This document shows positions 1 to 64,000 of a stretch of DNA of 64,000 nt, one piece after another. The stretch is from Okamejei kenojei (taxonomy: Eukaryota), in contig CM069156.1 of NCBI GenBank assembly GCA_035221665.1, positions 24,924,001-24,988,000 of the forward strand. Direction: 5' to 3'. The position numbers and the translations under genes were made by a program. How positions within the stretch are numbered: position 1 is the stretch's first letter; every line of letters starts with the position of its first letter. Under the pieces are notes generated by a model. It had not been told where the DNA came from. It ran no database searches and worked only from the letters and a program-made list of their open reading frames with translations.

Positions 1-118
1 TATGGTCTTCAATTCTGATGACAAGCATGTTATTAAGCACCTTATCTAATGCCATTTGTATGTTCATGTACCGTTAAACTCCAATAATCTGTTATCTATT
101 TGATCGGAAATCCCAATA

Positions 119-585
119 TTTAATTCCCCTTCCCACACTGACCTTTCTGTCCTAGGCCTCCTTCATTATCAGAGTGAGGACAAATGCAAATTGGAGGAGC
201 AGCATCTCATATTTCGCTTGGGCAGCTTACAACCCAGTGGAATACATTTTGATTTCTATAACTTCAAGTAACTCCTGCATTTCCTTACTCTCCATCCCTC
301 CCCCGCCCAAGTCGCACCAGCTTCTCATTCCCACCTAGCAAACAACTAACAATGGCTTGATTCCTTTATCATTGTTACTTTTTTTGCATATCTTTCATTC
401 ATTTGTTCCATATCTCTATACATCACTGTCTATCTCTCGTTTCCCTTTCCCGACTCTGAAGAAGGGTCTCGACCCAAAATGTCACCCATTCCTTCTCTCC
501 AGAGATGTTGCCTGTCCCGCTGGGTTACTCCAGCATCTTGTGACCACCTTCGGTGTAAACCAGCTTCTGCAGTTCCTTCCTAAAC
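119..585 (+). mobile_element. Penelope-like element (PLE) 3' fragment: GIY-YIG endonuclease C-terminus plus pseudo-LTR with hammerhead-like motif
   Basis: 119-271 translates to FNSPSHTDLSVLGLLHYQSEDKCKLEEQHLIFRLGSLQPSGIHFDFYNFK*, matching the PLE endonuclease tail (LEEQHLIFRLG..QP.G.N). It is followed by CTGAAGAAGGGTCTCGACCCAAAATGTCACC at 456-486. A second copy lies on the minus strand at ~48780-49142. Confidence 0.8.
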
Positions 586-1899
586 CAATGGTTTGGCACC
601 TAGCTGCGTGTTTGCCAGTTGCCTTGAAACACACCAGGACCCTGGCTCCCATAAAATTCACTGCGTTTGCGAGATCATAAAGTAAATTAAATATTTGTTG
701 GAGTGTCACTTGTTGGAATGACATCCAAAAGTTAGAAAAAAGCTGCTAGCCCAGCAGCACCATATTCTGACTCGAACATGTAAAAAAAAAACTGCAGGTG
801 CTGAAAATCTGCAAGACAATGCATGAAAAACTGAGTAGGCCAGACAGCACTCAGCTAAGAGACCTACCGTTTCCCATCTCCAGCTACCTGGGTTTCATTC
901 TGCCCGCAGACGCTATCTGCGTGGCGTTTACATGGTCTGCCTGTGACAATTTGGGTTCCTCCAGCTGCTATGTTTCCTTACCACACCCCAAAGATTTGGT
1001 GGCAAGTAGTTTAATTGGCTGCTGTCAATTGCTCCTAATGTGCTGGCGAGGGGTAAACTCTGCGGGGAGAAGATGGGAATGTAGAATTTTGTAAAACAAA
1101 GTGCTGGGTGGATTAATTTAGCAGGCGGCATCTGTGTAGGGAAAGGATTGAATGGAGTTAGCAGGGTCCATTCCCTCCACAGATGTTGCCTGACCTGCTA
1201 AGTTACTCCAGCACTTTGTATTTTACTTATGCTTGTAGCACCGGCAGTTCATTGGATCTCCATTTAATTGTGATTTGTGTAAATGGGTGTTTAGTCAGCA
1301 TGCACTCATTGGATGTAATGACATGTTTCTCACTGAATGTCTCCAGTTGGTCTTCCTGGTTTGAGATCCTTCCTCTCTCCTGAGATGCCAGGATGAACCT
1401 GCTGAATTTTTTCGACGTATTCTTTTTATTACCATGAGTGTGCCGAGAAGGGTTGATTTAAAAAAAAAACACTTCTAATATCTATCAGCCCTTTCACACT
1501 TTACTAGTTGCAAACTATTACGTGACACCCCGAGATTGTGGACGGCTGTGCAATCTCCCACAATGGAGCAAAATGAAGGTCACATATTCATGTTCTCCAG
1601 AGATGCTGCCTGACCCGCATGAGCTACAATGATACAACTTATTTGTTGTCATTTGAACCTCAAAGTTCAAACGAAATTTGCAGTTTCTGCAGTCACACAA
1701 ACAATAAAAAGAACCGAGACACAACACAATTTACACAAAGATCCATCACAGCGAATCTCCCCCTCACTGTGATGGAAGACAAAGTCTTATCTCTCCCCAT
1801 CCTCCTCCCGAGGTCAAACTCAAGCACGTTGTGTCCAAGTTGCCCTGGACCTTTCCCACTCTGAACCAAAGATCTTTGCTCAGAACTGCTGGTGACGCA

Positions 1900-3191
<1,292 letters not shown>

Positions 3192-4289
3192 TAATGTGGG
3201 AAGGCCAACCTGTACAAGCATGAGTTACTTTATCTAAAACAGACGAGAGAGTTAGAAAAGTCGTTCAGCATGGAATGATGCCTCATCTAAACTATTCCTA
3301 TTTGGCCGCATATGGCCCATATTCCCCGAAACCTTGCTATCCATTCACCTGTCCAAGTGACTTTTAAGTGCTGTTATAGTACTTGTCTCATCTGGCATAT
3401 GCACCCTCTGGAAAAGTTAGCATTTGAGTTTGGACATTTCCCCTCTCACCTTAAACCTCTATCCTCGGGTTCTTGATTGCCCAACTGGACAAAAGGTGCT
3501 GTATTCACCCTATCTGTTCAAATTATGGAACATTTTTATTTAATAAACTGAGTATTTCCAATAATAGCGAGCCATAAACACAGATTTATCATAAACAAAG
3601 AAAGGGAAACTTTTGTGCAGAGGTTTCAATGATTTGGAAAGTTTTGTGGAAATGTGCAAATGCCTGTTGGATGAATTGCTTCCCTTAAAATATTTAACAT
3701 GTGGGTGGTGTTTGCGGACAAACAAAAAAACAGGACTGTCTCTGGTGGTTTCTTCCTCAAATGGTGGTGAAAGCAAAGTCTTTGAATATTATTAAAGTAA
3801 CTAAGTTATTGATAAACAAGGTGGTGATGGGTTACCATGAGTGCATAAGAATATGGGGTTAGAATTTGATTAGCCATTTATTGAGGAGCAGAATAGACAC
3901 AACTTTGATTAATGTTTTTAATTTGTGTGTTGAATTGTTTTACCAAAGACCCAATATGTATCTGAGGGGCATTTTAGTTGTGTGGAAAGACTAGGGGTGC
4001 TGGAATTGCTGTTCTCGAACAAGATTGTGTTAAGTAATAATTAAACTAAGATGTTCACAATGTGTTTTAGTATATGTATAGAAACAGTATGAATGTAATT
4101 AGTAAACCCACAAGTATTGGAATGAATTGGTGGAAGATTTGTTGGAATCGGTACTTGCCTCTTTCCGGCACCTTAATGTTGCAAAGTGCTTCATAAAAAA
4201 ATGTAGCCTAGAAACCTGGGAACTTGTCTGGTAAGCTAACTTACTCAGAGCTCGGTCCATGAACGGTGAAATTGGAAAGTTACTAGAGG

Positions 4290-5705
4290 AGATTCTGAGA
4301 GATTTGATGTACCATCATTTGGAAAGCCACAGATTGATTAGGGATAACTTTGTGCATGGGAAATCTTGTCAGCAATTCAAAAGTTTTTTTTTAAGAGATA
4401 ACCAAAAAGATTGAGTGTCGGATGGGTGGCGTCTACATGGATTTTAGCAAGGCCTCTTATAGGCTACTCCGGCAGGTAAGATCACATGGGATCCAGGAAG
4501 AGCTAGCCAGATGGCTTTGTATAACGTCAGGATGGTAGTGAAGGGTCATTGTTCGGATTGAAGGTGACCTGTGGTGTGCTGCAGGGATTGGTGTTGGATC
4601 CACTTATTTGTAGTTTCTGTGAATAATTTAGATGAGAATGTAGGTGGCAAGGTTAGTAAGTTTGTGGATGACACTAAAATTGGCATTTTGGTTGGTGAAG
4701 AAGTTTCTGAAGATCATAACAGTGTTTAGATTGACTGGAAGTAGGCCAAGAAATGCCAGGTAGATTTAACTCTGACTTGTGTGAAGTGTTGTAGTTTGTA
4801 AAGTTAAACCAGGGCATAACATGAACAGTAAGTAGAGACATCCTGGCAAGTATAGTGTAACAGCAAGAACAACTGGTGCAAATGCATAGTTCCCTGAAAG
4901 TAGCAACAGGAGACAGGGTGATGAAGGGCATTTGTCACGCTTGCCATCATTTGTCAGGACACTGAGGACAGGAGTCAGGGCACTATGTCATTGGTGAGGC
5001 CACATTTGGAATAGTATTCAGTTCTCTTTGCCTAGCTATTGGAAGGGTGACATTAAGCTGAAAAGGGTGCAATGAAGATTCATGGGGCTTGAATTGTATG
5101 TAGTGGCTCAATAAACTTGGGCTGACTTCACTTGCGTGTATGAAACATAGAAACATAGAAAAAAATAGGTGCAGGAGGAGGCCATTCGGCCCTTCGAGCC
5201 AGCACCGCCATTCATTGTGATCATGGCTGATCGTCCGCTATCAATAACCCGTGCCTGCCTTCTCCCCATATCCCTTGACTCCACTAGCCCCTAGAGCTCT
5301 ATCCAACTCTCTCTTAAATCCATTCAGTGATTTGGCCTCCACTGCCCTGTGTGGCAGGTAAATTAACAACTCTCTGGGTAAAAATGTTTTTTCTCACCTC
5401 AGTCTTAAATTCTCCCCTTTATTCTAAGACTGTGGCCCCTGGTTCTGGACTCACCCAACATTGGGAACATTTTTCCTGCATCTAGCTTGTCCAGTCCTTT
5501 TATAATTTTATATGAGGTTGAGGGATAGCATTATAGATGTGTATAAAATCATTAGGGGCATAGATAAGGTGAATAGACTCTTTTCCCCCACAGTACTGGA
5601 ATTTAAAACTGAAAAGTATGGGTTTAAGGTGAGGCAAAAACTTTAAAGGGGATGAGGGGTACCTTTTTCACCCAGATGGTGGTAGGTACATGGAATGAGC
5701 TGGTG
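4290..5705 (+). mobile_element. Decayed CR1-type LINE (RT region), interrupted by a nested younger CR1 3' end
   Basis: Degenerate RT motifs (gtctacatggattttagcaaggc ~ VYMDFSKA; aagtttgtggatgacactaaaattgg ~ KF.DDTKIG; gtgaggccacatttggaata ~ VRPHLE). Confidence 0.8.
5143..5512 (-). mobile_element. CR1-type LINE 3' end with (GAAACATA)n tail, nested in an older CR1
   Basis: gaaacatagaaacatagaaa...ggccattcggccc tail; sequence nearly matches the copy at 34935-35180. Confidence 0.8.
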
Positions 5706-8700
5706 GGGTCGTTTTTGAGATGCTTCACCCTTTCTGCGTGGTTATCACTTCCTGTCACAAAGCTTTAAATGTCACGTCTATTTCAGAATCTTGATGTGGC
5801 CTGCTTATCAGAGTTGAGAGTGGCATTAAGGCCACAATGCTCTTACACTGCTCGTAAGAAGCTGCACACCCCTGTTTCTAGCTTTTTTTTACAGCAATGG
5901 TACATTCAGTACCTCAAATGTGCTCTAGCATTTATTAAGAACATGACATCCAGTCTTCGTTTCACTTGCCTGCTCTCTCCCTCATCCTTGACTTTTTTGT
6001 TGTTTGTCAGTCTCTGCCTTGATACATTCAGTGCTGCTGTTCTACAACTCTAACAGAATAGTACAGTGCAGGAATATGTCCTTCCACCCATCATGTCTGA
6101 ACTGACCATGATGTCAATGCAAACTACTCTCGTCTGCATACACGTGATCTATATTTCTGCCTTTTCTGCCTATAAGTACCTCTTAAATGTCTAGTATTTG
6201 CTTCCCCTGTTCATTAGCAGGTTATTCCAGGTATTTACCATTCCTGTGGGTTTTTTAAAATTGCCTTTCACATCTCTTCTAAACTTTCTCCTTCTCACCC
6301 AAACCTATACTCTCTCTTTTGACGTTTCTGCCATGGGGAGGAAAATGTTTCCGTCTACCCTACCCTTCTAATTTTATGTACTTTTATCAGGTTGTCTCTC
6401 AGCGTCCAACGCTCCAGAGAAAACAATTTTGTGGCTGGTGTATTGATATGGATGTGGAAGCAGCCAAATAATAGTTGGAATATATTGAGTCATTTCCCAC
6501 ATGGCAAACAGTAACTAGTTTGTCATTGGAGTAGAGAATTCTAGAGATTCCTGACTTTCTGAAGAAAATCCTCCTCTTTGAATTCTACAACACTTTTGTA
6601 GAAATCCTGGCAGTATTCAAGTCATCCCTTTAGGGGAAAAAAGATCTCAACATCCATCCTGTCAACTCATTAGGATCTTGTGTTTCAATAAGGTCACCTT
6701 TTATTTTTCTGAGCTACAACAAATATATAGCCTATTCGTGCAATCTTTCATTATACATTACCTTTTCGTTCCAGAAATCAATCTTGTGATACTTCCCTGT
6801 ACTATGAAAACAAGTGCATGCTTCCTTAGAAACTAATCCAAACTATATGCAGTATTTCAAGTGCAATGGTATCAGTGCCTTTGCAAAATTGCATCAAAAC
6901 ACCTCTACATTTAATGACCACATTCCTTGCAATAAAGCTAAATGTTGGATCCCTTAGCATCACAACATTTTATGATCTCAAGTAATTTAATTTAATTTAT
7001 TCTTCATTACAAATTGGATAACCAGACAATTGCATAATACTTAAATCTGCCAACTTCATGCCAAATCATTTAATCTATCTATATACCTTTGCAGGCTTTG
7101 TGCCCTTAACATATTCCGTGTATTTTTGGTATCTTCAGCCACTCTGACTACGAGACATTCCGATCATCGACATATAAATATTTGAGGCCCAGCATGTGAC
7201 GGGTTGCAGCTTACTGTTTGGCATTTGAGAAATGATCTATTACATAATTAGAGTTTTATTTTGTTGTTCCCCCATCCACATCGCCACACCATCCTCCCCT
7301 GTGCATCCTTATCTTATGAAGGAACCTTGTAGGTTGAACCTTGAATTTATCCCCTGTTAGATGCTCAAGAACTTGAGCACATTTGTCTCAATTTTTCTTT
7401 CGTAAAAGCACATAGTGATGTGCTTTCTGTAAGGTATTCAAGTCTTGGAAGCAAATAGAAGAGCTTTCATTGTGAAAGATTACAGATATATTGCAGTGGG
7501 GCATAATTCAACTCGGGGGAATGCAGACTCTGAAGTCAAATAATAGATTGCCTGCTGCCTTTAGGGCAGAAACAGGGAGTAAAGAGTAGCTGTCAACACT
7601 AGGAGAAGGTGGGTAGCAAATCACTGGGGGGGGTGTATTTTTCTGGAGTCAAAAGATTTAAATTGTGATGATACCAATTTATGAGAGGGTGAGGTGTAGG
7701 CAATACTGAAAACAACAGGAACAAGCTGTAGACTGGCATTGAAAGCCTTAACAAATAAAGTCAAATATATAAATTGAGGATAGTACATTCTGGAGCTTAG
7801 CACCCACCTAAGCAGCTGAAGAGCCAACACCTATTTGTTGCTGAGATTTGCACATGCATATTGAAAGTAGAGAAGGTTGAGGAAATTAATTGAAAACTGA
7901 ACACTTTTATTTTGAGGTGTTCCTTAACCAGAAGCCATTGCATGTTAGCAAGCATATTGAAGGTTTAGGTGCATGAGGAACAGGTTTGTAATTTTTAAAC
8001 TTCATAGAAAACAAGCAGGGAGGCCAGCCAGAAATGTGGCATAATGAATTTGAGATAATGGGCGCAGATCAAGTTTTCAACTGGAGATGAACAGGGCTGA
8101 CATTATCTGGAAATGTAAATGTTATTTATTGGAAAGTTGATGCCATTTCAGACAACGTTGCTCACGGGTAGCATCTAAATGAAAAATGAGAGAGGGTCAA
8201 GAAAATAGTATTGGGATTGTTTGTCTGGATCGCTGACCTAAAGATACTGATTTCCCACACAAGTAGCTGAGAATTTAAATTCAAATAATTAATTAAAACT
8301 GGAAGAAAAGGTTTAGCTCAAAATTGAAAGTACCAGATTGTTGTATAAACCCACTTTAACTAATGTCCTATTGTGAACTGCACTTATTTTTGCCCAAGAA
8401 ATAGAATACTGGGGAAACTCAGTAGGTCAGGCAGCATCTGTGGAGGGAGATGGACAAATGATGTTTTGGGTTAGGGCTATACTGAACTAGCAATCTAGAA
8501 GCATGGACTAAATGGAAAGATCCAAATCCGAAACCCATCATGTTAGTTGTGGAATTCAGTTCTCAAAAGTATTAATTAATTAATTTGTTCGTTCGTTCAT
8601 TCATTCAAGTCGTGATTCAGCCCAGATAATATAAATAATTTCCCCATATTCATCAATTGCGGAATATTTCGCATAATGGAAATGTTATTGCAGAAATACC

Positions 8701-9919
8701 TGCAGCTTCGTGTTCTGGGGGGGGGGGGGTGCGCAGAGGAGAGTTGGTTACCTAAAGCTTTTGCTTTTTAAGTCTTGAAAGCTGCAATATACCCAAATGG
8801 AAGATGCAATTCTGTTCCTCAAATTTGCGTTGGATTTTGAGTTATTAAGTGTGGGGAAATAGAGGAGATAAGGTTGACAGCCCTGAGAGTCATGATAGAT
8901 GCAAATTGTGTTTTAAGTCATATCATAGGACATATGAGTAAGATGGAGAAATTGAAAACTTGAATGGAGTCCTAACAGTCTGGGAGGGAGTGCAGTACCG
9001 CATAAAAGGTGGACCAAAAGACCTGTTTCCGTGCTGTACAGCTCGATGATACTATGTAATGCTGGATATATGAACCAAAGTTAATGACCTATTTCAGGCC
9101 AATATCCTTGACGTCAAGGCAGTAATTATATTCTTTTGGTTCGCTTGGGCAGGCCATGGCATTCATAAGTCCAAAATTAGACATTTGATTCCAAGGCAGC
9201 CAGAACAAAAGATTTTAGGATGTAGTGATACATCATCCCCTCTATTGCATGCATTTCTTCCCTTTGGCTACTTGAAGTCGTGAAGGGACATTGAGGATAG
9301 CACTGAGGTCCTAGACTACATGTAACAGCAATGCCATGAAGCCACCCATTTGGTTGCACTGTTAGGCTCCATCTGCTGCATCTGTGGAAGGGTTTGCAGT
9401 TTCGACAAAATTGTAGTGGAAGCAAGTCATCTTCAATCCTGAGGAACTGCTTAGAAGGTTGACAAGAGCAAGATGGATCAAAACTACAGCATGTAATTTT
9501 TACAAATGCAGACCTCCGTGTTTTATGTAATGGAACAAAATCGTATCTATGCATATTCTCATGCAACTGAACATGTAACAATTTATGTAGACAATCTAGT
9601 TGAAATGTTAAACCAGGCTTGACTGCCAGTCAAAGAAGGAAATCATGCCGCACTACAATATTTGAACATCAATCTCTTTTCCCAATGTGCTGACCAGAAT
9701 TTCTTCTACACTAGCACCACTAACACAATAGCTTTCTTTGGTATCTCTTTGTTAGGGAGAGTTTAATGGACATGCAATTACTTGCCAATTGAAGAAATAG
9801 CATATTTTCAAAAATATTTATGTATACAAATGGCCTTATTCGGCTCATTTGGAAGACATATAAGCTGTTTAATTTAACTGTTGTGGAAGGAAATGCGTGG
9901 CCTTACTGCTGCATTTCAG

Positions 9920-10916
9920 TCAATAAGCGAGTTTGGTATTCCAAAAAACACAAGGAATCATGGGATTTGTCAAAGGCACTCCTGATAAACATTCTCGGCA
10001 ACTGTGTTGCTGCATGTATACAGACCTGTGCTTCATCCGTAGTCAGGATCAAAACCAGATCTCCGGTGCTACAAGTGCTGTTGAATTGCTACTGGGCCAT
10101 CCCTGTCCCCTCCCGAGTGCCCCATCCATGTCCAGGGTGACCCTGGACTGATGGGACATTGGCCCAGAGCAGTGGCAGCCAAGGCTTACAGCCAGCGCGG
10201 AGAAGCAGAGCTAACTCAATGTTCAACTCTGCCTGTCCCGCCGAGTTAACCGACAGCCCTGGACTGACGCGATACTGGCCCAGAGCAGTGGCGGCCCAGG
10301 CTTACAGCCAGCGCGCAGAACAAGAGCTAACTCAGCGTTCAACTCTGCCTGTCCCGCCAGGTTAACCAACTGCTCTGGACTGACGGGACACCGGCCCAGA
10401 GTAGTGGCGGTCCAGGCTTACAGCCAGCGCGGAGAAGTAGAGCTAACTCCAGTTCAACTCTGCCTGTCCTGCCGGGTTAACCGACAGCCCTGAAGGGACA
10501 CAGGCCCGAAGCAGTGGAGTTGGCGTTTCTTCTCCGTGCTGGCTTGTAAGCCTGGGGCAGCCGATGTCCCGCCAGTCCAGAGCTGTCGGTTAACCCGGCG
10601 AGACAGGCAGAGTTGAGCTGGAGTTAGTGCTTCTTCACCGCGCTGGCCGCCACTGCTCCGGGTCGGTGTCCCGCCAGTCCAGGGTCATCCATGGCATCTA
10701 TGCCAGCTCCCGGACAGGGAGGGGACACTCGGGAGGGAACAGGGAAGGTCCAGTAGCAATTCAACTGCGCTTGCAGCGCTGGAGACCCGGGTTCGATCCT
10801 GACTACGGATGAAATACAGATGTGTATACATGAAGCAGCACAGCTGCCGAGAATGTTTATCGCGAGTGACCCATGACCTGGGCATGTGCAGTCGTAATAT
10901 CGAACTGGCTTATTGA
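9920..10916. mobile_element. Foldback-like palindromic element with long inverted arms and ~116-bp tandem modules
   Basis: Outer arms tcaataagcgagtttggtatt (9920) / aatatcgaactggcttattga (to 10916); 9984-10135 inverted to ~10710-10860; forward modules start at 10141, 10257, 10373, 10488 and reverse modules span ~10517-10686. Confidence 0.8.
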
Positions 10917-11235
10917 TGCTTCCAATGAAATATGGGTAGTAAAATGACTGCAGAAAAGTACTTTGATAATAACATACAAAATATGGGTAAATGCAATTAA
11001 TATAATGGGCATTTGATCAATATAGACTTGGTGTCATGCGTGACTTTCAAATTACTATACAGCAATTTATCTGTAGATGACACACCACTGCAGATGCTGG
11101 AACTGGAAGCAAACTTCCGGAGGAACTCAGCAGGAGGTCTAAAAGCATCTGTAAAGGCAAAAGGGCATTTTGTGTTTTAAGCTAATATTTTATGTTTATC
11201 TATGCGATTGGTGGTGTGACTGATGTGACAGATAA

Positions 11236-11465
11236 AGGCCTGTCCCACTTGCCGATTTATTTATTTTTTCGGTGACTACCAGCATCATTGACTGACTTAT
11301 CAGGTCACCGAAAAATTTGCAGCGTGATGGCGTATGGTGCGCGGTGTTTTTTCAAGTGTCACAACTTTTTTTTTTTGTCGCCACTGGATTTTGAAATGTT
11401 CAAAATCATTTGGCACAACTGATGATGCCAGCAGTCGCCGAAAAAAATAGCCGTGGGACAGGCCC
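11236..11465. mobile_element. MITE, probably PIF/Harbinger-type
   Basis: TIRs (a)ggcctgtcccac / gtgggacaggcc(c); flanks taa / tat, resembling a TWA TSD; internally semi-palindromic; no ORF. Confidence 0.65.
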
Positions 11466-12529
11466 TATAGATGCTTCCACGCCAATTTTTAGGTAAAACG
11501 AAACATGTCAAATTTAAGAGGGAAAATGTACTGCTTTTTCAAATGCTAATTTAAAAACGTCATAAAAACTTTAAGAAAATAACTTCCATACTGAACCAAA
11601 AATTAAGAAAACAAAAGTTCATTACGTCCGTAATAGCAACTTGTAAAACATGTCAAATTCAACGTGTGAACTCTTTGAATCATTGCTTCAGGAGGAAATT
11701 GCAGAGCAATAAGATTGTAGACATGTCTGCTGATTACATTCATTCTAATCAACAATTGATCTTTGATTCCACACCTTATAATTCTTGTAATATTTGAGTC
11801 GGTAATTGAAGCTTGCAGATATTTCATGCATGACTCAAGTATTTAAATATTATTTATTAAGAACCAACAGTGATGTAAATAACTTATTTGACTTCCATTA
11901 AATCACATTGTTCCTAGATCAGTTGGTTAGTTTGCTGAAACTACTTTATTTCATGTTTTTAAAAAAAAAGGTCAGGTAAGCAAGCGTGGAACGAGCAAAG
12001 ATTGCAAAACTGTTTATCGTAAGTGTATTAATAGGTTCTACCTTGCTCTACATTTTAAATGAGATTTGTGCCAATCGTGTTTATAATTAATTTTAATGTG
12101 GATAAACCAAACTTCAATTCTGAAGTTTCCCTTAAGACGGTGGAAAATGTATCCAGAGTTCTTATTTTTAGGTACAACCAAATATGACGGGATTAGTTTA
12201 AATTGGCAATATGATTGGCACAAACAGTGTGGATTGCTGTGCCTGTTCTTGTCCTGTACTGATCTGTGTTTTATGTAATTATGCCACTTGAAATATGCTG
12301 GTGTAAAAAAGATGTCCATCAAGTGTAGTTCAGCTATTGGTATCTGTGGGTTGTCATTGAAATCTGTATCATCTGATAAAAGATGACGTACAGTTTCAAG
12401 TACTTAACATGTGTAGTAAAATGGAAAAAGCTGGAAGCACTCAGCCATTCGAACTATCTCGTGGGTTGGGGCGGATGAGGAAATGATCAATGTTTCCGGT
12501 CGAGAATAGTTCTGGACTTGGAGTATCAG

Positions 12530-13130
12530 ATTGTTATATATTAAATGGCAGGATTATGAGTTGCATTGATGTACAGCAGGATCGTGAGGTACAAGTCCAT
12601 AGCCCCCTGAAAGGTACACGAGTAAATATGGTGAAGGCCAGTAGCATGCTTGCAATAGCATTCATCAATTGGGGAACTGAGTGTAAAATTTGAGAGGTCC
12701 TGTTGCAGCTGTATAAAAAAATTGGTTAGGCCATATTTGGAGCATATTTGCAGATCTGGTCACCACATTTCAAGATGGATGTGGAGCTTTTGCAAAGGGC
12801 ACAGAAGAGTTATCCAGGATACTGCCTGGATTAGAAGGTATTTGATATAAGGAGATGTAAGACAACCGTGAGTTGTTTCCCCCTCTGTCTAGAGCTTTGA
12901 AGGCCTAGGGGAAAGCTGATAGAGGTGTAAAAAGAAAAAAAATGGACACACACATAGGGTAGGTAATCAGAGGAATATTCTCGGGGGGATATGCAAAAGT
13001 GATATACAAGGGATATTGAACATGCAGAGTGTGGAGGGGTATAGATCACATGTAGGTAGATGGGATTCGTTTAATTTGGCATCTTAGTCGACGCAGATGT
13101 TGAAGGGCCTCTTCCTATGCTGTATTGTTC
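12530..13130 (+). mobile_element. Decayed CR1-type LINE 3' fragment
   Basis: ttggttaggccatatttggagcat (LVRP.LE.) and 3' tail gaagggcctcttcctatgctgt shared with other CR1 copies in the window. Confidence 0.65.
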
Positions 13131-13855
13131 CATTATCTTTCCATGGATGCTGCTTGACCTACGTTTTCTGTAATTTTTCCGTTTGTTTCATATTTCCAGC
13201 ATTATAATATTCTGCTTCATTGTCACAAAATATCTGTTCACATAATTGAATGTTGCTCTTAAATTCTCAAGATTCTCCTGAGAATAAAATTGGATTTATA
13301 CTAAAATTTGTCAAATAACCTGGTTTCCTCGAAGTTTACTGTATTTGGGTTTAGTTGTTTATTTGGATTGAGTTAGATTTAGGCATGAGAGCATGAAGGG
13401 TAAAATAAATTATTTGAATTTCTTTCATGTACCTTTTCAAAGTGTTTCAAGTCAACTTGCAGGCAGATACGTATTTTTCGATTTAATGTAAAATATATGC
13501 AAATCAATTTTGTGTATGATATTTCTCAAGAGTAAAATGTGGTGGAGTAATATTGCCCCAGGCATGGGGTAACTCTCTTGCTCTTTGGGAATGGTCCTAA
13601 GGATATTTATTGCTTACTGGGGAGAGCAAACACTTTTTCAATTTAATTTCACCAAAAAAAGCAACTAATGTAGTGTTTAATTTCACCAAAAAAAGCAACT
13701 AATGAAGCTTCTAAAATCAAGAGGAGCATCGATAATCTGAAAAAAACATTGTTTAGATTTATTATTGTTAATATGAACTAAAGTACTTTGAAAAGCTTCA
13801 TTTTGCATACTGTCCAATCATATTAGATAATACTATACCTAAATACAATCTAGTC

Positions 13856-14369
13856 CGGGGTAGGCAACCTACGGCCCCCGGGCCAAATGCGGCCCGTAAC
13901 CTGATATCATCCGGCCCACAAGCGTATTTTTTTCCCCGCAGTTATCGGGCCTCCTGGGACCGAGGCCGTGGTGACACAAGGAGGCCTGCGTTGGCGGCCA
14001 CAATGGTGGAGCCACTGAGGAGCGCCGAGCTCCAGCTGTACCACCGGCGGCGCATCTTCTGTGTCTGGGCCTCACTGTCGGGATCAGGGTTGTCAATAGG
14101 ACAGGGAAGGGTGAGTGTGAGTGTTTGAGCCACCGTCTTCAGGACAGAGCCAAGGCAATGGTCCGTAGGTACGCCATGTTCGTGAGCGCCCGTAACTAGG
14201 GGGCCAGTGCTCCGGGTGGCGGCCTCGAAGGGGCAGGATCTGTGTGAACACGTGATTTGATGTCTGCCACCCAGGGCGGGATCCTTATGTACACGTGATA
14301 GACGTGGCCCGTCACCCGTTCACGGGCATGCATCCTAGCCCATATGCAGAACAAGGTTGCCAACCTCTG
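13856..14369. mobile_element. Non-autonomous hAT (Charlie-like) DNA transposon
   Basis: TIRs cggggtaggcaacct / aggttgccaacctctg; perfect 8-bp TSD atctagtc at 13848-13855 and 14370-14377; subterminal cggccc motifs typical of Charlie-group hATs. Confidence 0.88.
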
Positions 14370-14834
14370 ATCTAGTCAAATTCAAGTACAACAGGTAGAG
14401 CAAAGTGGAAGATGTGGTGTGCAGAGTATAGTTCTCAGCATTGTAGTGCTTAGGTTTGAGGTGAGAGGGGAAAAGTACAAGACATTTGAGGGACAACATT
14501 TTCAGGTGATGGTGAGTAAATGGAACCAGGTTCTAATGCAAGGGGTAGAGTTGGGTTCAATTATAACATTAAAAGAAAAATGCTTGGACAGATCTGTGGA
14601 CAGGAAAGGTTCAGAGGGATATGGCCAGGTATAGGCAAGTGGGACTAGCTTGTTTGCACAACTTTATTGCCATGGATGAGTTGGTCTGAAAGATCCGTTT
14701 TTGTGCTGTTTGGCTCTGTGATTGGATAAGGAGGAATTTCTTCAGCCATGGGTGGTGAATCTGTGGAATTCATTGCTACAAATCCTCATGGTTAGAAAGT
14801 CAATGGGATATTTTAAAGCAGAGATTGATAGGTA

Positions 14835-15040
14835 GAAACAAAGAACAGCAGATGCCGGTGTACCGAAGAAAGACACAAAGTGCTGGGCTAACTTAGCGGG
14901 TCAGGCAATATCCCTGGAGAACAAGGATTGGTGACGTTTTGGGTTGGGACCCTTTTGAAAAATGGTCCCGTAATGTCACTTATCCATGTTCTCCAGGGAT
15001 GATTCCTGACCTGCTCAGTTACTCCAGCATATTGTCTTTC
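14835..15040. repeat. Palindromic PLE pseudo-LTR-derived repeat inserted into a CR1 fragment
   Basis: Arms ~14869-14938 and ~14972-15039 are reverse complements; the CR1 sequence resumes on both sides (gagattgatagg ... ttcttgattagt). Confidence 0.7.
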
Positions 15041-15754
15041 ATTGGAGATAGAAAAGTTCTTGATTAGTAATGACGTCAAAGGTTACGGGAAGAAGGCAAG
15101 AGAATGGGGTCGAGAGGGAAAAATAGATCAGCCAAGATTGAATGGTGAAGCAGATTTGAAGGGACGAATGGCCTAATTCTGGTCTTATGGATGCTAAAAA
15201 CTTGGATACTGTTTAGTGTAATCGTTAGCAAGGTATTCTAGAATACGCGGAATTAATGTGTTGAATTTTGCCTTTTTGAATACATTTGAGTAGCCAGGGT
15301 GGAAAGGCTTTAATTAAACTCTACAAAAGTGAGCTGAGTGAATGGCCTCTTGTTCAAAGTCAACTTTCCTCAGCGATGAAGACCAACACAGAAGATGAAC
15401 AGTTGAGTTACTGAGTTTAATACCAAAAATGATTAGGCACCTGAAATTACCATCGACTGTCTGTTATTGCCGCATGTGAAGCAAATTCAAAATATTTGAT
15501 ATGGGCACTACTGAAGAACAAATCTATAAATGGCTCTCTAATTTTGGATAAAAATAAGGCAAAATAAATCCGTGCTCCCTGATGAAATCCACGTCTGGAG
15601 AATGCTAGTGTTTCTGATCTATGTCTGACATTTATACCATTGTCAGTAAGTGGTGCTATCGTTGCTATCAGAATTCCATGTAATTCCTTTGTAGTACGAT
15701 ATTCCTGAATTGTGCATACCATGAGCTCATTTTGAACTACTATGTTCTCTCTTC

Positions 15755-17320
15755 TAGTTATACAGCATGGAAACAGGCCCTTCGTCCCAACTTGTCCACA
15801 CTGACCAACATGTCCCATTTGCACTAGCCCATCCTGCCTGTGTTTGGCCTATATCCCTCTAAACCCATCCTATGTACCTGCCTAATTGTTTCTTAAATAT
15901 CGGGATAGTCCTTGCCTCATCTGCCTAATCTGGCGGCTCATTTCATGCACCCACCAACCTTCGTATGGAAAAAGTTACCCCTCGCATTCCTATTAAATCT
16001 TTTTCCCTTCACCTTAAATCTACGTCCTCTGTTTCTTGATTCCCCTACTCTGGGCAAGAGACTCTGTGCGTCTACCCAATCTATTACTCTCATGATTTTA
16101 TACACCTCTCTAAGATCACCCCTCATCTTCATGCGGTCAAATGAATAGTCCCAGCCTACTCAACCTCTCCCTATAGCTCAGTCCCTCGTATCCTGGCAAC
16201 ATCCTCGTAAATCTTCTCTATACCCTTTCCAACTTGACAAAAAAATTCTTGTAACTTGGTACCCAGAACTGAGCACAATACTTTCAATGTGGCCTCACCA
16301 ACGTCCTATATAACAGCAACGTGACCTACCAACTCCTATACTCAATACTCGGTGCCAAAAGTCTTTTTGACCACCCTATCCACATATATATGTGATGCCA
16401 CATTCAAGGAACTATGTACTTGCACTACTAGACCCCTCTGTTCTACAACACTCCCCGGATCCCTACAATGTAGATTCTGACTTTCCAAAGCAAATCTTGA
16501 ATTCCATCAACCATTCCTCAGCCCACCTAGCCAACCAATCAAGATCCTGCTGCAATTTTTGATAACGATCTTAACTGTCTGCAATACCACCCACTTCTGT
16601 ATTATCTGCAAATTTGTTAATCAAGCCATGTACCTTCTTATCCACATCATTGATATAGATGACAAACAGTAATGGGCCCAGCACCAAACCCTGATGCTCT
16701 CCTAATGCCAAGCCATTTTTCAAACCAGAATACCAAGTCACTGTTGGTTCCATGTGTCTTAACCTTGCAGTCAGCATACTATGAGAGATCTTGTCAATGT
16801 CTTTAAGTCTATGTAGACAACATTTATGCCTATCTTCATCAATCATCTTTGAAGCCTCCTCTTAAAACTTTTCCAAGATTATACAATGTGAACTTTCCTG
16901 CACAAAGCTCTGCTAACTATCATTAATAAATACAAGAGTTTCCACATGTGAGTAGATCCTATCCCTGAGAATCTTCTCCAATCGCTTCCCTATCACTGAT
17001 AGAAAATCACTGGTTTATAATTTCTGGATTAACCATATCACATTCTGTTATCCTTATTGCCCATCTTAAAGGAAAGCATTAGTTATTGTCCAGTCCACTG
17101 GCAGCTTGCCTATGGTTTTCCTTAATCCTCCTAGCTAAGGTAATTTTGTGGCCCCTTTTGACACTCCTGATTTCCTGTTTGAATTCTTTCTTGCTTTCAA
17201 TATATTCCTTCAGGGCCCTGTCTGATTTAACGTTCCTAAACCTCGCAAATATTTCCTCTTTTTTGACTAAATTTATCATGCATCTCATCCAAGGTTCCAG
17301 AATCTTGCCATCATTGCTTT
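15755..17320 (-). mobile_element. Decayed CR1-type LINE
   Basis: ORF remnants QGLVLGPLLFVIYIND...KFADNTEVGG and MRGDLREVYKIMR...RGNFFHTKV; 3' tail near 15755. Confidence 0.85.
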
Positions 17321-17709
17321 AAATAAATCGGTCCAAATTTATCTTTTAACTTTTATTTCATGACATATTACCAGATGGCATAGCTTTTTATTATAGAAAA
17401 TTGTGATACTACTATTTCCCAGGAACTCCTGCCCTCACCGTGTCAAAGGGGTTGCCTATACATTGAATTGCAGAAAGCTAAACCTCAGGGGAAAGCTGAA
17501 ATGCCGCATTGAGTGCATTTATGTTGCCTTTTTCTTGTTTTAATAGAGGAAAGAGGATGTCTTGCAGTGTTGGAACAGTGTGTTCCAAGTAAGTAAGCTG
17601 ATTTAAGAGATCATCTGGTCTTTATTATGCATTGAAATTGAATTTGTCCCATTCAACCATGATACAATGTCATTTGATTCAATGGAAGATATCGTGAGGC
17701 AGCTTACAC

Positions 17710-19086
17710 TAAAAGAGCTAATAGCCAAATCTAAAATTGAGTCGTTCTTCTACAAAAGCATGGACTAGTAGAACAAAAGAATCCCATCTGACGAGATTGC
17801 CATGGTCTAGCTTTAACGTTTGTTGCTATCTGCTTTTTAAGAAACAAACTTTGACATTTGGCTGTAGTCGGCAGGGATCTCGCTGGGACCAGCAACAGGT
17901 GACTGAGTAAGAGGGTGCAGTTGACCGGGATCTGAAGGGGAGAAAACTGAGCTCTGATCGAACCCTTTGAGCCTGGCCTCCCGAAGAAGCTCCCGGTAAA
18001 AAAACTAAGGTTGCTCAGTCTGAGGTTGGCCTGGTTCCAGACAAGATCCTTAGAAGCAGACAGCGAAGATAAGACCACTTGTGTAAAGGATTGGCTTCTG
18101 TATTGGAAATGAGTAAAGGATTGACTTGTGCATTGGAAATGAATAAAGGATTGGGCACGGCAGACTAAAGAGGTTTTGTCACAGTTAAAGAATTGGACAC
18201 CGCAGACTACAAAGTGTTTGTCACTAATGTGTATTGGAAAGACAATGTGTCTTGAAGAGACAGTGTTTCGAAAAGACTGTTGTGAATTTGGCTGAAAGGA
18301 TTACACCACTTACTGGTGGCACCTGATCCATTGACACTAAACAACTTCATCAGGATGGTTGTCAATAAAGAGAGTGAGAACTGGTTGCCATACCATTGGT
18401 TTGATGGACTTTGGGGTACTATTGAACTGGTAGCCATACGTTTGATTTGATGGACTTTGGGGTACGGTGATACATTCTGCTAATCATTGCTCTAATACTT
18501 GCAACCATTATGTATACCTACCGAGGACTGAATGTTATCATGTTTGACAAAAAGGAGGGAACGAAGAGCTAATAGTCAAATCTAAAATGGAGTTCTTCTA
18601 CAAAAGCATGGACTAGTAGAACAAAAGAATGGCTCGGTGTCAAGTCTGAATTACTTTGTAAATTATATGGAACACAGTATGGAGGACAGGTTGTCTTTTC
18701 AATAAAGAAATTAAGATGGAATCCTGCAGTAATAACATGTGCTTCATTCAGGGCCATAAAGAAGCCAAAAATAGCTGAAGCTCCAGAGATAAGTAATAAT
18801 TGTTATTGGTGAGCTTGATTTGGACCAAGCTTTCCTATATTGTGAAAGGCTACAGAATCTTTCAGTCATGCCATATTCAGACTTGGTAGGAGTGTTTTAC
18901 TGATAAGAAAAATGTATAATTGTGCTAACTCTCCTTTGTTCTGTGAGTGGGAACACGAGAAGCACTGTGCAATGTTTGTGCTCATTGTAGATCTTTGCCA
19001 CTCCCTTCTGACGGATCAATTAAAGATTGCCATGGTTTGCCTTTAACGTTTGTTGCTATCTGCTTTTTAAGAAATGAACTTTGACA
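17710..19086 (+). mobile_element. Internally deleted LTR element / endogenous retrovirus (5'LTR 17710-17856, PBS, ~700-bp internal region, PPT, 3'LTR 18562-19086)
   Basis: 17713-17782 repeats 18564-18630 and 17782-17856 repeats ~19002-19086; both end ...CTTTGACA. PBS TGGCtGTAGTCGGCAGGgAT (17859-17878) is complementary to the tRNA-Ser 3' end apart from 2 insertions. PPT AAAAAGGAGGGAA (18549-18561). Flanks acac / atac. Confidence 0.85.
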
Positions 19087-21329
19087 ATACGGTAGAACTA
19101 AACCCAACAGTAGATACATATGAAACTCGTGAACCATTGAGGACTGTTCATATTTCAATTGATTTTCTTTTCTTGCAATAAAAACTCACTCGGGCAATGT
19201 TTCTGGGATTATTATCAAGCAGATGGAGACTGTTTCAAGAAAGTGAGCATAAAAACAAGTTTTGAATGACTGGCAGAAGAAATTTGACGGGCTTAATAGC
19301 TTAAACCTATTTCTCGTGTGAGTTTCTGGTTTATTGTCTTCATCCAGGATTTACCTCTTATGTTTTTGATGAAGTTACACACTATTTTTCTATTAGCTGT
19401 ATGTACAAAACTAGAGTTTTCTTTAAATGTAAAGGTTTACCAAGACGCAGCAAACTTTCTCCTATTTCTTGACATCTATTGAATATTGCTGCTTTAAAAT
19501 GAACAACCCAACTGGAAACATTTGGTTCCAAAAGTTCATAGCTGACATATTTAACTGATGTTATAAAGATGAGGAATGATCTCCAGTGAGAATGTGTTTC
19601 ACTTGAGCAGCTGGGATCAAGCTGCATGACTGGTGAGGGTTGCAATTGCTTACAAATTCTTTTAAACAGAAGACTTTGGCTGGGAACTGTTCTGCAGATT
19701 GGATTGTACACTCAGCTGCTTTTCTAATTTGGCACTCTCATCCCAACCTGTTATGACACTGTGTCCCTGAGTATAATTGAAAATGGCAAAGATTGCTGTG
19801 AATGTGACAGATGTGTGCAAAGGCAATATGTGAAATGTTTGACAGAATAAAAGCCTGAGGAATGCTGTTGCCTGCCATTCACTGACTCTTGAATTCTATA
19901 CCATATTCAAAGTTGGGAATCTACTATTATCAAGGTCCAAAAAAAAGACTGCCAATAGTTTTAAATAATTACTGGAAAGATTCTGAACACTTGGAGTTGT
20001 TTCCTTTTTTATGAAATCTTTCCTTAAAAGAATAGACTTGAATAATGGTCGTGACCATATTGCTGAATTGGACACCTCTATAGTCCTCTGCCCTTGATCC
20101 CACTGGAGTGGATGACATTCCCAAGCATGCTTGTTTGGAATAGGGGCCTGTAGAATTCTAATAGTGGTACTGCCCTCCCTGAGGGTGCACTCTTCCATTG
20201 ATAAGTTTGTTGCAAAAAAATCATGGTAGTTCCACTTCTAAGAATCCTACCATGATATCCAATTATTTGGCATTACTTTATTCAGATCTTGCACTTAAGT
20301 TCTCCATTAGACTAACATCTGAGGTCAGCAGGTTAGTGTTGGAATGTGATGTGTGCTGATTGGAATGCTTTCTGGTAACTGTTTATTGCATTGACCTTAA
20401 GAGCCAAGGACAATCTTGTGCCTACATCAGGTATTTTTCAATTATTTTTACCAGTTGCCGCCTTTTCCTAATTTTTGGTGTTGACTCCTTATTGGGGTGA
20501 TTTTGGGTGGTATGGCACCTTTGTCCATTTAATTTCTCTATGTAAATTAATTTGTGAGTCTTGTATCAACCAGTGAAAAGTAAAAACTTGCTTTTAAACT
20601 GGAATTTACTCTGTATAGTAAAAATGCAGTTGTGAATCGATGAATAAATTTATGGAATGCATTCCCTTCTTTGGGTGTGGTCCTTGATTCATCACATTTT
20701 CTACCTATCAAATCCTACTTTATTCAATGACCAGACAGACCATAAGTCATGTACTGTATCTTTTTTATTAAATTGCCTTAAGCTTAAGTTGATGATTTTG
20801 TTGGCTTTGAGGAAGGTTAAATGTTTATAACATTTCAACAATAGCAATGTAATTCCAGGAGGAAAAGATTCAATTTACTATCTATCTGCACCCATCTATC
20901 AATGCCCATTCTCAATTAAATCCATTTATCACGTCTGTTTTGCATTTATCCACGTCCCTTCACAGATGCCGCTTGGTTTGCTAAGTTCCTCTAGCACTTT
21001 GATTTTTGCTCAACGTTCCAGTATCCGTAGTCTTGCCTCCATTGGGCAAACTTGGACTTCTTATTTCCCTGGAACTCTGGAACTAGTTGTTTCCACCACA
21101 TCTTTTAGTTGCAATGGTTGCCTTTAACCATATTGGGCAATTACATTACTTGAATCACCTACTAGGACATATTTTGTATGTTGGAGAAAAGTGGAGCACC
21201 TAACGGAATGAATAAAGTGAGGGAGAGAACTTACAAACTGCGTCCACACTGTGTGAGCGCGCGTGTGTGCATCTTTAAAGTCTTAAATGAGGGAGGGTGA
21301 ATAAGGCAAAATGAGCGGCAGTTGCAGCT

Positions 21330-21830
21330 ATGGGTGAGTGCTCGAATATTGCTTTGGGGAAATGGGTGAGTGGTGGAAAAATGCGTTGGGGGGCCAGGCC
21401 TCCCCTATGACAGGGTCCCGATGGGTCTCACTTGGTCTTGTATTTATATTACTAAAACTCTCATCTTGTTTGTACCTATATTTGCACAAAAACAGTACAC
21501 AATAGTGCAACAATTTTAGGCCCACCTATTTACCATTGTCCTGGGATGTGCAGTATCAATTTTTGATCAGATTGATGTTATTGACTCTTAAAATAAAAAT
21601 AACAATTTAAACAGCACCCCTACTTGCTGTCTTTACTTGACTGGTGTCATAATGGGGACCCAATGGTTTCCTTCTATTTTACAAACGCCTCCAAGGGTCC
21701 ATTCTGCCGTGAACGGCACAACTTTGAAGCGGAAGACACGCCTGCGCAGTGCGGACCCGTCAGCCGCGCATGCGCAGTTTGGTGGAATATTACATTGGGG
21801 GAACAGGACCCAATGGGTCTGCGCTTGGTC
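21330..21830. repeat. Two fragments of an unclassified non-autonomous repeat with terminal hairpin (MITE or Helentron-associated)
   Basis: ggtggaa.attgcgttggggga...ggacccaatgggtc..acttggtc occurs at ~21365-21440 and ~21780-21830, and in reverse orientation at ~59745-59885. Confidence 0.5.
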
Positions 21831-22003
21831 CTTTGCCTCTTCACTCCAAAACTTCCATGGCAATAGTGAGGCATGGGAGAAGGGAGGCAAGAGCTTCGGT
21901 GATGGGGGAAATTCACTGACACCAAGTTGTACATGCCTCTTGCATTAAAGACTGCCAAAGTCCCAAACAGCTGCACTTCCCCACATTATTGAAATTATAC
22001 CAG

Positions 22004-24161
22004 CCAAAAGTCAGCAACATGCATTGAGATTGTATATCATATTGAACATGGTGTTATAGTATCTTGATTTAGTAAAGAAGTTCAATATATTTTATTGATG
22101 TTAGCTAATAAACATATTATGAAAAAAGAGATAATTTTAAAAAGCTGTCAATATGAAGATTAATAAGGTTCTCGAGGCAGGGGGCGATACACTGAACATA
22201 GGACAGATTTACAAAGGGAATTCCAAATCTCAGCATCTTTGTAACAGAACACATGAACAAAAGTTGAACATAGAACCCCTTTAAAGAGGGACTAATCTTC
22301 TATCTCAATGCCATGCTACCATACCATCTTCACAAATCTCAATTTGCACAATTACTATGAGGTATCAAATATAGCAAATGAGCTTCCACATCCCTCATGG
22401 GCAGAACATCCTGGGATTAGTGACCCAGTTCTAAAACTCCAGCCAGGTAACATCAACCTCCATGTCAATTTTCGATTTTAGCAAGACCAATTCTCACTTG
22501 TTTAATTCTCACTGTAAGGGTCTAGACTGCATGGTTTATTCTCGCATGACAAACCTAGTGAATCTTCACTGCATTGCCTCCATTGCAATCATATCCATCC
22601 TTGTGTATGGAAACCAGGAGTGGTCCCACAAGGGTTACATTACACCCTCTTGCAATAAATAGAGGACAAAGTATCATGGACCTTTTAATCTGCTTGTTGT
22701 ATCTCCACATCAACTCCGAACAACGGTGATAAACTTATCTGCATTCCATTTATCACTTTAACCCCTTCAGCCTCAACACATTCAAGGCACGAGTCCCACA
22801 ATTGTGGCCACCCCAATTCTAACTACTTGATAATTACAAGTCATGCGTTTGTTGCAAAGCTCTGGAATTCCCATCCAACATTAAAATCCTTTTTAACCAT
22901 GCATTTGATTATATTCCCCAATACATGCAAAGGATGATCACCCTGGATAAGGTATAGAAGGGCCAAGAAATATTAATATTTCACAAGAACAAAAGTCGAG
23001 GCACAGCACAGAAAATTGGATCAGTTTAGTCAGTGTTCATCACCAAAACCAGGCAGAGATAGCACAAGTTGGATGCAGATTGCTGCTCCCTCTGCACTGT
23101 CCTGTCACACACTTTCACAATAGGGACATTGTGGTTAATTGCAGTTTCTTAAAACTGATCATGACAATCTTAATATTTAACGGCCATGACTCAGCAAAGT
23201 ATTAAACAGGATACTTATCTAGCAACATTTTCTCAGGGAAAGGCGTCAGACGCTTGAAATCCAGCAGGTCCAGACTGATAAGTCACTTGTCTGTTACTAT
23301 GTCCTTGCATACCAAGTTGAAGGAAAGCTGGCTGCTATCAGCAACAGCCACATAAAGTATGTCATTCCACAAAGTGGGCAGCCATCACAATACGTGTTGA
23401 AGAAGGAACTGCAGATGTTGGAGAATCGAGGGTACACAAAAGGCTGGAGAAACTCAGCAGGTGCAGCAGCATCTAAGGAGCGAAGGAGATAGGCGACGTT
23501 TCGGGTCGAGACCCTTCTTCAGCCATCACAACACCCTGTTTCTTTAAGGAAAAGCATTGTTTTGTTCCTAAAACAATCGCCAATTAGCTTCGCCACCTGA
23601 ACATTGATATTTAAGATGAGTTTTGGATTTACATCTGGGACCATGTGGGGGGATGGAAAGCGAAAGAAGAAATGTCTACTTCAATTATTTTCAATATTCT
23701 ACGTCAAGAGTGTTTTATTGTCCCAGATAGAACAATTAAATTCTTACTTGCTGCAGCACAACAGAATATGCAAACATAGTACACTGTAAACAATATGATA
23801 CACAAGAGAGAATAAAGTTCAGTGTGTGCGCGCGCAGCACTAATATCTTTTTCTTTGCACTACCTGTTGTACTTATGTACGACTAAATTATACTCACATA
23901 TAATATGATTTAACAGGTAGCACAAAGTTTTTCACTGTATCTCTGTACATGTGATAATAATAAACCAATAACTTGTCTCTATGCACCCAAAGTATAATAA
24001 TTAAACATGAAACCTCTTTTTAGAGGCAAATTATCTCTTTTTTCATAATATGTTTATTAGCTAACATCAATAAAATATATTGAACTTCTTTACTAAATCA
24101 AGATACTATAACACCATGTTCAATATGATATACAATCTCAATGCATGTTGCTGACTTTTGG
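22004..24161. repeat. Perfect 134-bp inverted duplication (22004-22137 vs 24028-24161)
   Basis: ccaaaagtcagcaacatgcattgag...gaaaaaagagataattt is the exact reverse complement of aaattatctctttt...ctgacttttgg; arms 1.9 kb apart. Confidence 0.93.
23391..23522 (-). mobile_element. Short PLE-derived insertion with intact hammerhead core and 12-bp TSD
   Basis: Direct repeat cagccatcacaa at 23379-23390 and 23520-23531. The minus strand reads CTGAAGA-AGGGTCTCGACCC-GAAAC-GTC-GCCTAT. Confidence 0.78.
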
Positions 24162-24166
24162 TTGGT

Positions 24167-25653
24167 CCTGTGCCCAACCTTCAGGACAGTTGGGCACAGG
24201 ACACATCATCAGTAGTATACCCTTGCATCACTGGGTGTTTCAGCTTTTTAACACTATATACCCTCCACAAGGGCGGCCCGCTACAGGATGATCAGCCCTC
24301 AGCGCATGTCCTGTGTCGAACTGCCTCAAAGATTCACCATGACGTATTTGGGGCCCAGCATGGGTCTTTCCGCTCGAGCCAAACCCAACGGCTGCTTCTT
24401 TCAGCCGCGTCTGAGAGTGATCTTATGGTCTTCTGCAGAACCTGACCGTGGATTCCAAGCTCCTTCAGCAGTCTGATGATAGATGATGCAACAAATCCTC
24501 TGCATCCCACTTCAACTGGATAAACTTTGGTGTTCCAGCCACGCTGCGCTGCAAGCTCTGTGTAGCGCAGCTTCTTACGCTCATAGGCCTCCACAACAGA
24601 GTTCTCCCATAGAACTATGAGCTCTATGATGGAAGCAGTCTTCTGTGAAAGGGACCAGAACACCAAATCTGGCCTGAGGTTGGTTGAAGCAATTTCAGGT
24701 GGAAAGATTAGTTGTCGGCCGATGTCCGCCAGCATCCTCCAGTCACGGGCCTTGCATAGGTTTCCTTCTTCTGATCTGGTGGAAGGATGTTTAGGGGTGT
24801 TCTGTCCTTCTCGGACAAAGGTTGTCGCCCTTAAGTGGGAGGGGTTGCTTGCTCTCGGAGGCAAGGAGTTGGTCGCACACCGCCTGTTCTCAAGGGCTGT
24901 TGCCAGGCTTTTTAATACCTGATTATGCCGCCACGTGTATCTCCCTTGCGTGAGGCTGGTCTTGTAGCCTACCATGATGTGTTTGAGGGTCGCTGGAGTT
25001 GGGCAGAGGGCACAGGTTGGATCCTCGCCGTACCTCTGATTGTGGTTCTTTGGTGATGGAAGGACGTCGTATATCGCTCTGATGATGAAGCTGATCTTGC
25101 TTGATTCCATTTCCCATTGTTCTTTCCAGCTGATCTTCCTCCGCTCCACACCTGCCCACTGCATCCATTGCCCCTGTTTGGCAAGAGAGACCGCCTTTGC
25201 ACTTCTTACGGCCTCCTCCTGTCGCCGCACCTCCTCAACCACCAATGTCCTCCACTCTGATGTTGTGGCCTTTCGCCAAGTTGGTTTACTTGTCGTAAGG
25301 CCAAAGCCTCCTCTTCCCTGCTGCACTTGCCCCACAACGTCTTTGTGCCTCAGGGCTGATGAAGCTTGCTGTACTGCATCGGATGGTGTCCACTTCCGGC
25401 CAGTTACTAGGGGCGGCGCAACAGCACTGATGGTCTTGTCTCTAGAGTTCCTCAGTGTCATCTGGAGTCTTACTTTGGAACATTTGTATTCCTCTGTTAG
25501 ACTAGTGAGAGGTAGTTCCAGGACCCCTTTGCCATAGAGGCCGATGTTAGTTAGACATCGTGGGACACCGAGCCATTTCTTCGCGTAAGAAGTTATGGTT
25601 TGCTCCATCTTCTCCACAGTTATTGGGGCTTCATAAACGGTCAGTGGCCACAT
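24167..25653 (-). mobile_element. 5'-truncated non-LTR retrotransposon with restriction-like endonuclease (Hero-like, R2 group)
   Basis: Uninterrupted frame 24334-25653: RT C-terminal region (WPLTVYE...KWLGVPRCL), CCHC-like knuckle CALC...KHIMVGY, GRYTWRHNQVL, PD-(D/E)xK-type RPDLVFWS...IIELIVLWE...ERKKLRY...PVEVGCRGF; ~165-bp 3'UTR. Confidence 0.88.
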
Positions 25654-26032
25654 TGTATGCATCTGAGTATGGGTTCAGGCCCAGCAGACTTTTAATCCAT
25701 GCAGAGTTGACATAAACAGCTCAGCAGTGGAAAATGCCATTGAACTATATTGTGACAATAATTACTTTATTATTACTGATAGACAGGATTCTTGGACATA
25801 TGAGAAAAGATGGGTTACATGGAAATATGTGAGGCAATAGGATTGTTTGGGTTGCAGTGAGAGGTAATATAATGTTGGGCCTCCTATGTTATAAGGAAAT
25901 GTATGATGAGAAATATGCTGTGAATTAAGTGCCGGTGCTCCTCTGTTGTATTATTTCAATACTTTACCCGGTTTAAAGCTTTTAAATGTTTATTTTGATT
26001 TGTATTGTAACTGACATTGTTTCTTTTTGTAG

Positions 26033-26170
<138 letters not shown>

Positions 26171-28471
26171 GTGGATTTGTTTCAGAGAAAACAACGATTT
26201 GAATTACAGATGAGAACAGACTTTCTATGGTTCCATTTCCTGACAAACCCCACCCCAACCAACCTCGCACCCAAGACTTTGGCCCTCTAATGTTTACACT
26301 AGCCCAGTAAGATTGCAGTTAACTTGACTATGGAATGCCCTGTCTTTGAAACTGTTTGCAGTGACAGCGCTGATGTATGCTTTTGACACTGCTCTCCTTT
26401 TTGATTTAACGGTTTTAATGTTCATTGGGGTGTAAGATTCACATGGGCGCCTTTTGGAGTTGAGAGCTTCTTCCCTAACTAATGTTCCTGCAAGTATTGT
26501 GGCTGTTAATCTGGATGTATGTGTGAGATGTTTTTTTACAAAAAGCAAATGCAACTTCCCTTCAGGTCAAGTGAGCAATGATGGCTCCAGTTCAACACTA
26601 AACCATGCTGAGCGTCTGCTCTCAGCCCTGCTGTGTGTTAACTGGGGAACTACAATTACCTTTGCTGTCCCTGAATTGGGTAACGCTGTGTAAAAAATAG
26701 ATTCATTCAAAGTTTCTGTTTGTCATCCAGCATCCTTGTTAGAATGCTGGAATTGTGGACTTGGCCTGAAGTTGGGATCAAGGTCTTCAATTGTGGTTGA
26801 GCAGCAAGCTGCCCATTGGATACAAAAGAACTTGTTTGCATGAAGAATTAGTGTAGTGGCGCAGATGTCACAGCATAACCATTTCCCAGCAATTGGAAAG
26901 GACAGCAGTCTCTCTTGCATATTCTCGCACAACTTCACAGTTTGTGGGGACAAATACTAAACACTACTGGATAGGGATGTACCATAAGTTCAGCTCCGTA
27001 AAAAGCAAATCATTTAAAATCATTTGTCTGAATCACTTTAACAATCACAGTAAATTATTTTATTTTGCAGTAACCATTAAAGGGACACTACTTTTTTTCA
27101 GAAAATTGATATCAACCAGGTTAGGAATAGCTTTTAGGTCATGTAAACATCTCACTGTTGGCTACTTTTTATTAGCGAATTCAACTGTTTTACAGTTTCA
27201 TCATTTGTCAATCTAAAAACATCAAATGTGACAATCATATTGAACCCCTTTCCCAAGATAACTATTTTGCCAATAAACACCTTAACTAATGCAAGGATTA
27301 TGCAAGAACTAATGGAAAGAAATGCAAGGATAATTTGTCTTGTAACTTGCTGCCACATAAAATAGGAAACACTACAAAAAATTATGTTTAAGGATAGGAG
27401 GGTAGAGGGTTTAAGTAAGTTATGATCTTGTTTGCTAATCGTGCAGCTGGTTTGTGGTGATGGACAAGGGAAATGAATTAATCAAGTTTATTTTTCTGCT
27501 GATGAACACGTGCCTAATGTTTATGTACACTTTGCCATTCCAAACAAAGATTCACGTTTACCTACAGTGTCAATGAAAATGCTCTCTTGTTTATCATGCA
27601 CTACCTAAATCCTGGCACATTCCTTGGACTATTCTTTCCTGGAAACTGCTTAATTGATCCCAGGATACCTAGTCTTCCAGTTGTTCCTTTGACTGAAGTC
27701 CCATTGCTCCTGAGCAAATGCAAATTACACGGCACAAAAATTTAATAATTGTACAGGAAGATGTAAAGAAATAACAAGTACTTGTTCATCTTCTGAACTG
27801 ATCCGAGTGTCTTAATCTTTTATGTTACTTATGACATATAGCACAGTTAAATATAGCAGTTATACTAACATTTTACAAATGGCTTCTCTGAAATTATTTT
27901 CCTTTTTAACCTTATTTCTGCTCTGAGTGTATTGAAATTCTGTAAAAAGAAAAAAAAATGCTGTGTAACAATTGTAACGAAACACAGACATGTATTTATT
28001 GTTTTAAGATTGCTGTGACCACTTTTTCTTTGAGCCGATGGCTGAGTGTTTAAACGGCCTGTGGTATAGAGCGTGAAAATGTTGTGCAGAGCAGGTGGCT
28101 GATTGCACCAGAAACTGCTCCTGAAGAGCTTGTAGTACTGATTCTTGGCAAAATGACCAGTGAGAGGGTTAGGAAAGACAATTCTGTTCAATATTTAACT
28201 AGCATCAAATGTAAACATTTAGTGGCCAAACTACTATGCAATTTAATGCCATTTGAGGCCTGTCACTTCTGGTAGCTTTGCAGAAAGTAGTTATCGTCTC
28301 TGCTTCCCAAACATTGATATTCATTAGAATGAAGTTTTATTCCATGTTGGAATTTGTGACATTTTGCTTTCCTCACTGGCCATTAATGCTCTGAGGTTGA
28401 ATTTATACTTGGAACTATTTGCTTATGTGTTGCTTATTATGAGAGAAATTGGTAAATGGAAATTAAACATA

Positions 28472-29622
28472 CAGTGCGCTCCATAATGTTCGGGACAAAG
28501 ACCCATCATTTATTTATTTGCCTCTGTACTCCACAATTTGAGATTTGTAATTAAAAAAAAAATCACATGTGGTTTAAGTGCACATTGTTAGATTTTATTA
28601 TAGGGTATTTTTTATACATTTTGGTTTCACCATGTTGAAATTACAGCTGTTTAAACACAACCCCCCCCCCCATTTCAGGGCACCATAATGTTTGGGACAC
28701 ATGGCTTCACGGCCGTTTGTAATTGTTCAGGTGTAGCCTCTCTTATTGCCTCCTTAATGCAGGTATAAGAGAGCTCTCAGCACCTAGTCTTTCCTCCAGT
28801 CTTTCCATCCCCTTTGGAAACTTTTATTTCTGTTAATCAACATGAGGACCAAAGTTGTGCCAATGATAGTCAAAGAAGCAATTATGAGACCGAGAAACAC
28901 AAATAAAACTGTTAAGAGACATCAGCCAAACCTTAAGCTTACCAAAATCAACTGTTTAGAACATAATTTAAAAATAAAGAGCACTGGTGAGCTTACTAAT
29001 TGCAAAGGGACTGGCAGGCCAAGGAAGACCTCCACAGCTAATGACAGAAGAATTCCCTCCATAATAAAGAAAAATCCCCAAACACCTGTCAGACAGATCA
29101 GAAACACTCTTCAGGAGTCGGGTGCGGATTTGTCAATGACCAATGCCCGCAGAAGACTTCATGGAGAGAAATAGAGGCTGCACTGCAAGATGCAAACCAC
29201 AGGTTAGCTGCAAAAATAGGATGGCCAGGTTGCAGTTTGCTAAGAAGTACTTAAAAGAGCAACCACAGTTCTGGAAAAAGGTCTTGTGAACAGAATGTGA
29301 GACGAATATTAACTTGTATCAGAGTTGATGGCAAGAGTAAAGTATGGAGGAGAGAAGGAACTGCCCAGTGTGTACTACTTTCATTTACATGACATTGCTG
29401 TCATGTATGGTGCCCTGAAATGGGGGGACTATGTATAAACACCTCTGTAATTTCTACATGGTGAAATCAAAATGTATAAAAATGGCCTTTATTAAAATCT
29501 GACAATGTGCACTTTAACCACATGTGATTTTTAAAAAAAATAATAATTTCTATTATGAATCTCAAATTGTGGAGTACAGAGGCAAATAATGGTCTTTGTC
29601 CCAAACAATAAGGAGGGCACTG
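28472..29622 (+). mobile_element. Tc1-family DNA transposon, IR/DR type, internally deleted
   Basis: TA|CAGTG...CACTG|TA ends; ~220-bp TIRs with outer (cagtgcgctccataatgttcgggaca) and inner (cagggcaccataatgtttgggaca, ~28676) direct repeats. Transposase remnant from ATG 28842 with GRPRKTS and second HTH, frameshifted, truncated soon after the first catalytic-D region. Confidence 0.92.
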
Positions 29623-32600
29623 TAGATCTATGCCTGTATCTCACATCTGTCATTAGTATTCAGACATCTCATTAGGACACAACGTTTCTTTTCAAATATG
29701 TCTACGATGCATGATGTGAGTTTTTAAATATTTCCCTACCAAAATTAAGGAAGTATAAGGATAGCTCAGGTTTCACTCTGGAGAACAGTTATAATCATGG
29801 TATGACAAGTGTTTGAAGAATTTTTAATTTGTGTGCAAACACACTGTGCCTTGACGCAAACATTATGTTCGGTAGGGAGGTATGAATAGTTGAGATTTGT
29901 TTATCTTCAGATATTGCTTTCTTTATCCTTGGTAGAAAGGGGAACAGAATGAGAATGTGAATGTCATTGACAGACCAATGGTTCTCAGTATATGCATTGA
30001 ATTCCAGTGTTTAAATTAAGTTAATTTACAATACAAAGATCAGCAAAAGCAGAATACACAATGTTCAAAAGAAATGGGATATAAATTATGTAACTGATAC
30101 AACCAGCTGCAGGGGCAATGGGAGAAATGGGTATAGTGAATACAAGTTCTATATTATATTGACTTGTATTGTCAATCTAATATAGAGCTTGTACAGTTAA
30201 GGTGCTTATTGGTTTGTTGTCTCTATTTTCCTCAACAGTACCTTGTAAAAGACTGAAAGAGATGAGCCTAAGCTGGAAAAGTTCACAAGGAAGTATTAAT
30301 GGTGTGGGCTTTGTTTCCTGTTGGTCACTCTGCTCTTAATTGTAGAAATGCACAGCATGGAGTTTGTTATACATCTATGCTTCTATCAGTATTTTTATCT
30401 TAATCATCATTGGCTTCAGTGACAGTCTATCAATCATGGTTGAGTGTATACATTGTACCCAAAATGGGGGGAAACTGTTACTGATAGACATACTATGAAA
30501 AGTATGAAGTTTGGCTTTTTTTTTTTAAAAACCCAAAAAACAACATTATCTATATTGAAATTTTTATGATTATGGGGACTTAATGTTTGGCCTCCTTTTT
30601 ATACATGGCTCCTTTGGTGGTTCACTGCTACTTGTGATTGTCAAATTCTTTCAACTTTTGAAAGCTTTCTTTAGATCAGGAAAGTGGAATGGAACAAGTT
30701 CTCTATAGCTAAACCTGTTGAATTATCTCTTTGTGCCATTGGAAGATTTGTAATAATCCATTCTTAAAAGAATAGTAACTTTCCCCTTTCTGGGTTTCCC
30801 TGTCAGTCTATGGGCAAAACTATTATCAGGTGTGGCTATGGTTTATTTGTCCTTATTGGAGCCTCCAGGGTGATGCTCTTCTTTCCATTTACCATCCAGT
30901 CAAATAGGAAAGAAACATGTTTCCTTGTGCAACAAGTGGGTGCTGTTGGAGGTCCGAAAAAGACACAGCTATAATTTTGTCGATTGTGCAAGTTTGTAGA
31001 TGGACTATTTAATTCTTCCACTCACAAGCACGTCAGCACACTAATAGAATTTTCCAAATACCTGAGTAGTAATCTCTTGTAAAATGTATTTGGCACTTAA
31101 GAAAAATTGGTGTTCTTGTTCACATTCTGGGTACCTGTGCAGTGATTTATCAATTAAGTATTTTAAATGTGATTTATTTCACACACGGCTCATACCAAGT
31201 CCTTTATTATTATTTTGTAGCTGTGTGGATTTTCCCCATGGACTGCCTGCAGTTGCAATACAGTAGCTCAGTCAAAATGTAAATTCCATCCATAATCTCT
31301 TTGGTAGGGTCACTCTAATTTTTAGCCACTGGAATGTACCTAGCATATCTACAGGTGATTAAACTGCCAATTCTCACGTAAAGAGCCTGTGGAATTGATT
31401 CTCCCGCAATGCTTTCACGGGCATGCTAGGTGAACAATGATTGAGGCAATAGTGACCTTGAACGATGAAGGGTGGAGGAAACCTGGGCACAATTCCATAT
31501 TGCAAGTCACAACAGTCAGTAGATCAGTGATGATGTGCAACCTGTGGAGCCAAAACTGTACTACTTGAATCTCTCTGCCGGCATCTCCAATCTGCAGATT
31601 GAATTTATTATTTCTTAGCAGACAAAAGTAGGAGAGCCAAAGAACAAATCCGCTTTGAGTTGCCTGGGTTAGAAATTGGTGGAAGTTTGCACAGTGAGTT
31701 TTACTCTTATGGTAGAATTTTTAGTGTTAATGGTTTTCTGGTGTTACTGAAACCCATGACTGAAATATTGCTATTATTGCTTTTTAATTTTACTTTTTCC
31801 CACCCACTGAAGTCTTGTGACCAGTAGCTTCAAACTTAATCCCCTTTTACAGTTCCTGTCGTCTAAGATGATCAAACTGATTTAAACATAGAAGTGAACT
31901 GATTAAGTGGAATGTCTATGCTCTCATATTTTGTTGTATTTATCATTAAATTCACTGCATCTCAAGCAAAATTATGAGTGCTACAGATCTTTTTACCTAC
32001 AGTATTTCATGTATGGCAAAAGTTTTATGTTAACCTGTTTTGGGGTGAGGTATAGGGAGGACATGATTTCCTTTCCCAGCCTACCCTTGTATATTTGATG
32101 AGTGAATGTTAGTGGACTTGATTTTTAAGCCTGTCATTTGTGTAAGATAATATCCCCCCCCAAAAAATTACATGCAGTTTTTGCAGAGTTGGATGTTATC
32201 AAAGCATTCTGAATCTAAAACATTCTGAACCTCAAACAAAAAAACCCAATTTGGTCTAGATAGCATGTATCTAGGATGTACTTTCCATTTGAATACTTTT
32301 CTTCCCTAATCCCTCTTTTTAAAATTCACAAATATTTCCATTATAAGTTCTGCAGTTGCTGTCCAAGTCGTGTTTCTCTGCACTTCCTACACCTAATGCG
32401 TTACTTCACACTTGTCTACACTAAACTGACTTCCATGAATAAATCTATACATTATTGGTTAATTCTGGTTTTGATTTTTTTTGTTTGTGTGATCATGAAA
32501 TAATCAAATTACAAATTGTGGGTAAGAGCATGTGCTTCTTGTATCTACTGCGCCCATCACTGCAAATATTGAAGTGGCGAAGATAGTGAGCTTACAAACC

Positions 32601-34540
32601 ACATGCACAGATGAATCTTTTTGGTAACTTCCTTTCAGCCACTGATTTACTCTGCTAATAAAAAGTAAATGCTGTTTATTTTCAAAGACACTTTTAAAAA
32701 ATATTTTATTTTCTGATGGTTTAATAGAATTGAAATCAAATGTTCAGTGTTATTAATTGTTGAGGATGGTTTGGAATGAGAGCATTCCAACTGATTGAGA
32801 GAATGGACAGATGCAAAAATCTTGCTATTGCCTTTGGTTCATCATGACATTATGGTGCTGCCTTGGTCTATTGTGTTTCCAGTATATTAATATATTTCCC
32901 ACTGGTATCTATGGAAGTGGCCATTCTCCAGAGAGAGTGTAGGGGAGTGTGATTCGTCAATCTTTTGACACCTGATACTTCCTGTGATGATCAGTGACAG
33001 TGACTTGCACCACAAAATACATTGGCCCTCCAGTAGTTACTTGAAAGTACTTGACACATTCTGTGGAGAAGTAGCAGCATTGGCATTGACCCAGCTAATT
33101 CAAGCATTCTTTGTCTTTGATCTGTTGGATTAATGTTCCCTTTGGGGACTATTTCCTTTACCGGGAGACGGGTGAGTCGGCCTGTCCCCACTCCGCCCAT
33201 CCTGCCAACTAAGATGCCAATTCTGCATTTCCCTGGAGCTCAGTGGGTGAGAGCATTTCCTGTGGAGGGATTGAGCAACATATAGTGCAAAGCATGCAAT
33301 TTGCAGTCTAACTGACCTTGAGATGCAGAAACAAAGTGTGAAATTGGGTGCATTTTGCAACTGATACACATCAGGGACCAGTGAAGAAGCATGCTAAATG
33401 AGCGCAAAATTCATTCCATCCCTTTCACTTGTCAGGCACCCAGCAGCAGTGACCTTTGCCAGTTTTTAATGATATATAAATGCAACAATTCAGTTTGATA
33501 CCTTGACTGTGCCATAAGGTAGGAGGTTCAGTTTGAAACCTGTCTCCCAACCCAAGAGTGTAACAGGTTGTTAATTGCTTTGTGTATTACTTGGGCATTT
33601 GAACTAGGATTCCTATCTCCTTCCCGATCCCTGCATTAACTGATTTCAGCACATCTTAGTGAGACGGGGATAGTGTCACATTCATGTTTAGCATCCCCGG
33701 TTTGGGCAAATGAACAGGAAGGTGACCTTGACATTAGCTGGAGTTGGAATTTGGGTTTAAATGTAAATCTATGCTGGCCTGCCCAGGAACCTGTGTTATA
33801 ATGACAGGCTGGCATTTTGGGTAAACTGCAGAAAGCTGCTGGTGTAAGTGCAATTGAACAGCCAGAGCTATTATGGGAAGAAACTCAGGGTGGCTTAGAC
33901 AGTGTAATTTGTTTACAGACTTCTCTGGTGGGTAAGACTAACTTAATGCAGCCAGTGAATTAGAATGGGTTGGGCGCCACTGTAACCACACTGCTGCTAA
34001 TTGATCATTTTTTGGGGGTTAATTTGAGAACAGTCCAAGCATTAAATGTCAATGTTTCTTTTCCATGCAGACCCCATATTGGGGATACTGTGAGGACCAA
34101 GCCTACATCATTCCAAGCATGACCGACAGTGATTATGGGACATATAAACACTTTATTTCAAATAACACATTTCCATCTTTCAATTAATGTTTATTTCCAC
34201 TGGCAGATCAATATCGAGGGGTGGTGATTATTTGCTACGGGGAGAGTTTGAGTTATGGTTGCTTTACTTTGTTTTTGTACAAAAGCTATACATACTGACT
34301 TTAACACTGTTTTCCCTCAGTAAATGTCAATCGATGTTTTAAGATGCTCTTATTTTTGTAATTGTACCATACCTTGTCGAGCTGTTGGGATGGGGACTTA
34401 TGGGTTAATACTGTGGAAATCTTATTGTATTGTTAATATGAAGAGATGTACCATCTACAACACTATATTCTCCATGACAATTAAAATATGCCTTTATTTT
34501 CTGTAGCATGTACTGTAATGTATGTTTATTATACCTAGCA

Positions 34541-34546
34541 AATAAA
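34541..34546 (+). terminator. Candidate distal polyadenylation signal of CRK
   Basis: AATAAA preceded by a dense cluster of TGTA and U-rich elements (34270-34530), at the edge of a repeat-poor block; LINE repeats start again at ~34665. Confidence 0.45.
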
Positions 34547-34664
34547 TCACTTTGGAAATGACTGATGTCTCCGTCTATCCGGGTCAACATTTGTTTACAA
34601 ATCTGCATTGCGTTCACGTACTTAATATCTAAATTGAGTCCGTCCATCTCTGGTCACCTTTCAT

Positions 34665-35614
34665 TATGTGAAATCGGTGCTGGGGCTGCAACTCTTCACG
34701 TTGTATATTAATGATTTGGATGAGGGGATTGAAGGCTTTGTGGCCAAGTTTGCAGATAGGGGGAAGGGCAGGTAGTGCAGAGAAAGCAGGGACTCTACAG
34801 AAGGACTTGGACAGGTTGGGAGAGTGGGCAGAGAAGTGGCAGATGGAATATAGTGTAGCAAAATGTGGTCATGCATTTTGGTAGAGGGAATAAAGGGGTA
34901 GACTATTTTCTAAATGGGGAGATAATCCAGAAATCTCCCCTTGACTCCACTAGCCCCTAGAGCTCTAACTCTCTTTTAAATCCATCCAGTGATTTGGCCA
35001 CCACTGCCCTCTGTGGCAGGGAATTCCATAAATTCACAACTCTCTGGGTGAAAAAGTTTTTACTCGCCTCAGTCTTAAATGGCCTCCCCTTTATTCTAAG
35101 ACCGTGGCACTTGGTTCTGGACTCGCCCAACATTGGGAACATTTTTCCTGCATATAGCTTGTCTAGTCCTTTTATAATTTTATGTTTCTATAAGATCCCC
35201 CCCCCCCCCCCCCTCATCCTTCTAAACTCCAGTGAATACAAGCCTAGTCTTTTCAATCTGTCCTCATATGACCATTCCGCCATCCCAGGGATCAATCTTG
35301 TGAACCTATGCTGCACTACCTCCATTACAAGGATGTCCTTCCTCAAATTAGGAGACCAGAACTGTACACAATACTCCAGATGTGGTCTCACCAGAGCCCT
35401 ACACAACTGCAAAAGAACCTGAAATCCTCTTCTTATGAAGGCCAGCATTCCATTAGCTTTCTTCACTGCCTGCTGTACCTGTAAGCCAACTTTCAGTGAC
35501 CGGTGTACAAGGACGCCCAGGTCTTGCTGCACCTCCTCCTTACCTAACTTAACCTAACCCCATTGAGATAATAATCTGCCCCCTTGTTTTTGCCGCCAAA
35601 GTGGAAAACCTCAC
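34665..35614. mobile_element. Two convergent CR1-type LINE fragments (+ 34665-34933; - 34935-35614)
   Basis: Plus: gtggccaagtttgcagat (VAKFAD). Minus: QQDLGVLVHRSLKV...ALVRPHLEYCVQFWSP...RLGLYSLEFRRMRG. Confidence 0.85.
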
Positions 35615-36213
35615 GAGTTTGGATCCAGTTTGCCAATATAGTGTGGATCCTCTGTGCCCTAACCTCGGCCTACCCTACTAGCCATTGGCAAATGTCATGC
35701 TAGAGTCTATGTAAACAATTCACTGGGCTTCTATCAGCAATTTTCTTTACCACCTAAAAAAAATTAGTTTGAGGCAGGATTTACCCTGCACAAAATCACG
35801 TTGACTCCCCTTTTCCCTGCTTTACCACGTGAAATTAAATGTCCCGTAAATTATTTTTCCAATAATTTCTGTACTCTCCCTGTAAGGCTCAGCAGCCTGT
35901 AGTTTCATGGCTTAGTCCTACTGCCCTATGAATAAATGTTTTCGGAGTTGTTGCTGATCACTCACCTAATATCCCGTTCTTTTAATTACCTTGTGGGATC
36001 TTGCTAAGTTCAAAATGGGTGAGACTGCATCTATTTCGCTGGAAAGCACTTTGGTTTGCTTTCAAGTGTGAAAGAGGCCATTTAAATGGAAACTTGTTTG
36101 AACGATTATCCGGAACATAATACCACAAGTCTGGAAGAGTGCAGTGTCCACAACACAATGCATGATACAAACGCTGACTCACTGTTCACCATGTTAACCA
36201 TTCACTCTCTCCT

Positions 36214-37635
36214 CAAGTCAAGTCAAGAGAATTTATTGCCATGTGTCCTGGACAGGACAATGAAATTCCTGCTTCAGCACAACTTGTTGTAGGGATAAAT
36301 ACAGAACAGATCANNNNNNNNNNNNNNNNNNNNNNNNNNNNNNNNNNNNNNNNNNNNNNNNNNNNNNNNNNNNNNNNNNNNNNNNNNNNNNNNNNNNNNN
36401 NNNNNNNNNNNNNNNNNNNNNNNNNNNNNNNNNNNNNNNNNNNNNNNNNNNNNNNNNNNNNNNNNNNNNNNNNNNNNNNNNNNNNNNNNNNNNNNNNNNN
36501 NNNNNNNNNNNNNNNNNNNNNNNNNNNNNNNNNNNNNNNNNNNNNNNNNNNNNNNNNNNNNNNNNNNNNNNNNNNNNNNNNNNNNNNNNNNNAATTGGCT
36601 GTTATAGTTAGTTCAGAGTTTGTTTGATGTTCTGTGGGGATGAAGCTGTTCCTGAACCTGGATGTTGCTGATTTCAGGCTCCTGTACCTTCTAAATGGCT
36701 GTGGAGAGATGAGTGTGTGGCCAGGATGGTGTGGGTCCTAGATGTTCGCGGCCCTTTTGAGGCAGAGACTGCGATAGATCCCCTCAATGCTAGGGACCTC
36801 AGAGCCGATGATGGACTGGGCAGTGTTTACCATTTTCTGTAGTCTTTTCTGCTCCTGGACGCTCAAGTTGCTGAACCAAGCCACGATGCAACTGTAGAAG
36901 TTTGAGAGAGTCCTCCTTGACATACCGACTCTCCGTAATCTTCTCAGGAAGCTGATGTGCTTTCTTTATAATCGCATCAGTGTTCTGGGACCAGGGGAGA
37001 TCTTTGGAAATATGTACTCCAAGGAATTTGAAGTTCTTGACCCTTTCCACCTTCGACCCCGTTGAGACAAACTGAACTGTGGGTCCCCATCCTACACCTT
37101 CCAAAGTCCACAATCGGTTCCTTGGTTTTGCTGGTGTTGAGAGCCAGGTTATTGTGCTGGCACCATTTGGTCAATCGCTCGATCTCACATCTGTATTCTG
37201 ACTCGTCCCCATCAGTGATAAGTCCCACAACAGTGGTGTCGTCGGCGAACTTGATGATGGAGTTCGCACTATGTCGGGCTCTGCAGTTATGAGTATAGAG
37301 TGAGTACAGCAGGGGGCTGAGCATGCAGCCTTGAGGTATTCCCGTGCTGATTGTTATCGAGGATGACACATTTCCACCAATACGGTCAGACTGTGGTCTA
37401 TGAATGAGGAAGTCGAGGATCCAATTGCAGAGGGATGCGCAGAGACCTAGATCTGAGAGCTTGGTAACCAGCTTGGAGGAGATGATGGTATTAAAGGCTG
37501 AGCTGTAGTCAATGAATAACAGTCGTACATATGAGTTTTTGTTGTCCAAATGGTCCAGAGCGGAGTGGGGAACCAGTGAGATCGCATCCACCGTTGATCT
37601 GTTGTGGCGGTAAGTGAACTGCAGTGGGTCCATTG
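36214..37635 (-). mobile_element. Rex1/Babar-clade LINE, 5'-truncated, spanning an assembly gap
   Basis: [17 protein letters not shown]...[16 protein letters not shown]...[18 protein letters not shown]...[12 protein letters not shown]...LNTSKTKE; (CTTGA)n-type tail near 36214. Confidence 0.88.
36314..36592. other. Assembly gap (N run)
   Basis: 279 consecutive N. Confidence 1.
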
Positions 37636-38429
37636 ATGCACCAGTTACCAATAGACTGTAGTTACTCATCAAGGCTCCTTCAACAACACTTTCCCACAAC
37701 AGTGACCTCTAAAACCTGTAGAGCTATTTATTGAGGCAACATAATCTTCAAATTCCTCTCCAGGCATGGAAATAATCAGTGATGGAAATGGGTTTAGGAA
37801 CTAGGGGTACGCTGAGGTCTGTGAGGCTGAGGTTGGGAAGGTGGGGGCGTAGACGCTATAAGCCCCCCGTGAGAATTTTTTTAATAATATGATAAATTTC
37901 AGGGCCATTTTGAGCCTCTATGCACTGGGTATGATGATTACATACACATTGTATCAGTAACTCAGTAAAATAAAGATAGGTATCTCAGTAAGGGAAGCTG
38001 GTCGGTGATTGGTCGCAACGCACCTCCGAGACTGTCTGATTGGCTGCCGAGTGACCAGCGCATTGTGTGATTGGACACAATGCCCTTGGAGACAACGGCT
38101 GATTGGATGGGAGGAGACTGATTTGTTGATTGGACGGGAATTTTAAGGGAAGCTGGTCGGTGATTGGACGCAACCCCGATTATTGGCCGCCAAATAATCG
38201 GGCACAAAAAATTGACAAATAGGAAAACAAAAAAATAGGAATTCCGATTTAAATCTGATATATGGTTCATAGGGTGGGTATCGATTAATTCTAGACAACA
38301 GATTTAAAAAAAAAAATCTAACCTCATTAAGTCACTCGGGGTGTATTCTACAGTATGAAGTGTACAGCAAAACTTGCACTTCCAGAGTGGTCTATTGTGT
38401 TGTTTCTTCAGCGGACCATGGATTTATTT

Positions 38430-38630
38430 TAAGAGCAAAACATAAAGTGCTGGAGAACTCAGCAGGTCAGGCTGGATTTGTGGTGGGTCCGAAGAAGGGT
38501 CTCAGCCCAAAACGTCACCTATTCCATCTCTCCAGAGATGCTGCCTGACCCGCTGAGTTACTCCAGCATTTTGTGTCTATCTATGGAGGGAATGGCTAGG
38601 CGACGTTTAGGGTCGGGTCCCTTCTTCACG
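38430..38630. repeat. PLE pseudo-LTR-derived inverted repeat cluster with two hammerhead-like motifs
   Basis: tgggtccgaagaagggtctcagcccaaaacgtcaccta (38484-38521, +) and taggcgacgtttagggtcgggtcccttcttca (~38597-38628, -). Confidence 0.7.
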
Positions 38631-40544
38631 TATATTTTAAGGGTTGGGAAAGATTGAAAATTTCACGTATTTAAATATGTTGTTACGAATATAACTAGTA
38701 GTGTGGGAGAAAATTCCATGTGCCATAATTGCCACATACATACCCAAAAGTAGAAATGTAGAAAGTTACAATGTGTAAAAAATGATATAACGAGCTTCGT
38801 AGTCTCCTAACAATCAAACGCCAAATTCAAAATTCTATATTTTGAAAATGGGCAAAGCAAAAAGTAGCATGTTCTCTAGAAAGGCTTATCCTAAAATAAT
38901 TGATCGGAAGCGGTGTGACTTTCAGGGAAGTCTGTATCATTCAGTCAGTGAGCTCGCGGTCCGGAGCCCTTCTCTATTACCCCTCTACATAAAAACAAAG
39001 TGTCAATGCCTCTACGAATCCACCCGTAGCTTAAGTTGCAGGTTCAGCCATGATCATGCACCTATTTTCTATGATTCTATACAGCTGAAGGGATTTGGCG
39101 TTCGGGCACCGCTATGAATTTATATGAATTTTAAAAATCCGATACGTTTAAATTGTTCAAAAGCTACAACCACAATGTGATAAATAACACTAAATAAAAC
39201 TGAAACAAATAAAGTCAAACAGAAGAACTAACCTTGAAGGTGAGAGAGAAAACAACACACATATACTTTTTTTTAAAAATCATATAACATCCGTAAATGA
39301 CAGGTACAAATTACTAAATAACGTGGATGGAGAAAAATGTTTGTCTACCATTTTTGTCTACCTTTGATTGTTCCAGCATTTGCAGTTCCTTCTTAAAATA
39401 ACGTGGGTGAATGAGTGTACCTGCACACCAGGAAGAAGCCCGTGCCCGCGGTCCAGAGCCCTTAATGACAGTAAGTTTTAAGAAATTCTCCTGTGAATTT
39501 TATTCAAAGAAACGCGGCATCATTAATACATGGTCAAAACACAATTACATTTACTGGGTGTGAGCAGTCTTTGAATATGTTGGTTGTTTTTCAGAGTGAA
39601 GGGGAGGCTGGTTTGTGTGATGGACAAAGGTGTAACCACAACTCTGCAATTTCTTGTGGTCTTGGTGGCTAAACCAAGCTGTGGAGCATCCCAACCGGAT
39701 GTTTTCTACGGTGCTTTTTTGTTTGCCGTTTGTGGGATATTGGCAGAGTTTACTATGCTGACATGGTTAAATTGTGCAATGTGACTTCATTGTAATTTCC
39801 CCATGAGGGTAGACTGGATATTGAATGCATGTTATTTTTCCCAGACAGTAGGAGATTTGAAATATAGCCAAGAAATGTGGATGCTGGAATCTGGAGCAAA
39901 ACAAAATAACTGCTGGGGCAACTCAAGAGGCCAAGTAACATTTGTGGAGGTCAAGGGAAGTTTGATATTGCAAGTCATGACCCTGCATTCGGATTGAATG
40001 TGTGGAGGGAAGATAGCCACGATAATGAAGTGAGAGGGAGGGTGACAAGCTGGTATGGGATAGGAAAAATCAGATGAGGTGGGGACTGATGGGCAGATGG
40101 AGAAAGGTGGATAGGAAGCAGCTTGGTGGCAGTGTGGTAGGTGATGGTTGAAAACAGATTTGGGGAAAAAGGAAAAGGGAACCAATGTTTGAGTGAGGGG
40201 TAAAACATGGGATGAGATTTACCTGAAGCTGAAAAAAACTGATGCCATCAGCAAATGTAGCAACCATACCTTCAGTGCTTCATTCAAGTCATTTATATAC
40301 CATGATCAATATGATCAGCCATGGCGATGCTTGCTTGAAGGGCCAAATGGCTTACTCCTGCATCTATTTTCTATGTTTCTGTTTTTATAAACAACAATGA
40401 TCACTGTGTCACACCACCAGATTTTCTGCTGACTTGCTCTCCCTTTGAATTCAGGAACTACAATGTTCATACAGGACTGTTTTGGTCCCTGGATGACAGG
40501 GAGGGAGAAAATGGAGGGACAAATGTTCCACCATCTAGGGTTTA

Positions 40545-41770
40545 TGAAGGAACTGCAGATGCTGGAAAATCAAAGGTAGACAAAAGTGCTGGAGAAACTC
40601 AGCGGGTGCAGCAGCATCTATGGAGCGAAGGAAGTAGGCAACGTTTCGGGCCGAAACCCTTCGAGTAGTTCCTGAAGAAAGCAGAGAGGGGCGAGCAGGT
40701 AAAATATGGTTGACAGTAGGATTCTGTTGCAGTTAGTGGAGATGGTGATGGGTGATGTGCTGGATACAGAGGCTGCTGGAGTGAAAGGTGAGAATGAAGG
40801 GAATTCTCTCTTGTTGATGGGTGGGGCGGGGGGGGGGAGATGGGCGAGCGCAGACGCCTTAAGAAATGGAGAAAATGCAAGCAAGGGCTCCAACTATGGT
40901 AGAGGGGATGGCTTTTCAAAAAGACCCCGATTGGAAAGCATAATTTTGAGAACAGATGTGGCAGAAAAGGAAAAACTGAAGGATTTTTACTTGCAGCAGC
41001 TTAACACGCCTGTGAACACAATACACATTGAGAATACATAATAAACAAAAAATCAATAAAGAAGTGTAATCAAGGTAGCTGTGGGAGTAAGTGAATTTGT
41101 AGTAGACAATGCACCAAGAATTTCAGTGTTCCATTCCCGCTGCAGTTCCTTGTGTCAACACAAGAGACAAGACAAGAGACATTTATTGTCACATGCACCA
41201 ATTGGTACAGTGAAATTTGTGGTCACCATACGAATAAAAAAAGAACACAGAACACGAGAGTCTTTAACACAAACATCCCCACACAGCGGGATCAAAGTTT
41301 CCCACTGTGAGGGAAGGCACCAAACTTCAGTCATCCTCCTCTGTTGTTCTGTTGTTCTGTTGACTGTCGATGGATAATTTGTTTCCTGAGGTGGAGACAG
41401 AGATCCATAAAAGGGAGCAAAGTGGTCAGAAATGGTCCAAGTGAATCTGAGGACGGGATGGAAGTTAGCAGCATCCCCGTGGGTGCAGGAAGCAGCACCA
41501 ATGCAATCCTCAATGTGGCAGCGAAATAGTTGGGAGCGGATGCTCGAGGAGGTTTGGGACGCGGATTGTGCCTCGCAGGCAGTGAAAAGACAGGCAAGCT
41601 AGGGCTCAAGCAAGTGCTTGTGGCTGCACTTTTGATTTGTAGAAAGTTGGAGAAATCAAACAAGAGGTTGTTGAGAGTAACAAAGGCTCTGCCAGGTGGT
41701 GAGCTTGTTGGAGTTTTTCTGGTTAGATCTTTGTGTGTGGTATGGAATGTGATCAATGTTGACATTCCAG
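40545..41770 (-). mobile_element. Fragmented Penelope-like element including RT core remnant, interrupted by other repeats
   Basis: Minus strand ~41370-41770 reads TLNNLLFDFSNFLQIKSAATST (PLE-type N.F.F...FLQ.KG.AMG) and HIEDCIGAASCT (degenerate YIDD); pseudo-LTR repeat at ~40545-40665. Confidence 0.65.
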
Positions 41771-43279
41771 CTTAAAGAATGAGTTCATGAGTCAAGAATG
41801 TTTTATTGTAATATGTCCCCAAACAGAAAAATTGAATCCTGACTTGCAGCAGCACAACAGATATGTAAACCTAGTACGAAGAACTAATTCGAGGAATTGG
41901 TCAGCTCGTATCAACATTAAAGAGAAGGTAAGGTGTGAAATCAAATCGGTTCATAAATTAATCCCGTGGTGAAGGCAAATTTCTGCCCCAGAAATTGTAA
42001 TATGATTCAATTTTATCTTCAGTTTGAGGAAAATAAAATGGGTCCAAGATTAATATTTAAGACTTAAATACATGCAGCTAAGGGGGATGACAGTTGGATG
42101 AGCTAGCTGGGTTGAGATTGGTCAATCAAGACATAGTGGCAGACATTTAAGGAGATCTGCAGAATGCACAAATCAGATTTGAAAGAGAGAAAAATATACA
42201 AACAGCGTATCCACCATATGTGGTTCATTCAAAACGTTGATATTATCAATGCAAAGATAGTTAAGACAGAATATAAACATCAGAAAGAGTGACACATAAA
42301 AATAAACGTGGAATTAAAAGAAAGACACAAGAAACTGCAGATCATGGAGTCTCGTGCAAAACGTAAAGTGCTGGAGGAACTCAACAGGTCAGGCAGCATC
42401 TGTGGCGGGAATGGACAGGCAATGTTTTGAATCCATCTGAATGGACAGGCTGGAACCATCTGAAGAAGTTTCCCATTCTGAAAGGTCATGTCGATACACA
42501 TGTGGCCTGACCAGTTGTGTACCTCCAGCACTTTATGCTCAAATGTGGAATGAAGTGACCCAGTAAAGGAGAGCAGTAATATATTTTATTTTAAGAAAAT
42601 AATAATGAGCATAGGTCCTCTAAAACATACGGAATTAATAACAGAAAATATGGAAATGTCTGATGGATTAAACAGGTATTCTATGTCACTCTCCACTGTA
42701 GAGGATCCAAATAATATCCTAGAAAAAGCTAAGTTAGAAATTGGAAGGAGAGAAGAGAGGAACATGGGAACTTAGTGGGAAGCTGTACGGAGCAGATTAT
42801 TGGGGCTGTGGGCTAATGCGTCCTTGCATCCTCATAGACATCACCTGGGGATCATAAATAAAATAGCCAGTGCAAAGGTTGATGGTTGGCTTTAATTTTC
42901 CAGAATACTTCAGATTTGGGAAAGGTTCAATTTGATAGGAAAGTAGCAAATGTAGTTCCTGAATTCAAAAAGGGAGCAAGTCAGCAGGAAATCTGGTGGT
43001 GTGACACAGAGATCATTGCTGTTTATAAAAACAGAAACATAGAAAATAGGTGCAGGAGTAAGCCATTTGGCCCTTTGAGCGAGCACCGCCATTCAATATG
43101 ATCATGGCTGATCATATTGATCATGGTTTATAAATTACTTTGAGAAATTTGCTGATGACATGAGTTTTTTTTAAAAAGAGATATAGATTGCAGGTAGATG
43201 GGACTAGGGGAAAACAAATGGTCGGAAGGGCCGAGAGGCTGTAATTGTGCTGTAATTGTTATATCGTTATATGGTTATT

Positions 43280-43545
43280 GGAAACAAGCCCTTCAGCCCA
43301 CCAAGTCCACACCGAACATTGATCATCTTCTCATACTAGTTCTGTCATTCTACTTTCTCATCCATTCCCTACATAATAATAGAGGCAATTTACAAAGGCA
43401 ATTAACCCACAAACTTGCAAGTTTTTAGGATGTGGGAAGAAACCAGAACACACGAGGAAAACCCACGCGGTCACAGGGAGAACGTGCAAACTCCATGCAG
43501 ACAGCACCCGCTGTGAGGCAGCGGCTCTACCAGCTGTGCCGCTCT
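43280..43545 (-). mobile_element. tRNA-derived V-SINE (HE1-like)
   Basis: Minus-strand head cggcacagctggtagagccgctgcctcacagc and body ggagtttgcacgttctccctgtgacc; shared with copies at 45410, 46815 and 56967. Confidence 0.7.
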
Positions 43546-45409
43546 CATCAGGAGAGATAAGTTGTGTATAGGTCATTAGGTAATAGGATTACTTGCCCAC
43601 CAGGGGACTGTGTCAACGAGACACTACTGGTGCACGAGGATCTCAGTAGCTTCTGGATTTGGGGTGTTGGTTGTGGAAGGACAGGAGCAAAGTTAAGGTT
43701 GTTTTCTTCATGCCACCACGAATCAGATCTACCACTGACTTGTCTTTGTTCAGTTCCGACTCTGATTCCAAGCACGTGGATGCGGCTGGCATTTATGGCC
43801 TATCAAACCAGCAGTCTTGTGATAGTATCGGTGAGTTTGTTGCAGTCAGTTGTGACTCCAGAATAATAGCTAAATTCAACCGCGGTGTTCTTGACTAGAG
43901 ACGTGTCTCAGCCCAGGTTGGCTGAGCAGGCCAGGAATCCGTCTCTGAAAAGCATTCATGAAACAATTTCCATTAAAAAATCGCATTTATCAGGAAAATG
44001 TTCTGGGAGCCAATAGCATTATCCAACAAAAAATTGTCAAGTGAACAACATGACACATTTGGAGAATTGTGGGAAGTTCTGGGAGCCTCATTACAGGAAG
44101 GATATGGAGGCTTTGGAGAGGGTGCAGAAGAGGTTTTCCAGATGCTTCCGGGAGGGTATTACTAATAAGGAGAGGTTAGACTAACTTGGAGCAGTTGAGG
44201 TTGAGACCTGATCGATGTTTGAAACATTATGAGAGGCGCAGATATGGCAGACAATCAGAATCTCTCTCCCAGGGTGGAAATGACAAAAAACCAGCGTGCA
44301 TAGTTTTAAGATCAAATGGGGAAAGTTTAAAGGAGATGTGTGGGGAAGTTTTTTTTTTAACACAGAGAATAGTGAGTGCCTGGAATGCACTGCCAAGGAT
44401 GGTGGTTGAAGCAGATATGATAGTGGTGTTTTTAGATAGGCATAATGGATAAGGAGGGATATGGATCTTGTGTTGGAAACATTGTTCGGTGCAGACATTG
44501 CGTGCAGAAGTGTCTTTACTTGTGCTACACTGTTCCATGTCCAATGTCAGCAGCCATTTTCCTGATGTTCTCAATAATGCTCACCTAAACACCGCCTGCT
44601 GGCCATTACGCAGCTGCTTTTGGGAGCTTGTATCCGTTCCCCTCCTCAATAGTGACCACACTGCAGAGGTGCTTCTGCAGCTGTGGAATACTCCGGAAAG
44701 TCGTGTGGTGGTGAACGCTGCCACAGAAATGCAAACCTTTCCGTGGGGGTTTGTTGGCGAGATGCTAGATTGTGGTGGTTGTCCATGTCTGTCCGCAGAT
44801 TTGACCACCTTCCACCTCCTCTGCACAGCCTAGATGACTACACTAGTGGGACAGGTCGTGTTGCCCTACACTGGATTAGAAAGATCACCACATTTAATAT
44901 TCAATACGGCAAGCATAACTGTACTTTATCAATAGAGAATAAAAAATGGGAAATTATGCAGCACTTTTACTAGGCACTGTTCCAGCCTCAGCCCCAGTTC
45001 TGCGCTAAATTCTGGCCACCTCAGTACAGGAAGGATGTGGGAACGTTGGAGAGGGTCCAGAGGAGATTCCTGGTTCGAGGGACCGATGTTACAAGGATAG
45101 ATTAGAGAGGCCGAGACTGTTTTCTTTTAAAGAAGACTGAAGGGAGATTTGAAATATTTTTTTTTTTTTGCAGTGGAAAACTATTCTCATTGGTTGAAGA
45201 TTAGAGATCACTTGTATACAATAAAGGGGAAGGAGAATTAAGAGAGACATAAGGGAGAGTCTTTACACAGTGTGTGGTTGGAATCTGTAACGCGTTGCCT
45301 GCAGATGTGGTGGAAGCAGGTTCTATTGTGGCCTTCAAGGGGAAACTGTATGAAGATATGGTGGAAACAATGCCATGGGATGTGGGAGGAAACTGGACAC
45401 GGGCACAGG

Positions 45410-45510
45410 CAGAACATGCAAAATCCACACAGACAGCACCCGAGGTCAGGATTGAGCCAGGTTCTCTGTGGGTGTGAGGCAGCGGCTCTACCCGCTGTGC
45501 CACTGTGTGC
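45410..45510 (-). mobile_element. tRNA-derived V-SINE head fragment
   Basis: Minus strand gtggcacagcgggtagagccgctgcctcacacc...ggctcaatcctgacc (A-box and B-box-like). Confidence 0.65.
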
Positions 45511-46620
45511 TCCACTTTCTTCTTTGTCCTCCAGTTCATTTAAAAGCCTTCCTCGCCCATCTCCAACACCTACTACAGCCCCGTTCCTAGCCGACACAAC
45601 CTGAACTGTTCACTAGCAGGAGTCTGATCCCAACACTAACTGCTATTCTAAATACTTTCTTTAAAGAGTTACACTCTTCCCCAGTCTTCCCCCCTCCCCT
45701 AGATTTTACCCTTGCCGGAGGCACGTATGAGCTGGTGAATCTGCAGGAGGCTTCGAAGCACAGTGCTTTCTCAGTGTGGGCCGGGAGGAGATGTGACCAG
45801 CGTCCGATTGAGGGCACTGGGAACTGTTACTTGCATGTCTTTAGCTGAATGGCCTGAAGTGGTGTCTTTGCAATTTCATTGCCAGATTTTCTTATTTCTT
45901 GACTGACTTTCCCTCCCCTTTCACTTATTTGACATCATTTCACAGCACATCACATTTCCATGGTCCTAGGTGACTGTTCGGTCCATTGAACCTGTGCTGG
46001 TCTCCAGAAACTGTTGTGAGCTCCTCACCATGTTCCACCAACCACCTGCCCTGCTCATTTTTGGAATTCAATATCGGTAACCCTAGGGGTGACCCCCTTC
46101 TTCTCCCCAGCCCCCGACGGCCACACGGACAGCAGGTATGGACAGTGTGAGTAATTGCCAAGTTCACTGAAGGTGCCCGTTACTGCTGTATACACCGACC
46201 TTGCTTCCTCTTTTTTTCCCCCCTGTTGTGAGTTTGTACAATTTTAACCAAAGCATCCAGAGCTCCATTCTCCTGATCATCAAACACTTCTGGCTCTGCA
46301 GATAAAGACTTCAGTTCCCCAATTTGATCCATTGCAGTCGTGCCCATTGTGATAACGTCTGTCAGTTCCTTCCCCTAACCCCTGGTGTGTTTGTTTCCTG
46401 CAAAGACTAAAATAAAATTCATTTGTCATTTGCTTTAACACCAGTTTAGAAATGATGAGTGGCCACTGGTTGGGAGACAGGGTGGAGGGAGATGGAACCG
46501 TGGAGTTTGTGGAGAATGGGGTGCGAGGCAAGGATCAGAGCTATAAGGCAAAAGTGAGGGGAAAGGGGGTGTTATTAATGCAGGAGGGGGGATTCATTGT
46601 GTTGTCCTTTCTTTGATTCC

Positions 46621-46830
46621 ATTATTCAGTGACCACCCCATGTTCACCTTCCTTTTGCTTCCAATGGGCATGGAACAGATTGCTGGCTCCCAGAGCTATG
46701 TACATTTGTTTAGTTTAGTTTTATTATTATTCAGTGAATACCCCATGTCCTTAGCCCTTTTGCTTCCAATGGTTATGGAATAGGTTGCTGTCTCCCAGAG
46801 CTGTGTACATATGTTTAGTTCAGTTTTAGA
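46621..46830. repeat. ~105-bp diverged tandem duplication
   Basis: attattcagtga...ccccatg...ccttttgcttccaatgg...ctcccagagct.tgtacat.tgtttagtt starts at 46621 and again at 46726. Confidence 0.8.
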
Positions 46831-47099
46831 GATACAGCATGTAAACCAGGCCTTCAGCCCACTGACTCCACACCGGCCATCAATCACCCGTTCATACTAG
46901 ATCTATGTTACCTCACTTTCTCATCCACTCCCTGCACATCAGGGGCATTTTTACAGAGGTCAATTAACCAGAGCACTGGGAGGAAACCCACATGATCACA
47001 GGGAGAACGGGCAAACTCCACACAGGCGGCATCCAAGGTCATGAGCAAACCCGAGTCTCTGGCACAGTGAGGCGGCGGCTCTACCAGCTGCGCCACTGT
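46815..47099 (-). mobile_element. Near full-length tRNA-derived V-SINE (HE1-like) with CR1-like 3' tail
   Basis: Head gtggcgcagctggtagagccgccgcctcac...gagactcgggtttg; tail ...gctgtatctctaaaactgaactaaac. Confidence 0.75.
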
Positions 47100-47714
47100 T
47101 CCCTCCTACATCTCTCTGCTTCAATGTATCTCACTTGGTTTACACTCAATCCTTCTCCATGGTTCAGCTCAGTGGGGCTTGTGTTGTCCGGCACCATTAA
47201 AGCAATATCAAATCTTCTCCGATCTGCCGAGGTAGCTCTGACCACACACCACTTATCTCCTTATTCGGCCAAGGGGAAATGTTTGGTGGTGTGGGCTCAA
47301 TTTCCACGAGGTTGCTGAGAATGCCATGTCCTTCCACTGAACCCATTGATTCCCAGCTGCAAGTGAGCTCTTGATGGATGTAAAATTAACCTTAATGTAC
47401 AGAGGGATCTTTGGGTGATATCCATTCCTTCCCGAAAGTGGTAGCACAAGTAGATATGGTAGTAACGGAGGTGTATGGCCGCTTGCTTTCCTCGGTCATG
47501 GCAACATCTTGGTGAATCTCCTCTGCACTCTCTCCACTAACCCTCTGGAGGGAAAGGTTCTTCCACAGATGCCTTCTCAACCTTTAACTCCCCACATTAA
47601 ACCTCCGCTCACTGGTACACACCACTGTCATTGGGAATGGTTTCCGACTATCATGGTTTTCTACACTTCTGTCACGTCCTCCCTCAGCCTAGGAAAACAA
47701 ATCCAACCATTGCA

Positions 47715-47845
47715 GGAAGGAACTGCAGATGCTGGTTTAAATCGAAGATAGACACAAAATGCTGGAGTAACTCAGCGGGTCATGCAGCATCTCTGGAGAG
47801 AAGGAATGGGTAACGTTTTGGGTCGAGATCCTTCTTCAGACTGAT
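47715..47845 (-). repeat. PLE pseudo-LTR repeat with hammerhead-like motif
   Basis: Minus strand cagtCTGAAGAaggatctcgacccaaaacgttaccca. Confidence 0.7.
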
Positions 47846-48779
47846 TGTAACTGATCTAACCATTGCAGTCTCTCCTTGTACCTGAATTGCTTCAACCCAA
47901 GTTGTTGATCCTGTTGAATTTCCCCTGTGCTCACTCCAGTGTAGTCACATCCCGCTGCAGTGTGGCAACTGGAGCTGCAGACAGTACTCCTGGCACAAGC
48001 TAATTAACGTGTTATATTGTATCATAATCACTCTGGCATCGGTCCACAGTGGCACAGAATGGTTTTAAGGCATTATCCCCTTGGTCTCTCTCCCTAACTA
48101 AAGAAAATGGGTTCTCCCCACCCATGTAGCCTCCTTCACTCTTCCTAAACACTTCACATCACCCCTAACATTTTATACTCAAGGGAAAACGGGTTCCAAC
48201 TGTACATCTTTTCCATGGGGCCGTGATTGTTCAGTAAACCCAAGTCGTACCTGTCAAGGGAGATCACATCTTCCTGTGCATTGGGACCCAATCCGAGCGT
48301 GGACATTCCAAGTGATGGTGACAACCTTGCACCCCTGTCCTTCTGGATGGTGGGGCCACGGGCTTGGGAGATGCAGGTGGAGCAGCCTGGCTGGCTAACT
48401 ACAGTGCACACAGCGCCACGGTGCTGGAGGGAGCGAGAGTTCAGGGTGGTGGATGGGTGCCAGTCAACAGGGTTCACTTGTGCTGGATGGTGTCGAGCTT
48501 CTTCAGCTGCACTCTCCCAGGTCCATCACATTCCTGACTCCTGCCTTTTCAATGGTGGAAAAGTCTTGGAATGTCCGAAGGTGAAGGCTACAGATGGCAA
48601 GTGGAAGGAACCCTGCATGTTGACGCCTGGATAAAGAGGAAAACTGATGCATACGGTTTGTATCTAAACACAAGAGACTACAGATGCTGGAATCTATTAT
48701 AAATAATGCAAGAGCAGCTAGACAAATTCAACGGCTCAGGCAGCATCTGGAAAGTGAAATGGACAGTCAAAGTTTTAGT

Positions 48780-49142
48780 AAGGAGGAACTTCTGATGCTG
48801 GTTTAAACCAAAGATAGACACAAAAAGCTGGAATAACGCAATGGGACAGGCAGCATCTCTGGAGAGAAGGAAAGGGTCATGTTTCGGGTCGAGACCCTTC
48901 TTCAGACTGGTTAGGGATAAGGGGAATCGAGAGATATAGACGGTAATGTGGAGAGATAAAGAACAATGAATGAAAGATATGCAAAAAAAGTAACGAGGAT
49001 AACGCAAACAAGTTGTAGGATGAAAATAAGAAGCTAGTGCGACTTGGGTGGGGGAGGGATAGAGAGAGAGAGAGAGGGAATGCTGGGGCTACCTGAAGTG
49101 AGAGAAATCAATATTCATACCACTGGGCTGTAAACTGCCAAA
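48780..49142 (-). mobile_element. Penelope-like element 3' fragment (endonuclease tail plus pseudo-LTR with hammerhead motif)
   Basis: Minus strand encodes GSLQPSGMNIDFSHFR*, followed by sequence homologous to 275-585, including CTGAAGAAGGGTCTCGACCCGAAAC. Confidence 0.8.
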
Positions 49143-51199
49143 CCTTTAAGTGGAGATCCTTCAGCTCAATGAAAGGTCTCATCCTGAAAGGTTAACTGTT
49201 CATTTCCTCCCACAGATGCTGCCTGATCCACTGAGTTCCTCCAGCTGCTCTTGATGTTTGGTAGGTACAGAGCATTGAAACACCGGAGACCTTTTGTCAG
49301 CAGTGAAAATGTGGGCGGGGGATGGAGGGTTCTTTAAAAAAAATTGGTATGGAGAGGTCAAGAAATATCAGTGGCAGATAAAAATATTTAAAATCCCAAG
49401 CATATCACAAGTGAGCGGGAAACAGGGAAAGAGTGGGACTCATTAAAACACAAAGGGGCAAACTGTAGATAGAGCCAGGGATTAAAGGAATACCTTTCCT
49501 TTAATCCAAGGAAAGGAATAGCTTTCATCTGTATTCACTCAGGCGAAAGACATTATAATTGGACTTTTCAGTTGGAACGTTGAAATTTCAGAACGTGTTA
49601 AGGTTCAAAAAAAGAGGAGATATTGGATATCTTCACAGGCACAAATGCAGATAAATCCCCAGAGCCTGAAGTAGGTTCCCAGGCTGCTGTGGGAGGCAAG
49701 GAGGAGAATACTGGGGCTCTGACAGGCATATTTAAATGGTGACACAAGAAACTGCAGATGCTTGAAACTTGAGCAAAACATAAAATGCTGAAGGAACTCA
49801 GTGGATCAGGCAGCATCTGTAGAGGGAGATTTTGGAGAGGGACCCTTTTTTCAGACTGATGTGACGCGCCAGATGACTGGAAGAAGAAGATGTGATGCAC
49901 AATTGGGAATGGAATCCTGTTCCTTTCTGCATCAGAGAGTGGGGGAGCTAGACAGTCCATTGAAAATTAATTAGTACCGGTGTTAGCGGTCATGGGGAGA
50001 AGGCAGGAGAATGGGGTTAGGTGGGAAATATTGATCAGCCATGATTAAATAGCGGAGTAGACTTGATGGGCCGAAGGGCCTAATTCTGCTCCTATCACTT
50101 ATGAACTGTAAGTTCAAAACCGAGTTGAGTAATTTTACTAGATAAATACTGTGCGATAGGATTGCTCTCGCAGGCATTATGGGCCGAATGCCCTCCTCTA
50201 CATCATAAGGTCACATGGAAATATAAGCTTAATGGTTGCAGAGGGGAGGCAGGTAAACAGTGTTGGGGTATTGGCTAATGAGTACATGACCTGACAGAAC
50301 TGTGGGATAGGCTCTAGGGACTGTGGCTACCCACTACTCTCTTGTGGTTTCACTGACGATCAGCACCAAAGGAATGTTGAATGAGAGATGCTAAGCAATT
50401 CCGCATCATGTTCCAGGAGGGAGAAACCCCGAGGAGGTACAATCCCGCCCGCTACTATCTTCCTTTGGCACCTGTTCTGCAGCCCGATCCTGCCTCCAGA
50501 ACTGGGCTTGGACGAAGGTACCAGCTGCCAAAGCTGGTGGTTACACCTCCTGACCAGCCTCGCCCACGGGATCTGCACCGTTTAAAAACAGTCATGTCAG
50601 AGACCTCGGCAAATCACAGAGCAATGACACAAGGCATCACTGGTGCTTCCAAGCTGCACAGATGGCGATGAATACATCCTGCAGACTCTCTGGAGCTGTG
50701 AAGGATGAGAAGTGAGCTCATTGAAACAGCAAAATGTTTTCTGAGGGCTTGACATGGTGGGAGCTGGCTCTGCCGACTCGAGCCTGTTTCATCGCAGCAA
50801 TAAGGGCATTGTCTGTCTGGGATCCACCTTCCCTCAAACCCTGCCATTCCCCCCGTGAGCACACGTCGATTATTGTCACCGTCCAGCTCAGCGGGGGGGG
50901 GGGCAGGGGGACACATGAAGGGGAGGTCCAATTAATTATATTCCTCAGCAAAAATACATTTCTCCTCATCTCAGTACTGAGGTTTCTGTCTGAATTGTTT
51001 GTGGATGGTATCGGTGCAAATGATAGGAGGGGCGAGGGGATTTAAGCACCGATTCTAGCATCGTGAGGCAGTGATCTCAGTTGGGCTATACCCCAACTAA
51101 TAACTTCTTGGTGGGCAGAAGAAGGCTGTATAACCAGAGCAAAAACATATATAGGAAACACCAAGAATCTGGCACTCTTGGATTTTGGTGGTGCCTGGC

Positions 51200-51404
51200 C
51201 GATGGAACTCCAGTGAGTTTAAAGGGAGTGCAGGGAAAGGGATTTAAAGGGAATTAACAAATGGGACCATTGTGGGTTTAAAGGGAATGTGAGAATGTGG
51301 CCCTAATGGGATTAAAGGGAGTGTGGTAATGGGCTCTCATGCGATTAAAGAGTGTGGAAATGGGCCCCCATGAGGTTAAAGGGAGTGTGGCTCTCATGAG
51401 GTTA
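51200..51404. repeat. Degenerate ~33-bp minisatellite (about 6 units)
   Basis: Recurring ttaaagggagtgtgg.aatggg unit. Confidence 0.7.
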
Positions 51405-51486
51405 TTTTTGTGAGCAGGCTTTCAGGATGTTTTATTATTTAAAACTAAAGGCCCAACAGAGAGTAAATGTCCAAGCAGAATGGAGC

Positions 51487-53065
51487 AGAAATAAGATATA
51501 GGAGCAGAATTAGGCCATTTGGCCCATCGAGTCTGCTATGCCATTTGATCATGGCTGATCTATTTTTCCCCCTCAACCTCATTCTCCTGCCTTCACCCCA
51601 TAACTTTTGAGTTCTCCTCTCTTCTCCCCACAACACCCATACAAATCAAGAACCTATCAATCTCCGCTTTAAAGATACTCAATTTACTTGACCTCCACAG
51701 CTGTCTGTGGCAATTAATTCCATAGATTCATCACCATCTGGCAAAATAAATTCCTCCTCATTTCCATTGTAAAGGTACGTCCTGTTATTCCAAGGCTGTG
51801 CCCTCTGGTCCCAGACACTCCCACTACTGGAAACATCCTGTCAACATTCACTCTATATAGGGCTTTCATTACTCAATAGATTTTAATGAGATCGCCCCTC
51901 CCCCCCCTCCCCCCCCACCTAAACCCCAGTCGGTACAGACCCAGAGCCATCAAATGCTCATCATACATTAACCCAAACATCCCTGGGATAATGCTTCATA
52001 AACCTCTTCTGGACCCTCTCCAATGTCAGCACATCCTTCCTCAGATATGGGGCCCAAAATTGCTCACAATATTCGAAATGTGGCCAGACCAGCATCTCAT
52101 AAAGCATCAGCATTACATTCTTGCTTTTATATTCTATTCCTCTTGAAATTAATGCTAACATTGTGCTTGCCTTCAATACTTACTGCCGACTTGACCTGCA
52201 AATTAATCTTTTGGGAATCCCACACCAGCACTCCCATGTCCCTTTGCACCTTCGATTTCTGAATCCTTTCGCCATTTCGAAAATAGTCTACGCCTTTATT
52301 CTGACAACCATAGTGCATGACAGTACATTTGGCTGCGCTTTGCTACTTCATTACCTCAATCTGTCCAAGTCCTTTTGCAGGCTGCATGCTGCCTCAACAT
52401 TACCTGCCACTCCACGTATCTTCGTCTCACCGCAAACTTGGCAACAGAGCGGTCAATTCCATCATCCAAATCATGAACATATAATGTGAATAGTAGTGGA
52501 CCCAACATTGATCCCAGCGGAAAACCACTAGCCAACCAGAAGAGACCCCCGTTACTTCCACTCTTTGCCTTCTGCCAGTCAGTCAATCTGCTGAGGCTTT
52601 TCCCCACCCTTGCCTCTAATACCATGGGCTCCTCACTTGTTTTAGCAGCCTCATGTGCAGTACCTTATCAAAGGCCTTCTGAAAATTCAAGTAAACAACA
52701 TCGACTGACTCAATTTCATCCGTTTTTTTCTTCCTCAAAGAATTCCAACAGATTTATTAGGCAAAATTTCCCCTTAACTAAAACCATGCAGACTTCAGCC
52801 TATTTTGTCATGTACTTCCAAACACCCCGAAACCTCATCCAATAATGGACTCTAAAATCTTCCCAACTAATAGGTCACACTAACCGGCCTATAATTTTTC
52901 TTTTTTACATTGCTTCCTTCTTAAATAGTGGAGTTACATTAGCGATTTTCCAGTCCTCTGGAACCATTCCAGATTCCGGTGATTTTTGAAAAATCACTAC
53001 TAATGCCTCCACAATCTCAACAGCTACCTCCTTCAGAAATCTAGGGTGTGTCCATCTGATCCAGG
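51487..53065 (-). mobile_element. Decayed CR1-type LINE
   Basis: GFPLGSMLGPLLFTLYVHDLDDGID.SVAKFA; LYEMLVWPHFEYCEQFWAPYLRKDVLTLERVQKRF; 3' tail near 51490. Confidence 0.85.
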
Positions 53066-53678
53066 TTTCCATGATCCAACTTCATACCTTCAGCTTACCA
53101 TGCACCTTCAAAAGGTGTGTGATCTCACAAAACAAAGATATCAATAAAGAATGGATTAAAGCCAGGCATGACCTCATCTCTGAACCCTGTGGAGTGAGCA
53201 TCTGTAGGCTGTCAGCAAGATCATACAACATAGAATGGTTCAGAACAGGCCATTCAGCCCACGATTTCCATGCCGAACATGATGCCAAGTTAAATTAATC
53301 TTTTCTGCCGGAAATGATCCATATCGCTCCATTCCCTGCATATCCATGTGTCTGTCTAAAAGCCTCATGAACGCCACTATTGGATCTACCTCCACCACCA
53401 ACACTTGGCAGCATGTTTTAGGCACCCACCACTCTCTGTAAAAAAACATGCGGCAGACTTCAGAGCACTTTCACAGCAGCAACATCTGGAACTGGACAGA
53501 TGTTACTAACAAAAACTGAAGCTTGGAGGAAAGGGAGAGGCAGGCACTACTAGTGAATTTGTCCAGGCTGGTGTTTTGTAAGGCACAACAGGCTACAGTG
53601 ATACTGTAGAGTCCTTTGTGAGCAGAGAGCAGGGGTCATACACTGGCTCAGGCATCAGTCTGTACATTTTCATTTTCT

Positions 53679-55991
53679 TTTGTTAAATATTTTTATTAGA
53701 CGTAAGTACATATTAAAAGAATATACTTGTCACATACATTCGTAATATTATTAATATTAACAATTATGACTTATTTGTATTTCTATATATTTTTTTAATG
53801 CAGATAGGAAAAAATAGAGAAAAATAAAGTAAAAATAGAAAATCAAAAAAAAAATGAGTGGAGTGTTAAACAGGTTATCCATCATTGGAGATATATCCAT
53901 GATTTGTTATATATGATTCGTCATCCATTCCTTTATTCAGGCTTCAGTCAGGCTCTCACACCGAGCCATTTTGACCCTTTAAATATTCAATAAATGGAGA
54001 CCATATCCCTCTGAAAAGATCCAACTTGTCCAGTAGGACAAGCCTTAATCTTTCCAGATGAAGTGTCTCCAATCCTGTAATACACATTTTGGTTGTGGGG
54101 ATGTAGGACCTTTCCAGAATTTCAATATTAATTTTTTCCCAACTGTAATCAATAATAATTCTTTGATTCGTTGTTATTAGTTGATCTGTTTCTAATATTC
54201 CCAATATTATTAATTTTGAGTCAGGGATCAGATTCATATTAACAACATTTAAAATTATCTTAAATATTTCTGTCCAAAATTTAGTAATTTTTATACAATT
54301 TGTAAATGAGTGCGTTAAATTAGCTTCTAAGTGCTGACATTTATCACATATGGCAGATACATTTGAAAAAATACTATGTAATTTGGATTTTGAATAATGT
54401 TATCTATGTAATATTTTAAATTGTATAAGAGAGTGTCTAGCATTTAACGAACAGTGGTGTATATGTTGTAAACTTTCATCTCATACTTCTGGTCTGATTA
54501 TTTGACCTAATTCGTTTTCCCATGATTGCCTATATATTTCTGTCATTGGGACATCGTTTTCCAATAAAATGTTATAAATATATGATATCAATTTTTCTGT
54601 GTTTGGATGTTTATTTAGACATTCATCTACAATCTTCTGTCTTTCTATTTCTGATTTCTTGGGTGTTTGCTTTTACATAGTCTCAAATTTGTAAATATTT
54701 AAAGTAATCTTATGAATGTAATCCATAAATTTGTTGAAATTCTTGAAATGACATGAAGGAGTTTTCCCTATAGAGATCGCCCATCTTATTAATTCCATAG
54801 TTTTTCCATTGTAAAAAACCTTTGTCCATGATTGAAGGTTTAAATGTAACGTTATTTAAAATGGTATGGGCTGTGGTATACATTTCAATTTTAATGTTTT
54901 CTTTATTTGTTTCCAGATACATATCCCACTTTCTATTATAGGATTTTCACTATAGATTTTTTTACCTCGTTTAATATTAGCGAATAAAATCGAACTAATT
55001 TCAAAAGGCGAACAATCTTTTTTTTCCATTTTTAACCAGATTGGTTGTTTATCTGTCTCTACTAACCAAAAATTCATATTTTTTAATATTAACTGCCCAG
55101 TAATAAAACATAAAGTTTGGCAATGCTAGACCTCCATTTATTTTTGATTTACATAAATGTTTTTTATTTATTCTATAGCTTTTATAATCCCAGATAAAGT
55201 TGGTGACTATAGAATCAACCTTCTTAAAGAAATTTTAAGGAAGATATATCGGAATCAATTGGAAGAGAGATAGTAATTGCGGGAGAAAAATAATTTTTAT
55301 TGCATTAATTCTACCTAGCATTGAAATAGGTAATGTTTTCCAATATAAAATATTCTTATTTAATTTATTCAATAAAAGTGGAAAATTGGATTTAAATAAA
55401 GAATCGAATCTTTTTGTTACATAAATTCCAAGATATTTGATTTTTTCGTTTGCTATCCTTAAAGGGAAATTGTTGTAGTATATGTAAGTTATTTACCATT
55501 ATTGACATAAGTTCACTTTTATTCCAATTAATACTATATCCTGAAAATATTCCAAATTCAGTTATTAATTTTAGTAAATTTGAAATACTAATTTCCGGCT
55601 TTGTAATATAAAGTAATACATCATCCGCATATAAGGAGATTTTATTTTCAGTATCTCTGGTGTCATACCCATATATTTCAGGATGTAATCTCACATGTTG
55701 AGCTAATGGTTCTATTGCAAGTGCAAACAATAGCGGGGATAAAGGACAACCTTGTCCTCAGCCTCGGAATAAATTAAATTTAGTTGATAGCATTTGATTT
55801 GTTAGTATTCTGGCTGTTGGATTAGTGTATAATAATTTCACCCAAGTAATAAACTTCTCTCCCAACTTAAAAGTTTCCATAACCGAAAACAAGTAAGACC
55901 ATTCCACCTGGTCAAAGGCTTTCTCCGCATCTAACGATATAATTACTAGGTCTTTATTAATACCTCTTTTCGAATATATAATATTGAATAT
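53679..55991 (-). mobile_element. L1-clade LINE ORF2 3' portion, 5'-truncated, with TSD
   Basis: ISLDAEKAFDQVEW...QGCPLSPLLFALAIEPLA...KISLYADDVLLYI...FGIFSGYSINWNKSE; C-terminal CDKC...H....C knuckle; A-rich tail. 18-bp TSD tgtacattttcattttct (53661-53678) / tgtacactttcatcttct (55992-56009) with 2 mismatches. Confidence 0.9.
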
Positions 55992-56966
55992 TGTACACTT
56001 TCATCTTCTCTTTGCATCCTACACACAATCGACTTGCCCACGCATCAAACACATATACATTACTCTTGGTCCTTCCTCCATTTCATTGAGAAGATTGTCA
56101 AGATTGAGAATATCTTCTCTTCGGGCTAGCGGAATCAAGGGGTATGAGGAGAAGGCAGGAATGGCGTACTGATTGTGGATGATCAGCCATGATCACATTG
56201 AATGGTGGTGCTGGCTCGAAGGGCCAAATGACCTACTCCTGCACCTATTGTCTATGTATCTATTTAACAACTGAATCTCCTGCACTGTTCCCTCAAGCAG
56301 AATCTGGTGCACACTGCCCTCTTCTCACTGCCACCATCGGACAGGAGATACAGAAGCCTGAAGTCCCACAGCACCAGGTTCAGGATCAGCTACTTTCCTA
56401 CAACTATCAGTTTCTTGAACTGACTTACACGACCCTAATCCTACCTCGGCAACTGAACACTTCGAAATACTGGCATCTGAAAAAGGGTCCTGACCCAAAA
56501 CATCGCCTATCCATATCCTCCAGAGATGCTGCCTGCCCCGCTGAGCGACTCCAGCACTCTGCATCGTCTTTTGTAAATCCGCATCTACATTTTCTTGTTT
56601 CTACATTTCATCGCCGAGTTACTCCGTCACTTTGTGTTTTGCACAAGACTCCAGCGCCTGCAGTGCCTATGTCCCTGACCACTGCAGACCACCTCATGCA
56701 CTACCATGCACTTGGTTTCTCATTGTGTTTTGCACTAATATCTAATTTTTTTATCAAAATATTTTTTTCTGCAGTCTTTCTCTTTTCACTCTCTTGCAGA
56801 ATGTATGTGTGATTTATGCAGAATTTATGTTTTTGTGCGCTGTCTGAGCCTAGATGCCAGTGCTGCTGCTGGAAGCAAGATTTTCAATGCGTCTGTACCT
56901 CACTGCACTGACATGACAATAATCTCAATTTGACTTGAGATGTGATGGAAGCAGGTACTCTCATAA

Positions 56967-57255
56967 CACAGTGGTGGTGCAGCTGGTAGAGCTGCTGCCT
57001 CACAGCACCACAGACCCAGATTCAATCCTGACAGTGCTATCTGTGTGGAGGTTTAACGTTTTCCCAGTGACTGGGTGGGTTTTCTCCCAAATCCCACAGA
57101 TGTGTGGGTTTTTAGTTCAATTGGCCTCTAAATTGCCCCTAGTGTGTAGGGAGTAGTTGAGAAAGTGGTTTGATTGGTTTGACTGTGATTGATGATAGGC
57201 GTGACCTCATTAGCCGAAGGGCGTGTTTCTACACTGTACATCTTTCAATCGATCA
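56967..57255 (+). mobile_element. tRNA-derived V-SINE (HE1-like)
   Basis: gtggtgcagctggtagagctgctgcctcacagc...gattcaatcctgac head; taaattgcccctagtgtgtagg body; gccgaagggcgtgtttc tail. Confidence 0.72.
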
Positions 57256-59059
57256 AACAAACATGTAAGAAGCATATGGCCTAACTCATAATCCCAAGAC
57301 ATTAAAGACTACCGACCAAGCGCTGGTAAATGAAATTCATATGGATGGGTATGTGATAGTTGATATGGACGTGGTGTGCTGAAGGGCCTGATCCTGTGTT
57401 ATCTTGTTCTGTGATTCTATTTCCAGCATCTGCAGACTTTTGAAACACATTTCAACAATGGGTTCCCGTAATTCCTGTCTGCTGGTGTGTGTCCGACACT
57501 CAGTTCATTCCCGGCTTCCTCTCTCCCTCCTTTCATGAATTACAATTACTTTCCACCTTCCCAACCCACAGGAGCCATTAGAACATGGTAATGTACAGCA
57601 CAGGAGCAGGCCCTTCAGCCCACAATGTCTGTGCAAAACATGATGCCGAGTTAAACTAATCTCCTCTGCCTGAACATGATCCATATCCCTTCCAAATTCC
57701 ATAAATCTGAATCTTTGAAGCCACCACTTCAAAAGTCAAGGACCTAGGCTATCAGGTCCAGAGGAGTATTGGATGTTAGTCCCGTTAGTTTCTCGAGTTC
57801 TTTAAAAAAAAAAATCCTAAGATGTGGGGGCCACTGTAGCGACCAACCTTTAAAGCTTGTCTCATTTGAGAGGTGAGGCTTTGAGTCCCTCAACCGCATG
57901 AGGTACTGGGCCCTTGATTCCTGGTATATCCACCCTGAGCACAGAGGGAAAGTCGTTGTTTAAAGCCACCCCAATGTAATTCCTCTGCTTTGAAAAGACA
58001 ACATTTCCTTCCGCTTTCTTTGTCGACACCGACTTCAGCTTTTAGTTTGTCTATGAACATCCTGATAATGTATTGTCACTACATTCCTTCTTTGTTGATT
58101 TCTTCACCATCCTCCAGGTTAAACCCTCAAACTAGCATTACGGTTATCAATTTAATGATCATTTTTGATTATTATAAATTATCAATCTGTATTGTGTTTG
58201 CGAGCCTGTAATGTTGCAGCAAGTAAGAATTGCATTGTTCTATTTTGGGACATATTACAATAAATACTGCACTCTCGTAGCACATATGTCAATTAACCAC
58301 TTTTCACTTGACTCTCCCCATGCCCAGACTGACGATTTACATCAGCAATGGTGAAGACTTCCTTTAATCGAACAGTTCCAGTAACCACTTCCCTGGCCAC
58401 AACTCCTGTGGGGTCCTTATTGCTTGAGGGGGGAAACCCAATTCTGTCCTCAAGTTCGAGTAGGAACAGGCTACAAATGCGGGTCTCAACAGTGACCCCA
58501 AAACATGTATATGAATGAAAGAATTAAAAAACGTAATCAGCCTAGCTTGTACGTGGGCTGGCGGTAAACTGGCTGCCGGTCCTCCAACCTCAGCCTCGGA
58601 AGTGAGTGTGACTACAAATGCAAAACCAGCACTTCCTCAGTGTGAAAGGGGTAGTGCTTCATCACTACAACCGCTGCACTGTCTGGTTGTCCGTGCCAGT
58701 GTAAAACTAACAGTGATTGGAACTGAAGTAAGCAAGGGAAGAAATTTAACCAAACACCTCAAACTAACGAAGGTGGCGTTTTGCCAGGTTATCAGAAGAA
58801 GCTTGCCTGACCCATTGCTGGTAACCAACCCAACTGGTAGCAGTCTGACGAATGGTCACCTATTCCTTTTCTCAAGAGATGCTGCCTGACCCACTGAGTT
58901 ACTCGAGCATTTTGTGTCTCTCAACTGCTGGTAACCCACATTTACTTCCTCCCTAGAGGTGGATACACACTCACTACTGCTTCACTCATTCCTGGGCGCG
59001 GGCAGCATTTATTGCCTATCCCCAGCTGTCCTTGATAAAGTGCTCGTGTGCTGCTGCCT

Positions 59060-59745
59060 TTAACTGCTGGTTGTAAGTTTACTACAATATATGTAAGATA
59101 TATACACAACTTGGATGTAAATATAGATAGGTTGGCTAGTACGGTTGCAGGCGACAACGAAACTGGTGGAGTTGTGGACAGTGAGGAAAATGGTCAAACT
59201 ATACAGCAGGATATAGATCAGCTACAGAAATAGGTGGGGAAATGGCAGATGGAGTAACTGTCCCAAGCAACTGTGAGGTGTTCCACTTCAGGAGATTAAG
59301 TGTAAGAGGAAAGTATATGGTTAATGGTAAGACCCTTAACAGAATTGAAGTACAGAGTTACAGTATCTTGGGGTCCCTGAAAGTGGCAACTCAGTTGTGT
59401 CATCGGTCAGGACAATGAATAAGAAGTCATGTTGCAGTTTTATAGGACCTTAGTTAAGCCTCATTTGGAGTATTGTGTACAGTTCTGATCACCCCATTAC
59501 ATTAAAGGCTTTGGAGAGGTGCGGAAACGTTAATTCAGGCAGCATCCTGATAAAGAGGGTATTAGCTTCAAGGAGAGGTTGGACAAACTTGGATTGTTTT
59601 CTCTGGAGTGGGGGAGACTAAGGGGAGACCTGATAACATTACGAGATGCATAGACAGGGTAACTGTCAGAACCTTTTTCTCAGGGTGAATATGTCAGACA
59701 AGAGGGTGCGTTATAGTGAAGAGGGACCAAATTTAAAGGAGACGA
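59060..59745 (+). mobile_element. Decayed CR1-type LINE
   Basis: IQQDIDQLQK; ttagttaagcctcatttggagtattgtgtacagttc (LV.PHLEYCVQF). Confidence 0.75.
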
Positions 59746-60178
59746 GACTAAGTGATTGGGTCCCAGTCCCACGGGAGGCCTGGTCCCCCAACGCAACCCA
59801 TTTCCCAACGCAATGTTCCACCACTCACCTGTTCCCCCAACGCAAACCGTTCGCCCAATGCAATATTCCACCACACACCCATATGTGGGGACAAGGGGGT
59901 GTGTGGGCAGGGGGGTCTACAGTCCCGATGTGAGGAAATCTTAAAAAAAAAAGTGCCTTTTCTCCCTGCCAGAGATGTACATGACAGAGGGGTTGACCAA
60001 CTTGCCCTCGCAGAAGGGAGTTCCCCATTTCCACTCTTCAAGGGTTTTACATGAACCACTGGGTAAAGGCAGTTAAAATGAAACCTACTTGGAAGCAAGA
60101 GACAGGCCGTACTGTGAGCCTTACAATGGGAGGTGCAGTACTGAGAGAGGGCTATGCTGTGGTGGAGGGAACACCAAT

Positions 60179-60319
60179 CTGTGGGAGGGGCGGTGAGGGA
60201 GCGCCGCGCTGGGCGAGGGGAAGTGAGGGAGCACCACCCCTCCCACAGCGCGGCGCTCCCTCACCGCCCCTCCCACAGCGCGGCGCTCCCTCACCGCCCC
60301 TCCCACAGCGCGGCGCTCC
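60179..60319. repeat. 30-bp GC-rich minisatellite arranged as an inverted array
   Basis: About 2 units of the G-rich strand (60179-60232) face ~2.8 perfect units of cccctcccacagcgcggcgctccctcaccg (60237-60319). Confidence 0.88.
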
Positions 60320-60479
60320 TGCACTAACGACATTTTGCTGAGGAATTACATTGGTGGGCTTTATTGAAAATACCACATGGGCAATGCTTGGCTGCTGCGT
60401 TCCAGAAGTGAAAAGCGTCTTAAATGGGAGAATTCAACCGGGGAGGCATTATGAGGAATGCAACCTTTGATGAAGGGCC

Positions 60480-61620
60480 CGCAGTACCTCCGTGTGCATG
60501 CCGCTCTCCCGACGCCCACACGCTGCTGACAACCGCACTATTTTCCAAGCGTGACTTGACACAGTGGCCTTCGCTTCTCTTTGTGTCTGCGCTCCGCTGC
60601 GCCGAAGTACATGGCGGACGGTTCGGGCGAGGCACCGAGGGCGCGGTGCCCGGCACTATGTGCTTTGTGCCTTTTCGAGGGCGGTGGAAGAAAGCTCGCC
60701 CGGTATCCTTCCGCCGCACTCTTTCCTCTCGCTACGCATGTGCGCGCCCACAACGAAGCAGGGACAGTGCAAAAATAAGTGCGCGCGCCTCATCACCGTC
60801 GGCGCTGGGTTGGTGAGGCGCAAGCGCCCGGCAGACCCCGCCCGGCACTACACTGTCGTCCGCCATTTTGGCAGCTGCTCGGCGGCGGGTGCGAGGCTGG
60901 TGTGTCCTGAGCACGGCGCTCGTTCATCTGTGTCTCTTTCTCTCTTCACACCATCTTCCCCCCACGAATAAAGCAGCGTAGAGCATCCGTTACCTTTATT
61001 TTTTTTGGCGTCTTGAAAAAAAAAAAAAAAACTCGGCCGGCCCCCTTCCCGGCAGATAGAGAGAAAGCCCTCCCCCCCCATCGAGCGCCTGAGCTACCCC
61101 CCCGCCGGAGAAGATGGATGACCGCGAGGATCTGGTCTACCAAGCCAAGCTGGCCGAGCAGGCTGAGCGCTACGACGGTGAGTGGATAGTGGGGAGGGAG
61201 TGATGTTTCGGGGCTGGGGTGCCGTGGTGTCTCACAACCCGGCGGGGTTTAGCCCGCTCCCCGCCCACGGCTACCGGCTCCATACAACTGCACAAAATGG
61301 CGGCCGGCGGCGGCTCGGAGCCCGCGCTCCCTCCACACCCCTTCCCCGCTCTTCCTTCTTCCCCCCTCTCCCCCACCCCTGCTCCCTACCTTCCCCTCGC
61401 CATGGGCACGGGTACATCGTGGGGTGGGAGGCTGATCACTAATCCGCACCCTCTCTCCACCCTCCTTCCCCACTCCGCACCGACCCCTCCCTTTCTCGGC
61501 ATGGCGCGGTGCCTCCGCCGCAGGCTCCCCTCCTCTGTACTTTTCCCTGCATTTTCTTTCCTTCCTCGCCGTTTCCTCTTTAATTTAAATGCATTTTCTC
61601 TGGGATATTTTTGCCAGCCC
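60480..61620 (+). promoter_or_regulatory. CpG island / YWHAE promoter and first-exon region
   Basis: High GC/CpG; NRF1-like cgcatgtgcgc (~60735); YY1 motifs CCGCCATTTTG (60860-60870) and CAAAATGGCGGC (61293-61304). Confidence 0.85.
61114..61177 (+). CDS. YWHAE: 14-3-3 protein epsilon, coding exon 1 (gene continues beyond the window)
   Basis: aagATGg; [21 protein letters not shown] plus 1 nt (64 nt), then G|GTGAGT. The N-terminus is diagnostic of 14-3-3 epsilon, with the same exon length and phase as mammalian YWHAE exon 1; downstream of CRK as in human. Confidence 0.96.
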
Positions 61621-63599
61621 CACCATCAAACCGGTTCGACCTGATCCCTCATTCCCTGCCCAGAATGGCGTTGAATGGTTTCCTGCATTCATGGAGGGGT
61701 CAATGAAAGGGGGCAGGGTCGCTCTTCCCGTGTCGTACTTATTTTAAAGGATTTTTATGGCATTTGTCCCCATTCAGACCCTCCAAGAAAGCTGATTACT
61801 AATTGTTTAAATGTATTTTAAATATAATTGAAAAAATGCTCCATTTAATATATTATGGCTTTAAATAATTGCACAATAGGATTTTTTTCTCTGCCGTGGC
61901 GGAAGTTGCATGTCACCCTTGGCGCACACATGCCGAGGAATAAGGCCAAGCAGTTTTTTTTTAAAGTCCAACAGCATGCTGTTTTTACATATTATTTTTC
62001 ACCCATTTGGCTTGTCCTATTGAATTGATTAAAAAAAAAATCAAGTTAGAGTCTGAGTTCTGTAATCATAGTCATGGCAATATGGAGCTTTGGAGTTGAG
62101 TAGTGATGAAATCTAAAAATATATATTAAAATGCATCTTGCTTAACCAAACAGCTCATCTGTTGAATTGTTATTTGTGGAAAACAGTTTTAAAATCAGTC
62201 CCTTCCGCTATACAATCAAATCAAGTATTGTTAATGTTTAGCAATGTCATGCCTCTGTGACAGTAAATTCATTTCTATACTAATGCCCAATTACTTTTTG
62301 AAGGGTGGGAAGCTATTCATGTTTTGCAGGTATAAGGAGATTAATGATATTACACCTGTATTCAGATTTCACCCTGTTTCATGTATTATCCCAAAACTAT
62401 TAGGGGCTTTTATTTTAACAGGGTTGTGCCTTGTGTAAGTCAAGAGTGAGACACTCTTGGTGCATTTTAGTTTTACATTCAGAAAGCTAACAGGCTGGGT
62501 GTGATCTTGCAGTTTTGATTGGTTGTTGAGTTCTGATGAAGTCAAGTATTTAGGCCATTAAAAGGGTTTGTGGAAATCTTGCACCTATCGTTTCAGCCAT
62601 CATCATTGAATGATTTTTTTTTTTGCCAATTCTACACTCAAGTGCAATTGTACAGCGATTTTTGCTAGTGCTGCCATTATTCTGGTGTGTGGGTGGCATA
62701 AGCAGAGAGCATAATGCATCTATCCAATCACTGGCTCCCAGGCAGCATGTGATATAATGATTTGGCTACAGAATTGGTTTGAGATTCTTTGTGGATGAAG
62801 ATACCCGAATGGTTGTTCCATGCCATCATTGGCGTATGATGCTAACCAGGCTAATAAGATTGCAGTCTTACAGACATGATTACATTGAACATTGTAGTTT
62901 AAAAAGATCTTCATTAACATATTTAATTGAGGGCTGTGAAGAGAAGGAATGGTATCTTTTTTTCAGAAACACTCATTTGTATGTTAAAAATACCTAACTT
63001 GATGGTTTTATGGCATTCCATCTGAAGAGATAACATGCTGATTCCAACTGCTCTGATAAAGCTGTTAACAATATTTTTTAATTTGAACAACGGCATGAAA
63101 TGATGGGCAGGTGAGACCAGAATAATTGTGAACTAATTCATCTTTACAACAAATAAAATTTCATTTGTAAACAAGTCTCCCATGTGTTATTTTTAAACTA
63201 ATATCTGCATTACGTAGAGGCATTTATCTTAAATAGTTTAATATTGGAAATTAATGGCTCATTTTAATGAAACATGGAACTGGATAAATTGGGGAAAGAG
63301 AATGAATTCTTTGATCTGATTAACTGATATTAGTTGTCCCAGCAGCTAATTTTGATTCAACCACCTGCAGTTTAATTGTAGTGAAATTTCTTGTCTCCTA
63401 AACTGGTTCAAAGTTCAGAATTTTAGTTTGCGTGGACCCTAATCTTTCTGCTATTATCGTGTACTGAGATATAGTGGAAAGTTGTTTTTGTGCTATCCAG
63501 GAAATTCTAACCATAAACGAGTGAAATCCTACTATAGATAAGTACAACAGTGCACTGAGAAAATGACGAATATAGTATCATGGCCGCCGAGAAAGTACA

Positions 63600-63990
63600 A
63601 ATGAAGTTGCAAAGGGCTGCAACAAGGTAGATTGAAACATTGGGAATGCGTCCCCCAAGCATTGTGTTCCATTCATGAGTGATAACAGTGGAGGAAGAAG
63701 CTGTTTTCGAATCTGGTGGTACAAGCTAACCAGGATTAGTATCTTCTGCCCGAAGGAACAAGAGACAATGTATGGTGTGAGTGATCCTTGATTATGTTGG
63801 CTGCTTTGTGAAAAGTAGTGTGAAGTGTAGCGGATGTATGGGGGGGGGGGGGGGGGGGGGTAGGGGCTAGTTTGTGTGATAGACTGAGCTGCATTCACAA
63901 CTGAGATTTATTGCTGTCTTGGTCAGTACTGTTGCCGTACTCTGATGCATTCCAACAGATTGCTTTCTACGATGATGTAGAAATGGTTAG
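63600..63990 (-). mobile_element. Decayed Rex1/Babar-like LINE 3' fragment
   Basis: NAAQSIT..., gaagaagctgttttcgaatctggtggt; similar to 36620-36900. Confidence 0.55.
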
Positions 63991-64000
63991 TTATTGGGTA

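Follow-up and report, generated by a model that had tools for sequence, protein, structure and literature searches.

A minimal hammerhead motif in the abundant short repeats of a skate genome: likely cut-short 3' ends of Penelope-like elements

Minimal hammerhead ribozymes (min-HHRs) have been known in the pseudo-LTRs (pLTRs) of metazoan Penelope-like elements (PLEs) since 2014 (Cervera and de la Pena 2014, PMC4209133). The family described here, from the skate Okamejei kenojei, adds unusual abundance and a mechanistic clue; it shares with those min-HHRs the CUGANGA core with one extra nucleotide, the G10.1-C11.1 pair, a loopless palindromic helix III, NUH, a U-rich upstream stretch, a place in both pLTRs and many solo and opposite-strand copies (attributed in PMC4209133 to truncated PLEs), but its helix I is 2 bp where the published descriptor has at least 3 bp. 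The Penelope variant of D. virilis (PMC4209133; promoter, PMC2377424) is closer in this respect, with a 2-bp helix I and an AG-ending pyrimidine-rich stretch on its 5' side; the fly motif differs in its bulged 6-bp helix II, 2-nt palindromic loop III and proven intron, whereas the skate has a 4-bp helix II and putative splicing. For Poseidon_Ac of Anolis (Frangieh et al. 2024, PMC11167929), reverse transcription starts at the tail and internally, and two 3' end points lie downstream of the hammerhead with a few dozen bases between them, as in the skate; the template is uncleaved RNA, as would be the case in the skate; its ORF starts inside the hammerhead, in contrast to a skate ATG 162 nt after C3, and the skate protein carries a Neptune-type Cys linker. 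Animal non-LTR retrozymes (PMC7229834; bioRxiv 2026.07.22.740005) are likewise pLTR-derived, hammerhead-bearing, non-coding and abundant, but are described as tandem arrays with a complete hammerhead per unit; the skate copies are dispersed singles or inverted pairs, mostly with an incomplete hammerhead.

The DNA analysed here, called the window, is a 64-kb stretch of O. kenojei (GCA_035221665.1, CM069156.1:24,924,001-24,988,000, forward strand) in which the original prediction had listed ten hammerhead motifs; all ten are found at the places and on the strands it gave (Table 1). The repeated motif is real, and a chance origin is ruled out by reversed and shuffled controls. The 28-nt core has 48,215 exact matches genome-wide (24,302 and 23,913 on the two strands; control, 0), and a profile built from 32 natural copies returns 24 matches in the window (nhmmer, E up to 1e-3) and 295 in 80 evenly spaced 10-kb samples (800 kb), with 0 in the same samples reversed; these figures place the family, as predicted, among the genome's most abundant short repeats. 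Extrapolation from the 800-kb sample, of which the family makes up about 3.6% of bases, gives a genome total of about 1 million copies. Intact cores number at least 46,000, compared with some 4,000 for coelacanth and 9,000 for Xenopus (PMC4209133); the main text and one supplement file of that paper contain no shark or skate term, and another supplement may hold cartilaginous-fish examples. Copies are mostly short and decayed, and 30-mer counts for the young family are 47,697 in the tail and 16,625 in the UTR immediately 5' of the core.

Table 1. Copies and fragments of the hammerhead-bearing repeat in the 64-kb window
Feature	Position	Strand	Remarks
GIY-YIG endonuclease C-terminal coding tail of a PLE (44 aa and stop)	137..271	+	5'-truncated element; translation
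Pyrimidine-rich 3' UTR, the upstream part of the pLTR	272..455	+	Homologous to 48907-49090 and to GIY-linked UTRs
Minimal hammerhead motif, broken	456..483	+	A at G12, T at 15.2
Downstream pLTR and tail	484..584	+	Reaches second 3' end point
Head-to-head inverted pair	14840..15041	14956-14840 minus, 14956-15041 plus	Both cores broken
Young-family copy	23397..23522	-	Starts at C3, so without helix I
Three-piece cluster	38437..38628	mixed	
Cluster piece 1, inverted tail fragment	38487-38437	-	
Cluster piece 2, broken copy	38489-38588	+	C at U4, A at G12
Cluster piece 3, tail-to-tail core fragment	38628-38579	-	
GUU-type copy without core start	40541..40662	-	
Copy beginning at CAGT	47712..47843	-	A at G12, helix II broken
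5'-truncated element	48779..49142	-	GIY tail (about 49142-49092), UTR, core, tail
Older copy	56476..56597	+	A at G8 and G12
Extra fragments	1169-1252, 1576-1688, 8376-8471, 11087-11156	+, +, -, -	
Extra fragments	20955-21030, 39344-39396, 39870-39987, 42329-42433	+, +, -, -	
Extra fragments	42459-42539, 48673-48751, 49746-49850, 58849-58955	+, -, -, +	

Beyond the ten motifs, the profile search (nhmmer, E up to 1e-3) found twelve more fragments in the window, mostly older or core-less. Two copies, at 456 and 48906, stand behind a PLE GIY-YIG tail, as had been noticed from the sequence. The coding tail at 137..271, for which Pfam gave no match when its 44 aa were searched alone, has 150 scored genome matches out of 92,540 candidates and also terminates the RT-GIY ORFs of three loci (L131, L181 and L238). 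The core at 48906-48879 is intact through GAAAC and has lost its cleavage triplet; a plus-strand copy at 49169-49247 faces away from the 5' end of that element. Decayed remnants of PLE RT and linker lie upstream of the GUU-type copy, at about 40700-41600, and the inverted pair at 14840..15041 folds into a single long hairpin. The copy at 23397..23522, antisense within a CRK-like gene and flanked by a 12-nt duplication, is unique in the window in having intact core, helix II and GUC together. Among the ten listed copies the core is intact in 1 and the whole hammerhead in 0. A descriptor search for core, helix II and NUH returned this one copy in the window (23522, minus), which lacks helix I, and an Rfam scan gave no hammerhead among 21 matches at E up to 10.

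In agreement with the predicted identity, the motif is the minimal hammerhead motif of PLEs, here in the pLTR of probably Neptune-type elements: CUGAAGA-A, a 4-bp helix II closed by G-C, the loopless palindrome ACGU, and GUC or GUU are all present. The core, CUGANGA(N)...GAAANNUH with palindromic 15.2-16.2, occurs in the 48,215 exact copies; all core letters, G10.1-C11.1, ACGU, NUH and the two helix I pairs (U-A or U-G, and G-C) are conserved between subfamilies with very different UTRs. Helix II, at 4 bp with a closing G10.1-C11.1, lies within the 3-7 bp of min-HHRs, and its variation is limited to one-sided U-A/U-G change, no double compensatory change being seen. The 5-bp helix I that had been proposed does not hold: of 84 distinct GIY-tail-linked copies, 63 have a contiguous helix of 2 bp, 4 of 3 bp and 17 of 0-1 bp, a third pair is formable in 4,051 of 46,210 intact copies, and the UGGGU at 38484-38488 that had been read as helix I is the junction of one broken copy with the inverted fragment 38487-38437. 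The prediction was to fall if the consensus lacked helix I pairing or the cleavage triplet and if neither monomer nor dimer RNA cut itself; half of this clause holds, helix I having 2 bp in place of 5, and the triplet is present as GUC or GUU. The 2 bp of the source elements fall short of the published descriptor's 3-bp minimum, and the motif is filed as the D. virilis-type short-stem form, not as a descriptor match; its self-cleavage appears doubtful given a first stem of 2 bp.

As had also been predicted, CpG damage affects most copies: 104 of the 171 core-covering copies carry a CpG transition at the G12 CpG or at that of helix III, and 64 retain all core letters. The commonest letter fills 1,061 of 1,444 cells in CpG motif columns and 1,599 of 1,735 in non-CpG core columns. 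Non-CpG conservation is 0.922 in the core and 0.926 in the tail, and the core of the copies decays at the same rate as the tail.

One possibility, which we entertain only tentatively, is that the motif has ceased to be a ribozyme in the source elements and is retained for a role as promoter, splice signal or RT-binding signal. All sampled subfamilies have a 2-bp helix I; adding it leaves the calculated fold no more stable (-4.2 kcal/mol, against -4.8 kcal/mol with helix II only; pair probability at most 0.05), although hammerhead cores are outside what folding programs model. Copies read through the cleavage site, and a GUC/GAC-stem helix I descriptor of our own design, for a longer-helix family, has 0 intact genome matches. 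Behind the pyrimidine tracts stands a conserved CAG, which we take to fit the consensus of an initiator or a 3' splice site. Yet all core letters, G10.1-C11.1, ACGU, NUH and the helix I pairs have been kept despite widely differing UTRs, the D. virilis Penelope, with a helix I of also 2 bp, cleaved once helix III was extended (PMC4209133), and the Anolis PLE hammerhead cleaves with protein only (PMC11167929). The loss of ribozyme function would bear on the ribozyme step only and fits a PLE origin of the repeats.

The position of CAG, immediately 5' of the U-C3 start and behind pyrimidine-rich tracts that differ between subfamilies, would also suit a scheme in which splicing restores helix I and makes the hammerhead fully active, the missing 5' strand coming from an upstream exon spliced onto the CAG; in D. 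virilis an intron ends at helix I (PMC4209133). We regard this as unlikely: 30 copies with G at 2.3 showed no common upstream exon, but inverted copies, point variants and flanking DNA only, and contigs of 8 public runs, which contain motif sequence (most runs are presumed to be RNA; strand, starts and cleavage ends are not readable from contigs), have no GT..AG joint to the CAG site among the joints listed. PLEs retain introns in genomic copies, and this counter-evidence is therefore weak.

Full young-family elements consist of a pLTR, an ORF (DKG, YIDD, Cx4CxxC linker, GIY-YIG) and a second pLTR, with about 4 kb between hammerheads (3.95-3.98 kb in L237, L238, L241, L242, L246, L247 and L248; 4.07 kb in L231); the motif lies about 237 nt 3' of the stop codon and 162 nt 5' of the ATG. 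This tandem pLTR arrangement with the hammerhead inside the pLTR is that of EN+ PLEs and of min-HHRs, and L181, with a pLTR on each side of a 780-aa open frame containing DKG, YIDD and a GIY-YIG motif, has the EN+ PLE hallmark of one ORF with RT and then a C-terminal GIY-YIG endonuclease. Pfam gives RVT_1 (E 2e-6) and GIY-YIG (E 3e-4), both below Pfam cut-offs, and a PDB sequence search with the L181 protein gave 0 matches. Among 20 young loci no ORF is uninterrupted from ATG to stop, the longest being 1,008 aa; the body after the tail is 99-100% identical (40 scored copies of 2,154 candidates). A Cys linker (Cx2-5CxxC) separates RT and endonuclease in 3 of 3 ORFs checked, and from linker and DKG motifs the source PLEs likely belong to the Neptune clade; the linker occurs in Nematis too (PMC8557442).

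The ends of the copies would fit reverse transcription of such elements. Among 36 young-type copies, measured without gaps, the 3' end falls at +62..67 after the triplet in 18 and at +98..105 in 8, the other 10 having shorter extensions that are broken by indels or belong to other subfamilies; the two fixed end points, about 35 nt apart, agree with the 30-40 nt optional tail of PLEs. At the 5' side, profiled against a panel of 44 references, 39 of 63 core-reaching copies stop within -7..+3 nt of the core's 5' edge, not at the cleavage site. Inverted 5' copies, an EN+ PLE trait, are present, a head-to-head partner accompanying 107 of the 295 sample matches and a tail-to-tail partner 12. Short copies run colinear with full-element pLTRs, have the same subfamily letters and vary in their 5' ends; target duplications of 8-16 nt flank 4 of the 7 hand-picked short copies that could be tested (at most 7 nt in the control), a further 3 having no tail end. 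These duplications abut the core's 5' edge, which speaks against an origin of short copies by solo-LTR recombination or by later deletion.

We therefore favour, with a probability of roughly 85%, the reading that the repeats are PLE 3' ends (pLTR, minimal hammerhead motif and tail), likely from prematurely ended reverse transcripts, and that the short copies are likely cut-short PLE insertions, not a separate ribozyme element. The RT and GIY-YIG protein of the elements themselves would have produced them, with the RT initiating at one or other of the 3' points, as in vitro work has shown for the Anolis PLE, copying uncleaved RNA through the hammerhead and stopping most often at the core's 5' edge; head-to-head pairs would arise by self-priming. 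Because helix I is 2 bp, cleavage by the motif of the source elements, if it occurs, would require a dimer (Lunse et al. reportedly wrote on dimer cleavage) or the element's protein, and nearly every dispersed copy is predicted to be inert.

The original prediction had instead suggested a non-autonomous, retrozyme-like element. A retrozyme- or SINE-like unit of 100-130 nt, whose own copies are transcribed and which moves by means of PLE protein acting in trans, would be consistent with the sharp 5' boundary of the short copies, their flanking target duplications and very high copy number, with the older tail types that lack a GIY link in the loci sampled, and with pLTRs being a source of retrozymes (bioRxiv 2026.07.22.740005). 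Tail-derived 66-nt tandems do occur in two loci (L030 and L032), but they lack the CUGA core and helix II; no TRF array of period >= 40 overlaps any of the 295 matches in the 800 kb, no cleavage-to-cleavage monomer was seen, and short young copies closely match the full-element pLTR while their 5' ends vary, so that we consider a separate element of this kind quite improbable. Tandem arrays of at least two complete-hammerhead units, as in retrozymes, number 0 at the 295 matches; rare arrays may exist elsewhere. The sharp 5' boundary is also compatible with a short element that has transcription of its own. GIY links were seen for four tail types, in loci picked with two families as query, and three older types are GIY-linked in 0 of 29, 12 and 10 found; these three may therefore have a non-autonomous origin.

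Within the preferred PLE 3'-end reading, copies whose 5' end lies at the edge of the core may have arisen as run-off cDNAs on RNA that begins at the element's transcript start. The element's promoter would start RNA at CAGT just 5' of the hammerhead core, RT would prime 90-130 nt downstream and run off the RNA 5' end, and stem I would have been lost to the overlapping initiator, leaving the hammerhead to act as promoter, as RT signal or in trans only. That the million short copies are strong-stop-like products of this kind is a speculative extension; if true, the genome preserves, on a vast scale, a fossil record of how PLEs prime and terminate, and PLEs could flood genomes with solo and inverted pLTRs with neither recombination nor a separate parasite. 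The short stem I and the 5'-edge stops provide two handles on the purpose of the PLE hammerhead: in a highly successful family that is still young, stem I is shorter than the published descriptor asks for, and copies end at the 5' edge of the core much more often than at the cleavage site. Starts at +25..+33, around the cleavage site, are seen in 11 of 91 copies, 9 of them with inverted partners, and could reflect some cleavage.

All ten motifs listed by the original prediction were found at their places in the window, where a profile made from 32 natural copies gives 24 matches; the detection was right and concerns a kind already known, while its stem and retrozyme claims needed correcting. 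The same profile recovers 295 matches, amounting to 28,441 of 800,000 bases, in 80 evenly spaced 10-kb pieces of the genome and 0 in the reversed pieces used as a control; scaled up to the full 2.76 Gb, this sample implies an estimated ~1.0 million copies, with fragments counted as copies. Repeats of this sort make a skate or ray the likely host. Exact copies of the 28-nt core number 48,215 genome-wide (control, 0). Among the ten listed window copies, only 23522 (minus) retains core, helix II and GUC all intact, and this copy begins at core position C3 and lacks helix I; each of the remaining nine lacks G12, G8, U4, C3 or the cleavage triplet. The UGGGU taken for a helix I strand in fact marks where an inverted fragment is joined on; the copy concerned also lacks U4 and G12. 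The proposed decay by CpG transition is borne out in the 171 sampled copies that cover the core: 104 carry such a transition, and all core letters are retained in 64. No selection is apparent on copies after insertion, since outside CpG sites the core and the tail 3' of the motif decay alike (conservation 0.922 vs 0.926).

The carriers are Penelope-like elements: as predicted, copies 456 and 48906 are preceded by a coding tail that forms the end of a PLE GIY-YIG domain. For this tail the genome holds 92,540 candidates, 150 of them scored. Walking upstream leads to locus L181, where two pLTRs flank a body that encodes a 780-aa RT-GIY frame; the 5' part of this element is interrupted by a LINE. 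At the sequence level, the DKG and YIDD motifs together with a Cx4CxxC linker make the Neptune clade likely. The motif lies ~237 nt 3' of the stop codon and 162 nt 5' of the ATG. The ORF ATG overlaps a splice-donor-like AAG/GTATG 35 nt 3' of the tail (L181, ~8340; L248, 2579-2585). In a young family, also reached by walking upstream, the post-tail body is 99-100% identical among 40 scored copies, and at 7 of 20 loci two same-strand hammerheads 3.95-3.98 kb apart flank ORF pieces; locus L231 is a tandem.

Across 84 distinct GIY-linked copies, helix I pairs at 2.1/1.1 in 88% and at 2.2/1.2 in 86%, and pairs at 2.3/1.3 in 6% and at 2.4/1.4 in 7%; in some subfamilies two further pairs are possible past a 2x2 mismatch. 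A third pair is possible only with G at position 2.3, where, among intact copies with both helix I pairs genome-wide, 37,911 have A, 4,051 have G and 4,248 have C or T. This 2-bp helix I is below the 3-bp minimum of the published minimal-hammerhead descriptor, but a 2-bp stem is described for D. virilis in the same source (PMC4209133). Folding prediction gives no stability gain from the 2-bp stem; against a dead motif, the core, palindrome, NUH and both helix I pairs persist in subfamilies with differing UTRs.

The short copies share a preferred 5' boundary at the edge of the core. Of 94 tail-anchored sample copies 63 reach the core, and 39 of these have their end at -7..+3 relative to C3; a few of these 39 copies belong to subfamilies whose UTR was absent from the reference panel. 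The stop hazard per base is 0.056 in this interval vs 0.002-0.010 for bases upstream and 0.006-0.017 within the motif (binomial p 3e-15 vs a rate of 0.017, where each inverted pair contributes two counts and the bin was picked after data inspection). The boundary in the whole sample is matched by the young family, for which the UTR is known: of its 12 copies in the sample, 8 have their end at -4..+10, and its tail 30-mer is three times commoner than the core-adjoining UTR 30-mer. The DNA 5' of the stop is target DNA or an inverted copy. Cleavage is not the main source of these ends, and possibly accounts for some, because 11 of 91 copies have their 5' ends at +25..+33, close to the cleavage site, and nine of the eleven have inverted partners.

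We prefer, at a probability of roughly 0.3, a tentative reading in which CAGT, comparable to the initiator consensus, would mark where transcription begins, the short copies being run-off products. Promoters in pLTRs are known (PMC2377424 and PMC3846280). A splice site at the boundary would also fit. The core and tail could be an exon between CAG and the AAG/GTATG donor-like site. A search of the copies' upstream DNA found no shared exon 5' of the stop. A lariat or a structural stop at the boundary would fit as well. Titles and abstract openings, with subscription papers and Repbase outside the search, yielded nothing about hammerheads in the PLEs of skates or rays, nor about this 5' boundary, and within the same limits no literature combining Penelope, strong-stop and hammerhead was found.

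Other signatures of the short copies are those of Penelope-like elements. Their 3' ends group at +62-67 and +98-105 past the triplet (26 of 36), equivalent to the optional PLE tail that PMC11167929 links to two internal RT starts. A head-to-head partner accompanies 107 of the 295 sample matches, and several junctions are centred on small palindromes, e.g. TCAG-T-CTGA at the core edge, which fits self-priming, a process discussed in PMC3846280. Target duplications of 8-16 nt occur in 4 of 7 testable short copies (control maximum, 7), and window copy 23397-23522 is likewise flanked by one.

The proposal of a retrozyme-like element was not upheld: none of the 295 sample matches is overlapped by a TRF array of period at least 40. 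In 59 of them, a neighbour on the same strand lies no more than 400 nt away. GIY tails precede four tail types; for three older types, in a biased locus set, a GIY tail was found upstream in 0/29, 0/12 and 0/10 copies. Loci L030 (61-190) and L032 (four units) hold a minisatellite of 66-nt period, built from the pLTR segment that begins at GAAAC and reaches the first 3' end point, so that the core's first half is missing; this minisatellite is possibly an early step to retrozyme-like arrays. Retrozymes have been found in one chondrichthyan, according to bioRxiv 2026.07.22.740005.

Further features of the window
Feature	Position	Strand	Detail
CRK-like adaptor gene	2373-3140 and ~26033-26170	plus	SH2 and SH3 Pfam matches
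Inverted arms of 160 nt flanking a 116-nt tandem repeat	9977-10868		MITE-like
Inverted repeats of 139 nt	21999-22137 and 24028-24166		99% complementary, 1,890 nt apart
Open frame of 446 aa	24334-25674	minus	Cys/His knuckle and nuclease-like end
LINE reverse transcriptase fragment	36977-37708	minus	RVT_1 E 3e-22
GC-rich long hairpin of short repeats	60168-60319		sub-threshold Rfam miRNA matches

The 139-nt inverted repeat pair is likely a young DNA transposon, and the intact-core copy (23397-23522) lies inside it. A Pfam search of the 446-aa frame gave no match; we take the frame to resemble the C-terminal end of non-LTR elements of the restriction-like-endonuclease type. The first 256 codons of the CRK-like gene lie in a single exon, with the second SH3 exon 23 kb further on; mammalian CRK has an intron inside the matching stretch, and the gene here may thus have lost an intron.

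Follow-up and report, generated by a model that had tools for sequence, protein, structure and literature searches.

A probable provirus, internally deleted, of an abundant skate endogenous retrovirus family, most likely class I (epsilon-like), in an intron of CRK

Introduction

Endogenous retroviruses (ERVs) are plentiful in cartilaginous fishes (PMC10699275, PMC10435555, PMC7947760), and a survey of 6 chondrichthyan genomes reported 2018 clade I and 2843 clade III reverse transcriptase (RT) loci (PMC11089739). Because such loci run to thousands in those genomes, retroviral relics of this kind are common. Two elephant shark lineages, both named CmiERV, are among the closest described systems: lineage I (scaffold 2) is snakehead-retrovirus-like, and lineage II (scaffold 324) was grouped with the epsilonretroviruses (Han 2015, PMC4422223). 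Fish ERVs often carry a gamma-type envelope (env) gene, which the walleye viruses lack (PMC9967133), and the target site duplication (TSD) of the walleye epsilonretrovirus is listed as unknown (PMC12789967). The tRNA that primes reverse transcription is not necessarily conserved with phylogeny (PMC5210030).

Deleted proviruses that retain only their cis signals are already well known, and the element analysed here is an ordinary genomic fossil of that kind. It lies in a 64-kb stretch of skate (Okamejei kenojei) DNA, hereafter the window, for which an earlier note had claimed a miniature LTR element with a tRNA-Ser primer site. That note also held that ERVs of cartilaginous fishes are sparsely described; this does not apply to the relics themselves, which are common, but it agrees with our finding no description of individual skate families, that of the present element included, in the open literature searched on skate and shark ERVs.

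Results

The element occupies positions 17710-19086 of the window; it and its immediate flanks have the following features, all on the forward strand.

17706..17709 (+), possible TSD, left copy, matching 19087-19090 at 3/4 letters
17710..17856 (+), 5' LTR, 147 bp, start not TG, end CA
17857..17858 (+), 2-nt spacer following the 5' LTR
17859..17878 (+), tRNA-Ser primer binding site (PBS) with two single-base insertions
17879..18289 (+), leader, multicopy in four organisms
17981..18011 (+), leader motifs (8-mer, 7-mer, 6-mer), in the same order in the CmiERV scaffold 324 leader
18083..18277 (+), leader tandem repeats with 30-bp, 42-bp and 18-bp units
18289..18290 (+), probable site of the internal deletion, where contigs of other copies continue upstream
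18290..18548 (+), broken 3' coding remnant, possibly an env tail
18378..18465 (+), tandem duplication of 46 bp within the remnant
18549..18561 (+), polypurine tract (PPT), 13 bases, adjoining the 3' LTR
18562..19086 (+), 3' LTR, 525 bp, start not TG, end CA, very high copy
19087..19090 (+), possible TSD, right copy

The earlier note had described an internally deleted LTR element in a CRK intron with its signals in order, and this was borne out: gag and pol are absent from 17710-19086, the 5' LTR ends in CA and is followed by the 2-nt spacer and the interrupted tRNA-Ser site, and the leader repeat, the PPT and the 525-bp 3' LTR follow. The 30-bp leader repeat spans 18083-18154, and the 42-bp and 18-bp repeats come after it. 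The exact ends of the element were inferred from the LTR-LTR alignment because no empty site was seen.

The claimed loss of about 370 internal bases from the 5' LTR proved to be one of 372 bp (corresponding to 18630-19001 of the 3' LTR) together with a further 10 bp (19014-19023), and the deletion edges show microhomology of at most 1 base. The 3' LTR has a TATA-like hexamer region at 18915 and polyA-like hexamers at 18701 and 19019; the missing part of the 5' LTR includes the TATA-like and both polyA-like hexamers. The two LTRs differ at 8 of 141 ungapped columns. In this copy both lack the canonical TG start, which is present in other family members.

The 18-mer of the PBS, with which a human tRNA-Ser template oligonucleotide begins (PMC3299991), is the sole match at up to 3 edits on both strands of the window (128 kb). 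The PPT carries weight by its position only, because purine runs of at least 13 bases occur 25 times on the + strand of the window. The near-TSD of 4 bp claimed earlier does agree at 3/4 letters, a match that chance would give at about 6% of sites, and a 5-bp comparison of the same flanks gave 0/5. Folding of the leader (17879-18080) was modestly above that of shuffled sequences (z -2.2, 4/200), as a packaging region might show.

The element lies in sense orientation within a CRK intron of 22.9 kb (3141..26032, +) with GT-AG ends. The exon before it (2373-3140, +) codes for SH2 and SH3 domains (Pfam), is closer to CRK than to CRKL among solved structures, and has its best match, at 99% identity, in a skate (Leucoraja) CRK protein cluster; identity to other rays and to sharks was at most 88%. 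The last coding exon begins at 26033. We additionally observed that SH2 and the first SH3 are encoded in a single uninterrupted exon of 256 codons (2373-3140, +). In mammalian CRK this part is interrupted by an intron, and an intron may have been lost from it in the skate lineage.

Several other features of the window were recorded. A 446-codon open frame at 24334-25674 (-), which we take to resemble the endonuclease end of an R2/NeSL-type non-LTR element, lies near an inverted pair of 139 bp (21999-22137 and 24028-24166) that is 99% identical. GC-rich 116-bp tandem repeats at 9977-10868 form a large imperfect palindrome with no Rfam match, and a self-complementary 30-bp tandem repeat (98% matches) at 60165-60319 stands directly upstream of a GC-rich island; a first exon that may resemble 14-3-3 epsilon seems to begin at about 61100. 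Rfam and ARAGORN searches over the whole 64-kb window gave 0 matches. The window has 279 N, with an assembly gap at about 36310-36600.

To place the element among other genomes, Logan contigs from 4 of the 24 listed runs (X5, X6, X9 and X19) were aligned to positions 17300-19700 at 80% likeness. These runs represent four organisms (A, B, C and F), organisms D and E having been left out. Summed contig depth was flat on the flanks (11-88) and rose sharply at both ends of the element in 4/4 runs, to 259-2516 times the flank value in the 3' LTR and to 23-216 times that value in the internal part, ratios that are not copy numbers. Contigs leaving the LTR end for unlike flanks numbered 30, 27, 23 and 24 per run, and their flanks agreed at only 0.37-0.40, which indicates many insertion sites. 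The element therefore belongs to a multicopy family. LTR depth exceeded internal depth 7-27 fold, from which we infer a family rich in solo LTRs. At 18585-18913, many LTRs of the family have internal deletions of their own or a 43-bp duplication, and joints within contigs show that internally shortened LTRs are common in it.

These data bear directly on the possibility that unique intron DNA was merely duplicated in place and that the retroviral signals arose by chance. No second copy of the element exists inside the 64-kb window and no empty-site joint was found among the 15 listed, two points in favour of a local event, but the contig pile-up reaches hundreds-fold, 23-30 contigs per run continue into unrelated flanks, and a primer site found nowhere else on either strand of the window (128 kb in all) sits exactly 2 nt past the repeat. 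Because both the pile-up and the many unlike flanks occurred in 4/4 runs, local duplication, which the earlier note had named as its refutation, is excluded.

Family contigs also suggest where the interior was lost. Among those listed, loose ends before 18290 were found in 8 contigs of X5 and 6 of X19, and none in X6 or X9; no listed contig spans 18290, and the loose ends there show that longer forms exist. Because other copies continue upstream at this point into sequence that the CRK-intron copy lacks, 18290 is the probable breakpoint of a large internal deletion. The CRK-intron element may be one deleted copy.

We asked which organisms share the insertion by counting a junction as bridged from 31 bases upward. 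Single-copy contigs reached 37 bases across the left junction in both X5 and X9, and 103 (X9) and 59 (X19) bases across the right one, so that by this rule each junction was bridged in 2/4 runs. In X6 the contigs reached 28 and 30 bases, below the rule, and the left contig of X19 fell short. Both junctions are thus common to organism C and the right one to organism F, and organism B probably has both as well. A letter private to the window copy, at 18336, occurred at single-copy depth in X9 and X19, hinting that the copy in those organisms retains the internal part; two other such sites gave no such signal, and the hint was given no weight. Since junction-crossing contigs at single-copy depth exist in other organisms as well, the insertion predates the split of its carriers.

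The divergence of the two LTRs agrees with this order. Their K2P distance is 0.059 (95% range of the proportion 2.5-10.9%, computed without the altered first bases and the indels), and this 5.9% exceeds the flank distances of 0.3-4.7% (3/1090 differences in X5, 23/1082 in X6, 55/1164 in X9 and 32/1012 in X19). The insertion is at least as old as these organism splits. Two rates quoted in PMC4422223, neither of them from skate, bracket its age at 13 to 135 million years. An insertion common to several skates is a marker for dating both the family and its hosts.

The stretch between 18290 and the PPT had been read as a frameshifted, W-rich and then hydrophobic sequence resembling the membrane-anchor end of an env gene. 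Both parts are present, as an open piece of 54 codons with a W-rich end and a hydrophobic run in another frame. The apparent frameshift is partly the work of the 46-bp tandem duplication at 18378-18465, which is also why the W-rich peptide appears twice, in two frames, with the hydrophobic run in a third; small indels in the remnant distinguish other family copies from the one in CRK. The resemblance to env, weak in itself, was not supported as it had been argued. An open frame of 54 codons occurred in 48% of 974 background windows and equal hydrophobicity in 5.3% of them, and the roughly 80 codons left contain no cysteine motif of a gamma-type env. The placement of the remnant directly before the PPT fits the end of a putative env.

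Searches with the 54-codon piece gave 0 Pfam families (including no fusion-protein family), 0 PDB sequences, 0 matches in the longer and near-length protein searches, no usable match in the ESM Atlas, and, among viral contigs, 31 pattern matches of which 0 were confirmed. Because the query is short, these blank results carry little weight. A single match in a library of 1.84 billion proteins, to a tandem-repeat protein over 17 residues, was rejected as an artefact. The hydrophobic piece had only a sub-threshold holin match in Pfam (E 0.12). DNA patterns of the element gave 0 matches in viral contigs and 3 in metagenomes, of 19-20 bases each, which were dismissed as chance. Positions 1-3405 of one metagenome match (L001) are bacterial by look and carry a cluster with molybdopterin oxidoreductase, ferredoxin and Rieske/cytochrome-like genes unrelated to the element.

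A remnant stripped of gamma-type motifs is also what one would see had the parent been another retrovirus whose envelope was not gamma-type (lokiretrovirus F-like, foamy-like or walleye-type), and walleye epsilonretroviruses and lokiretroviruses do have other envelopes (PMC7947760, PMC9967133). We consider such a parent very unlikely: no fusion-protein family was matched, about 80 codons are too few to type an envelope, and a walleye-type env would also be compatible with a class I (epsilon-like) provirus.

The leader offers a more specific comparison. Motifs at 17981, 17990 and 18006 occur in the same order and at similar spacing in the leader of CmiERV scaffold 324, and an 11-mer at 18186 is common to the tandem repeats of both leaders, at about 190 nt from the first motif in the skate element versus about 88 nt in CmiERV. 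Within the CmiERV sequence file of 24 kb, the 8-mer is found a single time, as is the 11-mer. As null comparisons, a match to the leader with 15 identities and one break was found in 0/1218 stretches of the window and 5/1500 random sequences, and such a match followed by the 11-mer in 0/1218 and 0/1500; the 11-mer alone is common (50/1218 window stretches). The match was picked out by eye, post hoc, in about 24 kb of unaligned sequence. Because it was found in that way, the suggested kinship with CmiERV scaffold 324 is a good lead rather than proof.

The leader motifs, which match a retrovirus, and the ends of the element, which resemble those of murine leukaemia virus (MLV), make a retroviral origin appear more likely than a Gypsy one. 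The earlier preference for a retrovirus is thereby retained on other grounds than the env resemblance on which it had been based. Under the contrary reading the element would be non-autonomous and derive from an LTR retrotransposon of Gypsy or other non-retroviral type, and the 'env' would be a chance or unrelated 3' open frame. Insect gypsy elements do use Ser primer sites (PMC13524379), the hydrophobic run is near chance, and the searches returned no env homologue. Against these points stand the leader and the MLV-like ends, as well as the failure of the same study (PMC13524379) to find intact vertebrate homologues of env-bearing invertebrate gypsy elements, and we judge this origin to be rather improbable.

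The primer site points elsewhere, namely to a clade III ERV (ERV-S or snakehead-retrovirus-like) as parent, with a deleted copy arising by the same mechanism. A tRNA-Ser site is common to CmiERV scaffold 2, XtERV-S and HERV-S, and the epsilon-like CmiERV has another; clade III also accounts for the majority of chondrichthyan RT loci in the survey (PMC11089739), XtERV-S is accompanied by 19 deleted copies built in this way (PMC8278194), and the skate LTR ends in ACA. However, primer use is described as unreliable as a clade marker (PMC5210030), and XtERV-S-type elements combine TGT starts with a 5-bp TSD, whereas the third letter of the skate LTRs is A and their flanks agree at 3/4 letters over 4 bp and 0/5 over 5 bp. 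The leader motifs, moreover, were found in the epsilon-like CmiERV element and not in that of lineage I. A clade III parent therefore seems unlikely to us, if still a candidate to be reckoned with.

Discussion

The element is best explained as a dead proviral copy, deleted internally, from an abundant family of skate ERVs that is probably class I (epsilon-like). That reading is our best guess because the leader motifs match an epsilon-like ERV and the ends resemble MLV; searches of viral contigs and metagenomes brought up no longer copy, and no pol, RT or integrase sequence by which the class could be shown. The build of the element, its multicopy family, the sharing of the insertion and its decay are shown by the data, and the retroviral class, the identity of the remnant as env and the way in which the interior was lost are our interpretation.

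The interior from the leader up to the last ~260 coding bases, with gag, pol and most of env, would have been lost and the cis signals retained. Either a genome already deleted was copied with tRNA-Ser as primer and inserted into the CRK intron by helper enzymes, or a longer provirus may have integrated first and suffered the deletion in place later. The insertion then passed down to several skate species and decayed through point changes, insertions in the primer site, altered LTR starts and the 46-bp duplication, and the 5' LTR lost its promoter and polyA part.

As it stands the element codes for nothing and there is no sign of a host role. With the primer site damaged, the starts of both LTRs altered and no TATA-like or polyA-like signals left in the 5' LTR, this copy is now inert. 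Nothing suggests an effect on CRK. We considered whether the sense LTR could act as a premature polyA site for this gene; the intron upstream has 9 AATAAA and 8 ATTAAA, and such a role is unlikely because 17 of these hexamers precede the element within the intron.

Amplified, non-autonomous miniature LTR families are termed TRIM-like. More speculatively, the 1.4-kb form could itself be such a family in skates, derived from an undescribed tRNA-Ser-primed, epsilon-like virus with an envelope of no known type, and its leader could hold an element conserved from chimaera to skate that marks an ancient packaging signal. We think it doubtful that all of this applies together. The importance of the analysis is modest; it flags an abundant skate ERV family and hints that retroviruses of skates and chimaeras have conserved a leader motif.

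Comparison with known systems sets the element among several retroviruses. Its termini resemble those of the gammaretrovirus MLV, which has 2-nt spacers (AA and TT) and a 4-nt TSD, a U3 start equal to the skate 5' LTR start at 6/7 letters, and the same two letters after CA at the U5 end as in the spacer at 17857..17858 (PMC12789967); this comparison covers termini only and is too short to place the element. HERV-S has the same Ser primer site (PMC5210030), as does XtERV-S of Xenopus, whose 19 deleted derivatives (Xt-S4 to S22) retain both LTRs together with PBS, leader and PPT, the build seen in skate (PMC8278194). XtERV-S is placed in class III, and it differs from the skate element in its TGT...ACA ends, 5-bp TSD, short leader of 158 bp and amphibian host (PMC8278194).

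Of the CmiERV lineages, scaffold 2 (lineage I, elephant shark) shares with the skate element an exact tRNA-Ser primer site that follows the LTR, a cartilaginous-fish host and leader repeats, and differs from it in a TGT start, a longer LTR, a 3-nt spacer and a leader in which the motifs of the skate element were not found. Scaffold 324 (lineage II) differs in its primer tRNA, its 3-nt spacer and its near full length with gag, pol and a gamma-type env, and no LTR similarity was noticed by eye. It nonetheless has the leader motifs in collinear order, a tandem repeat in the leader that is related to the skate one, a similar purine tract and an LTR that ends in GACA, and its last gene has, by eye, a W-rich and then hydrophobic end like that of the skate remnant.
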